Source: Candidatus Angelobacter sp. (GTDB taxonomy: Bacteria; Acidobacteriota; Terriglobia; Terriglobales; Acidobacteriaceae). Taken from it: a stretch of DNA of 57,404 bases. Below are positions 1 to 57,404 of this stretch, piece after piece. Each line of letters begins with the position of its first letter. Position 1 is the stretch's first letter. A model generated the notes under the pieces. It saw nothing but the letters and a program-made list of their open reading frames with translations, did no database searches and was not told the DNA's origin. The position numbers and the translations under genes were made by a program. The stretch covers positions 1-57,404 of the forward strand of contig DASTJB010000318.1 of NCBI GenBank assembly GCA_035717005.1, written 5' to 3'.

Positions 1-62
1 AAGACCGTTGCCCCCACCGCCAGACAAACAATTCCTATACCTAAGGCATATCTTTTTCTCAT
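1..62 (-). CDS. 5' end of a gene that runs off the left edge. The N-terminus MRKRYALGIGIVCLAVGATV looks like a signal peptide.
   Basis: Minus-strand ATG at 62-60 is preceded by AGGAG with a 6-nt spacer (revcomp of 63-75). The N-terminus is basic then hydrophobic. Only 20 codons are visible. Confidence 0.35.
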   Translation of the reverse strand, partial: MRKRYALGIGIVCLAVGATV

Positions 63-213
63 GGAACTCTCCTGAGCTGTTTGATTTGCAACTTGGGTGG
101 GAACCTTACGCCGGAAGGTGCAGATTGTCAATTTGTATGGAAATAGGAAGCATTCTGAACCAGGCGGCTGGAAGATTAAGCACTTTCGGCGAAACAACCC
201 CGATTCCTGCAGC

Positions 214-792
214 CTAGTGCGCTTGAGAGAGTCGGAAGCAGCGCGCCTTCTCGTCCCAGTAGATGCGTGCTTTGTACGCCTCCCATGCTGTTTGCCACTG
301 CTCCTGCAGAAATTTTCTCCCGCGTCGTTTCAGGAACCCGGTCCAGCAGTTTTCAGCGGCATCCTTGCACCCTTCCCAGGGAGACTCCACACCCGGAAGA
401 TTGAAGGTCTTCCAGTCGGAATCGAGGAACAGATCATTCAAGATGAAGAATGCCAAATCGCCGGTCGTATTGAATGACCAGTAGTCGTTGATCGGCCTTT
501 TCATCGGGCGGGTTTCAATGACTTGCGAGATCAGAACAGGAATGGCGTCTTTTCCCGCTGCGATGATCTGGTCCATCATCCGCGAAGAGCAATACTCCTT
601 GTCCTGGAGCCGGCCTTTGGCGCGGCAGGAGTCGTTGATTTCATCGAATTTCCAAAGCGGAAACTTTTTGACTCTGGTGGCATGCGAAGCGGAGGCGGGC
701 GCAGTCTGGCACGGAGCGCTGACGCCCAGGGACAGCGCAAGCGCTGTGGCCGCGAGCCCGATGATCTTCAGACAACCCGAGACATGATTCAT
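214..792 (-). CDS. Hypothetical secreted protein, 192 aa
   Basis: Complete ORF. The N-terminus MNHVSGCLKIIGLAATALALSLGVSAPCQT is signal-peptide-like. Its ATG overlaps the TGA stop of the upstream gene (ATGA at 789-792). No family recognised. Confidence 0.6.
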   Translation of the reverse strand: MNHVSGCLKIIGLAATALALSLGVSAPCQTAPASASHATRVKKFPLWKFDEINDSCRAKGRLQDKEYCSSRMMDQIIAAGKDAIPVLISQVIETRPMKRPINDYWSFNTTGDLAFFILNDLFLDSDWKTFNLPGVESPWEGCKDAAENCWTGFLKRRGRKFLQEQWQTAWEAYKARIYWDEKARCFRLSQAH

Positions 793-1322
793 TGTGATGC
801 GGTCAGCCTGCGAACTATTTCCTCCGCCACGGCGTCAGCGCGCGCAGCGATCTGCTGCGGCGTCTGGTCCTGGATGGGATGTTGGACGTATACGGCGTCA
901 AAGCCTGACCGTCCCAGCGCGCTGGCCTGAACGCGCGCCGGCGCGGCGAACTCAGTGGTCGCGACCGGCACTGCCGGAACGCCCAGATTTTCCAGCTGGA
1001 TGGTATCGTGCAAACTGCACGTGGTGCACGACCCTCAATCGGCCAGCCCTTCAACCACCGCGTCCAGCCCACGCAGCTGCTCGATCACCTGCGGCGGCGC
1101 ATTCTTGGCGTAGGTTGGCTTGCGCGCGCGGATGATCTCGGCCGCGCCATACTTCGTCTTGAAGATTTCTGCCAAACGATCGAGGAAGAAGTTGCCGCCG
1201 GGCTTGCTGATATCGAGCAGGCCAAGCCTCTTGCCCCTGAGCGCCGCCAGCCTGGCGGGCGGTGCGCCTGCCCGGGGCACGTTTTCATTTCCGGGATGAA
1301 CGATCGTGATCGCCATACTCAC
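789..1322 (-). CDS. UxxC selenoprotein (UGSC-type), 177 aa, with an in-frame TGA at 1035-1037 read as selenocysteine
   Basis: ORFs 1035..1322 and 789..1013 are in the same frame and separated only by the TGA. Read-through gives ...VVEGLAD-U-GSCTTCSLHDTIQLENLGVP.... A strong SD (AAGGAG) precedes the ATG at 1322. A hairpin lies directly 3' of the TGA. Confidence 0.7.
1005..1032 (-). promoter_or_regulatory. SECIS-like hairpin immediately downstream of the in-frame UGA
   Basis: mRNA positions +6 to +33 from the UGA: GUCGUGCA pairs with UGCACGAU (8 bp including one G-U), with the 12-nt loop CCACGUGCAGUU. The position matches where bacterial SECIS elements sit. The exact fold is not verified. Confidence 0.45.
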
Positions 1323-1325
1323 TCC

Positions 1326-2873
1326 TTATTTATCCGGAATCGGATAGGTCACCATCTGGCTGCCTGTTGGGCCCGTGGCCCAGCTTCCGAGCACCGCAGA
1401 AAACTTTCCTGCCGTGCCTCCGGCCACAAAGATGTGGATCTGTTCGGGCGAGCGGAATTTCTGGTAGCACTTCTCGCCGCGCACCGTGATCTCTTTGTAG
1501 TTGGCGGCCAGCTGAGTACCCTCAGCGCGCTCCGCTGCTTCATAGTAGCGCAGCGGAACGCCCGTGTTCTCGAACAAATACTGCCGTGCCTGCTCTTGGC
1601 TGAAGCCGTCGCGGGCGATGGTCTTCACGTGCTCGGGACAGAGGACGACAATCGCTTCCGGCATCAGGCACATACGATAACTCCACACTGTCGCGAGCGC
1701 GAATGAGATCGTCTCCAGCACGGTCTTGCCCGCTGGCGCGGTGTGCTCGCTCACGCCGCGCGGCGGCTCAGCGGCAAATAGCGAGAGGGCGCTTTGCTCG
1801 CGCTTGAGGCCGCGCATGACGTGAAACGGTTCCCACGGATTCTCTTCTTCATTTTCGGCAATGCAGAAAGAAAACTTCCCCGAATTGCCCAGAGCGGACA
1901 TGTCGATCCCATCCGGCCGTCCGCCGCCGATGTTCAGCAAGATGAGCTGGAAGGCGCGTCCCAGCGTGCTGTTAGCGCGCGCGACGTTGGAGAAAACATT
2001 CTGCTTTGACCAGAAGCCCAGTTCATGCCGGACCGGGCCGTTGATCATCACCAGCGGCGCGGCAAAGTGTGTGGTTGCCTGCACGCCGTGGATGTTGAAA
2101 CGCTCGTCGCAGGCGGCGCGCACCAGCGGCAGGAGCACGCGCATCATCTCCGGCAGGCAGCCGGCCATCACAGCGTTCGCCGCGATCTTTTCGACTGTCG
2201 CTTCGCCGTAAACCGGAGGCACGCGAGCAATGACCGTCTCTCCGCGCAGGCCGCTCGCCTCGATCATGGCATCTACTTTCTCGGTGGTCGGCGGGATGAC
2301 GGGCAGGGCATCACCGAATTGGCGATAGCAATACTCGAAAGGATCTTCAGCTTCGGCCAGGGGGATACGTGATGCTGGTTCAGCCACGCGCCGAAGCAAG
2401 GGCACGCCACCCGGCTGGCCAGCGTCGTGCAACTCCGGTTCCAAGTGCCGGGAACTGCATCCCGGCTTCCAGGCCGGTGCACCATCATCCTCAGGCGCGA
2501 TCGGTGCATGTTGAAGCGCGGCGGCAAGCTCGTTCAAGCCTTTCTTGTCGAAGCCCACCAGCGTGCGCTGCACCTGGCCGTGTTGGTCGAGAAGATAGAA
2601 CGTCGGAACTGACTGCGGATCGTAGGTGCGGGAAATCTTCAGCCCACGGTCAAGTTCCACCGGATACGCGATCCCCAACTGCCGCACAAACTCTCGCGTT
2701 GAAGCTTCGTCATCCTGTGACAGGCCGATCAACTGGACGGAATCGCTTTTGATGGCGTTGAGATATGGCAGCGCAAGCTGGCAGGTAGGGCAATCGGTCT
2801 CAAAGAAGACCAGCACCGCTTTCTTGCCTGGCTGCAGGCCGGGGATCGCCGGAGATTTCTCGACTTGCGGCAT
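1326..2873 (-). CDS. Thioredoxin-fold (TlpA/redoxin-like, CPTC motif) N-terminal domain fused to an uncharacterised C-terminal domain of about 360 aa
   Basis: 515-aa ORF. The N-terminus VLVFFETDCPTCQLALPYLN... is a thioredoxin-like CxxC motif. I do not recognise the C-terminal two thirds. The stop lies 3 nt before the SD/ATG of the selenoprotein gene. Confidence 0.75.
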   Translation of the reverse strand: MPQVEKSPAIPGLQPGKKAVLVFFETDCPTCQLALPYLNAIKSDSVQLIGLSQDDEASTREFVRQLGIAYPVELDRGLKISRTYDPQSVPTFYLLDQHGQVQRTLVGFDKKGLNELAAALQHAPIAPEDDGAPAWKPGCSSRHLEPELHDAGQPGGVPLLRRVAEPASRIPLAEAEDPFEYCYRQFGDALPVIPPTTEKVDAMIEASGLRGETVIARVPPVYGEATVEKIAANAVMAGCLPEMMRVLLPLVRAACDERFNIHGVQATTHFAAPLVMINGPVRHELGFWSKQNVFSNVARANSTLGRAFQLILLNIGGGRPDGIDMSALGNSGKFSFCIAENEEENPWEPFHVMRGLKREQSALSLFAAEPPRGVSEHTAPAGKTVLETISFALATVWSYRMCLMPEAIVVLCPEHVKTIARDGFSQEQARQYLFENTGVPLRYYEAAERAEGTQLAANYKEITVRGEKCYQKFRSPEQIHIFVAGGTAGKFSAVLGSWATGPTGSQMVTYPIPDK

Positions 2874-2949
2874 AGATCTCTAAAGATAGATAGGGAAGGA
2901 ACTTTCGGCAAGGCATTGCCTGCCTGCCCCTACCGCACGTTTTAGAGGA

Positions 2950-3552
2950 TTACTGAAGGTGGGAAAAGTTTCGTCTTTTTTGTTCGTACTGTGCGATCTC
3001 CGCTTCATGCTTCAGCGTCATGCCGATTTCATCCAAACCTTCCAGCAGGCAGGTGCGGGTAAACGGGTCGATCTGGAAATGTGCCTGAAATCCTCCGTTG
3101 CCGCTGACCTGGCACTGTTCCAGATCGATTTTGAGTGTGTAAAAGCCCGCTGTGTCGCGTGCCGTCAGTTGCGCAATCTCACTCGGCCGCAGCACCACCG
3201 TGAGCAGTCCGTTCTTGAGGCAATTGTTGGCGAAGATGTCAGCGAATGAAGGAGCGATGATGGCACAAAAGCCGTAGTCGCGCAGCGCCCAGACGGCATG
3301 CTCGCGCGAGGAGCCGCAACCGAAGTTCTTCCCGGCCAGCAGAATGCTTGCGCCGCGGTACTGGGGCGCGTTCAGCGGAAAGCCAGGATCGGGCGAGCCA
3401 CCGCGGTCATAGCGCCAGTCGAAGAAGAGAAAATCGCCGTAGCCGGTGCGCTCGATCCGCTTCAGGAACTGCTTGGGGATGATCTGATCGGTATCGATGT
3501 TGTCGCGCTGGAGCACGGCCACAATTCCTGAGTGAACAGTGAAGCTCTGCAT
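2950..3552 (-). CDS. leuD: 3-isopropylmalate dehydratase small subunit
   Basis: MQSFTVHSGIVAVLQRDNIDTDQIIPKQFLKRIERTGYG... is typical LeuD. The start was moved to the ATG at 3552, directly after the leuC stop (3554-3556). Confidence 0.9.
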   Translation of the reverse strand: MQSFTVHSGIVAVLQRDNIDTDQIIPKQFLKRIERTGYGDFLFFDWRYDRGGSPDPGFPLNAPQYRGASILLAGKNFGCGSSREHAVWALRDYGFCAIIAPSFADIFANNCLKNGLLTVVLRPSEIAQLTARDTAGFYTLKIDLEQCQVSGNGGFQAHFQIDPFTRTCLLEGLDEIGMTLKHEAEIAQYEQKRRNFSHLQ

Positions 3553-3553
3553 A

Positions 3554-4972
3554 TCAATCCTTGTAGTGCCAGTGGCGCACGTCGACAAAGCGCCCGGTCA
3601 CCGCGGCCGCCGCGGCCATGGCCGGGCTCACCAGGTGCGTACGACCGCCGGCGCCCTGGCGGCCTTCAAAATTGCGATTGCTGGTGGAGGCGCAGCGCTC
3701 ACCCGGCTTCAGCCGGTCAGGGTTCATGCCCAGGCACATGGAGCAGCCGGATTCCCGCCATTCGAAGCCGGCGTCAGTGAAAATACGGTGCAGGCCTTCC
3801 TGTTCGGCCGCGCGTTTCACCTGCTGCGAGCCAGGAACGATCATCGCGTGGACTCCACGGGAAACCTTGTAGCCTTTTACGACGCGCGCCGCGCTGCGTA
3901 TGTCTTCCAGACGCGCATTGGTGCACGACCCGATGAATACGCGATCAACGGCGATCTCTTCAATCCGCGTGTGCGGCCGCAAGCCCATGTACTCGAGCGC
4001 GCGGGCGATGCCGTTGCGCTCGGAGTCGCTGGCGCCTCCCTCAGGATCAGGGACTTCTCCCGTTACCGGCGCAGCCATTCCCGGGTTGGTGCCCCAGGTA
4101 ACGAACGGAGCAATCTGCGCGGTGTTGATTTCGACGGTGGAATCGAAGCGAGCCCCCGGATCGGTGCTTAACGTCGTCCAATCTTTTTCCGCCGCGTCCC
4201 AGGCTTTCTCTTTCGGTGCAAAGCGCCGGCCTTTCAGGTAATCGAAAGTTATCTGGTCCGGTGCGACCAGCCCGGCGCGCGCACCGCCTTCGATACTCAT
4301 ATTGCAGATGGTCATTCGCGCGTCCATGGAGAGCGCGCGAATGGCCTCGCCCGAATATTCAATCACGTGACCGGCGGCGCCATCCGTGCCAATCTGCGCG
4401 ATCAGCGCCAGAATCATGTCCTTCGCAGTGACGCCCGGGCCAATCTTGCCGGCGAATTGCACCAGCATCGACTTTGGTTTTTTCTGCACCAGGCACTGCG
4501 TCGCCATCACGTGCTCGACCTCCGAGGTGCCGATCCCGAACGCCAGCGCGCCGAAGGCGCCGTGCGTGCTGGTATGACTGTCACCGCATACGATCGTCAT
4601 ACCCGGTTGCGTCAGGCCAAGTTCGGGGCCGATGACGTGCACGATTCCCTGCTCCGGCGCGTCCAGATCAAACAGGGGCACGCGGAACTCGCGGCAATTT
4701 TTCCTCAACTCCTCCACCTGCGTGCGCGCCAGCGCGTCTTCTATGACCATGCGGTTACCGGCGGTCGGAATGTTGTGATCGAGCGTGGCAAAAGTGAGGT
4801 CAGGCCGGCGCAGTTTGCGCCCGGCTTCACGCAATCCGGCAAACGCCTGCGGCGAGGTGACCTCATGCACCAGGTGCAGATCGATATAAAGGATGGCCGA
4901 GCCCTCAGGCCCGGCGCAGACCACGTGGCGGTCCCAGACTTTGTCGAAGAGGGTGCGGGCAGTCATAGGCAA
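3554..4972 (-). CDS. leuC: 3-isopropylmalate dehydratase large subunit
   Basis: 472-aa aconitase-family protein. It has the CGDSHT and [10 protein letters not shown] Fe-S ligand motifs and sits between leuB and leuD. Confidence 0.95.
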
Positions 4973-4978
4973 AAACTT

Positions 4979-6091
4979 CTACACAGCATGGTATGAGAAT
5001 CTGCGATCGAGCCGGGCGGCAAAGCGCTGCTCCACCAGTTCGCCCATCTCGCGCGTGCTCACTTCGTGCTTGCCCGGGCGCGCCAGATCGGCGGTGACAT
5101 AGCCCTCGTCGAGCACCTGGCGGATTGCCGCCTCCAGGTCCGCGGCCTCATGATGCATGCCGGCCGAAAGGCGCAGCAACATCGCGGCCGAGGCGATCGC
5201 TCCCATGGGGTTCGCGATCCCCTGGCCGGCGATGTCCGGTGCGGAGCCATGCACCGGCTCATACAGATCAACTGCGCCTCCGATGGTTGCCGATGCCAGC
5301 ATACCCAGCGATCCGGTAATGGCGGCGGCTTCGTCGGAAAGAATGTCGCCGAAAAGATTCTCCGTCAGCACCACGTCAAAGCGCGTGGGATTGGTGATCA
5401 GATGCATGGCGCAGGCGTCCACGTACATGTGATCGAGCTTCACGTCAGGATACTCTCTTGCCACCTGGGTGACTGTCCGCCGCCACAGTTGCGAAGTCTC
5501 AAGCACATTGGCCTTGTCGACCGACGTAACTTTCTTGCGGCGAGTGCGCGCCTGCTCAAAGGCGATGTGCGCCACGCGCTCAATCTCTTCCGCGGAATAG
5601 CGCATGGTGTTGAAGGCCGAGTCGCTCTGCTGGTCAAAGCCGCGCGGCTGGGCGAAGTAAAGGCCGCCCAGAAGTTCGCGCACGAAGAGCACGTCGGCGC
5701 CCTCCACCCGCGATCGCTGCAATGGAGAGCAATCAGCGATCGCGGGGAACGAAACGGCGGGCCGCAGGTTGGCAAACCCGCCGAGTGCTGTGCGCAGCCC
5801 GAGCAGGCCGGCTTCGGGCTTCTGCTGTGTGGGCAGATGATCAAATTCGGCGGCGCCCACCGCGCCAAGAAAAACGGCGTCACTCTTCAAGCAGGCATCG
5901 AGCGTGGTTCCCGGCAGCGGTGTGCCGTGGGTGCGGATGGCCGCACCGCCAATGGGCTTTTCGTCGCAAACAAATTCGCAATCGGAAAAATGGCCCACCG
6001 CGCGCAAAATACGCACGGCTTCACGAGTAACCTCCGGACCAACTCCATCACCGGGGAGAACTGTCAATCTGAAACGCATTGAATTCGGCAC
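4979..6091 (-). CDS. leuB: 3-isopropylmalate dehydrogenase
   Basis: 370 aa. The [11 protein letters not shown]-terminus and [12 protein letters not shown] motif mark the isocitrate/isopropylmalate dehydrogenase family. Sits in leu operon context. Confidence 0.95.
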
Positions 6092-6117
6092 CTTGTCTTT
6101 CTTGATCTCAAAAATGT

Positions 6118-7302
6118 CTAGCTCGCGGCGTGCGCAGCGGCGCGCTGGCGGGTTGCGATCGGAAGCAGTGAGAGCAGGTCCTGATCGTAGATCTTCTTCT
6201 TGCTCTCGGCCAGCTTCATGAAGCGCGTATAGACGGAATCCAGTTCCGGACCCGAAGCGCTGAAGCCGAGTTCGGCCAGCCGCTTGCCCAGCGCGTGGCG
6301 GCCGGAGTGCTTGCCCAGCACCAGCTTGTTTCCCGGAACGCCGACGGACTCGGGCGTCATGATCTCGTAGCAGAGCGGATTGGCGATTACGCCATGCTGG
6401 TGAATGCCGGCCTCATGCGCAAACGCATTGCGGCCGACGATGGCCTTGTTCGGTTGCGGCGTGAACCCGATGATCTCCGAAAGCAGACAGCTCGCCGGAT
6501 AGATCTGCTTCGTGTTGATCCCGGTCTGATACGGAAGCTGGGCCTGGCGGACGTTCAACACCATGGCAATCTCTTCCAGCGAGGCGTTGCCCGCGCGCTC
6601 GCCAATCCCGTTGATGGTGCACTCCACCTGGCGAGCGCCTTCGTTGAGCGCGGCTATGGTGTTCGCGACGGCCAGCCCAAGGTCGTTGTGGCAATGGACG
6701 GAGATGGTTACGTTTTCGATCCCGCTCACGCGCTCGCGAAGGGAGCGGATGATGGAGGCGAACTCGTCAGGAATCGAGTAGCCGACCGTGTCAGGGATAT
6801 TGATGGTGGTGGCGCCGGCATCGACCGCGGCCTGCACGAACTTGCACAAAAAATCGAGATCGGAGCGTGTGGCGTCTTCCGGCGAGAACTCGACGTCATC
6901 GCAGAGCGACTTGGCTAAGGCCACTGCCGCGTAGACCTGATCGAGGGCCTGCTGGCGCGTGATTTTCAACTTGCATGCCAGATGCAGGTCAGAGCTGGCG
7001 AGAAAAACATGGATGCGGGGACGGTGAGCGCAATCCAGGGCCGCCCAGGCACGGCGAATGTCGGGCTCGCTGGCGCGGGCGAGGCCGGCGATAATGGGCC
7101 GCGAAAGCTCAGTCGAGATCAGGCTGACGGCGCGAAAGTCATCTTCGGACGCGATGGGGAAGCCGGCTTCGATTACGTCGACGCCGAGGGCATCGAGCTG
7201 GCGGGCCATGCGCAACTTGTCATAAACGCCCATGCTGCAGCCGGGCGCCTGTTCGCCGTCACGCAATGTGGTGTCAAAAAAGGTGATACGGGTGTTCGCC
7301 AT
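6118..7302 (-). CDS. leuA: 2-isopropylmalate synthase family enzyme, short form (394 aa) without the C-terminal regulatory domain
   Basis: [19 protein letters not shown] and [13 protein letters not shown] are HMGL-like catalytic motifs. First gene of the leu cluster. The start was set at the ATG at 7302 (MANTR), which has GGAGG upstream. Confidence 0.85.
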
Positions 7303-7354
7303 GGTCTGATGCCTCCGGGTACGGCAAAGACCCATGTTCCGCTCCCGGAAGCCG

Positions 7355-7369
7355 ATAAGTCAAAGTTAT
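7355..7369. promoter_or_regulatory. Candidate LysR-type T-N11-A box (ATAAGTCAAAGTTAT) in the leuA/lysR divergent region
   Basis: ATAA-N7-TTAT dyad that fits T-N11-A, located between divergent leuA (7302) and the LysR gene (7445). This is a pattern match only. Confidence 0.3.
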
Positions 7370-7444
7370 AATTCTTCTGGTATCATTAGTATTTCTTATT
7401 GTATAAATGGGTCCGAATCAGCGCCGGCAGGAGCGGCGAAGCGC

Positions 7445-8362
7445 ATGGATTTCTTTCAGCTCGAAACTTTCCTGGCTGTGGCGCAGACGGGAAGCTTTTC
7501 CGCGGCGGCCGCGCAGGTGCACCGCACCCAGCCGGCCGTGAGCCAGATGGTGCGCAAACTGGAAGAGGAGGTCGGCGAGCCGCTCTTTGACCGGTCCACG
7601 CGCGACGGCATGCTCACTGACGCCGGGCTTGTGCTCCAGGAATATGCACAGAAGATGCTGAATCTGCGGCGGGAGGCGCGGGCTTCACTGGAAGAGCTGC
7701 GGCAGTTCCAGCGCGGCACTCTGAGCCTGGCCGCCAATGAGTTCACCGCGCTTTATTTGCTGCGCGTGCTGGAAGATTTCCGCCGGTTCTGCCCCATGAT
7801 CAAGATCGCCGTTCACCGGTCGCTGGCCAGCTCGATTGCCGACCAGGTCTCCGACCACACCGTAGAGCTCGGCGTTCTCTCCTTCCGGCCAGAGGGAGCC
7901 CTGCTGCAGTCCATTGTGGTGTTTTGCGACCAGTTGACCTTCGTGGTTCCACCTTCTCATCCGCTGGCCAGGGCGAAGAGCGTAAGCATCCGGCAGCTGG
8001 GAGCGGAGTCGTTTGTGGCGCACAACGTGGTCTCGCCGTATCGGATGAAGGTGTTCGAAGCCTTCAAGAAACACAAGACACCGCTGAACATCGGGGTAGA
8101 AATGCCGACCCTGGACGCCATCAAGCGCTTCGTCGCCGCGGGCAACGGCGTGGCACTGGTGCCGGGCATCGCTGTGGAACCAGAGGTGGCGCGGGGTGAG
8201 CTGGTTGCGGTCCCCGTCAATGAACTGAAGCTGGAGCGCAAGCTGAGGATCGTCTATCGCAAAGGAGGACAGCTTTCCCACGCGGCGCGAGCATTTTTAC
8301 AGGTGGCGGAGTCGATCGCGGGAAAGGGAAAGGGTCCGTATCTGTTCCAGCCGGAGAAATAG
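7445..8362 (+). CDS. LysR-family transcriptional regulator
   Basis: MDFFQLETFLAVAQTGSFSAAAAQVHRTQPAVSQMVRKLEEEVG is a canonical LTTR HTH. The rest of the protein is a substrate-binding domain. Start set at the ATG at 7445. Confidence 0.9.
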   Translation: MDFFQLETFLAVAQTGSFSAAAAQVHRTQPAVSQMVRKLEEEVGEPLFDRSTRDGMLTDAGLVLQEYAQKMLNLRREARASLEELRQFQRGTLSLAANEFTALYLLRVLEDFRRFCPMIKIAVHRSLASSIADQVSDHTVELGVLSFRPEGALLQSIVVFCDQLTFVVPPSHPLARAKSVSIRQLGAESFVAHNVVSPYRMKVFEAFKKHKTPLNIGVEMPTLDAIKRFVAAGNGVALVPGIAVEPEVARGELVAVPVNELKLERKLRIVYRKGGQLSHAARAFLQVAESIAGKGKGPYLFQPEK

Positions 8363-8395
8363 TTTCACTCGGGCGGAGGTCAGGGCGGTTAAGGT

Positions 8396-8590
8396 ATGCT
8401 TAGAAGCATGGAAAAGAAGCCCGCCGACGATCCGAAGAACCGCTTTGCCGAGGTGATCCGCAAATCGCAGCAGCGCCGCCAGGAGCTGAACGAGAAGGCC
8501 AGGAAAAAGCAGATCGAGAATATCGAACCCCCACCGCGCGATGAAGAAGCGCCGGAGTTGGAAGACGAGCCCGGCCCCGAGCAACCCTGA
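8396..8590 (+). CDS. Small, highly charged hypothetical protein (64 aa)
   Basis: ORF only. The composition (K/E/R/P-rich) is coding-like but no family is recognised. Confidence 0.35.
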   Translation: MLRSMEKKPADDPKNRFAEVIRKSQQRRQELNEKARKKQIENIEPPPRDEEAPELEDEPGPEQP

Positions 8591-8731
8591 ATAATCTTCC
8601 AGGATTCATCACGCCAGGGCTGAAGCCCAACTTTTATCGCCTTTACGCGGCCGGCCGCTCCTCCACGGATCGGGATACAGTTACTCTGGAACAACGGTAG
8701 TAGCCAGCGGCCAGCCGCCAGTGGCGAGCGG

Positions 8732-9901
8732 CTAATACTTCGGAACTTTAGGATCGATGCGGTCCGCCCAGGCGAGTATTCCACCAGCCAAGTTCTTCGC
8801 TTTCGTGAACCCAGCCTGGCGCAGGAAGCCGACCGCGCGTGCGCTGCGCACGCCGGAGCGGCAGTGGACCACCATCTCCTTGCTGGGATCAAGCTCATGC
8901 ACGCGGCGGGGCAGATCGTTCAGCGGAATGAGATGGCCGTTGAGGTTGCAGATCTTGTATTCGTGCGGCTCACGGACGTCAAGAATAAAGAGATCGTCTT
9001 TGGCGTCCAACCGCTGCTTCAGTTCTTCCACACTGATTTCAGGAACTCCGGTGTTCACTGGCTTTTCTTCTCCTCGCAATCCGCAGAATTCTTCGTAATC
9101 GATGAGTTTAGTCACACTGGGGTGTGTGCCGCAAACCACGCAGTCAGGGTTCTTGCGCAGCTTGAGCTCGCGGAACTTCATGCCCAGCGCGTCAATCAGC
9201 AGCAGGCGCCCGATCAGCGGCTGGCCGCTGCCCAGAATGAGTTTAATCGCTTCGGTTGCCTGGATCAGGCCGACCAGGCCGGGAAGGATGCCGAGCACTC
9301 CGCCTTCGGCGCATGAAGGCACAAGCCCGGGCGGCGGCGGCTCAGGATATAAGCAGCGGTAGCACGGACCATTTTTGGCGGCAAACACGCTGGCCTGGCC
9401 CTCGAAGCGGAAAATTGAGCCATAAACATTGGGTTTGCCGGTAAAGACGCAGGCATCGTTGACCAGGAAGCGGGTCGGGAAATTGTCCGTACCGTCGACG
9501 ATGATGTCAAAATCGGAAAACAGCTCGAGCGCGTTCTGGCTTGTCAGCTTGGTTTCAAAGGTCTTGATGTTGACGAAGGGGTTAATGGCCGCGATCTTCT
9601 CTTTTGCCGATTCCAGCTTGGAACGCCCGACGTCGCGGGTGAAGTGAATCACCTGGCGCTGAAGATTGGTGAAGTCCACGACATCAAAATCGACCAGCCC
9701 GATGGTGCCGACACCGGCCGCCGAGAGATAGAGCGCCAGCGGCGAGCCGAGACCTCCCGTCCCGATACACAGCACCCGCGCAGCCTTCAGCTTTTGCTGG
9801 CCCTCCATGCCGACCTCGGGCATGATCAGATGCCGGGAGTAGCGAAGCACTTCTTCGTTGTTCAATGAAGGCAGATCGTGGGGCGCCAATGTAGCCGCCA
9901 T
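8732..9901 (-). CDS. moeZ: MoeB/ThiF-type adenylyltransferase (E1-like) with a C-terminal rhodanese domain (MoeZ architecture)
   Basis: RYSRHLIMPEVGMEGQQKL, the GTGGLGSP nucleotide loop, and the CYRCLYP...C Zn motifs. The C-terminal HCRSGVRS is a rhodanese active-site loop. Confidence 0.85.
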   Translation of the reverse strand: MAATLAPHDLPSLNNEEVLRYSRHLIMPEVGMEGQQKLKAARVLCIGTGGLGSPLALYLSAAGVGTIGLVDFDVVDFTNLQRQVIHFTRDVGRSKLESAKEKIAAINPFVNIKTFETKLTSQNALELFSDFDIIVDGTDNFPTRFLVNDACVFTGKPNVYGSIFRFEGQASVFAAKNGPCYRCLYPEPPPPGLVPSCAEGGVLGILPGLVGLIQATEAIKLILGSGQPLIGRLLLIDALGMKFRELKLRKNPDCVVCGTHPSVTKLIDYEEFCGLRGEEKPVNTGVPEISVEELKQRLDAKDDLFILDVREPHEYKICNLNGHLIPLNDLPRRVHELDPSKEMVVHCRSGVRSARAVGFLRQAGFTKAKNLAGGILAWADRIDPKVPKY

Positions 9902-10038
9902 GGGGGAAACCTCTTTTCTTATTCAAATATTGTAAATCGGGACGTTTCAGCTCAGGCGAGACAAGAGAGGGCCCGCATTCGCACGAGGCTGGTACGCGGC
10001 GGCAATGCGGAAATTGACATCACGAAGCCATTATACGC

Positions 10039-10500
10039 TCAGGTGGCGTACTGCAACGGCCGCTGGTGATTGGCCAGGATCTCAATGCTCTCCGCCTGGA
10101 AGGTCTTCTCTTCCTCCGAGCCCAGGAGAACATAGGAAGCGGTGAGCGTAGGTACTCCCCGCTCCACGCTGGTAATCACATACGAGCAATCAAACCAGTG
10201 GGCCTCAGCCAGGTCCGTTGAAGAGTAATGAGGCTTATAGTCGGGATGGGAGTGATAGAAGCCGATGATACTCTCACCGCGGTTGCGCGCCAGCTTGAGC
10301 GCCCCAATCACCTGTTCAGGGTTGATGCTGTAACGGTTGGCGGGAGAATCGGTGCGGCTGTTCTCGCAGGTGACCGTCATGGTCACCAGGCGATGGCCGT
10401 CAACCACGTTCCCCAGAAGAATGCCGCAGCACTCATGGGGATAACTGCGTTTGGCTTCCCACCGGATCAGATCGTAATCAGCCTTGCTGATTTTCAGCAT
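10039..10500 (-). CDS. JAMM/MPN+ metallopeptidase (Mec/CysO-hydrolase-like)
   Basis: 153 aa. ECCGIL plus HSHPDYKPHYSSTD gives the E...HxH-x7-S-xxD JAMM motif. Located directly upstream of the E1 gene. Confidence 0.8.
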   Translation of the reverse strand: MLKISKADYDLIRWEAKRSYPHECCGILLGNVVDGHRLVTMTVTCENSRTDSPANRYSINPEQVIGALKLARNRGESIIGFYHSHPDYKPHYSSTDLAEAHWFDCSYVITSVERGVPTLTASYVLLGSEEEKTFQAESIEILANHQRPLQYAT

Positions 10501-10855
10501 GGAGTCTCCTGGGAAGTGGCGGCTTCACCAGTCGAGCAATTGGCCAGAACGATCAAAACGAACTTTAAGAAACTCTCACGAACAAACCCTGACGAAGGGG
10601 TCAATATATTAGTTGATCCGGAACGCAATTGCACCATTCCTGTCACAACTTTCGTATCAAAATCTACCTAGTTGGCGCAACCCGGCGCATCAATTGCACA
10701 AATTCGTGTGCAAGTCCTTGGCGGATTCTTGACCCACCCAGAATTCAGGGGGCAAATCAGGCCCTGAAACTGGATACCCATGCCCAACAATTCTGGTTGA
10801 CCGTCGACAGGGGTCCCCGTCTATTCTGTTGTCGACATTCGAGGGGTAAACACCG

Positions 10856-11185
10856 ATGGGCGATCAGATCGACATTTTACAGGGGACGCTGGATCTGCTG
10901 ATCCTGAAGACCCTGGCGCTGGAGCCGATGCATGGGTGGGGAATCGCGCAGCGGATTCAGCAGATATCCCAGGACGTTCTGCAGGTGGGCCAGGGATCGC
11001 TTTATCCCGCGCTTCACCGGCTGGAACAGCGGGGGTGGATCAGCGCGGAGTGGAACACCTCTGACAATAACCGCCGCGCCAAGTTCTACTCGCTAACGCG
11101 GACGGGGCGAAGCCAGCTGGAAAAAGAGCTGGGCGAATGGGCCAAGCTTTCGGCGGCCATTGCACTGGTTTTGCAACAAAGTTGA
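10856..11185 (+). CDS. PadR-family transcriptional regulator
   Basis: [25 protein letters not shown]...[16 protein letters not shown] is a typical PadR winged helix. Confidence 0.9.
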
Positions 11186-11198
11186 GAAAGCGGGAGAT

Positions 11199-14018
11199 AT
11201 GCTTCTTCGCAGACTGCGCGAGATGATAGGCGGGGCCGGAAAACGAGAAAACGACACCGCAGATGAGCTGCACTTCCACCTGGAGAAAGAGATCGAGCAG
11301 AACATTGCCAGGGGAATGACGCCCGAGGAGGCGCGCAGGCGGGCGCTGATTGCTTTTGGCGGCGTTGATCAGACACGCGAGGCGCTGCGCGCTGTGCACC
11401 GGGGACGGCTGCTGGAAGCTTTGCGGCAGGACCTGCGCTACGGGTGGCGCATGCTGCGCAAGACTCCCGGGTTCACGGCGGTGGCGGTGGTCACGCTGGC
11501 GCTGGGAATCGGCGCAAATACGGCGATCTTCAGCCTGATCGATGCGATCATCTTCCGCTCCATGCCCATTGCTGACCCGCAGAGCCTTCTGGTGCTCGAG
11601 TGGCAGGCGCATAAGGGTCCGGGCAATCTCAGCTATCGTAATTTTGGGGACTGTGACGAGTCCCACGACGGAGCAACTCCCCACGGCTGCTCACTTTCAC
11701 TTCCATTCTTCAAGCAGGTTCAGGCCGAATCCGGCGTTTTCTCCCATGTTGCGGCCTATACGGCCATCGGGCAGCTGGATATGAGCGGCAACGGCCCGGC
11801 GCGGATGGTGAAAGGCGAGTTCGTCACCGGCGACTACTTTCCGACCCTCGGCGTACAGGCACATAGCGGGCGCCTTATCAATGCGGGTGACGACGGCGCG
11901 AACGCTCCGGCTGTCGCCGTGCTGAACTATGGCTTCTGGCAGACAGAGTTCGGCGGCGTGGAGTCGGCGATCGGCAAAACGGTACGGCTGAATGGAGTCC
12001 CGTTCCAGATTATCGGCATTACTGACCCAAGGTTTGACGCTCTGACCCTGTCCAATAAATACGACATGATCTTCCCCATGGCACAGCGGCCGGCCGTGGT
12101 CCCTAACTGGAAGCCGAGGGATGACCTGGCCGACCACTGGTGGCTGCTGACGATTGGCCGGCTAAAACCCGGTGTCTCTGCCAGCCAGGCCGAAGCCGGC
12201 GTTAGCCTGCTGTTTCGTAACAGCATAAGTTCTGTTGGCAAGCCTCTCTTCAAGCCTGACAGCGACCCGCGTATCAAACTAGCACCGGCCACCCAGGTGC
12301 TTGGAGGCACGCAGAAGCAGGCGCTGCAGCCGCTATACGTCATGATGCTTTGCGTGGGGGCCGTGCTTCTGATCGCCTGCGCCAATGTGGCCGGGCTTCT
12401 GCTGGCACGCTCGGCGGTGCGCGAGCGTGAAATTGCGGTCCGCCTGGCCATGGGCGCCAAGCGGAGCCGGATCGTACTGCAATTCCTCACAGAAAGCCTA
12501 ATGCTTGCTGTTGCAGGAGGGGCGCTGGGCCTGCTGGTGGCGCTCTGGGGTGCGCGGGCGCTGATGGCCATGGTCTCCGCCGGAACTCCGAACCCGCCGA
12601 TTTTTTCACCCCAGCTGGACTGGCGCGTGCTGGGGTTTACCGCCGGAATTTCCCTGCTGACGGGGATCTTGTTTGGGCTCGCGCCGGCTCTGCGCTGGTC
12701 AGACGTCAGCCTTACCTCTTCACTCAAATCTACGGAGAGCGGAGCCATTCCGGGCGCGCGGGGCAGGCAGCGCAGGTTTACTGCCGGAGGGGCCCTGGTA
12801 GCGGTGCAGGTGGCGCTGGCGATCGTGGTGCTGGTGACCGCGGGACTGCTGGTGCGCACGCTCAACAATCTTAAGAGCCTGAATCCGGGTTTCGATGCCC
12901 AAAACGTGCTGCTTTTCGGCATTGATCCGCGACTGGCCGGTTACAAAGGTGCGCAGATCGACCAGCTCTTCATTGCGTTGCAGGAAAAGTTCGCGGCCAT
13001 ACCGGGGGTAACCTCCGCTACTTACTCCTGGATCCCATTTCTTTCCGGAGGACTCTGGACCACGGGCTTTCATCGCCCCGGCACTCCTCCGCCGACCAAG
13101 GCCGAATTTGAATCAGGCGCCGCGGAAAAGAACGAAGTAGAGTCCGACGCCTATGCGGTGGGGCCCAAATTCTTTTCCACCTGGCGCATTCCGTTTCAGT
13201 CCGGGCGTGATTTCACAGCAGCGGATTTTGCTGTTGCCGCAGGCAACGAGCGTGACAATCCCAGCACTAATCCAACACCGGTCATTGTGAACCAGGAGTT
13301 TGCGCGACAGTACTTCCCGGGTAAAAACCCGCTGGGACAGATCTTTGGCGAGCAGGAGCCAAGCGGTTTTGGCGACGCCAAAGCGCCCGGCTACCTGATC
13401 GTGGGGATGGTTGCGAATTCGAAGTACAACAGTCTGCGACGGGAGATCAAGCCGGTCTTTTATCAGCCGAATGTCGGCGGCCAGGCTTATTTCGCGCTGC
13501 GCACCGGCACTGACCCGCTTTCACTTGTGCCAACCATCAAGAACCTGGTGAACCAGCAGAGCCAGGACCTGGCAGTCTTCCGCATATCCACCGAAACGGA
13601 GGCTATCGAGCGCCAGGTCTTCACGGAAAAGATGACGGCGCGGCTCTCCAGCCTGTTTGGAATCCTTGCCTTGCTGTTGGCTTGCCTGGGACTTTACGGA
13701 CTGCTTTCCTATGAAGTGACCCGCAGGACAAGGGAAATCGGGATTCGCATGGCCGTGGGCGCGCGGCAGCACAACGTGATCCGGCTTGTGCTGGGCAAAG
13801 CGGTCTGGCTGATCGTGGCAGGCGCGATCGTCGGGATTGGCGCAGCGCTGCTGGTGACCCGTTTGCTGACCAGCTTCCTTTACGGAGTAAAGGCAGGCGA
13901 TCCCGTGACCCTGGCGGCGGTTGCAACGCTGCTCGGCGTGGTTGCGCTGGCGGCCTGCTACATCCCGGCCAGGCGCGCGACCAGAGTAGACCCGCTGGTG
14001 GCGCTGCGATACGAATAG
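11199..14018 (+). CDS. Duplicated FtsX/MacB-type ABC permease (two MacB_PCD + FtsX units, 939 aa)
   Basis: Two copies of the permease unit, each ending in an FtsX block (REIAVRLAMGAKRSRI... and REIGIRMAVGARQHNV...). C-terminus PARRATRVDPLVALRYE. Start set at the ATG at 11199, after GGGAG. Confidence 0.9.
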   Translation: MLLRRLREMIGGAGKRENDTADELHFHLEKEIEQNIARGMTPEEARRRALIAFGGVDQTREALRAVHRGRLLEALRQDLRYGWRMLRKTPGFTAVAVVTLALGIGANTAIFSLIDAIIFRSMPIADPQSLLVLEWQAHKGPGNLSYRNFGDCDESHDGATPHGCSLSLPFFKQVQAESGVFSHVAAYTAIGQLDMSGNGPARMVKGEFVTGDYFPTLGVQAHSGRLINAGDDGANAPAVAVLNYGFWQTEFGGVESAIGKTVRLNGVPFQIIGITDPRFDALTLSNKYDMIFPMAQRPAVVPNWKPRDDLADHWWLLTIGRLKPGVSASQAEAGVSLLFRNSISSVGKPLFKPDSDPRIKLAPATQVLGGTQKQALQPLYVMMLCVGAVLLIACANVAGLLLARSAVREREIAVRLAMGAKRSRIVLQFLTESLMLAVAGGALGLLVALWGARALMAMVSAGTPNPPIFSPQLDWRVLGFTAGISLLTGILFGLAPALRWSDVSLTSSLKSTESGAIPGARGRQRRFTAGGALVAVQVALAIVVLVTAGLLVRTLNNLKSLNPGFDAQNVLLFGIDPRLAGYKGAQIDQLFIALQEKFAAIPGVTSATYSWIPFLSGGLWTTGFHRPGTPPPTKAEFESGAAEKNEVESDAYAVGPKFFSTWRIPFQSGRDFTAADFAVAAGNERDNPSTNPTPVIVNQEFARQYFPGKNPLGQIFGEQEPSGFGDAKAPGYLIVGMVANSKYNSLRREIKPVFYQPNVGGQAYFALRTGTDPLSLVPTIKNLVNQQSQDLAVFRISTETEAIERQVFTEKMTARLSSLFGILALLLACLGLYGLLSYEVTRRTREIGIRMAVGARQHNVIRLVLGKAVWLIVAGAIVGIGAALLVTRLLTSFLYGVKAGDPVTLAAVATLLGVVALAACYIPARRATRVDPLVALRYE

Positions 14019-14266
14019 TCTTGTAAGCCGAAGCGAAAATGGGCTATATTCGGCCCATGTTTACCTCGCGTCCGAATCCGAGCCAGGCGGCGTACCCGCT
14101 TCCGTGTGCCGGCCGGGCGCAGGGACAAATATGACGGCTTAACCGAAGCAGCAATCATATTCAGGCCCGTTGCCCCCACGAAGGCAGCGGGTTTTTGTTT
14201 TTCGCCCATTCACGCGCAAAACCGGCGCGTGAATGGGGGCCCGGTTCTACGGGAGAGGGAGTACGC

Positions 14267-15127
14267 ATGAGTTCATCTAGTACACAAAGACAGGCCGGGC
14301 GCGCCACGACCACGGCGCAGAAGAAGATTGCCGTGCTCGGCTGCGGCAAGATGGGCACGATCCTGCTTGAGTCGTTTCTGGAGCGCAGGCTGGTGGCGCC
14401 GGAGGAAGCCGTCGCCACGGTGCAGCACGGCGAGCGCTCGCCGGAGCTCTCGCGCGAGCTGGGCGGCGTGCCGGTCAGCACTGACAATCGCGCCGCCGTG
14501 CAGGGCGCACCGACTGTCCTGTTGTGTGTGAAGCCGCAGGCGCTCGGGCAGTTGCTGGATGAGATCGCACCCGCGCTCGCGCCGGGAACGCTGGTGATCT
14601 CCATTGCCGCTTCAACGACTACAAGCTTCATTCAGCAAAAAGTCGGCAAAGAAGTTCCCGTGGTACGCGCCATGCCGAACACGCCCGCCATGGTAGGCGC
14701 GGCGATGACGGCGATCTCACCCGGACCAGCAGCGAAGCTCGAACACCTGGAGACGGCGAAACACTTATTTGAGGGCGTGGGGCGCGCGCTGGTGGTGGAT
14801 GAGAAACACATGGACGCCATCACCGCGCTTTCCGCCAGCGGGCCGGCGTTTGTTTTTGTGATTCTGGAATCGCTGGCCGAAGCGGGAGTCAAAGTCGGCC
14901 TGCCACGCGAGATGGCCACTACGCTGGCGGCGCAGACACTGTTTGGTTCGGCGAAGCTGGCGCTTGAAACCGGACATCATCCGGCGCTGCTCAAAGACGC
15001 GGTGACAACCCCGGCGGGCTGCACCATCGAAGGGCTGATGGAACTGGAACGCGGCGGGCTGCGCGTGACCCTGATGAATGCGGTAATCAAAACGACGCAA
15101 AGGGTCCGGGAGTTGATGACGGGGTAG
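14267..15127 (+). CDS. proC: Pyrroline-5-carboxylate reductase
   Basis: IAVLGCGKMGTILL NAD(P) loop and the VRAMPNTPAMVG motif. Start set at the ATG at 14267, which has GGGAGAGGGAG upstream. Confidence 0.9.
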   Translation: MSSSSTQRQAGRATTTAQKKIAVLGCGKMGTILLESFLERRLVAPEEAVATVQHGERSPELSRELGGVPVSTDNRAAVQGAPTVLLCVKPQALGQLLDEIAPALAPGTLVISIAASTTTSFIQQKVGKEVPVVRAMPNTPAMVGAAMTAISPGPAAKLEHLETAKHLFEGVGRALVVDEKHMDAITALSASGPAFVFVILESLAEAGVKVGLPREMATTLAAQTLFGSAKLALETGHHPALLKDAVTTPAGCTIEGLMELERGGLRVTLMNAVIKTTQRVRELMTG

Positions 15128-15208
15128 GAAGAATTGGGGCCATTGGGCAACTTGAAAACCGAGTGCGAAACCACACCGTTTATGATCCACGCTTGAGGTC
15201 AAGATTTC

Positions 15209-15727
15209 ATGAACAGAAAAACATTGCCGCTGCTCCTGTCGATTATCTTCGCTATCGCCGCGCAGGCGCAGACCAGCACGGACGGCTGGAGCAAGTTCAC
15301 CAGCGATGCCGGGAAGTTCTCCGCGCTGTTTCCGGGCCAACCTGAGGAGGGTGCTCCGGCCGAAAAAGGCATAGTACTGCATACATTCAGGGTCGTGGCG
15401 CGACCGCGCGTCTATATGGTGCTTTACTCTGACTATCCTGATGCGGACCTGACCCTGGATACCAAGACCAGGCTGCGGGCAGAGCGCGACGGTTTCATTA
15501 AGGGCGCAGCGGAAGGGAAGCTTGTCGCGGAGCGCGAGTTCAAATTCAAACGGGGATCAACGGAACTTCCGGCGCTGGAGTTCGCCTCTGAAGGCGACGG
15601 TATCAATTACAAGAGCATCGTGATTATCGATGGCCGGCGAGTCTACTTTGTGTGCGCCGGCGGCCTGAAAGGCAGCGATTCCACCAGCCAGATCGAACGC
15701 TTTCTGGGGTCGTTTGAGTTGAAGTAA
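15209..15727 (+). CDS. Hypothetical secreted protein (172 aa)
   Basis: Signal peptide MNRKTLPLLLSIIFAIAAQAQ. No family recognised. Confidence 0.6.
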   Translation: MNRKTLPLLLSIIFAIAAQAQTSTDGWSKFTSDAGKFSALFPGQPEEGAPAEKGIVLHTFRVVARPRVYMVLYSDYPDADLTLDTKTRLRAERDGFIKGAAEGKLVAEREFKFKRGSTELPALEFASEGDGINYKSIVIIDGRRVYFVCAGGLKGSDSTSQIERFLGSFELK

Positions 15728-15787
15728 GAACGCGCGAAACGATAGTGGGGCATTTTGAATCGACCCGCGGCCGGCGAAACATCGGGG

Positions 15788-15816
15788 TTGCCTGGGCCAA
15801 ACAGCTGTTGTAAACT
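15788..15816 (+). promoter_or_regulatory. Candidate sigma-70-type promoter (TTGCCT-N17-TAAACT) for the Met/Cys leader transcript
   Basis: Hexamer match and 17-nt spacing only. It would start transcription about 20 nt upstream of the leader ATG. Confidence 0.3.
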
Positions 15817-15844
15817 CTAGTTGATGTTACTTTCTGTCTCCAAC

Positions 15845-15907
15845 ATGGCCATGTGCTGTAAGGCGATGGCTATGTGTGCTCTCCCACAGAGGCAGAGAGG
15901 TTCATAA
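15845..15907 (+). CDS. Met/Cys-rich leader peptide MAMCCKAMAMCALPQRQRGS (20 aa)
   Basis: Read directly: atg gcc atg tgc tgt aag gcg atg gct atg tgt ... taa. There are 4 Met and 3 Cys in the first 11 codons. It ends 28 nt before an intrinsic terminator that precedes a sulfur-amino-acid operon. No clear SD. Confidence 0.55.
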   Translation: MAMCCKAMAMCALPQRQRGS

Positions 15908-15934
15908 GCAAGCATTCATCGAGCAATAATGAAC

Positions 15935-15965
15935 CCGCTGCCTCAGGGCAGCGGTTTTTATTTTT
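15935..15965 (+). terminator. Intrinsic terminator / attenuator upstream of the ThrC-family gene
   Basis: CCGCUGCC-UCAG-GGCAGCGG (8-bp GC-rich stem) followed by UUUUUAUUUUU. It lies 34 nt before the ATG at 15999, so it sits inside a leader rather than at the end of an operon. Confidence 0.7.
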
Positions 15966-15998
15966 CGGGGCTTTCAGGATAAGAACAGGAGAAAGAAG

Positions 15999-17270
15999 AT
16001 GAGCACGGATTTGGGCTATCAACTGCGATGTCGCGAGTGCCAGGCCACATGGGGTAACCAGCCGATTTCGTTTTGCCAGAATTGTTTTGCCCCGCTGGAA
16101 GTGGCTTATGACTGGGAGCGCATCGGCAAACGGATCAGCAAAGATGAGATTGCGCGGCGGCCGGCAAATCTGTGGCGCTATCGCGAGCTGCTACCTCTAC
16201 CGGACCAATACAACGCTGGCCCACCGGCCGGGTTCACGCCGCTGGTGAAGGCGGCGAACCTGGGCGAGACGCTGCGCAGCCGCTCGCTTTACATCAAGAA
16301 TGATGCGGTCTGCTTCCCTACTCTAAGCTTCAAAGATCGCGTAGTGGCGGTGGCCCTGGCGCAGGCGCGGAATTTCGGTTTCGAAGTGGTGAGCTGTTCT
16401 TCCACTGGCAATCTGGCCAATGCGGTGGCGGCGCAGGCGGCGCAGGCCGGGTTCCGCGCCTGCATCTTTATCCCCGCCGATCTAGAGCCCGCGAAGGTGC
16501 TGGGCACGCAGGTGTACGGGGCGGAGATCGTGCGCATTGACGGCAACTACGACCAGGTAAACCGGCTGTGCTCGCAGATAGCGGACAAGCATCGCTGGGG
16601 CTTTGTGAACGTCAACCTGCGGCCGTATTACGCCGAAGGCTCGAAGACCGTGGGCTATGAGATCGCTGAGCAGATGGGCTGGCGCCTGCCGGACAACGTG
16701 GTGGTGCCGATGGCCGGCGGGTCACTGATCACCAAAATCCATAAGGCATTCAAGGAGCTGATTGCGCTGGGGCTGGTGGACGACAAGCAGGTGAAATTCT
16801 TCGGCGCGCAGGCCACGGGGTGCAGTCCCATCAGCTCGGCGGTGAAGGCCGGACGCAATGAGATTGAGCCGCAGAAGCCGGCGACGATCGCGCGCTCGCT
16901 GGCCATCGGCAATCCGGCTGATGGGTACTATGCGGCCAGGATGATCGTGGGCAGCGGCGGCTGGGCGGAAGATGCCAGTGATGCGGAGATCGTGGATGGT
17001 ATGACGCTCCTGGCCGAAAGCGAGGGCATCTTCACCGAGACGGCGGGCGGAGTCACTGTGGCTTCAGCGCGCAAATTGTTTGCCCAGGGACGAATCAAGC
17101 CGGAGGAGACGACGGTGCTGTGCATCACCGGCAACGGACTGAAGACGACGGACGCGCTGGCCGGGCGGTTTGAAACCGCGGAGCCGATTGCGCCGAAGCT
17201 GGCGACGTTCGAACAGTATCTCGAGAGCGAGTTCGCCGGCGCCCGCGCGGCAAAGAAAGGAGCAGCGTAA
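15999..17270 (+). CDS. PLP-dependent threonine-synthase-family enzyme (paralogue 1) with an N-terminal Cys4 zinc ribbon. It is probably a sulfur-carrier-dependent homocysteine (or cysteine) synthase rather than ThrC.
   Basis: CRECQ...CQNC ribbon and the PLP lysine motif LSFKDR. The stop is immediately followed (17271) by a GG-terminated MoaD/ThiS-like gene. A second, canonical thrC lies at 20669. Confidence 0.8.
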   Translation: MSTDLGYQLRCRECQATWGNQPISFCQNCFAPLEVAYDWERIGKRISKDEIARRPANLWRYRELLPLPDQYNAGPPAGFTPLVKAANLGETLRSRSLYIKNDAVCFPTLSFKDRVVAVALAQARNFGFEVVSCSSTGNLANAVAAQAAQAGFRACIFIPADLEPAKVLGTQVYGAEIVRIDGNYDQVNRLCSQIADKHRWGFVNVNLRPYYAEGSKTVGYEIAEQMGWRLPDNVVVPMAGGSLITKIHKAFKELIALGLVDDKQVKFFGAQATGCSPISSAVKAGRNEIEPQKPATIARSLAIGNPADGYYAARMIVGSGGWAEDASDAEIVDGMTLLAESEGIFTETAGGVTVASARKLFAQGRIKPEETTVLCITGNGLKTTDALAGRFETAEPIAPKLATFEQYLESEFAGARAAKKGAA

Positions 17271-17543
17271 ATGAGCGTGACAGTTTCCATCCCCAGCGCT
17301 TTCCGCCGCCATACCGAAGGGCTGGACCGGTATGACTGCGCAGCGGTCGACCTGAACGGAGTGCTTGACGCCCTGGGCGCCCGCTTCCCCGAGCTGAAGC
17401 CGCATCTGCGCGACGAACAGGGCCAGGTCCGGCGGTTCCTGAACATCTACGTGAATGACGAGGACATCCGCTTCCTGGACAAGAACTACAGGTTCAAGGA
17501 AGGCGACGAGGTCACGCTGGTGCCTTCGATTGCGGGCGGGTAG
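17271..17543 (+). CDS. MoaD/ThiS/CysO-type sulfur-carrier protein ending in Gly-Gly
   Basis: 90 aa with C-terminus ...EVTLVPSIAGG-stop. The ATG directly abuts the stop of the upstream gene (TAA ATG). Confidence 0.85.
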   Translation: MSVTVSIPSAFRRHTEGLDRYDCAAVDLNGVLDALGARFPELKPHLRDEQGQVRRFLNIYVNDEDIRFLDKNYRFKEGDEVTLVPSIAGG

Positions 17544-17642
17544 CGGTCCGGACCGGCCAGCGCCAGATGCCGGCGAGTCCGTTTTTCGTCGGATTCGCTT
17601 ATCCGGGCTTCCCGCCCGGAACTGCTGGGAAACCTGCGGCGA

Positions 17643-17679
17643 GCGACGGGTTTTTCCACCTGCAAACCGGCGCTTTTTT
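17643..17679 (+). terminator. Probable intrinsic terminator of the ThrC-like/sulfur-carrier operon
   Basis: Imperfect GC-rich stem (GCG.C.GGUUU / AAACC.G.CGC) followed by UUUUUU at 17674-17679. Confidence 0.45.
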
Positions 17680-17680
17680 C

Positions 17681-17709
17681 TTGACAGAAAGGCGAACAAA
17701 TGGTAAATT
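17681..17709 (+). promoter_or_regulatory. Sigma-70-type promoter TTGACA-N17-TAAATT
   Basis: Perfect -35 hexamer, 17-nt spacer, and a -10 hexamer with T1, A2 and T6 conserved. Located in an AT-rich patch directly after the terminator. Confidence 0.45.
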
Positions 17710-17840
17710 TAATTATTTTGGGGCGGGGGTGGAACCGTGATCCTTGAACGGCGGGCTTTGCCTGTAAACCACGTTTTTCTTACCACTTACGGACGCTCGC
17801 TGTCCATTGTTGATTTTCCGCTTCGACCCTCTTCAACCCT

Positions 17841-17926
17841 ACGCCAAACTGGGATGCCCTGGGATGCACCCCTCTCAAGTGCACGCCAATCTGGGATGAG
17901 CTGGGAGGGGGGTACCGGGTGGGATG
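17841..17926 (+). repeat. Direct-repeat array: ACGCCAA(A/T)CTGGGATG twice, 42 nt apart, and five copies of (C/G)TGGGA(T/G)G
   Basis: CTGGGATG at 17849, 17859 and 17891; CTGGGAGG at 17901; GTGGGATG at 17919. The two pairs are each spaced exactly 10 nt. The array lies between two promoter-like sites. Confidence 0.6.
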
Positions 17927-17961
17927 TTACCGGAGTTTCTAAAGTCCAGGTGAGGCTTTTC

Positions 17962-17990
17962 TTGACTGGCCGGGAAAGCCGGGCTATAGT
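17962..17990 (+). promoter_or_regulatory. Sigma-70-type promoter TTGACT-N17-TATAGT for the thr leader/operon
   Basis: Near-consensus hexamers with a 17-nt spacer, 9 nt upstream of the first leader ATG. Confidence 0.55.
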
Positions 17991-17998
17991 CGCGGGTA

Positions 17999-18100
17999 AT
18001 GCAGGTGAGCGTCCGCAAATTCGCCAGGGCCATGAGCTTGACAACAACAAGCACAGGCACAGCTACATCCAGGCGACAATCGGGCGAGCCGGCAGCGTAA
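17999..18100 (+). CDS. Thr-rich leader peptide (33 aa from 17999, or 22 aa from the ATG at 18032: MSLTTTSTGTATSRRQSGEPAA)
   Basis: Read directly: ... atg agc ttg aca aca aca agc aca ggc aca gct aca tcc .... There are six Thr in ten codons, all ACA. It ends 27 nt before a strong terminator that precedes thrB. Confidence 0.6.
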   Translation: MQVSVRKFARAMSLTTTSTGTATSRRQSGEPAA

Positions 18101-18127
18101 GCAAGATCAGCAATTATAAGTTCCTGA

Positions 18128-18160
18128 CCCACTCGCCCAAGGCGGGTGGGTTTTGTTTTT
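18128..18160 (+). terminator. Intrinsic terminator / attenuator upstream of thrB
   Basis: CCCACUCGCC-CAA-GGCGGGUGGG (10-bp stem with one G-U) followed by UUUUGUUUUU, 52 nt before the thrB ATG. Confidence 0.75.
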
Positions 18161-18211
18161 GAGCTTCTAGCCAAAACGGGACTGAGGCGTGAGCGGAAGG
18201 AAAGACCGAGA

Positions 18212-19210
18212 ATGCAAGGAAAGAATTCAGAAAATGCGGGCTACGGCTGGCGGGCGGTGGTGCCGGCGAGCTCGGCCAATCTGGGCTGCGCGTTCGACTG
18301 TGGCGGGCTGGCGCTGAGGATTTATCTTAAGGCGCTGTTTCTGCCGTCGGAGGGAACGGAGTTGAGCCTGGAATACCGGGGAAAGACCCCGGAGCGTTTC
18401 CCGATCGACAGCTCCAACCTGGTGCTGCACGCGCTGCGCTTTGCCGCCGCGAAGCTGGATGCGCCCGCTCCCGCGGGACACGTAGCGGTGGAAAGCGAAA
18501 TCCCGATCAGCGTGGGGCTGGGCAGCAGCGCAGCCGCGGTGATTGCGGGGCTGCTGCTGGGGGCGCAGTACAGCGGGCGCGAGGCTGCGCCCGAGCAGGT
18601 GTTGCGGTGGGCGGAGGAGGTTGAAGGTCACATCGACAATGCAGCGGCCGCGTATTACGGCGGGCTGGTGCTGGCTTTATCAAACAACGTCGATCAGGTG
18701 ACCGCGTTGAAGACGAATTTTCCCGAGAGCATACGCCTGGTGATCGTCACGCCCGCGGTGACCGTACCCACGCATGAGGCGCGGCAGGCGCTGCCCAAGG
18801 CCTATGATCGCGCGGAAGTTCTGCACACCCTGCAGCGGACATCGCTGCTGGCGGCCACGTGTTTCTCCGGCCGCTTCGATCTCTTCCCTGCTCTCTTTGA
18901 CGACCGGCTGCACCAGCCATACCGGCAAAAGCTGGTGCCAGGCATGGAGCGCTGCCTGCGCTTGCGGCGTCCGGGATTGCTGGGCGTGGCGATCAGCGGG
19001 TCAGGCTCGTCAGTGATTGCATTTGTGGTGCAGGACGAGCGTGACGTGGCGGAGGAGTTGCAGAAGATCTTCGCGGAAGAAGGACTTGAAAGCGAGGCCC
19101 TGTTCACCACGGCCGACAACAACGGCGCGAGCGTCACGCGGGAGCCGGTTCCGCTGGTGGACAGGCTGGGGCGAGTTCTGCAGAAACTGGGGAAGAGCAA
19201 TGAGCAGTAG
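18212..19210 (+). CDS. thrB: Homoserine kinase
   Basis: GHMP kinase motifs SSANLGCAFDCGG and PISVGLGSSAAAVIAG. Start set at the ATG at 18212, after GGAAGGA. Confidence 0.9.
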   Translation: MQGKNSENAGYGWRAVVPASSANLGCAFDCGGLALRIYLKALFLPSEGTELSLEYRGKTPERFPIDSSNLVLHALRFAAAKLDAPAPAGHVAVESEIPISVGLGSSAAAVIAGLLLGAQYSGREAAPEQVLRWAEEVEGHIDNAAAAYYGGLVLALSNNVDQVTALKTNFPESIRLVIVTPAVTVPTHEARQALPKAYDRAEVLHTLQRTSLLAATCFSGRFDLFPALFDDRLHQPYRQKLVPGMERCLRLRRPGLLGVAISGSGSSVIAFVVQDERDVAEELQKIFAEEGLESEALFTTADNNGASVTREPVPLVDRLGRVLQKLGKSNEQ

Positions 19211-20672
19211 ACGTTTGATCGTAATGAAGTTTGGCGGCACGTCAGTGGGCAATGCCGAGCGCATACGCCAGTGCGCCGGGATCGTGGGCCGCGCGGCCCG
19301 GCAGGACAACATCGTGGTGGTGGTCTCCGCCATGGCGGGCGTGACTGACCTGATCTTCAGGACCATTGAAGCGGCACGGCATGGCGATGCCGCGGCAACG
19401 AAAGCAAATCTGGAGAAGTTTGAGACCGTACACCGCGAGATGATCGCGCAGCTCTTCGATGCCGAGCACGCAGATGCGGCGCAGCGCTTTGCCAGCGAGG
19501 TTTTCTCGCAATTGCATAGCGCGTGCCAGGCGCTTTCAGCGCTGCGCTCGGACATTTCGGCGCAGACGGCGGACTCGCTGGTGGCGCTGGGCGAGCGCAT
19601 CTCAGCGTGGGCGCTGGCACAATTCCTGCAGCAGAGCGGAGCGAGCGCCGGGTTCGTGCGCGCGGAAGAGGTGATCGCAACCGACAGCAACTTCGGCAAT
19701 GCGGCGCCGGAGATCGAGCGCACGCGGCAGAATTGCGCGCGAGTGCTGCGGCCGCTGATCGAGCGGGGAGTGGTGCCGATCGTGGCCGGCTACAGCGGCG
19801 CCAACGCGCAGGGCAAGACCACAACGCTGGGCCGCGGCGGCTCGGATTATTCGGCGACGATCATCGGCGCGGCCGCCGGCGCGGACGAAGTCTGGATCTG
19901 GACCGACGTTGACGGCGTGCTGACGGCCGATCCGCGCATTTGCCCGGATGCGGCGACCCTGCCGGAGATCAGCTTTGCCGAGGCGATCGAGCTGGCGTAC
20001 TACGGCGCCAAGGTAATCCACCCCAAGGCCGCGTATCCGGCCATGGATTGCGGCATTCCGGTGTGGATCAAGAATTCCTTCCGCCCTGAAGTTGCAGGAA
20101 CCAAAATCACGCAGGCGGCCCGGCCGGCGAACTCGCCGGTGAAGTCAGTGACCTCAGTGAAAGACGCTACGCTGATCACGCTGGTGACGCGGCGCGACGT
20201 GCATCCGGTGGAGCTTTGGGGACGGCTGTTTTTGCGGCTGGGACAGGAGCAGGTCGAAGTCCTGTTTGCGACGCAATCGTCGCCGGAGCACGCGCTGGGA
20301 CTGGTCCTGCGCAGAGAGGACGCAGCGCGCGTCCTCAAGCTGATCAATGTGATCTTTCGCATCGAGCTGGCGCAGGGCGTATTAAACCCGGTGGAGGTCA
20401 ACAACGAGATTGCCGTGATCGCCGTGCTGGGCGAGTCGATGAAAGGCACCTGTGGAATCCTGGGGCGGGTCTTCTCCGCGGTGGCGCGGCGGGAGGTGAG
20501 CGTGATTGCGGTGGCGCAGGGCGCCAGCGAGTTGAGTATCTGCTTTGCCGTACCGGCAGAGCGAGTCGCCGAAGTGGTGCGGGCGGTGCATGACGAATTC
20601 TGCGCGCCCCCGGCGACGAACATACCGGTCTGCCTGCGGCCCACGGCGGCAGCGACCACGGGAGCGCAATGA
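19200..20672 (+). CDS. ask: Aspartate kinase (monofunctional, with ACT domains)
   Basis: LIVMKFGGTSVGNAERI N-terminus, GRGGSDYSA motif, and C-terminal ACT-like repeats. Start set at the ATG at 19200, which overlaps the thrB end by 11 nt. Confidence 0.9.
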   Translation: MSSRRLIVMKFGGTSVGNAERIRQCAGIVGRAARQDNIVVVVSAMAGVTDLIFRTIEAARHGDAAATKANLEKFETVHREMIAQLFDAEHADAAQRFASEVFSQLHSACQALSALRSDISAQTADSLVALGERISAWALAQFLQQSGASAGFVRAEEVIATDSNFGNAAPEIERTRQNCARVLRPLIERGVVPIVAGYSGANAQGKTTTLGRGGSDYSATIIGAAAGADEVWIWTDVDGVLTADPRICPDAATLPEISFAEAIELAYYGAKVIHPKAAYPAMDCGIPVWIKNSFRPEVAGTKITQAARPANSPVKSVTSVKDATLITLVTRRDVHPVELWGRLFLRLGQEQVEVLFATQSSPEHALGLVLRREDAARVLKLINVIFRIELAQGVLNPVEVNNEIAVIAVLGESMKGTCGILGRVFSAVARREVSVIAVAQGASELSICFAVPAERVAEVVRAVHDEFCAPPATNIPVCLRPTAAATTGAQ

Positions 20673-21976
20673 ATCCGACTTCGACCAACTCACAGGCGGT
20701 GGGGCACGTGCTGCGCTGCGTGCATTGCGGCAAGATACAGGAAACCGCCGATCGAATGTTCCGGTGCAGCGATTGCTCGGAGCTGCTGGAGGTGCTTTAT
20801 CCCGAGTGGGAAGGCGCGCCGGCGGGGTTCGCTTCGCGGTTGCGGGAAATATGGCGGGAGCGGCGCGGATCCAATCTTCCGGAAAACGCGAGCGGCGTGT
20901 GGCGCTTCCGCGAGCTGTTGCCACAGGTGGAGCGCGAAAACATTGTCACCATGAGCGAGGGCAACACGCCGCTGGTTGCATTGAAGAAAACGGCACAGGC
21001 ACTGCGACTCCCGAACCTGCTGGTGAAGCATCAGGGCATGAACCCGACGGGATCCTTCAAAGACACGGGAATCTCAGCCGCGATCACCATGGCCAGGGCT
21101 GAGGGCTTTTCCTGGGTGTGCTGCGCCTCAACGGGCAACACGTCGGCTTCAGTAGCGGCGTATGCGGCGCGCGCGGAGATGAAGAGCATGGTCCTGCTGC
21201 CGGCGGGGCAGGTGGCTGCAGGCAAGCTGGCCCAGGCGCTGGAATACGGCGCGCACGTTCTGCAATTGCGCACGGATTTTGATGGCTGTTTGAAAGTCCT
21301 GCATGACGTGGTGCGCAAATTTCCGGCGTACCTGCTGAACTCGCTCAATCCATACCGGCTGGAAGGACAGAAGACGGTGGCATTCGAGTTGATGGAGCAG
21401 CGGGAATGGAGAGTGCCCGATCACGTGATCGTGCCGGGAGGAAATCTGGGCAACAGTTCGGCGCTGGGCAAAGGATTTCTGGAGCTGCGTGAATTAGGAC
21501 TGATCAAGGACCTGCCGAAGATTTCGATCATCCAGGCTGCGGGCGCAAATCCGCTGGTACGCACTATGCGGGAGAACGGCGGCAACCAGCTGATTCGAGT
21601 CAACCCGGAGACGCGCGCCACAGCGATACGGATCGGCAATCCGGCCTCGTGGCGGAAAGCCGTAGCGGTGCTCAAGAACACCGGCGGCGCGTGTGAGGAC
21701 GTGAGCGAGCGCGAGATCGCAGAGGCAAAGGCGGAGTTGGGAGCTGAAGGCATCGGCTGCGAGCCGGCGTCAGCGGCAACCCTGGCTGGGCTCAAGAAGC
21801 TGGTAAGCGCAGGATTTGTGAAATCCGCTGAAACGGTGGTGCTGGTCCTGACCGGACACATGCTGAAAGACGTCGATTATATGAAGCAAGCGCCAGGACA
21901 GAGCCTCCTCGGCCCGATGGAGCCCGACAGCGACACGGTGGTCAAGACATTGGAGAAGATCTATGCAAGGCATTGA
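20669..21976 (+). CDS. thrC: Threonine synthase (paralogue 2, in thr operon context)
   Basis: CVHCG...CSDC zinc ribbon and the PLP motif NPTGSFKDTG. There is an ATGA overlap with ask. Confidence 0.9.
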   Translation: MNPTSTNSQAVGHVLRCVHCGKIQETADRMFRCSDCSELLEVLYPEWEGAPAGFASRLREIWRERRGSNLPENASGVWRFRELLPQVERENIVTMSEGNTPLVALKKTAQALRLPNLLVKHQGMNPTGSFKDTGISAAITMARAEGFSWVCCASTGNTSASVAAYAARAEMKSMVLLPAGQVAAGKLAQALEYGAHVLQLRTDFDGCLKVLHDVVRKFPAYLLNSLNPYRLEGQKTVAFELMEQREWRVPDHVIVPGGNLGNSSALGKGFLELRELGLIKDLPKISIIQAAGANPLVRTMRENGGNQLIRVNPETRATAIRIGNPASWRKAVAVLKNTGGACEDVSEREIAEAKAELGAEGIGCEPASAATLAGLKKLVSAGFVKSAETVVLVLTGHMLKDVDYMKQAPGQSLLGPMEPDSDTVVKTLEKIYARH

Positions 21977-23324
21977 AGAGCAGGCAGCCGAAAAATCTGC
22001 GCAGTCGCCGGCGCGGCAGCAGGTGCGTGTAGGCATTGTGGGCTACGGAACGGTGGGTCGCGCCACCGCGGAGATTCTGCTGAGCCACGCCGAGGAGATT
22101 CGGAGGCGCACCGGCGGAGTTGCTGTGGTGGTAACGCGAATCTGCCGCCGGCGGGCGGCTGCGTCAGAAAATGGCGTAAATGGGGTTCCTGTTGTCTCGG
22201 ACTGGCGTCAGGTAGTGACGGCGAACGACGTCGATATCGTTGTGGAAGCCATTGGCGGAACGACGACGGCTTTCGACGTGGTGCGCACGAGCCTGGAGCA
22301 CGGCAAAGCCGTGGTAACGGCGAACAAGGCGCTGATCGCGCTGCACGGAGATGCGTTGTTTGGGCTGGCGCGCGAAAAGAACCTGCCCATCGGGATTGAA
22401 GCCACCGTCGCGGGCGGCGTGCCGGTGGTCCGCGCGATCTCAGAAGCGCTGGCCGCGGACAGGATCCAGGCGGTCTATGGCATTGTGAACGGCACGTGCA
22501 ATTACATCCTGACGCAGATGGAGCAGCATGGAATCGAGTTTGCCCACGCGCTGGAGCAGGCCCAGGCCGCGGGATACGCGGAGGCTGATTCTAGCCTGGA
22601 CATCGACGGGCTGGATGCGCGGGACAAGATCGCGATTCTGGCGCGCATTGCCTTTGGCCAGGGCATTCGTCCGGCGGAGATTCCGGTGACGGGCATTCGC
22701 AATATCACGGCGACGGACTTTCACTACGCCCACCGTTTGCATTCGACGATCCGGCTGGTGGCTTCGGCGGAGCGTACAGCGCAGGGGATCCACATTGCGG
22801 TGCAGCCGTGGCTGGAGCCGCGCGATTCCATGCTGGCGAAAGCCGCGGGAGCGAACAATGCCATCTTTATTGCCGGGGAAAAAGTCGGGACCCAGATGCT
22901 TTACGGCCGCGGCGCCGGCGGCGGCGCAACAGGAACGGCGGTCCTTTCCGACGTGTTGCAGATCGCGCGGCAGATTGCGCGCGGACAGGCTTCCACCAGC
23001 CTGTTGTCCGGCTTTGACGGCGCTCCCACACTGCATCCGGCGCCTCGTCCGGCGCCCGTGAGCTGGTTTTTGCGGCTGACGGTGGCGGACCAGCCGGGCA
23101 TTCTGGCGCGCACGGCCGAAGCGATCGCGCACGAGGGAATCAATATCGATTCAGTGATTCAGGAGCCGAACATGAACAAAGACCGGCTCTCCTTCGTGAT
23201 CACGCTGGAGCCGACGCTGGAGACGACGGTGCAGCGCGCGGTGGAGGCGATCAACAAGTTCGACTTCATGAAAGCGCCGGTGCTTCTGCTGCCGATGATT
23301 TCGCCGGTGGAAGAACATGTGTAG
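21963..23324 (+). CDS. hom: Homoserine dehydrogenase with a C-terminal ACT domain
   Basis: VGIVGYGTVGRA NAD loop, the homoserine dehydrogenase core (GIVNGTCNYILT), and a C-terminal ACT-like region. Overlaps thrC by 14 nt. Confidence 0.9.
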   Translation: MQGIEEQAAEKSAQSPARQQVRVGIVGYGTVGRATAEILLSHAEEIRRRTGGVAVVVTRICRRRAAASENGVNGVPVVSDWRQVVTANDVDIVVEAIGGTTTAFDVVRTSLEHGKAVVTANKALIALHGDALFGLAREKNLPIGIEATVAGGVPVVRAISEALAADRIQAVYGIVNGTCNYILTQMEQHGIEFAHALEQAQAAGYAEADSSLDIDGLDARDKIAILARIAFGQGIRPAEIPVTGIRNITATDFHYAHRLHSTIRLVASAERTAQGIHIAVQPWLEPRDSMLAKAAGANNAIFIAGEKVGTQMLYGRGAGGGATGTAVLSDVLQIARQIARGQASTSLLSGFDGAPTLHPAPRPAPVSWFLRLTVADQPGILARTAEAIAHEGINIDSVIQEPNMNKDRLSFVITLEPTLETTVQRAVEAINKFDFMKAPVLLLPMISPVEEHV

Positions 23325-23332
23325 GAAATACG

Positions 23333-23416
23333 GTACTTGGTATTTAGTAGTTAGTACTTGGCAAAAGCGCGGTCTCGCGAACGCGAGCTTTTTCCTAATT
23401 ACTAAATACCAAGTAC
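23333..23416. repeat. AT-rich 22-bp inverted repeat (GTACTTGGTATTTAGTAGTTAG / CTAATTACTAAATACCAAGTAC, 1 mismatch) flanking a small terminator hairpin
   Basis: Arms at 23333-23354 and 23395-23416. GTACTTGG is also directly repeated within the left arm region. Located between convergent hom and ggt. Confidence 0.6.
23374..23393 (+). terminator. Intrinsic terminator after hom (possibly bidirectional)
   Basis: CUCGC-GAAC-GCGAG followed by CUUUUU. The complementary strand has CUUUUG a few nt after the stem. Confidence 0.5.
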
Positions 23417-23427
23417 TAAGTACCGGT

Positions 23428-25095
23428 TCAATGCATCGGCTCCGGTTCTGCCATGCCATCGGCTCGCGGATCAGACGCCGCGGAGTTCATTCCGGTCTTC
23501 GAGTTATGCACCACCACCTGGCCACGGCCCATCCTTGCCGTATATTCCGCACGCACGATCAGGTTGTGGCCTTTCTGCCGCAAGGCTTGAAGGACATCGG
23601 GCGGGACACGCGACTCAATCACAATGTCGCAACTGACCTGGTTGCTGTTCACGGTAAAGCGCGGCGCTTCCAGGGCAGCCTGGATGTTCATGTTGTAATC
23701 GACGAAGTTGGAAACAAATTGCGCGTGGGCCAGCGGCTGGTTGGCTCCGCCCATAATGCCGAAGCCAATATGTATGTCGCCGCGCTCCATGAATGCGGGA
23801 ATGATGGTGTGAAAAGGACGCTTGCGCGGCTGAAGAGCGTTGGGGTGGGAGCGATCAAGCGAGAACAGGGCGCCGCGGTTTTGCAAGGCAAAGCCAAAGC
23901 CATTCACTACTATCCCCGAGCCAAAGCCGGAGTAGTTGCTCTGAATGAGCGAAGCGATGTTGCCTTCTTTGTCTACGACAGCAAGATATGTGGTGTCACT
24001 GGTGGGCGGATTTCCCGGACCAGAATCGCAGTTGGCCTTGTTCGCGTCGATCTTCGCGGCCCTTTGCGCGGCGTACTGTTTCGAAAGCAAGCCGGAAACG
24101 GGAACTTTCGCAAAGCGCGGATCAGCGTTATAGCGATAAAGGTCGGCATAAGCGAGCTTCATGGCTTCAATCCGCTTATGGATTTCAGCCTCGCCTCTGG
24201 GACCGTCTTTGCCGGGCTGGAACTGCTCCATGATGTTCAGCATTTCCAGAGCCGCCATGCCCTGGACGTTGGGCGGCAGCTCGTAGATCTTCCAGCCGCG
24301 ATAGTCGATGGAAATCGGCTCAACCCACTCGGCCGAGAACTCTGCCAGGTCGTCGAGTTGCATGGTCCCGCCGAAGGCGGTGGAAGTGCGCACGATTGCC
24401 TGGGCGATCTCACCTTTGTAAAACGCGTCGCGGCCTTGTTCGGCAATCAGGCGGAGAGCTTTGGCAACATCAGGATTGGTGAACCTGGAACCCAGCGCAG
24501 GGACTTTGTCATTCGGGAGAAAAACGCGGCGAGCCTCTTCGGTCTTCTCGAGCTTGGCTTCCTCGTCAATCCAGTAGTCATAGATGATTTCGGGAACGCC
24601 ATAGCCGTGCTCCGCATGGTGGATTGCAGGAGTAAACAGGTCCTTCCAGGGGAGCCGGCCAAAACGCTTGTGCGCCTGGCTCCAGCCTTCCACCGCGCCG
24701 GGAACGGTCACCGTCTGAATGCCGTCGTGAGGCATGACGGTGATGCCGTGCTGGGAGAGAAAATCGATAGTGAGCTTGCGCGGCGCCCAGCCGCTGGAGT
24801 TCAGGCCATAGAGTTTGCCGGCCTTCGCGTCCCAATAGATGAGGAAGAGATCGCCGCCGATGCCGTTCATCATCGGTTCGGTGACGCCAAGCACCGCGTT
24901 GGCCGTGATGGCCGCATCCATCGCCGAGCCTCCGCGCGCAAGGGTCTGCGCTCCCGCCTGCGAGGCGAGATAGTGGCTGGTGGCAACAATGCCGCGCTCA
25001 GTGAAGACCACGGAGCGGCCATACGATCGGTCCTGAGTAACGCCGTTACAGGTCATGGCCAGAAACAGGAAGAGCAGAAGAGTTTCACGTTGCAA
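23428..25095 (-). CDS. ggt: Gamma-glutamyltransferase
   Basis: 555 aa with a signal peptide, the GGDLFLIYWD motif, and the autoprocessing site ...PPTSDTTYLAVVD followed by GFGSGIVV. Confidence 0.9.
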   Translation of the reverse strand: MQRETLLLFLFLAMTCNGVTQDRSYGRSVVFTERGIVATSHYLASQAGAQTLARGGSAMDAAITANAVLGVTEPMMNGIGGDLFLIYWDAKAGKLYGLNSSGWAPRKLTIDFLSQHGITVMPHDGIQTVTVPGAVEGWSQAHKRFGRLPWKDLFTPAIHHAEHGYGVPEIIYDYWIDEEAKLEKTEEARRVFLPNDKVPALGSRFTNPDVAKALRLIAEQGRDAFYKGEIAQAIVRTSTAFGGTMQLDDLAEFSAEWVEPISIDYRGWKIYELPPNVQGMAALEMLNIMEQFQPGKDGPRGEAEIHKRIEAMKLAYADLYRYNADPRFAKVPVSGLLSKQYAAQRAAKIDANKANCDSGPGNPPTSDTTYLAVVDKEGNIASLIQSNYSGFGSGIVVNGFGFALQNRGALFSLDRSHPNALQPRKRPFHTIIPAFMERGDIHIGFGIMGGANQPLAHAQFVSNFVDYNMNIQAALEAPRFTVNSNQVSCDIVIESRVPPDVLQALRQKGHNLIVRAEYTARMGRGQVVVHNSKTGMNSAASDPRADGMAEPEPMH

Positions 25096-25146
25096 TCTGC
25101 ACCTCGAAGCGAAGTCAAGCGCAGAATTATAGTGGAGGCATGCGCA

Positions 25147-25956
25147 CTACGGAGATTTCTTCTTCCGGCTCCAGCTGAACCTTCGGCCAACGATCGCTTT
25201 TACGATGAGATGGTCCGTGGAGCGGGTCACACCTACGCCTACGCCAAAGTTCAACTCCCAATCCGGAGACACATTCAGGTCGATCGATGGGAAAAACTGC
25301 TGCTGCTGTTCCGCAATGGGATCAAAGCTGGTGATAGGGCCGAGCGAACCATAGTATTCCAGTCCTCCGCTGACGACTTTGCTGAAGTCATAAGACACCT
25401 TGGCATTGGGCGAAAACTCAAATCCGGCGCTCACGTTCTCGCCGTGCAGCGACTTATCGATGGTGGGATTGAACGAGAAATACCAGGGCCCCAGCTTTTT
25501 GTCGATGATCGGCCGCATCTCCCAGGTCCAGGTATCGGCAGAGAAGGATCGTCGCTGATATCCGATTTCATTGGAGAGGCTCAACCCAACCGGCCAATGC
25601 CATTTTTCAGGAATGCGAAAGCGGGGCCGGATGTGGTCGCCGACCCAATCCCAGCCATCGCCCGGGCGCGCGCTGGTGAAGATATAAAAGCCGGTTTCAA
25701 ACCAGTCATTCCAGCCCTGCGTGATCTCGATGGTTTCGTGCAGCGCATGATTGGTGGGGCGCACTCCATCGATCAGGTTCTTTTCGCCCTGTACGGTGAA
25801 ATTGGTGTGAAATTCAACCATGGTGGCGTGAGGATCGACGGTATCGGCAGAATAGACCTGGATTTCATAGTTGTCCTGCGCTGCAGCGGCACTTCCGCAA
25901 GCGAGAAAGGTAAGCAGCAAAAGACCGGGAACCTGGAACGGAATGTCTCGGACCAC
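25147..25956 (-). CDS. Putative outer-membrane beta-barrel protein (hypothetical)
   Basis: Signal peptide VVRDIPFQVPGLLLLTFLACGSAAAAQ. The sequence has alternating aromatic/beta-strand-like character and ends in ...VGRRFSW-like terminal strands. I chose the GTG at 25956 because GGAGGAG lies 8 nt upstream. The ORF extends to 26061. Confidence 0.5.
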   Translation of the reverse strand: MVRDIPFQVPGLLLLTFLACGSAAAAQDNYEIQVYSADTVDPHATMVEFHTNFTVQGEKNLIDGVRPTNHALHETIEITQGWNDWFETGFYIFTSARPGDGWDWVGDHIRPRFRIPEKWHWPVGLSLSNEIGYQRRSFSADTWTWEMRPIIDKKLGPWYFSFNPTIDKSLHGENVSAGFEFSPNAKVSYDFSKVVSGGLEYYGSLGPITSFDPIAEQQQQFFPSIDLNVSPDWELNFGVGVGVTRSTDHLIVKAIVGRRFSWSRKKKSP

Positions 25957-26109
25957 CTTCAGCGCTCCTCCGGACCGAAATTGGTGAAACTTCTCTTGAG
26001 AGAGCTTAAGCTGCTCCGGGCGGCGAAGCAATTTTGACTGACAATAAAGAGGGCCGCCCATGCGGCCCCCTTTATACCTTTTCCTTCTCCTTGCTTCCGA
26101 TCTTTATCT

Positions 26110-26328
26110 TCAGGCTGCTTTGGCAGCTCTCTTTCTCTCCGCCCAGCGCTTTTTCATCATTTCTGATATGCGCCTCTTCGCAGCTGCACTCAAACGCCGA
26201 CGTCCCCGCCGGCCCCTGCCTAAGCCGGCGCCCGCACGACGCCCCATGGAACCGCGAAGAGCGGAAATAGCCTGCTCAAGCCGGTCCCTTTCAGCTTCCA
26301 GTTCTGAGATGATCTGTTGCGTGTCCAT
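26110..26328 (-). CDS. Small basic protein (72 aa): helical N-terminus and an Arg/Lys-rich tail
   Basis: Strong SD (GGAAGGAG) 5 nt before the ATG at 26328. No family recognised. Confidence 0.55.
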   Translation of the reverse strand: MDTQQIISELEAERDRLEQAISALRGSMGRRAGAGLGRGRRGRRRLSAAAKRRISEMMKKRWAERKRAAKAA

Positions 26329-27110
26329 ATAGCTCCTTCCGCAAGCATGCTAGCAGCGAACGCCACAACCTGCAACAAGAGGCTTTAGTTTCCCACGTCT
26401 TATCAGCCACAGATTTTGGTTAAACTATCGCTCAACTAGTATCTTTTTTACTAAACCACTCATTATTTGAATACTGTTTAAGTCTGCCGACCACATCCCT
26501 TTATTTCTTTCTGCAAGCGTAAGCCTGCAAACAAAAACAGACGACTCTAACTTCGACTATTCCCTTCCCTGAATAAGAGCGGCCTGCCCGGCCAATGAGG
26601 AGCGCACGCGCGCGCGATGTGACATATTTTGCGCACAGTTCGTCTGGCCTTGAGGCCCAAGAGCTCAGAAAGTCCTGACCGGGCAACCTGATGCACGCGG
26701 ACCTTTCTCTCGTCTCGTTGCACGATGTTCACGCAGGCTGGTGCAGTGGTTTTATCTATGGATGTCATAGCTTAATGCACTTCGGCCGTGAACTATCCTG
26801 GCTACTTTGAGTCATAGGCCAGTTACTCGCCATGCGATGCGGTACTAAATTGTTCGCAAAATCTATTTCGGAAATGCACCGATAGAAGACTTGAACACCT
26901 TCTCCTGCGTGAGGACTTGCGGCGGCACAGGGCGTCCCTCGCTCTCGCATTGAGTCGAAACCCACACAAGTTCACTGTGACTCCGGTCACTGCAGCGACT
27001 GCCCGGCGGAAAACATCATCAAGTGTGGTGATTGCGCCACGAAGGCAGCGCTCGCAAACGGGCGCCTGAAAATTTCCCGTTGCCGGAAGGGCGCACGCTC
27101 GCAGCTCGGA

Positions 27111-27356
27111 GTGAAAGCTCTCGGCGCTTCTCATGGCCAGGTCGTCGTCCTTTTCATCGCGGAGGCTGCATTGGCTGCTGCATTGCCGGTAAAAACGTCC
27201 TGGTTTTATGTCGTCCTGGCGGAAGTCATTGCGGTCGCTGCAGGACTGCTGGCCGGTGTCTTGCCGGCAAGGGTGGCTGCGCGGCTCGACCCGGTCCAGG
27301 CGTTGCGGACTGAGTCACTGACTCCTAATCCTTTGATCAGTAAGGACTTTCATTGA
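27111..27356 (+). pseudogene. Decayed C-terminal fragment of an FtsX/MacB-type permease
   Basis: VKALGASHGQVVVLFIAEAAL ... LPARVAARLDPVQALRTE matches the conserved FtsX block and the C-terminal tail of the intact permease at 11199-14018 (PARRATRVDPLVALRYE). The N-terminal ~800 aa and internal TM helices are missing. It lies in an AT-rich, gene-poor stretch. Confidence 0.55.
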
Positions 27357-27633
27357 AACTGCCAGGTTCATTCAAGGCGAACTTTGCATTCATAAAGCAT
27401 TAAAGTAATTTCAGGCTTGATTAGACAGAAAAAATTGATTTTTCCACAGACACATCTTGCCAAGTCCGGTGTCTACTAGTATTATTTAAGGTCATTCCCC
27501 TGCTTTGGGGAGTTTTGACCCAGGCAGGGGCCCTTCCTTGTTTCTGCTGCAAGTTCCTGACAACTCCACGAGTTTGCTCAGGACGCCTCCTGCCTTCCTT
27601 CGGGCCCCGAAATATCGCTATACGAGGTTGTAA

Positions 27634-28089
27634 ATGGAGTACCTGGAGTACACGGCTTTCACCAAGGCGGACCGCGCCCTGGCCTGGAAGCTCTTCTCTG
27701 ATTCACGTTTCTGGCCGGCTTTTTCTGACATTTATGGCGCTATCAACTGGAGCAAGGGCAAACCCTGGACGCCCAGAAGCCGCATGCGGATTGAGATTGT
27801 CCGTCCGGTCAAAGCAGTGGTTGACCACGTAATCACAATCTGCAGCCCGGGCGAGCATGTTGCCTGGATCGATCATGTGCTCGGCAACACCATGGAGCAA
27901 TGGGTCACGTTCGACACTCTTCCCGATGGGCGCACGCGCGTGCACACCTGGGCTGAGGTGACGGGCCCCACCCGGATGGTTGACGGCCATGATCTCAGCG
28001 AGTTCCTGCGCGGATTCACTCGCATGTGGTATGACAGCTTTTGTGCGGCCTGCGATCAGCTGGCGGAAGGGCAGATGGTCTGCATCTGA
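27634..28089 (+). CDS. SRPBCC-superfamily (polyketide cyclase/START-like) protein
   Basis: 151 aa. Size and sequence pattern are consistent with the SRPBCC fold. Recognition is by general resemblance only. Confidence 0.55.
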   Translation: MEYLEYTAFTKADRALAWKLFSDSRFWPAFSDIYGAINWSKGKPWTPRSRMRIEIVRPVKAVVDHVITICSPGEHVAWIDHVLGNTMEQWVTFDTLPDGRTRVHTWAEVTGPTRMVDGHDLSEFLRGFTRMWYDSFCAACDQLAEGQMVCI

Positions 28090-28134
28090 AGCCTGGAGCG
28101 AGGAACTGAAGCAGCACCGATAGGGCAAAGGGCG

Positions 28135-29010
28135 TTATGGATTGAGCCTGCTCTCAATAAATGCCTTCACCACTGCGGCTGCATCCTTTTTCTCTCCGTC
28201 CACCGCGAAGTTCATCCGTCGCATCTCGTCTGCGGTGATGCGGCCGCTCAAGCGCCGGAGCGCCGCACCGACTTCCGGATAGCGCCGTAGTGTCTCCTGA
28301 CGAACCAGCGGCACCGCGTCGTAAGGAGGAAAGTAGCGGCGGTCGTCTTCCAGCACCACGAGATCGAGCGCAGCGATGAGCCCGTCTGTGTTCGAGCCTG
28401 CCACCAGATCAACCTGATTGTTCTGAAGCGCGCGATAAAGCAGGCCCAGGTCCATCACGCGGGGCGCTTCTCTGAAGTTAAAGCCATATTTCGCGATCAG
28501 CCCTTTGTAGCCGTCCGGGCGCTCGAGAAATTCGTAACCCACGCCCAGGCGAAGCTGTGACGCAATCGCGGCGGCATCAGAGAGCGTCTTTAAGCCAAGC
28601 CGGCGCGCATCGTTGCCGCGCATGACCATGGCAAAGGTGTTGTCGAAGCCGAGCGAGGGCAGCGCCTCAATATTGAACCTGCTCGCATATTTTTCGCGCA
28701 CCGCGTCGAAGACGGCGGCGTGATCGGACGAAGGCGGCTCCTTGAGAATCGCCACCAGCGCCGTCCCGGTGTATTCGACGTACATGTCGATCCGTCCGGC
28801 GAGCAGCGCCTGATGGCAAATGTAGGTTCCGGCAAGATAGAAGCGCTTTTCGATCGGCACAGAAATGAACCGGGCCAGGTATTGCGCCAGCAGCTCTCCG
28901 AGCACCAGTTGTTCAGTGAAGTTCTTGCAGCCGATGGATGTGCCGGAGCGCCTGGTGGAGCAGCCGGCCAGTAACAACGCCGTTCCGGCAAGAAAATGGC
29001 GGCGATCCAT
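28135..29010 (-). CDS. Osmoprotectant (glycine betaine/choline-type) ABC transporter substrate-binding lipoprotein
   Basis: Lipobox LLLAGCS. OpuAC-like sequence. Last gene of the ATPase-permease-SBP operon. Confidence 0.8.
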   Translation of the reverse strand: MDRRHFLAGTALLLAGCSTRRSGTSIGCKNFTEQLVLGELLAQYLARFISVPIEKRFYLAGTYICHQALLAGRIDMYVEYTGTALVAILKEPPSSDHAAVFDAVREKYASRFNIEALPSLGFDNTFAMVMRGNDARRLGLKTLSDAAAIASQLRLGVGYEFLERPDGYKGLIAKYGFNFREAPRVMDLGLLYRALQNNQVDLVAGSNTDGLIAALDLVVLEDDRRYFPPYDAVPLVRQETLRRYPEVGAALRRLSGRITADEMRRMNFAVDGEKKDAAAVVKAFIESRLNP

Positions 29011-29011
29011 G

Positions 29012-29650
29012 TTAGTGGCGCACCTTCAGGAGCGTGCGTTGAAGAGCGCCCAGCAGCAAATCCGCGGCGATCGCCAGCAGGGCGGCGGGGATTGCGCCGG
29101 CGAGGATCACGTTATTATCGACCATCGCGACGCCGCGAAAGATAAATTCACCCAGACCGCCGGCGCCAATGGCCGCAGCAATGGTCGCCACACCAATCGT
29201 GATGACCGTCGCCGTGCGAATGCCCGCCACAATCACGTTGGCCGCCAACGGAAGCTCCACGTGCCATAACAGTTGCCAGGGCGTCAGGCCCATGGCAACC
29301 GCTGCTTCCCGCACCGGAGCATCCACACCGCTGATGCCGGCATAAGTATTCCGCACCACCGGCAGCAGGGCGTAAAGCGTCAGCGCGAGAATGGCGAGCC
29401 GGTCCACCCGCGCGCCCAGCCACGGAAGCGGCAGCAGCAGGCCAAAAAGCGCGAGGCTGGGGATGGTCTGGACTGCATTGGTGGCGCCCAGGACCAGCGC
29501 TCTCCAGCGTGGGCGGCGGCTCAGCAAAATTCCCAGCGGCACGCCAATCACGACCACAAAAAACATCGAGATGCCGACCAGCCAGATGTGCTCGCCGGTC
29601 AAGGTAAGCACCTGACGTCGATCGACGGCAAAGAAGGCCAATAAGAACAT
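29012..29650 (-). CDS. ABC transporter permease (Opu-type)
   Basis: 212 aa with about 5-6 TM segments and the EAA-like loop REAAVAMGLTPWQLLWHVELP. Confidence 0.85.
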   Translation of the reverse strand: MFLLAFFAVDRRQVLTLTGEHIWLVGISMFFVVVIGVPLGILLSRRPRWRALVLGATNAVQTIPSLALFGLLLPLPWLGARVDRLAILALTLYALLPVVRNTYAGISGVDAPVREAAVAMGLTPWQLLWHVELPLAANVIVAGIRTATVITIGVATIAAAIGAGGLGEFIFRGVAMVDNNVILAGAIPAALLAIAADLLLGALQRTLLKVRH

Positions 29651-29653
29651 TCG

Positions 29654-30424
29654 CTATCCTCCCGGATTGAGAATCTGCAGCGCTGCGCGAAAGCTGCTTA
29701 CGTAAGGACGGACGGCTTCGTCATTCGAGCGCAAGAATTCCTGCGGCGTGAAGACTCCCTTCAACATTCCCGAATCCATCAGTGCGATGCGGTCGCCCAG
29801 GAGCAGCGCCTCGGCGACATCATGGGTAACAAAGACGACGGTCTTGCTCAGCTTTTGTTTCAGCGCGCGGAACTCCTGCTGAAGCTCCGCGCGTGTAATG
29901 GGATCGAGCGCACCGAAAGGCTCGTCCATGAGCAGCACGGGAGGATCGGCCGCCAGAGCCCGCGCCAAACCAACGCGCTGCCTCTGTCCGCCGGAAAGCT
30001 GGTGAGGATAACGATCGCCGAATTGGTCCGAAGGCAGTCCGATGAGCTGAAGGACCTCTCGCGTCCGTGAGGCAACGCGGGCTGAATCCCAGCGCTCGAG
30101 CTTTGGGACCAGCGCCACGTTTTCCGCAACTGTGTAATGGGGAAAGAGGCCGCCTTCCTGGATGGCATAGCCGATGTGGCGGCGCAGCCGGATGACGTCC
30201 CATTCCTGCACCGAACGCCCGTCCACGCGCACCTCGCCCTGGGTCGCAATGAATAGTCGATTGATCAGTTTGAGCGTAGTGGTCTTGCCCGACCCGCTGC
30301 GGCCCAGCAGCATCAGCGTCTCTCCCCGGCGAACGGTGAGGTTCAGCCCGGAGATCAGCTCACGACCATCCGCGGTGCGGTAGGAAACGCCGGAAAACTC
30401 AATGTCTGTGGCTGAATTGTTCAT
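29654..30424 (-). CDS. ABC transporter ATP-binding protein
   Basis: Walker A GRSGSGKTT, signature LSGGQRQRV, Walker B VLLMDEP. Confidence 0.9.
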   Translation of the reverse strand: MNNSATDIEFSGVSYRTADGRELISGLNLTVRRGETLMLLGRSGSGKTTTLKLINRLFIATQGEVRVDGRSVQEWDVIRLRRHIGYAIQEGGLFPHYTVAENVALVPKLERWDSARVASRTREVLQLIGLPSDQFGDRYPHQLSGGQRQRVGLARALAADPPVLLMDEPFGALDPITRAELQQEFRALKQKLSKTVVFVTHDVAEALLLGDRIALMDSGMLKGVFTPQEFLRSNDEAVRPYVSSFRAALQILNPGG

Positions 30425-30529
30425 CGCAGGCTAGCGAACGGTGTTCCAGCTCGCCGATCAGAGAAGCGTTTGGCGAACCGGCGCTGCTAGCGTATCAGAG
30501 ATGGCCCGGGACGACGAACGGCGCCGCAG

Positions 30530-31858
30530 CTAAGCGGCCTTTGCGCGCAGGTGCGCGGGAGGCTGGCGGAAGGTAACCAGCAAATTGGCGGCAAACAGCG
30601 TTACAGCCGACAACTCAAGCACCGCGGACCAGGGCAGAACGTGCCACGCCGCCGGCCAGTAGTTTTCGTAAGCCAGAATTTCACTGCTCACGCGCAACAG
30701 GCAGCCAAGATTCAGCAGCAGCAGACATCCAAACATGGTCCGCGGACTGTAGAGGACACGCATGCCGGCGAAGGCCGGCAAGGCCCTCTGGCCGATCGCA
30801 AAAACCATGGTCGAGACGAAACCTACGGTCAGGGCGTGCCGTGAAGCGCCAATCCAGCCGTGAGCGCGGTCGAAATAGACGGCGCCCACGCCCAGCGCCG
30901 ATGCGATCAGCAGCCAGACATAGGCAATCCGCACAAAAACCGGAAACGACGCATGGACGCCGCTGGTCTTGGGCTTTTGAGCAGGTTGCTCCAACAGTCG
31001 AAAAGCGGCAACTGCGGTTGCCGCCGCGGCGACGATGACCCAATGTGCCGCTGGGGTGAAGCCAGTGACTGCCAACAGAACTCCGGCGATGCTGAACAGC
31101 AGCGCATAACGAAGCGCCCACTCTCTCAGAGGCTTGAGACCGAGAAAAACCGGCAACCAGCGCGCGCTGAATCCCCACACCGTGGGAACAATGAAGGCGT
31201 AAGCGACCAGAGTGAGGAACCGGGCTTCAAAGATGAGCGGAAACGCGGGGCCGGTATCGTACACGCTCACGTAGATCGCAAGCACCAGGTTGAGCAACAA
31301 TGCGGCGCCGAAGCCGACCGTACCGGCCAGGACGGAGATAATCCAGACCGGGGCGCGCTCATGCTGCTGGCTGGGCCCGCGCACGCGGTGGTTTTTCACC
31401 GAAATGAGGAAGAGGGCAAACCCGCTCAACTCCAGCACGGCGGAAAGCGGCAGCAACACGCGCCAATATAGATGATAGAAACCGCTTGCCCAGCGCAGCA
31501 GCACGCCGGATGTCCAGAGCGCCCAGGCCACCCAGCCCAGCGTGGCCGGCTGCACACGCCGGCTCGTCATTTTCGGAATGGAGTAGAAACCGATCCCCAG
31601 GATGAATGTCCCGATCCATCCGAAGATCTGCGCATGACCGTGCGCCTGGATCCAGGCGGTAGAAATCGCGGTGCCGTGGCCGCCGCTGATGGAAATCAGG
31701 TTCCACACGCCGAGAAACGTTCCCGGAAGCAGCATGAAGAAAAGACCGGTGGTCGCATAGGCCATCATCAGCCGCTGGGCGCTCTCCTCGCGCGCCCGGG
31801 CCAGGATGGCCGGCTCGGCTGTGGCGCTGATCTCCTCAACAGCGACGAAGGCCGGCAT
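30530..31858 (-). CDS. nnrS: NnrS-family polytopic membrane protein
   Basis: 442 aa with about 12 TM segments and the His-containing motif WIQAHGHAQIFGW. The start overlaps the ytfE stop (TAATG). Confidence 0.65.
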   Translation of the reverse strand: MPAFVAVEEISATAEPAILARAREESAQRLMMAYATTGLFFMLLPGTFLGVWNLISISGGHGTAISTAWIQAHGHAQIFGWIGTFILGIGFYSIPKMTSRRVQPATLGWVAWALWTSGVLLRWASGFYHLYWRVLLPLSAVLELSGFALFLISVKNHRVRGPSQQHERAPVWIISVLAGTVGFGAALLLNLVLAIYVSVYDTGPAFPLIFEARFLTLVAYAFIVPTVWGFSARWLPVFLGLKPLREWALRYALLFSIAGVLLAVTGFTPAAHWVIVAAAATAVAAFRLLEQPAQKPKTSGVHASFPVFVRIAYVWLLIASALGVGAVYFDRAHGWIGASRHALTVGFVSTMVFAIGQRALPAFAGMRVLYSPRTMFGCLLLLNLGCLLRVSSEILAYENYWPAAWHVLPWSAVLELSAVTLFAANLLVTFRQPPAHLRAKAA

Positions 31859-32598
31859 TAGACTGCGACCTCTGCGCCGGTTTCCATGGCGATCGCGCGC
31901 GGAAACAGGATGTTGTTTTCCAGGTGAATGTGCTGGTGCAGGTCGGCTTCAAAGTCCTTGAGCGCGGCATAAAGTGTCCGATAGCTGAAGCAGGCTTCCG
32001 CGGGCGGCTCGTAGTTGGAACTGAGCGAGCTGATCTGCTTGAGCGCCGCGCCGGCTGAGTCGTGTTCCAGCTCCATCATGTGAACGGGATTCGTGACGGT
32101 GCCGAACGCAGGCCGCGGACGCGGACGTCCGCTGCTGACCGCATTTTCCAGGGCCGCGATGTAGGGAAACAGGATGTGCTCTTCTTTCATCATGTGCGAG
32201 CTGAGCTCCTCCGATACCCCCAGAAACACCTGCTGGATTGTTGCCAGTTCCGCATGACCGGCGCCATGGACAGCTACGACCTTCTTCAGCAGCTGCTGCA
32301 AACGCGGCAACTCCTGCTTTACGTAGACGTGATGCTTGCCCACAATATGTTCTATCAACTGCGCCAGCGTGGCGTTCGCGACTTCCTGTTCAGGGGATTG
32401 GGCGCCGGGCTTGAAGTTGGAGCCCTGTTCCAGCTCGCTTACCACCCGCTCTACCGGGACACGGGCTTGCTGGCAGGCGTCGATCAAGGTTCTTGATCCG
32501 CCACAGCAATAATCGATGCCGAGTTTCTCAAACGTCCGGGTTGCGTTGGGGATTTCAATGGCTAATTCTCTGACAGTACGGGCGGCATTCAGCGCCAT
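31858..32598 (-). CDS. ytfE: Iron-sulfur cluster repair di-iron protein (RIC/YtfE/ScdA)
   Basis: The ScdA_N motif FEKLGIDYCCGG plus hemerythrin-like His/Glu repeats (HH..E...LFP, H...EE..LFP). Confidence 0.85.
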   Translation of the reverse strand: MALNAARTVRELAIEIPNATRTFEKLGIDYCCGGSRTLIDACQQARVPVERVVSELEQGSNFKPGAQSPEQEVANATLAQLIEHIVGKHHVYVKQELPRLQQLLKKVVAVHGAGHAELATIQQVFLGVSEELSSHMMKEEHILFPYIAALENAVSSGRPRPRPAFGTVTNPVHMMELEHDSAGAALKQISSLSSNYEPPAEACFSYRTLYAALKDFEADLHQHIHLENNILFPRAIAMETGAEVAV

Positions 32599-32639
32599 GA
32601 CTTCTCTCCTTAAGGAAAACTTGGTCTGATCCAGAGAAA

Positions 32640-32680
32640 AGTCTAGGAGGCGAGGAGGGCGCGGCCTATGACTTTTGTCA
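32640..32680 (-). promoter_or_regulatory. Candidate Crp/Fnr-family operator TGAC-TTTT-GTCA, centred 41.5 nt upstream of the start predicted from a TAGACT -10 hexamer
   Basis: Perfect dyad at 32669-32680. The minus-strand hexamer TAGACT is at 32645-32640. The geometry equals a class II Crp/Fnr promoter driving ytfE-nnrS. Confidence 0.4.
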
Positions 32681-32691
32681 CAGGCAGCCTT

Positions 32692-33390
32692 TTATTCCGG
32701 TATTTCGAGTTCTGCCTGCAGCCGCTTCAGGTCGGGGATGGTGACGACCTTCCCCTCCATGTGGATAAGGCCTTCCGCCTGTAACCGGCTTAGATTGCGC
32801 GAAACCAGCTCCCGCACGGTGCCGATTTCTGAGGCGAGCTCCTGGTTGCTGGGCGGCAGCTCAAATTCGACGCCCTCGCCGGTCTTCCTGGCGGCCTTTC
32901 CCCGGCGCACCAGCACCGCGATCAGGCGCGAGCGCACCGTGGTGAAAGAAAGCTCTTCGATGATGCCGACCAGCCGCCGAAGCCGCGCGCCCACCACTTT
33001 GAGCACTTTCAGCGGGACCTGGGGATGTACGAGGCAGAGTGAGTGGAAGTCCTGCTTGCTGATGAAATAAATTCTGGCGTCGCTCATCGCCGCCGTGGAG
33101 GCCGGATAGCTGCCTCCGTCAAACAGCGGCAATTCAGCCACGGAGCTGCCTGGTCCCTCGACTGCTAGGATTTGTTCCCGCCCGGCAGGCGAGCTCTTGA
33201 AAATCCGCACCTGGCCGCTCTCAATTACAAACAATCCGGTGCAGGGATCGCCTTCAGTGAAGAGAATCTCGCCCTTGCGGTAGCTGCGCGGAACAGCGCG
33301 CTGCGAGAGAAACTGGAGTTCAGTTTCACTCAGGCCGCTGAAGATCTGGACCCGCCGCAGAAGTTCGAGAACATTGGATGGAGAAGCCAC
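32692..33390 (-). CDS. Crp/Fnr-family transcriptional regulator (no N-terminal Cys cluster; Dnr/NnrR/HcpR-like)
   Basis: cNMP-binding-like beta-roll plus the C-terminal HTH ELASEIGTVRELVSRNLSRLQAEGLI. Confidence 0.85.
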   Translation of the reverse strand: MASPSNVLELLRRVQIFSGLSETELQFLSQRAVPRSYRKGEILFTEGDPCTGLFVIESGQVRIFKSSPAGREQILAVEGPGSSVAELPLFDGGSYPASTAAMSDARIYFISKQDFHSLCLVHPQVPLKVLKVVGARLRRLVGIIEELSFTTVRSRLIAVLVRRGKAARKTGEGVEFELPPSNQELASEIGTVRELVSRNLSRLQAEGLIHMEGKVVTIPDLKRLQAELEIPE

Positions 33391-33515
33391 GCAACCATTG
33401 TAAATTCCCGCGCGCCGGACGACAGCTCAAGCAAAGCCGGGCCAATCACCCTTTTCAGCCGTCACGCGGAATATTCTTGTAACGGATTCCGGTGCTGCTG
33501 CACTAATTCAAACAG

Positions 33516-33543
33516 TTGACTTTCAGGTGATTTGGAGTATTGT
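33516..33543 (+). promoter_or_regulatory. Candidate promoter TTGACT-N16-TATTGT upstream of the protease/giant-gene operon
   Basis: Hexamer match in the AT-rich divergent region. It implies a leader of about 190 nt. Confidence 0.3.
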
Positions 33544-33737
33544 CTTTGTCCGAAACTCCACCCATCCCCGGCGCTTGGTTGAGCAAGAATGCAAGCGCAT
33601 CTGTGCGGGGGTTCTACGGCTTGCCTGCCCGCCTGTCGGCGGCGAAACCCTGGGCAGGGCCTTTGTGTCCCGCTCCGTTGCCGGGAAGAGCCATGGTCTC
33701 CCGCCTTACCTGAGATTCCAGTGGCAGGTAACCTGAG

Positions 33738-35288
33738 ATGAAAGAATCAGAGCGCATTCTGCGAGTCAAGGAAGCGGTCGAGCGTGAGCTGCGGAAGATT
33801 CCAGGGGTACACGCCGTTGGCATCGGACCCAAGATTACGAATGGCCAGCTCACGGGTGAGATAGCGATTCACATTTTGCTTCCCAAGAAAAAGCCACTCG
33901 CACAAATCCCGCCGGAGCACGTTGTTCCAGCCGAAATCGAAGGCATCAAGACGGACATCCTGGAGATTCCAGGATTTGTTGCAAGCACCTTGCCAGACAC
34001 TTCCACCTATCGCCCGCTGAAAGGCGGCAGCCAAGTCAGGGCCGGTGGCGGGCTTGGATCAGGGACTCTGGCCTGCCTGGCCAGGACCACAGCCAATCCG
34101 ATTCAGGTGGTTGCGCTCTCAAACCATCATGTGTTGTTTTCCGGAACCGCGAAAGGCCCGAGCTGCTGGGGATGCACGTCTGGAAGCGACGTGGGCCAAC
34201 CGACCGTATCGGATGTGATTGGCACCAACCTCCGCGGCTTCGCCAACGAGCAAATCGATGCTGCCATCGCCGTGGTGAATGACGGCACCCAATATCTGGC
34301 GGAGATCCAGGATTTTGGATTGATTTCAAGCGTACGTTCCACTCCTATTACGCAGGATGAGCTGCTAAACATAGCTATGCAGCCGCCGCCGAATAATAAA
34401 TTTTGGGTCAACAAGCGGGGCAGGACCACAGGGCTGACACGGGGCTGGCTTGGCAGCGCGCAGCTTACCGGAGGGCCGGTGCACTGGCCCGATGGCTCGG
34501 TCCAGCGTGAGCACTACGTTAACCAGATTCTGATATTGCCTGAGGCCTTTACCGGAGCTCCAGCTCCACCGCCGGCAGGGAGCCATCCAGTTGTTCAGTC
34601 TGGCGATTCCGGTTCGCTCGTGCTCGATGACAGTCATCAGGCGGTAGCTCTGCTGTTCGGTGACGCTACCTCCGACAGCACAAGTCCTTTCTTTGGCTCG
34701 GCCATTGCCTGCCACATCAGCGACGTCCAGTCGCAGCTCGGGATAGCCATAGAAACGGCCACGGCACTGAACCAAATACGCACGGCAGCTACCGTGCACG
34801 CAGTGGCGCCCGCGAGTCCATCTCCAGCCCCGGCTCCCTCTCCTGCGCCTGTACATCCTGCGGCAGCAGTATTCGGTCCTCCTCCGGTTGTAGTCCAGGT
34901 GGAAAAGGAGATTCGTGAGATTCCCGAAGGCCGCGCTTATTTGGATCTTCTGCGAAAACATGCGCCGGAGATTCACTACCTGGTAAACCATAATCGCCGC
35001 GTAGCCACGGTCTGGCACCGCTGCGGTGGACCAAAAGTCCTGCAAAGCTGCCTGCGAATGCTGGAAGACCGGGCCCACGCCTTTCCGGTTGAAGTTGGGG
35101 GCATACCGCTCCAGGCCTGTATCGACCGCTTCATCAAGGTGTTGCAGCGGTATGGAAGCCGCGTGCTCGCTGCCGACATTGGAAGGTTCGGGCCTCGACT
35201 GGCCTGCTTTGCCGGAATGACGTATGCGCAGATCAAAGACTCTCTACACGCAGAGACTGCTCAATGGCTCGCAAGCACTGCGCGGTAG
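33738..35288 (+). CDS. Trypsin-fold (PA clan, S1-like) serine peptidase with an N-terminal ~60-aa domain shared with the PLD gene and a ~170-aa C-terminal extension
   Basis: Candidate catalytic triad in the canonical order: LSNHHVL (His), EQIDAAIAVV (Asp), QSGDSGSLVL (Ser). A Pro/Ala/Ser linker (APASPSPAPAPSPAP) precedes the unrecognised C-terminal domain. No signal peptide. Confidence 0.7.
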   Translation: MKESERILRVKEAVERELRKIPGVHAVGIGPKITNGQLTGEIAIHILLPKKKPLAQIPPEHVVPAEIEGIKTDILEIPGFVASTLPDTSTYRPLKGGSQVRAGGGLGSGTLACLARTTANPIQVVALSNHHVLFSGTAKGPSCWGCTSGSDVGQPTVSDVIGTNLRGFANEQIDAAIAVVNDGTQYLAEIQDFGLISSVRSTPITQDELLNIAMQPPPNNKFWVNKRGRTTGLTRGWLGSAQLTGGPVHWPDGSVQREHYVNQILILPEAFTGAPAPPPAGSHPVVQSGDSGSLVLDDSHQAVALLFGDATSDSTSPFFGSAIACHISDVQSQLGIAIETATALNQIRTAATVHAVAPASPSPAPAPSPAPVHPAAAVFGPPPVVVQVEKEIREIPEGRAYLDLLRKHAPEIHYLVNHNRRVATVWHRCGGPKVLQSCLRMLEDRAHAFPVEVGGIPLQACIDRFIKVLQRYGSRVLAADIGRFGPRLACFAGMTYAQIKDSLHAETAQWLASTAR

Positions 35289-35352
35289 AGAAAGCCAGCA
35301 CCGTTGTGTGCTGCCTGTTATGTGAATCGGTGGGGAGGAGTTTGAGGTAGCT

Positions 35353-38300
35353 ATGCCGGGACAATCTGGGACGCTCGAAACCATAGCCCGGCATATCGGC
35401 CTGGCGCTCCAGCCGCTCAAAGACAGGCTTACTTCTGACCATGCCATCGATCTTCTGGCGGAGCTGGGCCTTGAGTTCCCACCCCAACTCTTGCAGCCCG
35501 CTTTCGTCAACGCCTTGAAGGCGGGCGCGAACGCAGCTGGCGCGCTTCCCGGCACGATTACGCAGCTTACGAATGCAATCGACACCGACAATGAAGGACA
35601 GATCCTAAGCTCTGGGGCGCAGCTCATTGGGGAAATCGCAGCCGTTATCACCGCCGTGGGGCAGATCGGAACTGCACTAAAGAACCAGGCTGGCAGCCTG
35701 CCGGGAATGAACGCGTCGGAGGTATCCAACTTTGCCGATGCATTGCCAGGAAAATTGCTGGGTTACCTGGTAGTTTCTTACCTGGAATCGGTTGTGCCCG
35801 GGGTCGTAAGCATAGGCAACCTCCTTGGATTCCTGGATTACCTTCCCAACGCCGGCGTCGACGGAGATCCCGCGCATCCTGGCTTTATCGTGCGTGAACT
35901 GCAATTAGGAAATTTGGGAGATCTCCTTACGTCTCCTGACAAGTTGCTGAAGAAGCTGTACGGATGGGGTGATCCCGCCTTCGATGGCAAGACCCTCATC
36001 AGCAGATTGAGCACGTCTCTGGGACTTCTGGGAGTATCCTCACAGGTTTCGGCGACTGGGGATTCGTTGAACGTGTTCCTGTTGACTCTGGGAGTCGCGC
36101 CGGCAACGAATCCGCCTGGGCTGTCCGCCACCTTAGCCGCAACACTCCCATCGGGCCTGGACATCACTCTGCCTCTGAGCCAAACGTGGTCTGTCCATGT
36201 ACAGGCACAAGCAGCACTCGCTTCGGGTTTGAAAGCCACCATCACGCCACCGGCAAGTGTCACTCTAAAGCCTCCTTCGGGTACGGTGAATGGACAGTTG
36301 CAGGCAGACGTCGTCGCCAAGGGCGCGGATGCCTCTCATCCGATCATCATCATCGGACAGACCGGCGGCAGCCGGCTGCAGACCAATTCGTTCACCTTCG
36401 GCATGGGGGTGAAGATTACTTTTGATTCGGGTTCCGGCACGGCCACCGCCGAACCGACGATCCGAATTGAGATCAAAGGCGGCAAAGTCGTCATCGACAT
36501 GTCCAATGCCGACGGCTTCCTGGCAACGGTGCTCTCCGGAGTTCATGTCGAGGCCGGGTTCGACCTGACGATCACCTGGGCCCCCGATACCGGAATCCAC
36601 ATCCAGGGCGGCGCGCAGCTGGAAATCGATCTTCCACTGCATCTCACGCTCGGCCCAATCAGTTTGCCGACGTTATATCTGGTGGCCGGCGCGAACGATA
36701 GCGGGCTGCCGATTGAAATCTCTGCGGCGCTCGGCCTCACTCTGGGCCCGATCCAGGCCGCGGTTGATCGCGTCGGCGTCAAAGGGTTGATCACCTTTCC
36801 CGATCACGGGGGAAATCTTGGACCGGCCAATCTCGCCATCGACTTCAAACCACCGAGCGGGCTTGGCATTGCCATTGACGCGGGCGTGGTGGCCGGCGGC
36901 GGGTACATCTCATTCAATCCCGATAAGGGCCAGTATGCCGGCGTGCTCGATGTATCTCTGGCGGAGATCGTTCAGGTCAAGATCATCGGCGTGCTCGACA
37001 CCATTCTGCCCGACGGCTCTCACGGTTTCTCTTTCCTGCTGATCATCACTTTTGATTTTCCGCCCATCCAGCTGGGATTTGGCTTTACTCTGAACGGCGT
37101 TGGCGGGTTGGGCGGCGTGAACCGGACGATGAATACTGACGCGCTGCATGCCGGCTTCCGCGCGCATACGCTTAATTCCGTTCTATTCCCGCCGGACCCG
37201 ATCGCCAATGCGCCGCAGATCATCAGCAACATCGAAAACTTCTTCCCCCCCGCCGAAGGGCGCTATCTCTTCGGACCCATGCTGGAGATTGGCTGGGGCA
37301 CACCAACACTGATCACGCTGGCGGTGGGCGTGATCCTGGAAGTTCCGGACCCGGTGCGTCTGGCGCTGCTGGGACTGATTGATGCCGGCCTGCCGACCAC
37401 CGAACTGGCGCTCATCGAGCTGCACATTGATGTGCTGGGCATCCTCGATTTCGGCGCCAAAACGCTTTCCATCGACGGCTCACTCTACGACTCGCGTGTG
37501 CTGATCTTCTCTCTTGCCGGCGACCTGGCGCTGCGGCTCTCCTGGGGCGACAATCCAAATTTCATCTTCTCGCTTGGCGGGTTCAACCCGCACTTCAATA
37601 CCACCGGGCTCGATGTTCCCAAGATGCACCGGCTCTCGGTAAGCATCGGCGATGGCGACAATCCGCGCATCAGCGCCAACAGCTATTTCGCCATCACCTC
37701 GAATACTCTGCAGTTTGGCTCCAATGTTGAGGCTTATGCCTCCGCCGCAGGATTCACCATCCATGGGTGGCTCGGCTTTGACGTATTGATTATTTTTTCG
37801 CCATTCTCCTTCGAGTTCGACTTCTCCGCGGGATTTGATATCTCATTCGAAGGAGTGAGCCTGTGCGGCCTGAGAGTGGACGGCTTGTTCTCCGGCCCGC
37901 GGCCCTGGCACCTGCACGGCAGCGCCACGATCGATATTTTGTTCTTCAGTGTCAGCGCGTCGCTGGACCTCACCTGGGGTGACAGCACGCCGGCCATCCT
38001 GCCGAAGAAGCCCGTGCTGCCCGATCTGCTCCCGGCTTTGCAGGACCCACGCAACTGGAGCACCGCGCTGCCGAGTAATACTACGCAGGCGGTCACGCTT
38101 TCCACGCCCAAGCCGGATGATAAAACGCTGCGCGTCCATCCCATGGGCACGCTGAGCGTGCGTGAGAACATTGTTCCCCTGGACCTGCCGATTACGCGCT
38201 ACGGAAATGCAACGCCATCAGACGGAAATCTTTTCTCCATCAATGATGTGCAGATCGACGGCCAGGAAGAAACCAGGCAGAGCTTCCAGGATTATTTCGC

Positions 38301-38784
38301 CGCTGGGCAGTTCCTGAGCCTGAGTGACGCGGACAAGGTCAGCCGACCCAGCTTCGAAAAATATAACGCCGGAGTGCAGATCGGTTCCAATGCCATTCTA
38401 TCGGGCGCCGACTCGCCGCGGACGGTGTTCTACGAAGAGCGGTACATCGATGAGCCAAATGATTTTTCGCGCTTCGCCCGGCGCTATGGAATGCTGGCGG
38501 ACGTTCATCTCGCCCTCACCATGCAGGGCGCGGGATTTGCTTCGCCCCTGAAGAACAGCGGGCTGTTTAAATATGCAAAGGGCAACAGCGAGGCCGCCGT
38601 CACGACCCAGGACCCGGCTTACGTTGTGGCGCATGTGGAAGACCTTTCGGTGCGCAGCGATATCGTCTCCTCATCCGGCGGCACGTACTTCCACGCTCGC
38701 GCGGCGCTGGACTCCTACCTGGTCCTGCATCCCGAGGAGACCAACAACCTGCAGATTGTTCCCGTGCACGAGGTGACGCCATGA
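35353..38784 (+). CDS. Giant hypothetical protein A (1143 aa): helical N-terminus and a Gly-rich, beta-strand-like core and C-terminus
   Basis: Uninterrupted ORF with GGGGAGGAG upstream of the ATG. No signal peptide and no catalytic motif seen. It probably belongs to a family catalogued only as a domain of unknown function (from memory, unverified). Confidence 0.85.
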   Translation: MPGQSGTLETIARHIGLALQPLKDRLTSDHAIDLLAELGLEFPPQLLQPAFVNALKAGANAAGALPGTITQLTNAIDTDNEGQILSSGAQLIGEIAAVITAVGQIGTALKNQAGSLPGMNASEVSNFADALPGKLLGYLVVSYLESVVPGVVSIGNLLGFLDYLPNAGVDGDPAHPGFIVRELQLGNLGDLLTSPDKLLKKLYGWGDPAFDGKTLISRLSTSLGLLGVSSQVSATGDSLNVFLLTLGVAPATNPPGLSATLAATLPSGLDITLPLSQTWSVHVQAQAALASGLKATITPPASVTLKPPSGTVNGQLQADVVAKGADASHPIIIIGQTGGSRLQTNSFTFGMGVKITFDSGSGTATAEPTIRIEIKGGKVVIDMSNADGFLATVLSGVHVEAGFDLTITWAPDTGIHIQGGAQLEIDLPLHLTLGPISLPTLYLVAGANDSGLPIEISAALGLTLGPIQAAVDRVGVKGLITFPDHGGNLGPANLAIDFKPPSGLGIAIDAGVVAGGGYISFNPDKGQYAGVLDVSLAEIVQVKIIGVLDTILPDGSHGFSFLLIITFDFPPIQLGFGFTLNGVGGLGGVNRTMNTDALHAGFRAHTLNSVLFPPDPIANAPQIISNIENFFPPAEGRYLFGPMLEIGWGTPTLITLAVGVILEVPDPVRLALLGLIDAGLPTTELALIELHIDVLGILDFGAKTLSIDGSLYDSRVLIFSLAGDLALRLSWGDNPNFIFSLGGFNPHFNTTGLDVPKMHRLSVSIGDGDNPRISANSYFAITSNTLQFGSNVEAYASAAGFTIHGWLGFDVLIIFSPFSFEFDFSAGFDISFEGVSLCGLRVDGLFSGPRPWHLHGSATIDILFFSVSASLDLTWGDSTPAILPKKPVLPDLLPALQDPRNWSTALPSNTTQAVTLSTPKPDDKTLRVHPMGTLSVRENIVPLDLPITRYGNATPSDGNLFSINDVQIDGQEETRQSFQDYFAAGQFLSLSDADKVSRPSFEKYNAGVQIGSNAILSGADSPRTVFYEERYIDEPNDFSRFARRYGMLADVHLALTMQGAGFASPLKNSGLFKYAKGNSEAAVTTQDPAYVVAHVEDLSVRSDIVSSSGGTYFHARAALDSYLVLHPEETNNLQIVPVHEVTP

Positions 38785-41700
38785 GCGCTCCGCTGGGCCG
38801 CTATCATTTCCTGAGCTGGGCGCGCCGCGGCGTGGGCGCCAGCGTAGCCAACGTGGACAACGGTGGCGCTCTTCCCAGCCGCGCCGGCCTAAGCGTCCAG
38901 CTTTCCCTGCAGGTGAATGGCGCTCCCAGTCCCCAGCAGCCCACGCCCATGCCGGTGCAGATGTTCGGGCCGGGCGATGTGATCGGAATCGATCCGCGGC
39001 ACATCATCCGCACCGAGCCGCGAAATTTTACCGTCAATTTCGAGCCCAATTATCTGTGCGGGGTGGAGTTCGATACACCCGATCTACCGTGGCTGTTCAC
39101 GCCGGCGGCGCCCAAAGGCGATCAGCTTCGCCCGTGGCTGGCGTTGATCGCGCTGAAGCCGGACGAGCTCAAGCTGCCTAACATCGCACCGAATCCTCTT
39201 CCGGTGGTTGAAGTGCAGGCCATGAGCGCGCTGCAGGACCTTTCCGATTCGTGGAACTGGGTGCACGTGCAGGTCAGCGGAGATACGCCGCTCACCGATT
39301 CGATGACCAGCGCTCCGGGGAACGTGATCTCGCGGCTGTTGTGCCCGCGCAGGCTCGATCCGGAGACTCATTACAAGGTTTTTCTGGTTCCGGCATTCGA
39401 GATCGGGCGGCAGGCGGGGCTGGGGAAGGACGTCTCCGGAATTGCGACCGCCGATCCGGCGTGGACGAAAGCTACCGTCGCGCCGCTCACGCTTCCTTTC
39501 TATTACCAATTTGAATTCAATACGAGCGATGAAGGCGACTTTGAATCGCTGGTGCGGCGGCTGACTCCGCGCGTCCTGCCGGCGGAAGTAGGGCAGCGGC
39601 CGATGGACGTTTCGCAACCGGCCCCGCACATCGCCCCAGCAGGACCACCGCCTCTGGGACTTGAAGGCGCGTTGCACAGCGTGCTGACCAAGCCCACCGA
39701 CTGGAAAGATCCGGTCAAGACGAATTTTCAGACGGACGTGCAAACGTTCATCAATCATCCGCAGCTCTCGACGGATGATCCGGCGAATCCCAATCCTGAC
39801 GATCCGGTGATTGCGCCTCCGATTTACGGCCGGTGGCACGCCGCTGTCCAGAGCGTGGACCGCACCGCGGCGGGGTGGGTGAACGATTTGAATCTCGATC
39901 CGCGCAACCGCAGCGCCGCCGGCATGGGCACGCAGGTTGTCCAGGATGAGCGCACGCAACTGATGGCCTCCGCCTGGCAGCAGGTGGATGGCGTGCGCCA
40001 GGCCAACGAACTGCTTCGCCAGGCGCAGCTTGCCCGGGCGGCGTTGCAGCAGATCCATGTGCATGAATTGCAGCCCGCCACGGCGGAGACGTTGATGACC
40101 ATGACGGCGCCGCTGCACTCGCGGCTGATGGCCAGCCCGCGAACTGTGCTGGCGACTGTGAGAAGCAGCCGCGTACCGGAACGTCTGCTCTCCGGCGCCT
40201 ATCGCCGGGCGACGCGGCCGCGGCGCCGGGTCGGGCCTTCGCCCAAGACGCGAACTCCTTTGCTGGCCCGCGTAAACTCAGGCGAGGTCGCAATTGTGCC
40301 GCCCGCCAAACCTCCGGGCGGAATGGTCTCGATCGATCAGATCTCCGACAATTTCGCTCCGCCGTGGATCAAGACGCTGGCCAAGTACTGGAAGTGGATC
40401 CTGCTGGTGGTCCTGTTGCTGCTGGTGCTGGCAATCATCGTCGTAGGAGCGGTTGCCGGAGGGGCAGCAGCAGGCGCGGTAGTGGTGGCGGCGGTGGTCA
40501 TTGCAGCCGCAGTGTGGCCGGCGATCAAGAAATTGCTCGACAAGGCCCAGGCCGCCAATGAGCTGAGCCCGTCAGGCTTCACGCCGGCGGCGGTGGCAAA
40601 TGCTCCTCCGAACCCTAACTTCACGGTGACTACGCCAGGCACCGCGCCCTCGACGGGCGCCAGCGGCCCGGACTCAACGCAAGCCGTGGCCTTCCGTGCC
40701 GCCACCAGTGACGTGTTTACGGCGTTCCAGGCATTTCCGGCCGATCCGCCCCTGGCGCCTTCGCTCGAAATGGCAACGCTGAAGAGCACGGTGCTGATGC
40801 GGATCGATCCCGGGGTGACCGTGCCCAAGCGGGTGCAGTATCTGATCACCTTCTCGCCGAACTTCACCTGGCTGTTGCCGGACCTGCTGGAGCCGATCAT
40901 GGCAGCGCCGGAATTTCCGCAGCCAATGTACGCTCCGCTGCGCGATCTCTCGCCCGACTACGTGCTGCCCGGAGTCGAGCTGGTACCGCCGGACACGCTG
41001 GGACTTCTGCTCACCAACCATGAATTTATTGAAGGTTACATGGTCGGCCTGAACCACGAAATGGCGCGCCAGCTATTGTGGAATGATTATCCGACGGACC
41101 AGCGCGGCAGCTACTTCCGCCAGTTCTGGGACGTGAGCGCCTACGTTCCGCAAAAAGGCGATCCCAGCGATCCGGCGAAGCTGCGCGAATTGCTCAAGGA
41201 CATCCCTCCCGTTCACACTTGGCCCAAGCCGCTGCCGCTGGGCGAGCATCCCAACCGCACGGACATTGTCGAAAACAATGTTGTGCTCCTGGTGCGGGGC
41301 GAGCTGTTCAAGCGCTATCCGAACGCCATTGTTTACGCCGGCAAGGCCAAACGAGCGGTGGACGGCACGCGTGTGCTCGACGAAACCGACGAGCGCTATC
41401 CCATTTTCCGGGGCACGCTGCCCTCTGACATCACCTTCCTGGGTTTCAACCTGAGCCTGGACGATGCTCGCGGCGGGACTGCGCAATCGCCGGAGGGCTT
41501 CTTCTTCGTCTTCCAGCAGCAGCCGTCGGAGCCGCGCTTTGGACTGGAACCGAACGAAGATGCCACTCCGATCGCCCACTGGGCGGAGCTGGCCTGGACC
41601 AACTTCGGCGTGGCCGGTGGCGGAGACAAAGCGCGCCCCGCGGTCCTTCGCGCCGCCGATCCTGTTTTCCAGCTTCCCGACCTGGGAAAAACCACGCGGG

Positions 41701-41969
41701 GCAAGACGATCGCCAACAGCCCATGGCGGCTGGCTTCGCAGGTATTTTCCATCGTGCTCGCGAACGTGAAGCTCCCGGACTTTCTTTCCGCGAAGCTGAA
41801 TCCGGTGCGGGTGACCATTCCTCCGGGCGGAGGAAATCCCAACCTGCCGGACTACACTCCGGAAGACCCCAACAACAACTGGGGCGTGAACAGTGCGCAG
41901 ACGGCGTACATTCTTTTGCGCCTGCCGTTCCGCATTCTGATTCATGCCGACTTGATGCTGCCAAAATGA
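38781..41969 (+). CDS. Giant hypothetical protein B (1062 aa) with a central hydrophobic hairpin of about 46 aa
   Basis: ATGA overlap with gene A. The hydrophobic stretch WKWILLVVLLLLVLAIIVVGAVAGGAAAGAVVVAAVVIAAAVWPAI is encoded at 40389-40526. No signal peptide. Confidence 0.85.
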   Translation: MSAPLGRYHFLSWARRGVGASVANVDNGGALPSRAGLSVQLSLQVNGAPSPQQPTPMPVQMFGPGDVIGIDPRHIIRTEPRNFTVNFEPNYLCGVEFDTPDLPWLFTPAAPKGDQLRPWLALIALKPDELKLPNIAPNPLPVVEVQAMSALQDLSDSWNWVHVQVSGDTPLTDSMTSAPGNVISRLLCPRRLDPETHYKVFLVPAFEIGRQAGLGKDVSGIATADPAWTKATVAPLTLPFYYQFEFNTSDEGDFESLVRRLTPRVLPAEVGQRPMDVSQPAPHIAPAGPPPLGLEGALHSVLTKPTDWKDPVKTNFQTDVQTFINHPQLSTDDPANPNPDDPVIAPPIYGRWHAAVQSVDRTAAGWVNDLNLDPRNRSAAGMGTQVVQDERTQLMASAWQQVDGVRQANELLRQAQLARAALQQIHVHELQPATAETLMTMTAPLHSRLMASPRTVLATVRSSRVPERLLSGAYRRATRPRRRVGPSPKTRTPLLARVNSGEVAIVPPAKPPGGMVSIDQISDNFAPPWIKTLAKYWKWILLVVLLLLVLAIIVVGAVAGGAAAGAVVVAAVVIAAAVWPAIKKLLDKAQAANELSPSGFTPAAVANAPPNPNFTVTTPGTAPSTGASGPDSTQAVAFRAATSDVFTAFQAFPADPPLAPSLEMATLKSTVLMRIDPGVTVPKRVQYLITFSPNFTWLLPDLLEPIMAAPEFPQPMYAPLRDLSPDYVLPGVELVPPDTLGLLLTNHEFIEGYMVGLNHEMARQLLWNDYPTDQRGSYFRQFWDVSAYVPQKGDPSDPAKLRELLKDIPPVHTWPKPLPLGEHPNRTDIVENNVVLLVRGELFKRYPNAIVYAGKAKRAVDGTRVLDETDERYPIFRGTLPSDITFLGFNLSLDDARGGTAQSPEGFFFVFQQQPSEPRFGLEPNEDATPIAHWAELAWTNFGVAGGGDKARPAVLRAADPVFQLPDLGKTTRGKTIANSPWRLASQVFSIVLANVKLPDFLSAKLNPVRVTIPPGGGNPNLPDYTPEDPNNNWGVNSAQTAYILLRLPFRILIHADLMLPK

Positions 41970-44900
41970 GTACACATCCTCCCAATCCGAATCCGAACCA
42001 GCCTCCCGCTCCGGGTCCGAACCAGCCTCCCGCTCCGGCGCCCGGAGGGAACGGGCAGCCGCACGCTCTGGATGCAGCTACGCCCGTCCTGTTCCTTCCC
42101 GTCAACATCGAAACCCGCTTCATGGATGCCGGCGTGAGGGGAGGCTCGGAGCTCTGGCTGCGCGTCTATCCCGATCAGATTGCCATCAACTCACATGAGC
42201 CCGAGCTCACGGACCAGGAGATCGCCGACGGAAAAGTTTACTGGGACGCCGTGTGGCGGGCGGGCAAGCCCCCGGCCAGGGAGGAGGACGTGAAAGCGCC
42301 GTGGCGCGGTCTGGCTGCGCGGTACGGTGGGCCGCGCGCCGCGTGGATCGCACTGACCATGACGCCGACGAACGCGCTGCAGCAGCCCGCGGCGCCGACA
42401 GCGGAAGGCGCCAATCCGGTCCCTCCGCCGAGCTATCGCACGCCGCCGACACACTCAGGATCGTGGACCAAGCCGGCGATCGCGGCAGCGCTGCCCGATT
42501 TCTGGAAGGTGGCCGCAATCTCCGGGACGGCAGTTCTCACGGCGCAGGGCGGGCCGATCACGCCCGATCTCGCTGTGGGAATGACGCCCGGCGTGGCCTT
42601 CCCGGCCGGGTCGCCGGTCGATCCGGGCATGCAGTGGCTGGTGGATTTTGACGCCGCCGTGAAAGCAGGCATGGCATTGAAAATCCCATTGACGGCGCAA
42701 CAAAGGAACACCGGATTTGACCGCATCTTTGTTTATGGATTGCGTTCCCGGGGCGCGTCCGGCAGCCAGACGCTGACCGAACTTTTGAATGCGCACCACT
42801 ACACCGACGGCTTTTCACTGGTGGCGCAAGGCGCTCCCACCAACAACACTCCGGACGCCGACGCCGCGTATTCGCGCAAGGACCCGGACCAGGAGGCCAG
42901 TTATAAGGTTGAGCGCAGCGATCCGCTGAATCAGGATGCGGCCGCAGACGGCAATGCTTTTGCCAATTTGATCGGCATTGATCCGGCCACCATGGCCCAC
43001 GTCGGCGAATCCGACGGCACGGATGAGCGCAATGGCCGTGACATGTTCACCGCGCTCTGGCCGGCGACTCTGGGATATTTCTTTTCGCAGATGATGGCTG
43101 ACGTCTTCACGCCGGCGCAGATCGAAACAGCGCGGCAATACGTGCTGGCCAATGCGCTGCCGCGCGGGCCGTTGCCGGCCTTCCGCGTGGGACGCACGCC
43201 CTACGGCGTCCTTCCCATCACCTCACTGCGGCGTTATCCCCAGGGAGAAAGAACTTTTGTCGGATCGATCGAGCCGGCGCTGGTAGATTTCATCTCAAAG
43301 CTGTGGCCGACCTGGCTGGCCAGCGCCAATGGGGCGCCGCACATGCAGAACTCGGGCGATCCTGACGCGCAGCTGGTGCAGGTGCTGGGCATGGACGCCA
43401 GCTCGATGACCTTCCGCGGGCGCCAGGTCCTTGGCGATGACTTCCTCTGGAATTACATCAATTTCCAGGGCATCGCGAGTTCGCTGGCGAATCCCTGGTG
43501 GCTGAGCCATCTGGCGCGCGGACGGCAACTGCTGGACAAGTTCGGCTTCAACACCTGGGACCCGCGCGTGATCCATCTGGGCCTGGCGGAGAAGTCGTAT
43601 CCCGTGCCATTTCCCACGGTGCAGACAGGCGCGCTCTCTGAAACGGACCCGCTGAAAGCCGACGCTGACCTGGGCGGCGGCACGAAGGGAAATTACATTC
43701 GGTGGCTGCGGCAGGCGGCGGTGAGCGACATCCAGGCGGACAACTATCCCGGGCCCAAACCCACGGCGCTGCTGTATAAGATCCTGCGCCAGTCCGTCCT
43801 GCTCGATTATGCGAAGCTGGCCACGTTCGCCGAAGTAAACGCAGCTCGGCTGCAGTTTGCACAGGTGCGCGAGCAGGAGATCATCGGCGTGGTGCCGCAA
43901 CTCGAAACCCAGGCTGCGGCCCAGGACCTTCCGAAGGTCAGCGTGTGGGAGGTGCTGGCGCGTCCTTCGATACCGAATCCGAAGCTCAGTTGGGCTGAGT
44001 ACCTGGTGAACCTCGATCCTCCGCCGCAATCTCCTTTTGCCCAGCTGACGGAGCTGCGAGCGTGTCTTGACCGGCTGGCGAAGCTCTCCACCGCGGAGCT
44101 GGACCGGCTGCTGACCGAGACTCTGGATGCGTGCAGCCATCGCCTGGACGTATGGGCCACAGCGATTGCAACCGCGCTGCTTGGCCGCACGCGCGCTGGA
44201 AAAAATAACGGAGTGCATCTTGGCGCCTTTGGATGGGTGGAAGAGGTGCGCCCCGCGGCTTCGCGTCCCGCAGTAGTGGGCGTGGAGCTGGACGCGGTGC
44301 GCGCTCTGGACCGCCGCCGTTCAACCACGCTGAAGCGCGAATTGAACCTGCCCGTACCAGTGCAGCCGCTTCAGGACAACGGCGGCTACATCTTTGCGCC
44401 GTCACTGACCCAGGCCGCGACAGCCGCTGTGCTTAGGAATGGCTACATGACCCACAAGGGCACCAGCCAGGAAGGGCTGCTCTCAATCGATCTCTCTTCC
44501 GAGCGCGTCCGCAACGCGCTGCTTCTGCTGGAAGGCGTGCAGCAGGGCCAGAGCCTGAACGCTTTGCTGGGCTACCTCTTCGAATCGGGACTGCATACGC
44601 TGCAGCTGGACAAGTACGCGCAACCTTTCCGCGACCGTTTTCCCATTGTCGCCAACAAGCTCACGCCGTCGAGCGATCCGAGCGAGTCGGTGGCCGCTTC
44701 AAACGTGGTGGATGGGCTGGCCCTGCGCACGGCATGGGACACCGGCCAGCTTGCTCAGGGCGGGAACTGGGGCACGGGATTGCCCGCTCCCGGCGCGGAC
44801 CAGAACGCCGTGATCGGGCTGCTCGAGACGATCGACGATTATGCCGACGCGCTGGCCGATCTCTCCATCTCCGAAGCGGTCTTCCAGATCATTCGGGGAA

Positions 44901-46498
44901 ACTTCGGCCGCGCCGGCACGCTGATGGATGCGATCTCCAAAGGAGTGCGCCCTCCCGATCCGGATGTGGTGAACACGCCGCGCGGAGGACTGGACCTTAC
45001 GCATCGGGTGGCGCTGCTCTGCGCCGGAGATCCGGCTGTGAATGCGGTATGGAGTGGAGTGACGGCGCATCCTCGCGCCGCGGCCGAGCCGTGGCTGGAC
45101 GCCTGGGTGAGCCAGCTTCTTCCCGATCCCGCAACCGTGATCTGCAATGTGACGTTTGACGATGCCGGCGGCAACCCCAACACGCAGCAGGTCACGCTGG
45201 CCGATCTGGACGTGGGCCCGCTGGATGTGATTGCCATGGCGGACGTAGGGCAAAGCGCGCAGCAAGGCGAACTGGAAAGACGGATCGCGTTTGCCGCCGC
45301 TCTGCCGGCCGGCGCCAGCAACCTCAAGATCGATTTCCAGGCGCCAGCCGGCTCGGTAAGCTTCCCGGATGTTTTCTTCCTGGCCAAATCGCTGCGGAGC
45401 CTGATCAGCTCGGCGCGCGCGCTCACGCCGCAGGACCTGACCCGCCCTGAAGTCAAAGCGGCCGATGCCGGAGGCGCAGTGAAGATCGCGGATCTTCACG
45501 ATCGCGCGGACAATGCCGTCAAGAGTCTGAAGAACGATTTGAAGAATTTAAACACCGCTGTGGCCGGACTGCCGGGCGCTCCAGGTCCGGTGCGCACAGC
45601 CCTGCTGGCGTGCAGCTCTTACGGGGTGGCCGGCTCGATACCTCTTTCGAGCAGCGGCGCCGATCCGGGGCTTGCCGACCAGGCCGCGGGTGTTACCAAG
45701 CAATTGCAGGAGCGAGTGGACACCGCTTCAAAGATCAACCTGGCAACTGCTCTGGCCAAGGCGGATGTTCCGGCGTTAACCGGAGTGCTGACCACCATAT
45801 TCGGCGATGACTTTGTTGTTCTGCCGCGCTTCACGCCGCCGGACTTCACGAAGCTGAAGGCGGCATTCGGCCAGTCCGACAATCTGGTTGCTGCGGACCC
45901 GGAGGCCCCTTCGCGGTGGCTGCTGCAACTGGCGCACGTGCGGCCGGGAATCTCGCGGCTTGATGCGGCGCTTTCTCTGGCAGAGCTTCTGGGAGCGCAG
46001 GACGTTGCGCCTCCCGATCTGCTGCTGGGACAATTGCCTGAGGTCGACAACGACAAGTGGCTGGGGCTGGGCATCGACACCTCCAAGCCTCCCGACAAAG
46101 GCCGCGTGGCCTTCGCTTGCGTGACGCAGGGCGATCCGGTCAATGACAACAGCTATGCCGGCCTGCTGATCGATGAATGGCCGGAACGAATTCCTTCAAC
46201 CCAGGAAAACGCCGCCGTGGCTTTCCACTATGAGGAGCCGAAGGCACGAGCGCCGCAGGCGCTGCTGCTGGCCGTCTGCCCCGACAACCGCGAGACGTGG
46301 GACGATGACCTGGTCACCGGCGTGCTTCAGGAGGCGCTGGAGCTGGCCAAAATACGCACGGTGGACCTGGACAGCGTGCAGGAGGCCGGCCAGATTCTGC
46401 CTGCTCTTTATTTTGCTCTGAACTTGCAGGGCGCCACCGTCTCCACACATTTCGCCAATTTCAAGGAGTTTAAGCGTGCAGCTCCAGTCATTCGCTAA
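41966..46498 (+). CDS. Giant hypothetical protein C (1510 aa) with a Pro-rich repetitive N-terminus
   Basis: The ATG at 41966 overlaps the gene B stop (ATGA). The N-terminus is MSTHPPNPNPNQPPAPGPNQPPAPAPGG. No recognisable enzymatic motif. Confidence 0.85.
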   Translation: MSTHPPNPNPNQPPAPGPNQPPAPAPGGNGQPHALDAATPVLFLPVNIETRFMDAGVRGGSELWLRVYPDQIAINSHEPELTDQEIADGKVYWDAVWRAGKPPAREEDVKAPWRGLAARYGGPRAAWIALTMTPTNALQQPAAPTAEGANPVPPPSYRTPPTHSGSWTKPAIAAALPDFWKVAAISGTAVLTAQGGPITPDLAVGMTPGVAFPAGSPVDPGMQWLVDFDAAVKAGMALKIPLTAQQRNTGFDRIFVYGLRSRGASGSQTLTELLNAHHYTDGFSLVAQGAPTNNTPDADAAYSRKDPDQEASYKVERSDPLNQDAAADGNAFANLIGIDPATMAHVGESDGTDERNGRDMFTALWPATLGYFFSQMMADVFTPAQIETARQYVLANALPRGPLPAFRVGRTPYGVLPITSLRRYPQGERTFVGSIEPALVDFISKLWPTWLASANGAPHMQNSGDPDAQLVQVLGMDASSMTFRGRQVLGDDFLWNYINFQGIASSLANPWWLSHLARGRQLLDKFGFNTWDPRVIHLGLAEKSYPVPFPTVQTGALSETDPLKADADLGGGTKGNYIRWLRQAAVSDIQADNYPGPKPTALLYKILRQSVLLDYAKLATFAEVNAARLQFAQVREQEIIGVVPQLETQAAAQDLPKVSVWEVLARPSIPNPKLSWAEYLVNLDPPPQSPFAQLTELRACLDRLAKLSTAELDRLLTETLDACSHRLDVWATAIATALLGRTRAGKNNGVHLGAFGWVEEVRPAASRPAVVGVELDAVRALDRRRSTTLKRELNLPVPVQPLQDNGGYIFAPSLTQAATAAVLRNGYMTHKGTSQEGLLSIDLSSERVRNALLLLEGVQQGQSLNALLGYLFESGLHTLQLDKYAQPFRDRFPIVANKLTPSSDPSESVAASNVVDGLALRTAWDTGQLAQGGNWGTGLPAPGADQNAVIGLLETIDDYADALADLSISEAVFQIIRGNFGRAGTLMDAISKGVRPPDPDVVNTPRGGLDLTHRVALLCAGDPAVNAVWSGVTAHPRAAAEPWLDAWVSQLLPDPATVICNVTFDDAGGNPNTQQVTLADLDVGPLDVIAMADVGQSAQQGELERRIAFAAALPAGASNLKIDFQAPAGSVSFPDVFFLAKSLRSLISSARALTPQDLTRPEVKAADAGGAVKIADLHDRADNAVKSLKNDLKNLNTAVAGLPGAPGPVRTALLACSSYGVAGSIPLSSSGADPGLADQAAGVTKQLQERVDTASKINLATALAKADVPALTGVLTTIFGDDFVVLPRFTPPDFTKLKAAFGQSDNLVAADPEAPSRWLLQLAHVRPGISRLDAALSLAELLGAQDVAPPDLLLGQLPEVDNDKWLGLGIDTSKPPDKGRVAFACVTQGDPVNDNSYAGLLIDEWPERIPSTQENAAVAFHYEEPKARAPQALLLAVCPDNRETWDDDLVTGVLQEALELAKIRTVDLDSVQEAGQILPALYFALNLQGATVSTHFANFKEFKRAAPVIR

Positions 46499-48248
46499 AT
46501 CCGTTATCAAGATACCGTCCATCACAACGTGGACACGGCTGGAGCCGCGTCCGCGCGAGGGCTCAATGCAACGCAGCCTGCAAGCTCAGGTGCGCGATGC
46601 GGCCTGGTTTCTGGCACGGCAATGGCAGATGGCGGAATTCCTGGGTGATGATGCCGGCTCTCCGATACAGGCCACGCTGGGCGTGGAGCAGCGCAGCATT
46701 ACCACCTACCGTCCCGGAGCAGACGACACGAAAACTGTGGCGCTCGAGAGCAAACTTCCCGTCGAGACGCATGTGGAGCGCGAAACGGTGCGCCTGAATA
46801 TGCGGGGCTCCGTACAGTCCGGGTTGTATTTTGAAAAGCTCGTCCGGCAGAAGCTGGGCGGAGGCGCGAACGCGGTGATGGCAAAATTTCGCGCAGCGTT
46901 TAAGATTGCCAGCAACTCGCCAGACCCGACATATGCCGATAGCGACTGCCTGCGCTTCCGCTCTGTGGCCGCGGGCCGCGTTACCGACGGTGAAGCACTG
47001 CTCCAGACTCTGAACGCGATTGCCGCGGGCCAGCCGCCGGCCATTCCGCTGCCGCCGGAAGCCGCCAATCCGGGAATGCCTGCCGTGCTCTCCGACTTTG
47101 CGGCGTTTCGCAATTCCCTGTTCACGGAACCCGATCATGATCCGGCATGGCAACCGCAGCGCCTGGACTACGACTTCGCGCTCGGCTCTCCGGTGCCCGA
47201 GGAAAACCTGTTGCTCAACGCGCCGGACTTTCCCGGCGGACATCTGGACTGGTATTCCTTCAATCTGCAGACGGCCCAGCCGAACCAGGTTTCCGCTGCG
47301 AATCCGGCGCAGATCACGCCGGAATCCTTCAACTTCCTTCCCAACCACGTGGTCTTCAACGGAATGCCGGACCCGCGCTGGTGGAATTTTGAAGACAGCG
47401 TGACCGACTTCGGCCAGCTCGACGCCGATCACGTAGACCTGGCCAAGCTGCTGGTGATGGAGTTCGCGCTGGTCTACGGCAATGACTGGTTCTGGGTGCC
47501 GGTGCCAACGCCGGTGGGAACACTGGAGCGCGTAACCACTCTGCTGGTGACTGACACTTTCGGAGTGAGGACGCTGATCCGTCCTTCCGAGCAGACGCAG
47601 GTCAATGCCGGGGAAACGCCGTGGTCAATGTTCAAACTTTCCGGCAATGGCCGCCGCTCGGATTTCATCGCCATGGCGCCCACGCTGGGAGTGACGGACG
47701 ACGCGGGCGCGCTGGAGGAAGTTCTATTCCTCCGCGATGACCTCGCTGCCATGGCCTGGGCGGTGGAGCATCAGCTGCAAAGCGATCTTGACGGCCCGGT
47801 GGACTCTTACGAGCAGTACCTGAAACGGATCAAGGCTGATCCGCCGCCGGCTCCGCCGCAGGCACAGCCGGGCGGGCCGAATATCTACTACACGCTGGAA
47901 ACGGTGGTGCCGGACAACTGGATTCCGATGGTGCCGGTGAAATCGCCGCAGGATGAGCTGTTTCTACGGCGCGGGACGATGGAGATCGCGGTTGCCGGTC
48001 CGCCGCCGCATTTTGTCAATCTGAAGGCGCATGCGCTGATTCTGGAGCCGGACCATCCGTTCTTTGTGGCTGACCGCATAGTCTCGCGGTCTGGCGTGAT
48101 GGTGGACCGCTACTTCCGGCGCACGCGCTCGTCGGACGGCAGCACCTTCGTCTGGATGGCGCGCAAATCAGGCGTGGGGCGCGGGCCAGGCTGGTCAGGC
48201 CTGCGTTATGACATTGTGCGCGATATGGCAAAAGCGAAAACCGCGTAA
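46476..48248 (+). CDS. Large hypothetical protein D (590 aa)
   Basis: GTG start at 46476 with AAGGAG 7 nt upstream. Overlaps the end of gene C by 23 nt. No motif recognised. Confidence 0.8.
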   Translation: MQLQSFAKSVIKIPSITTWTRLEPRPREGSMQRSLQAQVRDAAWFLARQWQMAEFLGDDAGSPIQATLGVEQRSITTYRPGADDTKTVALESKLPVETHVERETVRLNMRGSVQSGLYFEKLVRQKLGGGANAVMAKFRAAFKIASNSPDPTYADSDCLRFRSVAAGRVTDGEALLQTLNAIAAGQPPAIPLPPEAANPGMPAVLSDFAAFRNSLFTEPDHDPAWQPQRLDYDFALGSPVPEENLLLNAPDFPGGHLDWYSFNLQTAQPNQVSAANPAQITPESFNFLPNHVVFNGMPDPRWWNFEDSVTDFGQLDADHVDLAKLLVMEFALVYGNDWFWVPVPTPVGTLERVTTLLVTDTFGVRTLIRPSEQTQVNAGETPWSMFKLSGNGRRSDFIAMAPTLGVTDDAGALEEVLFLRDDLAAMAWAVEHQLQSDLDGPVDSYEQYLKRIKADPPPAPPQAQPGGPNIYYTLETVVPDNWIPMVPVKSPQDELFLRRGTMEIAVAGPPPHFVNLKAHALILEPDHPFFVADRIVSRSGVMVDRYFRRTRSSDGSTFVWMARKSGVGRGPGWSGLRYDIVRDMAKAKTA

Positions 48249-48306
48249 AGAACAGATTGTGTTCCGGAGATCGAGCCGCCCGGGCAAATCGTATAATGAC
48301 CGCACG

Positions 48307-48558
48307 ATGAAGCGCCGAGTGCAGATTGTTGTTTCTTCCGGGCCTGCCGGAGGACATCAGGGCATCGCGCCACGCTTGAGCGTTTGGCAGCGATTCAAGC
48401 TGCTGATTATCGGGACTGTGCTGGCTGCAGGGGTGGTTGCCCTTCTGATTGTTGCAATCGTAGTCGGATCGATTGTAGCGACCTTCATTCTTCTCGCGAT
48501 GGCAGTGGCGGTTGTGGTTTTTGTCGTCAGGGCAAAGCTGCGGCGGTGGCGTCGTTAA
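48307..48558 (+). CDS. Small membrane protein E (83 aa, predicted TM hairpin, Arg-rich C-terminus)
   Basis: Hydrophobic stretch FKLLIIGTVLAAGVVALLIVAIVVGSIVATFILLAMAVAVVVFVV. The start is uncertain (ATG at 48307 or 48208) and there is no clear SD. Confidence 0.45.
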   Translation: MKRRVQIVVSSGPAGGHQGIAPRLSVWQRFKLLIIGTVLAAGVVALLIVAIVVGSIVATFILLAMAVAVVVFVVRAKLRRWRR

Positions 48559-48620
48559 GTCACTGTGTGGCATTCCAGACATTTCAGGCCGCCGCCGCTA
48601 CCGAACTTATGGCATCGAAC

Positions 48621-50387
48621 TCATCTTCGCCCAACAGCATGCGCCTTTACTTTGGGCTTCGCCGGTCCCTTTTTCTTACTGTGAGGAGTCGATCCGCCAG
48701 CGGGCTTTACCTTGAGCGCCGGTGCGTTCGGATCGAAAGGCTTGGCCCTGGTCTTCAAATCAGCAAGAAAGACCTTCTCGAAATACTGGGCTATCGGTGC
48801 AGATTCGATAATGACTCCGGCGTCGCGGTTGGTCTGCACCCCTGCGGGCGAAAAGTTCTGGCTGCTCACCACCACCGTGCTGGAATCCACAACGAAGCCT
48901 TTATTGTGAACATCCGGTTGGAGGAAAATATTCGCGGTGAGGTCCACTCCCTGGGACTTCATCTTCTCGGCCCATTTTTCGCCAAATTGCTGGCTTTCGA
49001 TCAGACGCACCTCCACGCCTGCCGCCACTCGTTCACGAATTGCCCGCAGCAATTTGTCGAAATCGTCGCCTGTCCCGCTTGACGCTTCGATGTACTGCAG
49101 CTGGATGTAGAGTTTGTGTTTGGCTCCGTTGATGAGGCTGATGATATTCGTCAGGTACTGCCCATTTTTTTGCGGCCCCACGGTATCCGGAGTCAACAGC
49201 GGCGTGATCTTCACTTGCACGTTAGGGAACACCTGCGCGGGCACGAGCTTCCCGCCTTTCGCCGCGGCCACAGCGGCCGGCGCGGGGTTTGCCTCGGCTG
49301 CCGCTTTGGCATGGGCGTCAGCGACGGCGCTGGCCAGGGCAGCAGGCGGTGCAGCCTGGTGCTGGCTGGCGGACTTGAAGTCCTGATCCAGATACGCGGT
49401 GAACACCTTGCTCAACTGCGCGTCTTCGATAATCACGTGCCAGTCGCGATCCTCTGTGGCCGGCGGGTGGGCGAGGTCGGGCTGGTTGCTGTTGTTCAGG
49501 TTCCCGCTTGAGATCCACACAGCCGAGCCGTCGCGCACGATGACCTTGATGTGATAAGAGGTTGTAAACATGATGGCGTCAGCGAAAACGTCATCACCCG
49601 CCAGCGCACGCACGATCCTGGCGCGGCCGCCCATGGCTGCCTCCAACTCCTGCACGGTCTGTGTGTCTGTCTGGTTACGGGTGTGATTGGGCGGAGGATT
49701 GTCCAAGACCATCTGCAGCGTTTTGCCGCCGGTGAGAACAGACTCGAAGATGCCCAGGATAGGCCCGGAGGTGAAGTCGTACATGCCGATCACCAGTGTG
49801 TGCTGGGTGCCCTGAAGGAATTGGGTGAGCGTCTTAAGGGCGGCATCCGGACTCACGTGCGCCGTGATCGTAGCCGTCGTGGTGAACGGCGTGAGCGGAG
49901 TATTGGGCGCGGCGACATATGGAATCTGGTTCTTGGCGGAGTGGGCCTGCAACGCCTGGGTCAGCATGGGCCGCTGTTGCCGGGTCGTGGCCAGCTGCTG
50001 CTGGGTGGAGCTTTGCGGGTCGTTCAATAGATGGCCACTCGGCATTTCCCTCTCCAGCGGCCAAACCGGCTCCTTCTGTTCCGGACGTCCGAAGGCCAGA
50101 GAAAGCGCCGCGGCGGCGGCATCGTGGGCCCGCAGACGCTGATGCGCCGTGCCCTCGCGGACATCTACCGGGATATTGTTGATCATGGCCGGAAGAAGTT
50201 CATTCCTAGGCAGGCTCTTTGTCTTGAGGTTAACCGTCGCCACAATAGCCTGCTTCCCGGTGAGCTGATGCTTGCGGATCTCAAAACCGGGACGTACGGT
50301 CAAGACGCCTGGTTTGCGCAGGCGTTTCAGATTTCTTGTTATAACCTTGTCAATGTGCTCTGGCGTGATGACTCTCTTGCTTGCCAT
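48621..50387 (-). CDS. Phospholipase-D-superfamily protein with two HKD motifs and an N-terminal domain homologous to that of the protease at 33738
   Basis: HKD 1: SYHIKVIVRDGSAVWISSGNLNNSN. HKD 2: DVHNKGFVVDSSTVVVSSQNFSPAG. No signal peptide. Convergent with the giant-gene operon. Confidence 0.85.
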   Translation of the reverse strand: MASKRVITPEHIDKVITRNLKRLRKPGVLTVRPGFEIRKHQLTGKQAIVATVNLKTKSLPRNELLPAMINNIPVDVREGTAHQRLRAHDAAAAALSLAFGRPEQKEPVWPLEREMPSGHLLNDPQSSTQQQLATTRQQRPMLTQALQAHSAKNQIPYVAAPNTPLTPFTTTATITAHVSPDAALKTLTQFLQGTQHTLVIGMYDFTSGPILGIFESVLTGGKTLQMVLDNPPPNHTRNQTDTQTVQELEAAMGGRARIVRALAGDDVFADAIMFTTSYHIKVIVRDGSAVWISSGNLNNSNQPDLAHPPATEDRDWHVIIEDAQLSKVFTAYLDQDFKSASQHQAAPPAALASAVADAHAKAAAEANPAPAAVAAAKGGKLVPAQVFPNVQVKITPLLTPDTVGPQKNGQYLTNIISLINGAKHKLYIQLQYIEASSGTGDDFDKLLRAIRERVAAGVEVRLIESQQFGEKWAEKMKSQGVDLTANIFLQPDVHNKGFVVDSSTVVVSSQNFSPAGVQTNRDAGVIIESAPIAQYFEKVFLADLKTRAKPFDPNAPALKVKPAGGSTPHSKKKGPAKPKVKAHAVGRR

Positions 50388-50740
50388 AACTATCCTTTCT
50401 CTTGCTGATCGGCCCTGAAATGTAACACACTGAGCCTAGCAATCAAGCCTTTTTGGTGAATTCCAAAACGGTTTCCTGGCCCATACGAGTGCGATTTCCA
50501 GCTCTCCATGTATTATGAGAGAACTCCAGCTTGCCTACTCCGATTTTGCTTGACGTATGGATGATTTGGGGTATGTTTGTCCTACACTCCCAATAGGCCC
50601 CTAGCGTGAGTTTGTATTCGCGCCAGATAACTGGAATCTATTCGGCATCATTCGCAGTCGGTCCTTCAGATTGTCTTATCCAATCCCGAGCCGCAGGTGG
50701 GCCGCTCCCGGAGGAACGGTCCAGTTGAGGAGGAACCACT

Positions 50741-51409
50741 ATGGCTGGTCGATCATCCAAGCCCAGGCGATCCAAGCTTTCACGTCGTGGTTTTCTGCAG
50801 AAAACAGGCTTCGCTGCGATTGCAGCGCTGATTCCGAGCAGAGTGGCGCCACAGAATCCAGTCGGAAACATTTACGGGGAAGGTCTGCCGGCATGCCGCG
50901 TTCAGTTTCCAAAGGTGAAGCCTGCCTACCCGGTGGATGCGTCACTAGTGAGGGCGTTCGTGGAAATGTCCGAAGGGCTGACCGGCGTATACTCTCTTCA
51001 CAAAAGCCCAAACCTCGCCGCGGCCTATGCTGAGCGAATAGCTACCAACCCGGCCCTCACATCGGCTTTGCCGCCGTTGCTGGACGCGTTTCGTCAGCTT
51101 CCTGCCAGACCGAAGCCCCCGCACGATACCGCACACGAGATCGAAGCCTGGGAAGCAAAGATCGATGCCGCGATCATGAAGAACCCTCAACTACGCCCCT
51201 GTGCCGAGCAGGTGATCTATGTTTGGTATTTTTCAGCATTCTTTCTGCCGAACCTGGCAGAACCGGATACCAACAAGCGAAAGAAGATCTGGCTCTATGG
51301 CGACTACGACCATTACGCCCGCGGGTTGACCTGGTCACTGATTGGCGCTCATGCGCCCGGCGTGACCGGCGGTCCTTACGGGTACTGGGCAGATACCGTC
51401 ACGCTCTAG
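50741..51409 (+). CDS. Tat-signal small subunit of a GMC-type sugar/gluconate dehydrogenase complex
   Basis: Twin-arginine motif SRRGFLQKTGFAAIAAL. Located immediately upstream of a GMC oxidoreductase, the usual pairing for this family. Confidence 0.7.
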   Translation: MAGRSSKPRRSKLSRRGFLQKTGFAAIAALIPSRVAPQNPVGNIYGEGLPACRVQFPKVKPAYPVDASLVRAFVEMSEGLTGVYSLHKSPNLAAAYAERIATNPALTSALPPLLDAFRQLPARPKPPHDTAHEIEAWEAKIDAAIMKNPQLRPCAEQVIYVWYFSAFFLPNLAEPDTNKRKKIWLYGDYDHYARGLTWSLIGAHAPGVTGGPYGYWADTVTL

Positions 51410-51438
51410 AGCCAGACACGCAATCAAGGAGACGCACA

Positions 51439-53277
51439 ATGGAAGGCAATATCGTTGCCCCTGAGTTTGACGTGATTTTTGTCGGGTCCGGTATAGCCGC
51501 TGCGATGGCAGCTCACCGGCTGGCGCGGGCGCGCTTTCGCGTCCTGATGCTGGAAGCAGGTGGCGTGGTGCCCGACTCGCTCAACCGGCTCGCGCTCTTG
51601 AGGAACTATATCGCCTCCCCGGGCAAGACCCCGGATTCCCCGTATTGCGGCGATGAACTCGACCCTGAAATTCAACCCGACCAGCTCACGGGCAAGAACT
51701 ATTACCAGTATCCCGACGGCAACAAGCACATCTTCAAGAGCTTTTACGAGAAGCTGGTGGGGGGCTCAACCTGGCATTGGCAAGGCATCTGGATACGCAT
51801 GCTCCCGAGCGATTTTGAGATGAATAGGCTCTACGGCGTGGGACAAGACTGGCCGAAAGAGTGCAGATACAACACGCTGGAACACTGGTACGCCGAAGCG
51901 GAGCAAGAGGTGGGTGTAGCCGGCAATGACCAGCAGGCAGAACGGTATATGGAACGCAAGTTCGGCGCTTATCGGAGCACGCCGTTTCCCATGCCGGAAC
52001 TCACGCCCAGCTATCTGGATGCACACGTAGCGGCGGCTGTTCAGGGAAAGGTCTTCACCGACTCGACGGGGCGCCCGGAGAACGAAATCCTAGTGACCAA
52101 CGTGCCCCATGCCATCAACAGCCAGCTCTATGACGGCCGGCCGGCATGTGACGGACGAACCTCCTGTGTACCGCTCTGCGCATCGAAAGCGCGCTATGAC
52201 GCGGTGGCCCACATTGAGAAGGCGCTGGCGGCGGGGGCGGAACTGCGGGCGAATTGCACGGTGACCAGAATCAACCTGGACCCCGGCAATGGCAGAATGG
52301 TTACCGGTGTCGATTACATAGAAAAAAACGGCACGAACATGGAGAAATACACCGTGACCGGCCACATTGTAGTGGTGGCGGCCAATGGCATGGAAACGCC
52401 CCGGCTACTGCTCAACTCCAATGTGGCCAATTCGAGCAATCTGGTTGGCTGCAACCTGATGGACCATCCGATCAAGCAATCCTTTGCCTTGACCGTTGAA
52501 CCGGTATTCCCCTTTCGCGGTCCGCAGACGACCTCAGACATTGAAGCGTTTCGCGATGGTGCATTTCGCCGCCAGTATGCCGCCTATAAGACGTCCATCA
52601 AAAACGACGGCTGGTCAACGGTGGCGGCCGTCCTCTCACCGCGTGGCACCGACACGGACAACCCCAATGTGATGAACAGGGAAAATCCACCCAAACACAC
52701 GGACGACAGCATGGGGACGCTTTTGAATTTTGTAGGCAAGCAGGGATTATTCGGTTCCAAACTGAAGCACAAAGTAGTAAACCATCTAACCCGGCAGATC
52801 GTGCTGAACAGCGCGGCGGAGCAGTTGCCCAACCGGGACAATCGCGTGGTACTCTCCAAGACAAAAAACGACAAGTTTGGCGTACCGTTACCTGAGATCC
52901 ACTATGCCCTGGATAACGATCAGGGATATCTGCAGCGCTGCTTCGACAACATCATCAAATTCCACGAGTTCGTCTTCGATCAGATGCATATTCCCGCCAA
53001 GGACCAGTATCTGCAAAACGACGGCTTCAATACTTACGGCGGTTCAGGGCACATCATGGGGACCACCGTGATGGGAGAGAAAAAAGAGTCATCGGTTGTG
53101 GATCACGAGTGCAAGGCCCACGATCACGATAATCTTTTTATCCTCGGCAGCAGCGTATTCCCGACCAGCTCTACCGCGAACCCGACTTCAACCATAGCAG
53201 CCCTCTCCTTACGCGCTGTGGATGCAATCGGGACGGCAGTGAAGGTGCAGCGAGCAAAGGCCCTCAAGGAGGCGTAA
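51439..53277 (+). CDS. GMC-family FAD-dependent oxidoreductase
   Basis: FDVIFVGSGIAAAMAAHRLA dinucleotide fold and a C-terminal GMC block (GGSGHIMGTTVMG ... LFILGSSVFPTSSTANPT). Start set at the ATG at 51439, after AAGGAGA. Confidence 0.85.
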   Translation: MEGNIVAPEFDVIFVGSGIAAAMAAHRLARARFRVLMLEAGGVVPDSLNRLALLRNYIASPGKTPDSPYCGDELDPEIQPDQLTGKNYYQYPDGNKHIFKSFYEKLVGGSTWHWQGIWIRMLPSDFEMNRLYGVGQDWPKECRYNTLEHWYAEAEQEVGVAGNDQQAERYMERKFGAYRSTPFPMPELTPSYLDAHVAAAVQGKVFTDSTGRPENEILVTNVPHAINSQLYDGRPACDGRTSCVPLCASKARYDAVAHIEKALAAGAELRANCTVTRINLDPGNGRMVTGVDYIEKNGTNMEKYTVTGHIVVVAANGMETPRLLLNSNVANSSNLVGCNLMDHPIKQSFALTVEPVFPFRGPQTTSDIEAFRDGAFRRQYAAYKTSIKNDGWSTVAAVLSPRGTDTDNPNVMNRENPPKHTDDSMGTLLNFVGKQGLFGSKLKHKVVNHLTRQIVLNSAAEQLPNRDNRVVLSKTKNDKFGVPLPEIHYALDNDQGYLQRCFDNIIKFHEFVFDQMHIPAKDQYLQNDGFNTYGGSGHIMGTTVMGEKKESSVVDHECKAHDHDNLFILGSSVFPTSSTANPTSTIAALSLRAVDAIGTAVKVQRAKALKEA

Positions 53278-53325
53278 TATCGCGGGGATTAGGTGTTGGA
53301 TTTGTGCAATGGCGCCCTGTTCATT

Positions 53326-57404: not shown

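Follow-up and report, generated by a model that had tools for sequence, protein, structure and literature searches.

The region upstream of a two-gene operon in the window (the whole stretch of 57,404 nucleotides that was analysed) probably holds a ribosome-mediated, or leader-peptide, transcription attenuator that senses the supply of methionine through the Met codons of a short ORF. All the features by which a leader-peptide attenuator is recognized at the level of sequence are present: a conserved ORF, an enrichment of regulatory codons, and terminator, antiterminator and region 1:2 helices (Table 1). The element is conserved in 67 distinct full-length variants, which come from 24 genomes and 51 metagenome contigs of 'Ca. 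Angelobacter'-like Terriglobia. A preliminary description of this DNA had recognized here the layout of trp/his/thr-type attenuation at a sulfur amino acid operon. The comparison with relatives upholds that reading, as the ORF, its Met codons, its stop codon and the alternative helices are all conserved, and the element matches no Rfam family. From the sequence and its conservation we infer where the transcript starts, that the ORF is translated and that expression responds to methionine.

Table 1. Features of the candidate attenuator and of the operon that follows it
Feature	Coordinates	Strand	Remarks
-35-like hexamer TTGCCT	15788..15793	+	TTG(C) 17-19 nt 5′ of the -10-like hexamer in 59/64 promoter regions
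-10-like hexamer TAAACT	15811..15816	+	TAnnnT box, conserved upstream of the leader ATG
Leader ORF, 27 codons plus stop, MLLSVSNMAMCCKAMAMCALPQRQRGS	15824..15907	+	probably leaderless; encloses the 20-codon ORF 15845-15907
Regulatory codon block	15845..15877	+	Met codons 8, 10, 15, 17; Cys codons 11, 12, 18
Region 1, anti-antiterminator 5′ strand, CUUUCUGUCUC	15830..15840	+	codons 3-6 of the leader ORF
Region 2, GAGGCAG...GGUUCAU	15889..15905	+	3′ strand of the 1:2 helix and antiterminator 5′ arm; ends at the stop codon UAA 15905-15907
Region 3, AUGAACC-CG-CUGCCUC	15929..15944	+	antiterminator 3′ arm, overlapping the terminator 5′ arm
Intrinsic terminator	15935..15965	+	stem 15935-15942/15947-15954, T tract 15955-15965
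SD AGGAG and ThrC-like PLP enzyme gene	15987..17270	+	SD 15987-15991; gene 15999-17270, MetM-like
ThiS/MoaD-type sulfur-carrier gene	17271..17543	+	MetO-like, 90 aa, product ends ...IAGG; Pfam ThiS 1e-10

The leader reading frame and its methionine codons

The preliminary description placed a 20-codon ORF at 15845-15907 on the forward strand, with four Met and three Cys codons among its first 11 codons. Both the coordinates and the counts were verified. The ORF encodes MAMCCKAMAMCALPQRQRGS (codons ATG GCC ATG TGC TGT AAG GCG ATG GCT ATG TGT GCT CTC CCA CAG AGG CAG AGA GGT TCA TAA) and ranks top for Met/Cys richness among the 364 short ORFs of the window. The window has two short ORFs with at least four internal Met codons; 40 shuffles gave 0.33 on average and never more than 1. 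Although the ORF itself stands, its start had probably been set too far downstream. It most likely lies 21 nt earlier, at ATG 15824, which is invariant and in frame with the shorter ORF in all variants, and it is exactly at this position that sequence conservation begins. The reading frame then comprises 27 codons. Conservation is a stronger argument against chance than the Met/Cys richness: 67 distinct variants, with flanks that cannot be aligned, share the ORF, the terminator and the complementarity between them, which makes a chance origin less credible.

The sequence immediately upstream suggests how the ORF is expressed. All 64 distinct regions upstream of the leader ATG have the TAnnnT hexamer, with its end 6-9 nt from the A of the ATG, and a purine as the base immediately 5′ of the ATG. 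The TTGCCT/TAAACT pair of the window falls below the consensus promoter scan, with matches at 8 of 12 positions; we infer that the hexamers within 15788..15816 function as a promoter. Since the -10-like box is only 6-9 nt from an invariant ATG, the transcript most likely starts at AUG 15824 or 1-3 nt before it, leaving the ORF leaderless. The leader ATG is not preceded by an SD sequence, which the preliminary description had regarded as a weakness of its proposal; a leaderless start at 15824, which is probable, would explain this absence and remove the objection. Leaderless genes have been predicted to make up 9.7%-19.4% in three Acidobacteria (Zheng et al., PMC3160421).

The variants differ in ways that point to translation of the leader. 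The ORF, with its start and stop codons, is present in all 67 of them and measures 27 codons in 61, 26 in 2 and 22 in 4. Almost every ATG trinucleotide within the leader ORFs (325 of 326) is in frame 0. The two 26-codon ORFs, L008 and L092, each lost 3 nt independently and at a different site, with the frame kept in both, and the sole +1 insertion, in the 22-codon L014 group, is paired with a TGA in frame where region 2 begins. Directly after GKTTCA, the triplet is TAA or TAG in 63 of the 63 variants with the frame kept, and TCA in the 4 whose ORF had stopped earlier. Five lineages have middle segments only 37%-66% identical; each of these segments holds one or two in-frame ATGs, where 0.14 would be expected from composition (12 codons), and no out-of-frame ATG was found in them.

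Each of the 67 variants has three or four internal Met codons. The number of Cys codons, in contrast, ranges from 0 to 4, and L020 (MLISVSNMAMRPMHMRASVYVSRQTVS) has none. Of the two regulatory codons named in the preliminary description, Met is therefore retained and Cys is not: Met appears to be the conserved regulatory codon, and the variable Cys codons may perhaps provide a secondary input. The Cys at codon 18 is incidental, since this codon is NGU with a free first base. We also considered whether the Met codons are a by-product of a CAUG-rich hairpin, as AUGGCCAU is self-complementary and an inner hairpin of 9-10 bp can be formed in the main group. This was rejected as the sole cause, because divergent lineages lose or alter the hairpin (z-scores up to +0.08) yet retain in-frame ATGs.

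At the protein level, conservation is good in MLLSVSN at the N terminus and in MAMC. No such conservation as protein is seen in the 3′ third, and in the L014 group the peptide ends five codons early, with the frame shifted there. At the nucleotide level, AAC AUG GCC AUG UGC hardly varies, synonymous sites included, and the same holds for the unpaired CAAC; the nearly invariant nucleotides of the element amount to about 30. As this conservation goes beyond what codon sensing needs, RNA-level constraints in addition to the three helices must, to judge from the alignment, act on the leader ORF. Candidates for such a constraint are a pause hairpin or a pairing of AUGGCC with GGUUCAU. The latter was proposed by the RNAalifold consensus, and all its pairs are invariant, so that no covariation signal is possible. 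Codon-position periodicity, on an informal look, was uninformative, because the sequence of the leader peptide itself is not selected and the RNA constraints dominate. A second, inverted copy of the element at the end of contig L109, in which a 1-nt insertion breaks the frame, looks like an assembly artefact and was set aside.

Alternative helices and the proposed switch

The strong intrinsic terminator of the preliminary description, with an 8-bp GC stem and a U tract at 15935-15965, was recovered unchanged. CCGCTGCC pairs with GGCAGCGG over 8 bp, seven of them G-C, and TTTTTATTTTT comes next, at 15955-15965; pairing in the stem amounts to 97.7% over the 67 sequences. The complementarity of GAGGCAG (15889-15895) to CTGCCTC (15938-15944), which had been put forward as a possible antiterminator, is likewise real. 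Its extent had been underestimated: the antiterminator spans 15889-15905/15929-15944 and comprises 14 bp in two 7-bp helices, 96.7% paired over the 67 sequences. Beyond these two structures there is a third helix, not noted before, in which region 1 (15830-15840) pairs with 15889-15899. It has 11 bp in the minimum-free-energy fold and is 93.9% paired over the 67 sequences, with a double change from U-A to G-C at one pair in 10 of them. The A-to-G change of the L014 group in region 2 keeps the pairing with both partners. The region 1:2 helix, the antiterminator and the terminator are mutually exclusive by position. The expectation that the alternative helices would be conserved with compensatory changes is borne out for conservation (94%-98% paired). 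Covariation over the 67 sequences is sparse because the helices barely vary.

Fold computations indicate how a ribosome could choose between these structures. The free RNA adopts the region 1:2 helix together with the terminator, at -56.1 kcal/mol compared with -48.6 kcal/mol when the antiterminator is forced. Masking of region 1, as by a ribosome early in the ORF, leads to the antiterminator. When the ribosome stands at codons 15-18, the antiterminator is computed to be ahead of the terminator by about 2 kcal/mol, and with a ribosome stalled at codons 8-12 the terminator is favored by 0.2-1.7 kcal/mol, an energy margin so small that the outcome would rest on the order of co-transcriptional folding. 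Once the ribosome has come to the stop codon, it masks region 2, and the terminator alone can then form. In most variants the segment between the strands of regions 1 and 2 forms an inner hairpin, and no fold of this segment is shared by the lineages (z-scores from -4.6 to about +0.1).

The following mechanism is proposed. A sigma-70-type promoter would start the transcript at AUG 15824, or 1-3 nt before it, and a ribosome would load on the 5′ AUG without an SD sequence and translate the 27 codons behind RNA polymerase. With no ribosome on the leader, or after its release, regions 1 and 2 would pair and the terminator at 15935-15965 would form, making the off state of the operon the default. 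When methionine is plentiful, the ribosome would reach the stop codon at 15905-15907 and cover region 2 together with GGUUCAU; the antiterminator could not form, and the terminator would again keep the operon off. When Met-tRNA is scarce, the ribosome would stall at Met codons 8 or 10 and cover region 1, or alternatively at codons 15 or 17, just upstream of region 2. In the presence of the stalled ribosome, region 2 would be free to pair with region 3 (15929-15944), which would block the terminator and permit read-through into the operon. Severe methionine starvation would also impair initiation, which uses fMet-tRNA, and in the absence of a ribosome the default is termination. This regime is a difficulty for the proposed sensor, which depends on Met for initiation as well as for elongation.

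The operon, its orthologs and a second leader

The T tract is followed by only 33 nt, SD included, before ATG 15999. This leaves no room for a separate promoter of the ThrC-like gene, so the operon depends on read-through. Gene calls that extend the ThrC-like gene upstream across the leader are probably wrong. The ThrC-like enzyme matches Pfam PALP, scores 273 bits with NCBIfam thrC and 290 bits with PRK08197, which is under the cutoff of 303 of that model, and has an N-terminal CxxC...CxxC motif. In the recently described MetM/MetO route, O-phosphohomoserine and a protein thiocarboxylate are converted to homocysteine by a homolog of ThrC (10.1101/2024.10.14.618325). The two genes here, for a MetM-like enzyme and a GG-ended MetO-like carrier, most likely form an operon for thiocarboxylate-dependent synthesis of homocysteine from O-phosphohomoserine. 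The next genes are thrB, aspartokinase, thrC and homoserine dehydrogenase. The adjoining thrB supplies O-phosphohomoserine.

A protein-guided genome scan gave 80 orthologous loci. The leader element is found in 24 of them, with proteins 80%-89% identical, and all 56 others, with proteins 69%-76% identical, carry a SAM-I riboswitch (RF00162, 65-78 bits) directly upstream of the gene. The presence of SAM-I before every one of the more distant orthologs ties the downstream operon to methionine/SAM. Judged by this distribution, the operon is methionine/SAM-controlled and the riboswitch is replaced in one clade. The earlier assignment of a sulfur amino acid operon is thereby supported, and the small ORF and its Met codons proved to be conserved upstream of orthologous operons, as the 67 variants attest. 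By the names of its homologues, the window belongs to Terriglobia, 'Candidatus Angelobacter'.

A metagenome-wide scan with a pattern built from the invariant columns matched 59 contigs, of which 51 were real and 8 were chance matches. Wherever enough downstream sequence was available, the real matches precede a ThrC-like gene (50 of 50). The scan found no instance of the element before other genes and no regulon, only a single locus type; the assigned Met signal is accordingly without the backing of a regulon. A known riboswitch had been named as the possibility to exclude, and Rfam offered none. At the gathering score, nothing in a search of the whole window matches the element, and a search of 15650-16100 at E up to 10 returned chance-level matches only: STnc50, on the minus strand, with 26.9 bits where 55 are required, together with two miRNA models and one flavivirus xrRNA model. 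Nothing was found by Rfam on the leader-type control loci L001, L014, L020 and L021, and it is this search that detects SAM-I in the 56 orthologous loci. As no relevant match appears even at E up to 10, a known RNA family, whether riboswitch, T-box or leader, was rejected for the element.

The window contains a second leader of similar design, before thrB-ask-thrC-hom. A promoter TTGACT-17 nt-TATAGT is followed, after 8 nt, by ATG 17999, which opens a 33-codon ORF, MQVSVRKFARAMSLTTTSTGTATSRRQSGEPAA, where Thr accounts for six of ten residues. GGGCGAG at the 3′ end of this Thr-rich ORF is complementary to CUCGCCC, the 5′ arm of a strong terminator at 18126-18152. A homologous Thr-rich leaderless ORF with a terminator is present in L025, the only one of the relatives compared that has the same synteny. 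This lineage appears to use leaderless leader-peptide attenuators, each with the amino acid expected of its operon. A 141-aa ORF at 17737-18162 was also considered as a gene in this part of the window. Neither it nor the region 17544-18126 has a Pfam match or is conserved among relatives, and the ORF is probably not a gene.

Alternative readings and known systems

The element could be a new class of riboswitch. The RNA, including the region 1:2 helix, would then bind SAM or a related metabolite; binding would stabilize the helix, free the terminator and turn the operon off, and the ORF would be incidental or secondary. Such a riboswitch would sit where the orthologs carry SAM-I and would share the logic of the S-box, in which the 3′ strand of P1 is common to the antiterminator. 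The near invariance of about 30 nt, among them synonymous sites and the unpaired CAAC, and the inner hairpin in most variants also speak for it. We nevertheless consider it unlikely. No Rfam model matches even at E up to 10, and the segment between the P1 strands is 37%-66% identical across lineages and lacks a common fold. The reading frame, the in-frame ATGs, the frame-dependent stop, in-frame indels and the 5′-terminal ATG are all conserved, and an aptamer needs none of them. Moreover, the element occurs before one gene family only, and the window holds a Thr-codon analog of the same layout. Similarly low in probability is a dual sensor, in which a metabolite such as SAM or methionine would be sensed directly, either by the nearly invariant RNA core, made up of UCUGUCUCCAACAUGGCCAUGUGC and GGUUCAU, or by the invariant nascent peptide SNMAMC, beside or instead of the stalling limited by Met-tRNA. 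If this is true, a translated leaderless ORF would contain a riboswitch of a new kind or an arrest peptide that senses a metabolite. Both readings keep this small share because some RNA-level constraints are unexplained.

A trans-acting factor is less probable still. A TRAP- or PyrR-like protein bound to the AUG/UGY triplets, or an uncharged tRNA of the T-box kind, would decide whether the antiterminator or the terminator forms, in keeping with the repeated AUG triplets and the conserved alternative helices; Met-specific T-boxes, moreover, exist in other phyla. Yet Rfam reports no T-box, the element is far shorter than one, no candidate regulator gene adjoins the operon, and a binding protein would have no need for in-frame ATGs, a conserved start or a frame-dependent stop. 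It is just as improbable that the unit, complete with its terminator, is an sRNA or an independent small gene for a micropeptide rich in Met and Cys, with a metal- or redox-related role for instance, and that the operon lives on unregulated leak-through: the ORF and terminator do form a compact unit with its own promoter, and MLLSVSN and MAMC at the N terminus are well conserved, but the 3′ third of the peptide is unconserved (five codons shorter and shifted in frame in the L014 group). A plain gene would have no use for the conserved complementarity of 14 bp that links the end of the ORF to the terminator arm. The space before the downstream gene is too short for a separate promoter, and the element is strictly linked to one operon.

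The preferred reading, a leader-peptide attenuator, invites comparison with the classical attenuators, which include trpL, hisL, thrL, leuL, pheL and ilvL in Proteobacteria and the trp, leu and ilv leaders in Actinobacteria. Analogous to these, the element has a short ORF rich in codons for the end product, overlapping 1:2, 2:3 and 3:4 helices, a terminator just before the first structural gene, termination as the default fold, and a stop codon placed such that a terminating ribosome masks region 2. Unlike them, it has Met as its regulatory codon, with Cys variable, is probably leaderless, and has region 1 upstream of the regulatory codons; its host belongs to Acidobacteriota, and it matches no Rfam leader family. 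Methionine genes are controlled by SAM riboswitches, Met T-boxes or repressors, and to our knowledge there is next to no description of a classical leader peptide whose Met codons govern a terminator/antiterminator switch. In the open-access literature searched, no transcriptional attenuator was found to be established for Met. Earlier surveys came upon no RNA element for the Met operons of Actinobacteria (PMC1262725), and a survey of attenuators lists methionine only for SAM riboswitches and for a T-box before a methionine transporter gene (PMC2965389).

Two other short ORFs come close to the present one. The mycobacterial polycysteine leaderless short ORFs (the 'Cys ribulon' of Canestrari et al.) sense Cys (10.1101/834739). 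As is proposed here, each is a leaderless first cistron upstream of genes for the metabolism of sulfur amino acids, ribosome stalling serves to sense such an amino acid, and the stalled ribosome relieves base pairing. Their control, in contrast, is translational, through sequestration of the SD sequence of the next gene, and their Cys codons are consecutive (10.1101/834739); the element described here has a terminator/antiterminator output, and Met rather than Cys is conserved. The second, 'metL' of Streptomyces lividans TK24, is a predicted leaderless ORF before metNIQ with interleaved Met and Cys (...ARCMCRRMCAF), for which the authors found no typical Rho-independent terminator (PMC8079986). 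In both cases a leaderless Met/Cys short ORF before a methionine-related operon has been predicted. The Streptomyces ORF differs in preceding a transporter operon and not a biosynthetic one, in being predicted from a single genome, and in its sequence, which shows no similarity to ours.

A further system to compare is the SAM-I riboswitch (S-box, RF00162), which occupies the same position in 56 of 56 orthologous loci of the same pathway and has the same terminator/antiterminator/anti-antiterminator logic with an output that is off by default. The element described here, however, is about 80 nt long, has no conserved core fold and matches SAM-I in neither sequence nor structure, and its presumed signal is the charging of Met-tRNA read by the ribosome, not SAM bound by the RNA. 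Compared with known attenuators, it is unusual in its regulatory amino acid, in its leaderless design and in the clean replacement of a riboswitch by a leader peptide.

If confirmed, the element would mean that methionine synthesis can be controlled by charged tRNA-Met, as read by a ribosome in translation, and not by SAM alone. It would also present the replacement of a riboswitch by a leader peptide at one orthologous locus, inside one bacterial class. Acidobacteriota are a dominant but poorly studied phylum of soil, and leader-peptide attenuation, here in a leaderless form, would extend to them. The Thr element in the window suggests that control of this kind may be common in Acidobacteriota.

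Thr-rich element upstream of the thrB operon

A second attenuator-like element was found within the window (17962-18162), 5′ of thrB-aspartokinase-thrC-homoserine dehydrogenase. Its terminator sequence CUCGCCC is complementary to GGGCGAG near the end of the Thr-rich ORF, and a homolog of the element is present at orthologous locus L025 (5000-5098). No match to Rfam Thr_leader was obtained for 17962-18162 at gathering score.

Relatives show no conservation of the roughly 580-nt spacer (17544-18126) that lies 3′ of the ThiS/MoaD-type carrier gene. A 141-aa ORF at 17737-18162 is probably not a gene, because a family search gave no match and its translation is low-complexity. The spacer also holds a second promoter-like site, TTGACA-17-TAAATT (17681-17709). 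Elsewhere in the window, very large ORFs of 1143, 1062, 1591, and 590 aa follow one another (35353-38784 and its neighbors at 38781-48248); the only family match among the four is DUF6603, in the first.

Features of the Thr-type element and tRNA genes at the window end
Feature	Position	Strand	Details
Promoter, Thr-type element	8 nt before ATG 17999		TTGACT-17-TATAGT
ORF, Thr-type element	ATG 17999		MQVSVRKFARAMSLTTTSTGTATSRRQSGEPAA; Thr, 6/10 residues
Terminator, Thr-type element	18126-18152		contains CUCGCCC
tRNA gene	57114-57185	-	Rfam tRNA, 65.8 bits
tRNA gene	57260-57331	-	Rfam tRNA, 71.1 bits

Database entries and duplicate leader copies

Many database entries for the ThrC-like protein (homologs P0019, P0020, P0059, P0065, and others) are 440-478 aa long, compared with 423 aa here, and are probably start-codon miscalls in which the gene is extended 5′ into the leader-terminator segment. 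Contig L109 carries two inverted leader copies, one at each end (250-314, minus strand; 3879-3943, plus strand), one of which has a 1-nt insertion. This pairing is probably an assembly artefact.

SAM-I riboswitches at the more distant loci

In all 56 more distant orthologous loci (L024, L026-L080), a SAM-I riboswitch lies 5′ of the ThrC-like gene, about 130-390 nt upstream depending on the locus. Matches to Acido-Lenti-1 RNA (RF01687) were observed in L034 (2598-2643) and L038 (2511-2556), directly 5′ of the riboswitch in both, and in L079 (4818-4863). The 56 SAM-I loci and the 24 leader-type loci split cleanly by phylogeny, and their distribution points to one single event in which the leader would have replaced the riboswitch.

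Follow-up and report, generated by a model that had tools for sequence, protein, structure and literature searches.

The window analysed here, a stretch of 57,404 nucleotides from Candidatus Angelobacter sp., carries a run of co-directional genes for a serine protease, four giant proteins called A to D and a small protein E, on which a PLD gene converges (Table 1). A preliminary description of this DNA had given the coordinates of the genes, and the open reading frame list with its translations reproduced every one of them; both ATGA overlaps, as well as the 23-nt one of C and D with its AAGGAG, likewise lie where it had placed them. The reading frame of C opens already at 41723, and its start was taken as the ATGA at 41966 because orthologues have the same 4-nt overlap, which is also present in independent JGI gene calls. 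The longer form of E is probably over-extended: E-like orthologues favour Met34, most likely the true start, from which E does not overlap with D. Promoter-type sites in the region are not more numerous than expected from shuffled sequence, so the sigma-70-like site upstream of the protease gene is only a weak candidate.

Table 1. Genes and sequence features of the A-D locus; positions are those of the window.
Feature	Position	Strand	Remarks
Sigma-70-like promoter candidate	33516-33543	+	TTGACT-16-TATTGT upstream of protease gene; consensus match only
NAL1-like serine protease	33738-35288	+	516 aa; ORF list and translation
Protein A	35353-38784	+	1143 aa; DUF6603
Protein B	38781-41969	+	1062 aa
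A/B ATGA stop/start overlap	38781-38784	+	seen in sequence
B hydrophobic hairpin	40374-40538	+	aa 532-586; two TM-length helices, Lys/Arg on both flanks
Protein C	41966-46498	+	1510 aa; ATGA start
B/C ATGA stop/start overlap	41966-41969	+	seen in sequence
Protein D	46476-48248	+	590 aa; GTG start
C/D 23-nt overlap	46476-46498	+	AAGGAG 7 nt upstream of D GTG
Protein E	48307-48558	+	83 aa from Met34; earlier start 48208
Two-HKD PLD	48621-50387		convergent with the A-D operon

The arrangement is not peculiar to this organism. All 80 loci of sufficient length to reveal it have A, B, C and D in this order on one strand, and they come from at least 12 bacterial phyla and from two lineages of archaea (Nitrosotalea and haloarchaeal megaplasmids); whether the four homologues keep company in this order across phyla had been raised before, and they do. 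The tight coupling noticed in the window is conserved as well: among 54 loci surveyed, A and B overlap by 4 nt or 1 nt in 40, and C and D overlap or are separated by 20 nt or less in 49. B is carried by at least 473 species genomes; its homologues number more than 3,115, of which not one is annotated with a function and almost all are nameless or called "hypothetical protein". The D family comprises 3,921 clusters at 50% identity (E <= 1e-3). Compared with the closest locus, dN/dS is 0.096 for the protease, 0.059 for A, 0.086 for B, 0.102 for C and 0.060 for D, and all five genes are thus under strong purifying selection (0.06-0.10). The distribution is patchy. Hosts have diderm, monoderm and archaeal envelopes, with no envelope-specific parts in the module, and include the obligate autotrophs Nitrosomonas, Nitrosotalea, Chlorobium and picocyanobacteria. 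The module is clearly horizontally mobile, since core proteins reach 60% identity across phyla and it is found on megaplasmids and beside recombinases. In each lineage the base composition has ameliorated to that of its host; the earlier judgement from native composition, that a recent insertion is improbable, is in view of this mobility only half right. The flanks sampled consist of housekeeping genes rather than defence islands, and no immunity genes were seen with the module.

The preliminary description had called A-D uncharacterised, and the databases are indeed silent except for A, a full-length member of DUF6603 (PF20248, E 2.6e-131) and the sole protein of the four with a Pfam match. 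RefSeq labels its orthologues "DUF6603 domain-containing protein"; this family has no function on record and no mention in the literature searched, where no existing description of its obligatory B-C-D partners or of the enzyme slot described below was found either. For B, C and D, searches of Pfam, NCBIfam, PADLOC, PHROGs and PDB sequences gave no match: a profile of diverse B proteins and a C profile find nothing among PDB sequences, none of 26 diverse C members has a Pfam match, and D has neither a Pfam nor a PDB match. Neither A-D nor the protease is matched by a PADLOC model, and Foldseek on AF2 models of A and B adds no real homologue. Sequence blocks of B, C and D that had been likened to unannotated proteins of other phyla are conserved family motifs in the consensus lines of the alignments. 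A motif scan of A-D for Walker A, HExxH, HKD and DEAD agrees with the earlier reading by eye that they are absent, save for a GKTTRGKT in B. This string lies in an unconserved stretch and is taken as a chance motif. No NTPase, nuclease or other sensor-type domain was detected in A-D or the operon, and the module contains neither an energy source nor a recognisable export route. By a hydropathy heuristic, which also bears out the absence of signal peptides from A-D, the only transmembrane element of the four is the B hairpin. All four are poor in Cys (0.1-0.5%).

In the AF2 model of A, a helical bundle (aa 7-225) is followed by a giant amphipathic antiparallel beta-meander (aa ~230-880); the model has a pLDDT of 66.7 (bundle in the 80s, beta body 70-85), and residues beyond ~880 are outside it. 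The protein has roughly 45 long, strongly amphipathic strands (dyad amphipathicity z = 9.1), 10-20 residues in length and linked by tight turns. Foldseek gives no more than weak matches (TM 0.1-0.15) to LptD, to the PapC/FimD ushers and to the beta-belt of ApoB100, the lipid-wrapping belt being the match of best probability (0.98). In B, the most conserved subunit, the hydrophobic helical hairpin lies centrally between a beta domain on the N-terminal side and a C-terminal half of alpha/beta type, which is highly conserved; Foldseek on the B model (pLDDT 57) finds nothing with E < 0.1. Of 37 diverse orthologues, 34 have the hairpin, which has no charged loop, in the same place, and that of the Nitrosotalea archaeon is one of them. 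The three exceptions are two haloarchaea, where an acidic soluble insert stands instead, and a Streptomyces plasmid copy that has lost it, so that membrane tethering is not essential. Positive charges on the flanks of the hairpin predict that both halves of B are cytoplasmic in the producer.

C begins with a variable extension, Pro-rich here and coiled-coil in Bacteroidota, after which come a conserved "LLxPVRxETRF...ELWVRVYPDDI" motif and a long conserved body. About 100 residues of C (864-963) have a homologous segment in D (111-215; hhalign probability 89%, E 2e-6). Haloarchaeal orthologues of C grow to 2,322-3,124 aa and are annotated "BGTF surface domain"; among B homologues there is a He_PIG/SprB insertion, and that of S. 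longwoodensis has, by annotation only, VCBS repeats at the N-terminal part of the B match. Homologues of D carry carbohydrate-binding and adhesion domains: there are fusions to PA14 plus discoidin, IPT/TIG, WD40 and lamin-tail (LTD) domains and to a collagen triple helix at the C-terminus, and PKD domains occupy a hotspot for insertion in a loop around position 470. One homologue is fused to Hcp, on a single 2.5-kb low-coverage contig, and another has a weak Death-like insertion (23.5 bits, below the Pfam cutoff). D is proposed to be the peripheral target-binding subunit. E, a two-TM hairpin (TM segment at aa 62-112 of the long form) with a basic C-terminus, is a lineage-specific accessory gene: E-like proteins, with a conserved N-terminal "NRR-QI-ISSRPP", occur 3' of D in eight acidobacterial-type loci only.

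Directly upstream of A stands an interchangeable enzyme gene. In 65 loci, the same-strand gene in this slot encodes a NAL1-like protease in 39, a tyrosinase, an M14 carboxypeptidase, a PLD or an M64-like peptidase in three each, and a protein of no recognised kind in seven; in the seven others the slot lacks a same-strand gene. A haloarchaeon has a PhoD-like phosphatase there. The protease association pointed out in the preliminary description is hence that of a true and frequent partner, often present in tandem (1-4 copies) and occurring also in the autotrophs Nitrosomonas oligotropha, Chlorobium and Prochlorococcaceae. Enzyme types have been swapped independently of the core clade. They are of normally secreted kinds, yet none has an N-terminal hydrophobic region, and no targeting domain shared by the families was detected. 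The protease of the window opens with a NAL1-ABD-like domain (aa ~4-80), has its GDSGS (aa 289-293) in the catalytic domain and ends, past a Pro/Ala linker, in a conserved domain at aa ~371-509; its family profile matches structures of rice NARROW LEAF 1 (E 1.8e-16) and PHROG 20754 "protease" (E 6e-26). Judged by these matches, it is a leaderless NAL1-like chymotrypsin-fold serine protease in a variable enzyme ("cargo") slot. The locus is thus a self-contained module of one variable leaderless enzyme gene and four invariant coupled giant proteins, to which E is added here.

Does the convergent PLD belong to it? The enzyme is a genuine two-HKD one, and the preliminary description had it bracket the operon together with the protease, as the two effectors of one machine. 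Its N-terminal domain is the NAL1-ABD-like one also present in the protease (BLASTP E 2e-4; HMM E 3.6e-5), unrelated PLDs occupy the slot upstream of A at the three loci counted above, and a PLD-like gene lies near one Streptomyces cluster. However, this PLD family is found beside A-D in none of the 80 loci, including the closest relative (88% identity), and orthologues 64-68% identical to it occur in five contexts, all without DUF6603, of which three share a conserved neighbourhood of their own and two of these contain a GMC oxidoreductase, as does the right flank of the window. Genes 3' of D are heterogeneous and unrelated from locus to locus, and the shared domain is a general module, known from plant NAL1 too. 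The PLD was rejected as a component and is regarded as a chromosomal neighbour; a protease-plus-PLD effector pair is largely refuted already and very improbable.

The conserved order and the interchangeable enzyme gene suggest an undescribed machine for extracellular enzyme delivery or display. The reading that we favour, tentatively and at somewhat less than even chances, is a new ATPase-less, membrane-tethered complex that packages leaderless enzymes and delivers or displays them outside the cell. A-D would assemble into one large NTPase-free complex, tethered in most lineages by the B hairpin, and would associate with the upstream-encoded enzyme as cargo, bringing it to a target outside the producer's cytoplasm. 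The complex might leave by lysis, in vesicles or by self-export; D and exposed loops of B and C would bind the surface of a competitor, a grazer or some other target, and the beta-sheet of A, the B hairpin or both would engage a membrane. For this speak the invariant order, coupling and low dN/dS, the slot swaps, the hairpin, the paucity of Cys, the absence of any NTPase or known motif, the obligate autotrophs among the hosts, which argue for a role in conflict, the membrane barrels and lipid-wrapping belt as the only structural neighbours of A, and the extracellular-type adhesion modules grafted onto D, B and C homologues. The idea of effector delivery had been put forward before, and the slot and the fusions fit it. 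Against it count the missing energy source, export route, immunity genes and shared targeting domain, the predicted cytoplasmic topology of B, the dispensable hairpin, the slots without a same-strand gene (7/65), the modest models of A and B (pLDDT 67 and 57) and the protease itself, as NAL1-like proteases are probably large oligomers, hard to move through a pore.

What else could such a module do? Patchy distribution, mobility, megaplasmids and nearby recombinases would suit anti-phage or abortive-infection defence, in which A-D, as a membrane-associated sensor or scaffold, would upon infection turn the adjacent enzyme loose against phage or host cell; proteases and PLDs are often found as effectors of defence, one locus adjoins a trypsin-TIR gene, and the weak Death-like insertion may be added. 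We regard this as unlikely: there is no PADLOC match and no NTPase, nuclease or sensor-type domain, the core is conserved to a degree unlike arms-race proteins (60% cross-phylum identity, dN/dS 0.06-0.10), tyrosinase, M14 carboxypeptidase, M64 peptidase and PhoD phosphatase are atypical effectors, adhesion fusions are hard to square with an intracellular sensor, and the sampled flanks are housekeeping. Just as unlikely is a scaffold that exports leaderless hydrolases and oxidases and holds them on the cell surface for nutrition. The enzyme set does resemble the classic exoenzymes of soil that act on nitrogen, phosphorus and phenolics, soil heterotrophs are numerous among the hosts, and D homologues bear carbohydrate-binding and adhesion domains; but the presence of the module, with a protease in its slot, in obligate chemolitho- and photoautotrophs argues against nutrient scavenging, and the lack of energy coupling, hosts of three envelope types without envelope-specific parts and the predicted cytoplasmic halves of B do not help it.

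Slightly less probable again is that A-D assemble into a structure, for instance an envelope, a coat or a layer of fibre-like kind, with the upstream enzymes as maturation factors and not cargo. Very large, Cys-poor, highly conserved and stoichiometrically coupled proteins would suit it, as would collagen and Ig-like additions, which surface layers and fibres typically have; among the enzymes, tyrosinase can act as a cross-linker of proteins, and maturation by proteases is common in assemblies. Yet a protease, tyrosinase, carboxypeptidase, PLD and phosphatase are not interchangeable as maturation enzymes while sharing one slot, up to four tandem proteases look like diversified effectors, the slot at times has no same-strand gene (7/65), and there are none of the signal peptides that a surface layer would call for. 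Improbable, finally, is sequestration or membrane and lipid remodelling inside the cell, with A as a belt of beta-strands that binds lipid and B providing a hairpin of the monolayer or curvature type; the complex would coat, for example, lipid particles or vesicles loaded with enzymes. The ApoB100 match, a hairpin without charged loop, typical of monolayer and curvature proteins, and the absence of export signals point that way, whereas TM-scores of 0.1-0.15 from a model of moderate quality, a hairpin dispensable in three lineages and adhesion fusions pointing outside the cell point away from it.

How, then, does the favoured delivery or display complex compare with known systems? Like LptD, the PapC/FimD ushers, SprA and ApoB100, A has a very long antiparallel amphipathic meander, an architectural resemblance only in view of the TM-scores and 8-9% identity; A has no signal peptide, and it occurs also where there is no outer membrane, in monoderms and archaea. 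With the plant NAL1 cage-forming serine proteases, the protease family matches in the small ATP-binding and chymotrypsin-fold domains and keeps GDSGS, and differs in being prokaryotic, in its extra conserved C-terminal domain of ~140 aa and in being encoded as the first gene of the A-D operon. As in extracellular contractile injection systems (eCIS) and T6SS, leaderless components and variable effectors are encoded beside a conserved structural core in Bacteria and Archaea, with fibre-like adhesion modules and, once, the D-Hcp fusion; the module core, however, is only four genes, all giant, and neither operon nor window has sheath, tube, baseplate, spike or AAA+ genes. Tc (ABC) toxins consist of TcA, a pore and receptor-binding subunit, and a TcB-TcC cocoon with a variable toxic enzyme. 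They may be likened to A-D, as a functional analogy only, in their few giant proteins without ATPase or signal peptides, a conserved delivery scaffold with exchangeable enzyme payload, variable Ig-like or receptor-binding decorations and horizontal mobility. There is no similarity in sequence or structure, A-D having no RHS/YD repeats and no SpvB, VRP1, TcA_TcB_BD or neuraminidase-like domains. The Tc payload is a C-terminal HVR and that of the module a separate upstream gene product of 40-90 kDa, and the module differs further in its presence in Archaea and in the TM hairpin of B. In function, the proposed machine would thus resemble complexes that deliver or display toxins or effectors, while its components are related to those of no known one.

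The six co-directional reading frames and the convergent PLD gene recognised in the preliminary description of this DNA were all recovered from the ORF list and its translations, and so were the two ATGA overlaps and the 23-nt overlap between C and D that it reported. Are such long reading frames real genes? When compared with the closest orthologous locus, that of an Acidobacteriaceae MAG with 79-88% amino-acid identity (L004), dN/dS is 0.096 for the protease and 0.059, 0.086, 0.102 and 0.060 for A, B, C and D, respectively, and because these values are low the genes are real. The frame of C is open from 41723, upstream of its ATGA start, and the latter is preferred because orthologues and independent JGI gene calls agree on it. 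As to E, the small two-TM protein 3' of D, the gene stands as described but its start does not: since E-like proteins in related loci begin at the residue corresponding to Met34, that codon is the likeliest start. Tight junctions are also seen at other loci, where ORF starts are first-start calls: in 40 of 54 loci the overlap of A with B is one of 4 nt or of 1 nt, and each of the three junctions of the A-B-C-D core is an overlap or a gap of at most 20 nt in at least 74% of loci. Between the protease and A lies a short hairpin that could be an attenuator or a processing site setting the ratio of enzyme to core expression.

Features of the window and of comparison loci, with their coordinates
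Feature	Position	Strand	Remark
NnrS gene	30530-31858	-	nitrosative-stress set
ScdA-like (hemerythrin) gene	31858-32598	-	nitrosative-stress set
Crp/FNR-family regulator	32692-33390	-	divergent from operon
906-aa ORF	23317-26037	+	no Pfam match; overlapping long antisense ORFs
Lowest-GC stretch	25000-28000		GC 0.53-0.54, ~0.60 elsewhere in window
Protease	33738-35288		leaderless, NAL1-like
Protease/A gap	35289-35352		64 nt
Gap hairpin	35296-35313		6-bp, GC-rich, no clear T-tract; CAGCACCGTTGTGTGCTG
A	35353-38784		1143 aa
A/B overlap	38781-38784		ATGA
B	38781-41969		1062 aa
B/C overlap	41966-41969		ATGA
C	41966-46498		1510 aa
C/D overlap	46476-46498		23 nt; AAGGAG 7 nt 5' of GTG
D	46476-48248		590 aa
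E, start as first described	48208		
E, likelier start	48307		Met34
Window PLD	48621-50387	-	convergent
L039 (Pyrinomonadaceae)	821-2629		second full D; fragment upstream of it holds second C end
L078 (Pyrinomonadaceae)	20645-21742		trypsin-like peptidase + TIR fusion, directly 3' of D
L085 (Rhizobium lusitanum plasmid p_3)	7948-20541		B and C each annotated as two consecutive overlapping genes
P0327 on L087	77-2227		D homologue with C-terminal T6SS Hcp (E 4e-21)

The core is by no means confined to this genome. More than 3,115 homologues of B are found in the protein collection, none of them with a functional annotation, the best 120 sharing 60-93% identity, and a degenerate-pattern scan with one genome per species finds B encoded in at least 473 genomes belonging to at least 12 bacterial phyla and two archaeal lineages. 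Eighty loci, the best-scoring subset of these, were compared by tblastn with the seven window proteins; their hosts include Acidobacteriota, Polyangia, Alpha-, Beta- and Gammaproteobacteria, Gemmatimonadota, Actinomycetota, Eremiobacterota, Bacteroidota, Ignavibacteria, Chlorobium, Chloroflexota, Cyanobacteria, Verrucomicrobiota, Planctomycetota and the archaeon Nitrosotalea. Wherever the contig is long enough, the order and strand of A-B-C-D are constant, so that the co-occurrence across phyla which had been proposed as a check is indeed observed. In RefSeq, the four-gene order is matched in Salinigranum and Streptomyces, and Halalkalicoccus has A-B-C-D up to the fetched edge. The D family alone comprises 3,921 clusters at 50% identity (E <= 1e-3). 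The module is real, widespread and apparently undescribed.

How has it spread? Complete megaplasmids carry the module in four haloarchaea, several Streptomyces, Rhizobium, Gemmatirosa, Nocardia and Paraburkholderia, and tyrosine recombinases flank one Streptomyces copy. GC content of the core tracks that of the host from 0.38 to 0.73, and exceeds that of its own flanks by 1-6 points in all nine genomes compared (the window, L012, L023, L031, L036, L046, L064, L076 and L082), an excess that may simply reflect the Gly/Ala/Pro-rich composition. The GC pattern, the inter-phylum identity of about 60%, the plasmids and the Streptomyces recombinases together indicate a module that is old, has been repeatedly transferred and was then well ameliorated. 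The earlier judgement that the composition is native therefore holds as far as core GC follows the host, while its companion, that the genes had probably not been inserted recently, has to make room for repeated transfer of the module. A phage origin is unsupported, the sole "phage" match being an UNVERIFIED high-GC faecal-virome contig, and a pattern scan of IMG/VR, with subfamily-specific patterns, did not find the module. Elsewhere in the window, the region around the 906-aa ORF, followed by the stretch of lowest GC, is possibly a segment of its own, either acquired or non-coding. Variant loci also exist: L039 has a second C end and a second full D 5' of protease-A-B-C-D, therefore two modules in tandem, and the divided B and C of the Rhizobium plasmid represent either a split-gene variant or decay; a gene with a CVNH lectin domain lies in the vicinity of this plasmid copy.

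What do the four proteins look like? A is a member of DUF6603 (PF20248), matching profile positions 1-501 of 502 at 439 bits (cutoff 27, E 2.6e-131). Its AF2 model (pLDDT 66.7), which omits the C-terminal 250 residues and is of moderate confidence, begins with a confident helical bundle (aa 7-225), for which searches of PDB sequences return only generic designed coiled coils. The bundle is followed at aa 230-880 by a run of antiparallel strands, about 45 in all and each 10-20 residues long, with turns of 2-5 residues between them (pLDDT 70-85); no internal repeats were found in this beta body. The alternation of hydrophobic and polar residues in the strands scores 3.25 against 1.40 in shuffles (z = 9.1). 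Foldseek finds only architectural look-alikes of A at TM 0.1-0.15, namely LptD, the PapC/FimD ushers, the beta-belt of ApoB100 and vitellogenin, and in BFVD weak, low-TM beta-rich matches such as tail fibres. Of the four subunits, conservation is highest in B, whose model, of low confidence (pLDDT 57), consists of an N-terminal beta domain, a helical hairpin and a C-terminal alpha/beta domain, and has no structural neighbour in the PDB by Foldseek, merely Ig/CopC-like noise at E > 0.1. The hydrophobic hairpin that had been noticed inside B is located at aa 532-586 and is kept in 34 of 37 diverse orthologues; two haloarchaea have an acidic soluble insert instead, and it is deleted in one Streptomyces plasmid copy. 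Lys/Arg on both flanks of the hairpin and its short uncharged loop lead to a predicted N-in/C-in topology. By hydropathy this hairpin is the sole TM element of A-D, and none of the four shows a signal peptide, as had been said of them. Regex and HMM scans likewise agree that A-D lack Walker A, HExxH, HKD and DEAD motifs, except for a chance GKTTRGKT in B, which is unconserved and was rejected as a Walker A. For C and D no relatives are detectable by Pfam on 26 diverse C or by profile searches against PDB sequences, and single-sequence and profile searches of PDB sequences gave no meaningful match for any of A-D; neither did NCBIfam, PADLOC or PHROGs give a match. Paralogy among the four was rejected, save for one segment of about 100 aa common to C and D. 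Their Cys content is 0.1-0.5%.

To this constant core, various lineages have added domains, and all of these are of extracellular or adhesion type. D has received PA14 with discoidin, IPT/TIG (three clusters), WD40, a PKD domain placed in a loop hotspot at about position 470, a lamin-tail domain in haloarchaea, and a C-terminal collagen triple helix (three clusters), the last of which implies trimers and an outward fibre. B has a He_PIG/SprB Ig-like insertion near aa 292, and in S. longwoodensis the stretch that matches the N-terminal part of B bears the annotation of a VCBS-repeat protein. In haloarchaea C reaches 2,322-3,124 aa and is annotated as "BGTF surface domain". The D homologue with a C-terminal Hcp domain (P0327) is only a candidate fusion, as it comes from a 2.5-kb contig of low coverage (2.9x).

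Among clustered flanking ORFs, only four families recur broadly, which are A, B/C, D and the protease; the joint B/C cluster is an artefact of fused ORF calls. The gene directly 5' of A on the same strand was surveyed as a slot in 65 loci. The NAL1-like protease family occupies it in 39, in one to four tandem copies, which bears out the earlier assignment of the protease to A-D. Tyrosinases, M14 carboxypeptidases, M64-like peptidases and PLDs of a family other than that of the window PLD are found in three loci each, unknown proteins in seven, and no same-strand gene is directly upstream in the remaining seven; in Salinigranum the slot holds a PhoD-like phosphatase. Such enzymes normally act outside cells. 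By a hydropathy heuristic (not SignalP), an N-terminal hydrophobic region, as a Sec/Tat signal peptide would have, is absent not only from A-D but also from 56 proteases, three tyrosinases, three M14, three PLDs and four M64-like proteins, and neither BLAST nor HMM found a terminal or targeting domain common to the cargo families. The type of slot enzyme is independent of core phylogeny, as tyrosinase goes with acidobacterial-type, actinobacterial-type and distant-type cores. A profile built from 25 members of the protease family finds NAL1 chains with E-values from 1.8e-16 to 5e-15, aligned at its positions 29-345, and the match of the protease to rice NARROW LEAF 1 spans both the small ATP-binding domain (ABD) and the protease domain. 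The GDSGS motif occupies aa 289-293, where G289 and S291 are invariant, and the consensus keeps a His ("NxHVL") and an Asp ("DxAIA") that by position would be members of the catalytic triad; a Pro/Ala linker leads to a conserved C-terminal domain some 140 aa long. Rice NAL1 is described as a hexameric cage that binds ATP (PMC12012508). The Crp/FNR-family regulator upstream of the operon and its ScdA-like and NnrS neighbours are not kept beside A-D elsewhere, so that a regulatory link, if there is one, would be confined to this locus.

Not like the protease, the PLD enzyme at the other end does not belong to the operon. It is a member of the PLD superfamily (PLDc_2 E 7e-26 in two stretches, with HIKVIVRD at aa 279 and HNKGFVVD at aa 494), and its N-terminus, aa ~10-80, is a NAL1-ABD-like domain as in the protease (HMM E 3.6e-5), so this domain is common to unrelated hydrolase classes in this genome. 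Its family is absent from all 80 loci, and none of the five contexts examined around its 64-68% identical orthologues contains DUF6603; three of them share glycerol kinase, MIP and M20 peptidase, and two of these three also a GMC oxidoreductase, which is likewise present on the right flank of the window. Genes 3' of D elsewhere are mutually unrelated (a TPR protein, amylase, rhamnosidase, UvrA-like, P450, GH94 and others), and a downstream cargo slot was rejected because of this heterogeneity. For these reasons the supposed bracketing of the operon by protease and PLD is coincidental. E-like small two-TM proteins 3' of D occur in eight acidobacterial-type loci only, and the holin-like build of E is no more than a hint at an exit route. 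The peptidase-TIR fusion 3' of D in L078 has a defence-type architecture.

What could such a module do? A-D would assemble into a large complex which B, in most cases, would anchor in the cytoplasmic membrane, and this complex would associate with the upstream enzyme. Its site of action would ultimately be outside the producer, where D and exposed loops would attach to the surface of a target, with A and/or the hairpin of B engaging a membrane so that the enzyme is delivered or presented. We infer complex formation, association with cargo, the exit route (lysis, vesicles or self-export) and the target. This is the simplest model that uses the NTPase-less co-translated core, the slot for leaderless enzymes, the B hairpin, the amphipathic sheet of A and the decorations of B, C and D, and we put forward this family of models tentatively, as quite possible. 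A bolder form, in which A-D are a hitherto unrecognised class of ATPase-independent delivery or toxin nanomachines of Bacteria and Archaea, built as a membrane-tethered complex of four subunits, with the giant amphipathic sheet of DUF6603 as pore or membrane wrap and adhesin-decorated subunits taking interchangeable leaderless enzymes to target cells, seems rather doubtful. Of the original effector-machine proposal, a conserved module of unknown function, its partnership with the protease and the effector-machine idea itself hold up, and the PLD association does not.

Other explanations each account for part of the evidence and conflict with other parts. The module might be an abortive-infection defence system, or a scaffold for display of exoenzymes; if the latter served nutrient scavenging, it would hardly be expected in obligate autotrophs, and as the module is present there a role in conflict is favoured. 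It might also be a structural layer accompanied by its maturation enzymes, or an intracellular coat of lipid or vesicles. Should the membrane-tethered complex instead prove to be a delivery or display machine, it would be a new family, indifferent to envelope type, among the few protein-translocation and toxin systems, and it would account for how "secreted-type" enzymes that lack signal peptides get to their targets. The modular slot for enzymes and the adhesin-decorated subunits would then be attractive for engineering. For about 4,300 residues of invariant protein, prior knowledge amounts to one DUF label, and even with the mechanism wrong, strict synteny, extreme conservation and the absence of a structural relative make it well defined for study by cryo-EM and genetics, for which there are culturable hosts: Tunturiibacter lichenicola, Nitrosomonas oligotropha, Flavobacterium tyrosinilyticum, Dyella nitratireducens, Trebonia kvetii, Streptomyces spp., Rhizobium lusitanum and Salinigranum marinum.

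Does the module belong to any known system? Pfam and profile searches, with Foldseek on the A and B models, identified only A, as DUF6603, and no characterised system; the family memberships upheld are those of A, of the protease as NAL1-like S1 and of its PLD neighbour. Nothing on DUF6603 or PF20248 turned up in the full text of about 8.3 million papers and preprints, and literature searches gave nothing relevant on "BGTF surface domain" either. In PADLOC-DB v2 no model matches A-D, E or the protease, and the window PLD matches DrmC-type models weakly. No HK97-fold or BMC-domain shell match (Pfam, PDB) and no terminal domain common to the cargo families speak for an encapsulin or microcompartment. 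The Tc (ABC) domains VRP1, TcA_TcB_BD, neuraminidase-like and RHS/SpvB are found neither in A-D nor in 26 diverse C by Pfam, and Foldseek on the A and B models returns no Tc chains. Sheath, tube (Hcp/gp19), gp25-like baseplate and VgrG/spike of eCIS, T6SS or tailocins are missing from the operon and the annotated neighbours in the window, and contractile-injection genes from the recurrent families of the 80 loci. Thus, domain searches and PADLOC sustain the earlier view that A-D cannot be placed in Tc complexes, contractile injection systems or published anti-phage systems, and they stand outside Tc and eCIS because every defining domain is absent. If the nanomachine reading is true, the module would be a secretion/injection family of a rank comparable to these two. 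Tc toxins and eCIS are at the same time its nearest functional analogues, being leaderless and giant or multi-subunit scaffolds as the A-D module is, and all three alike have exchangeable enzyme payloads and variable receptor-binding decorations.
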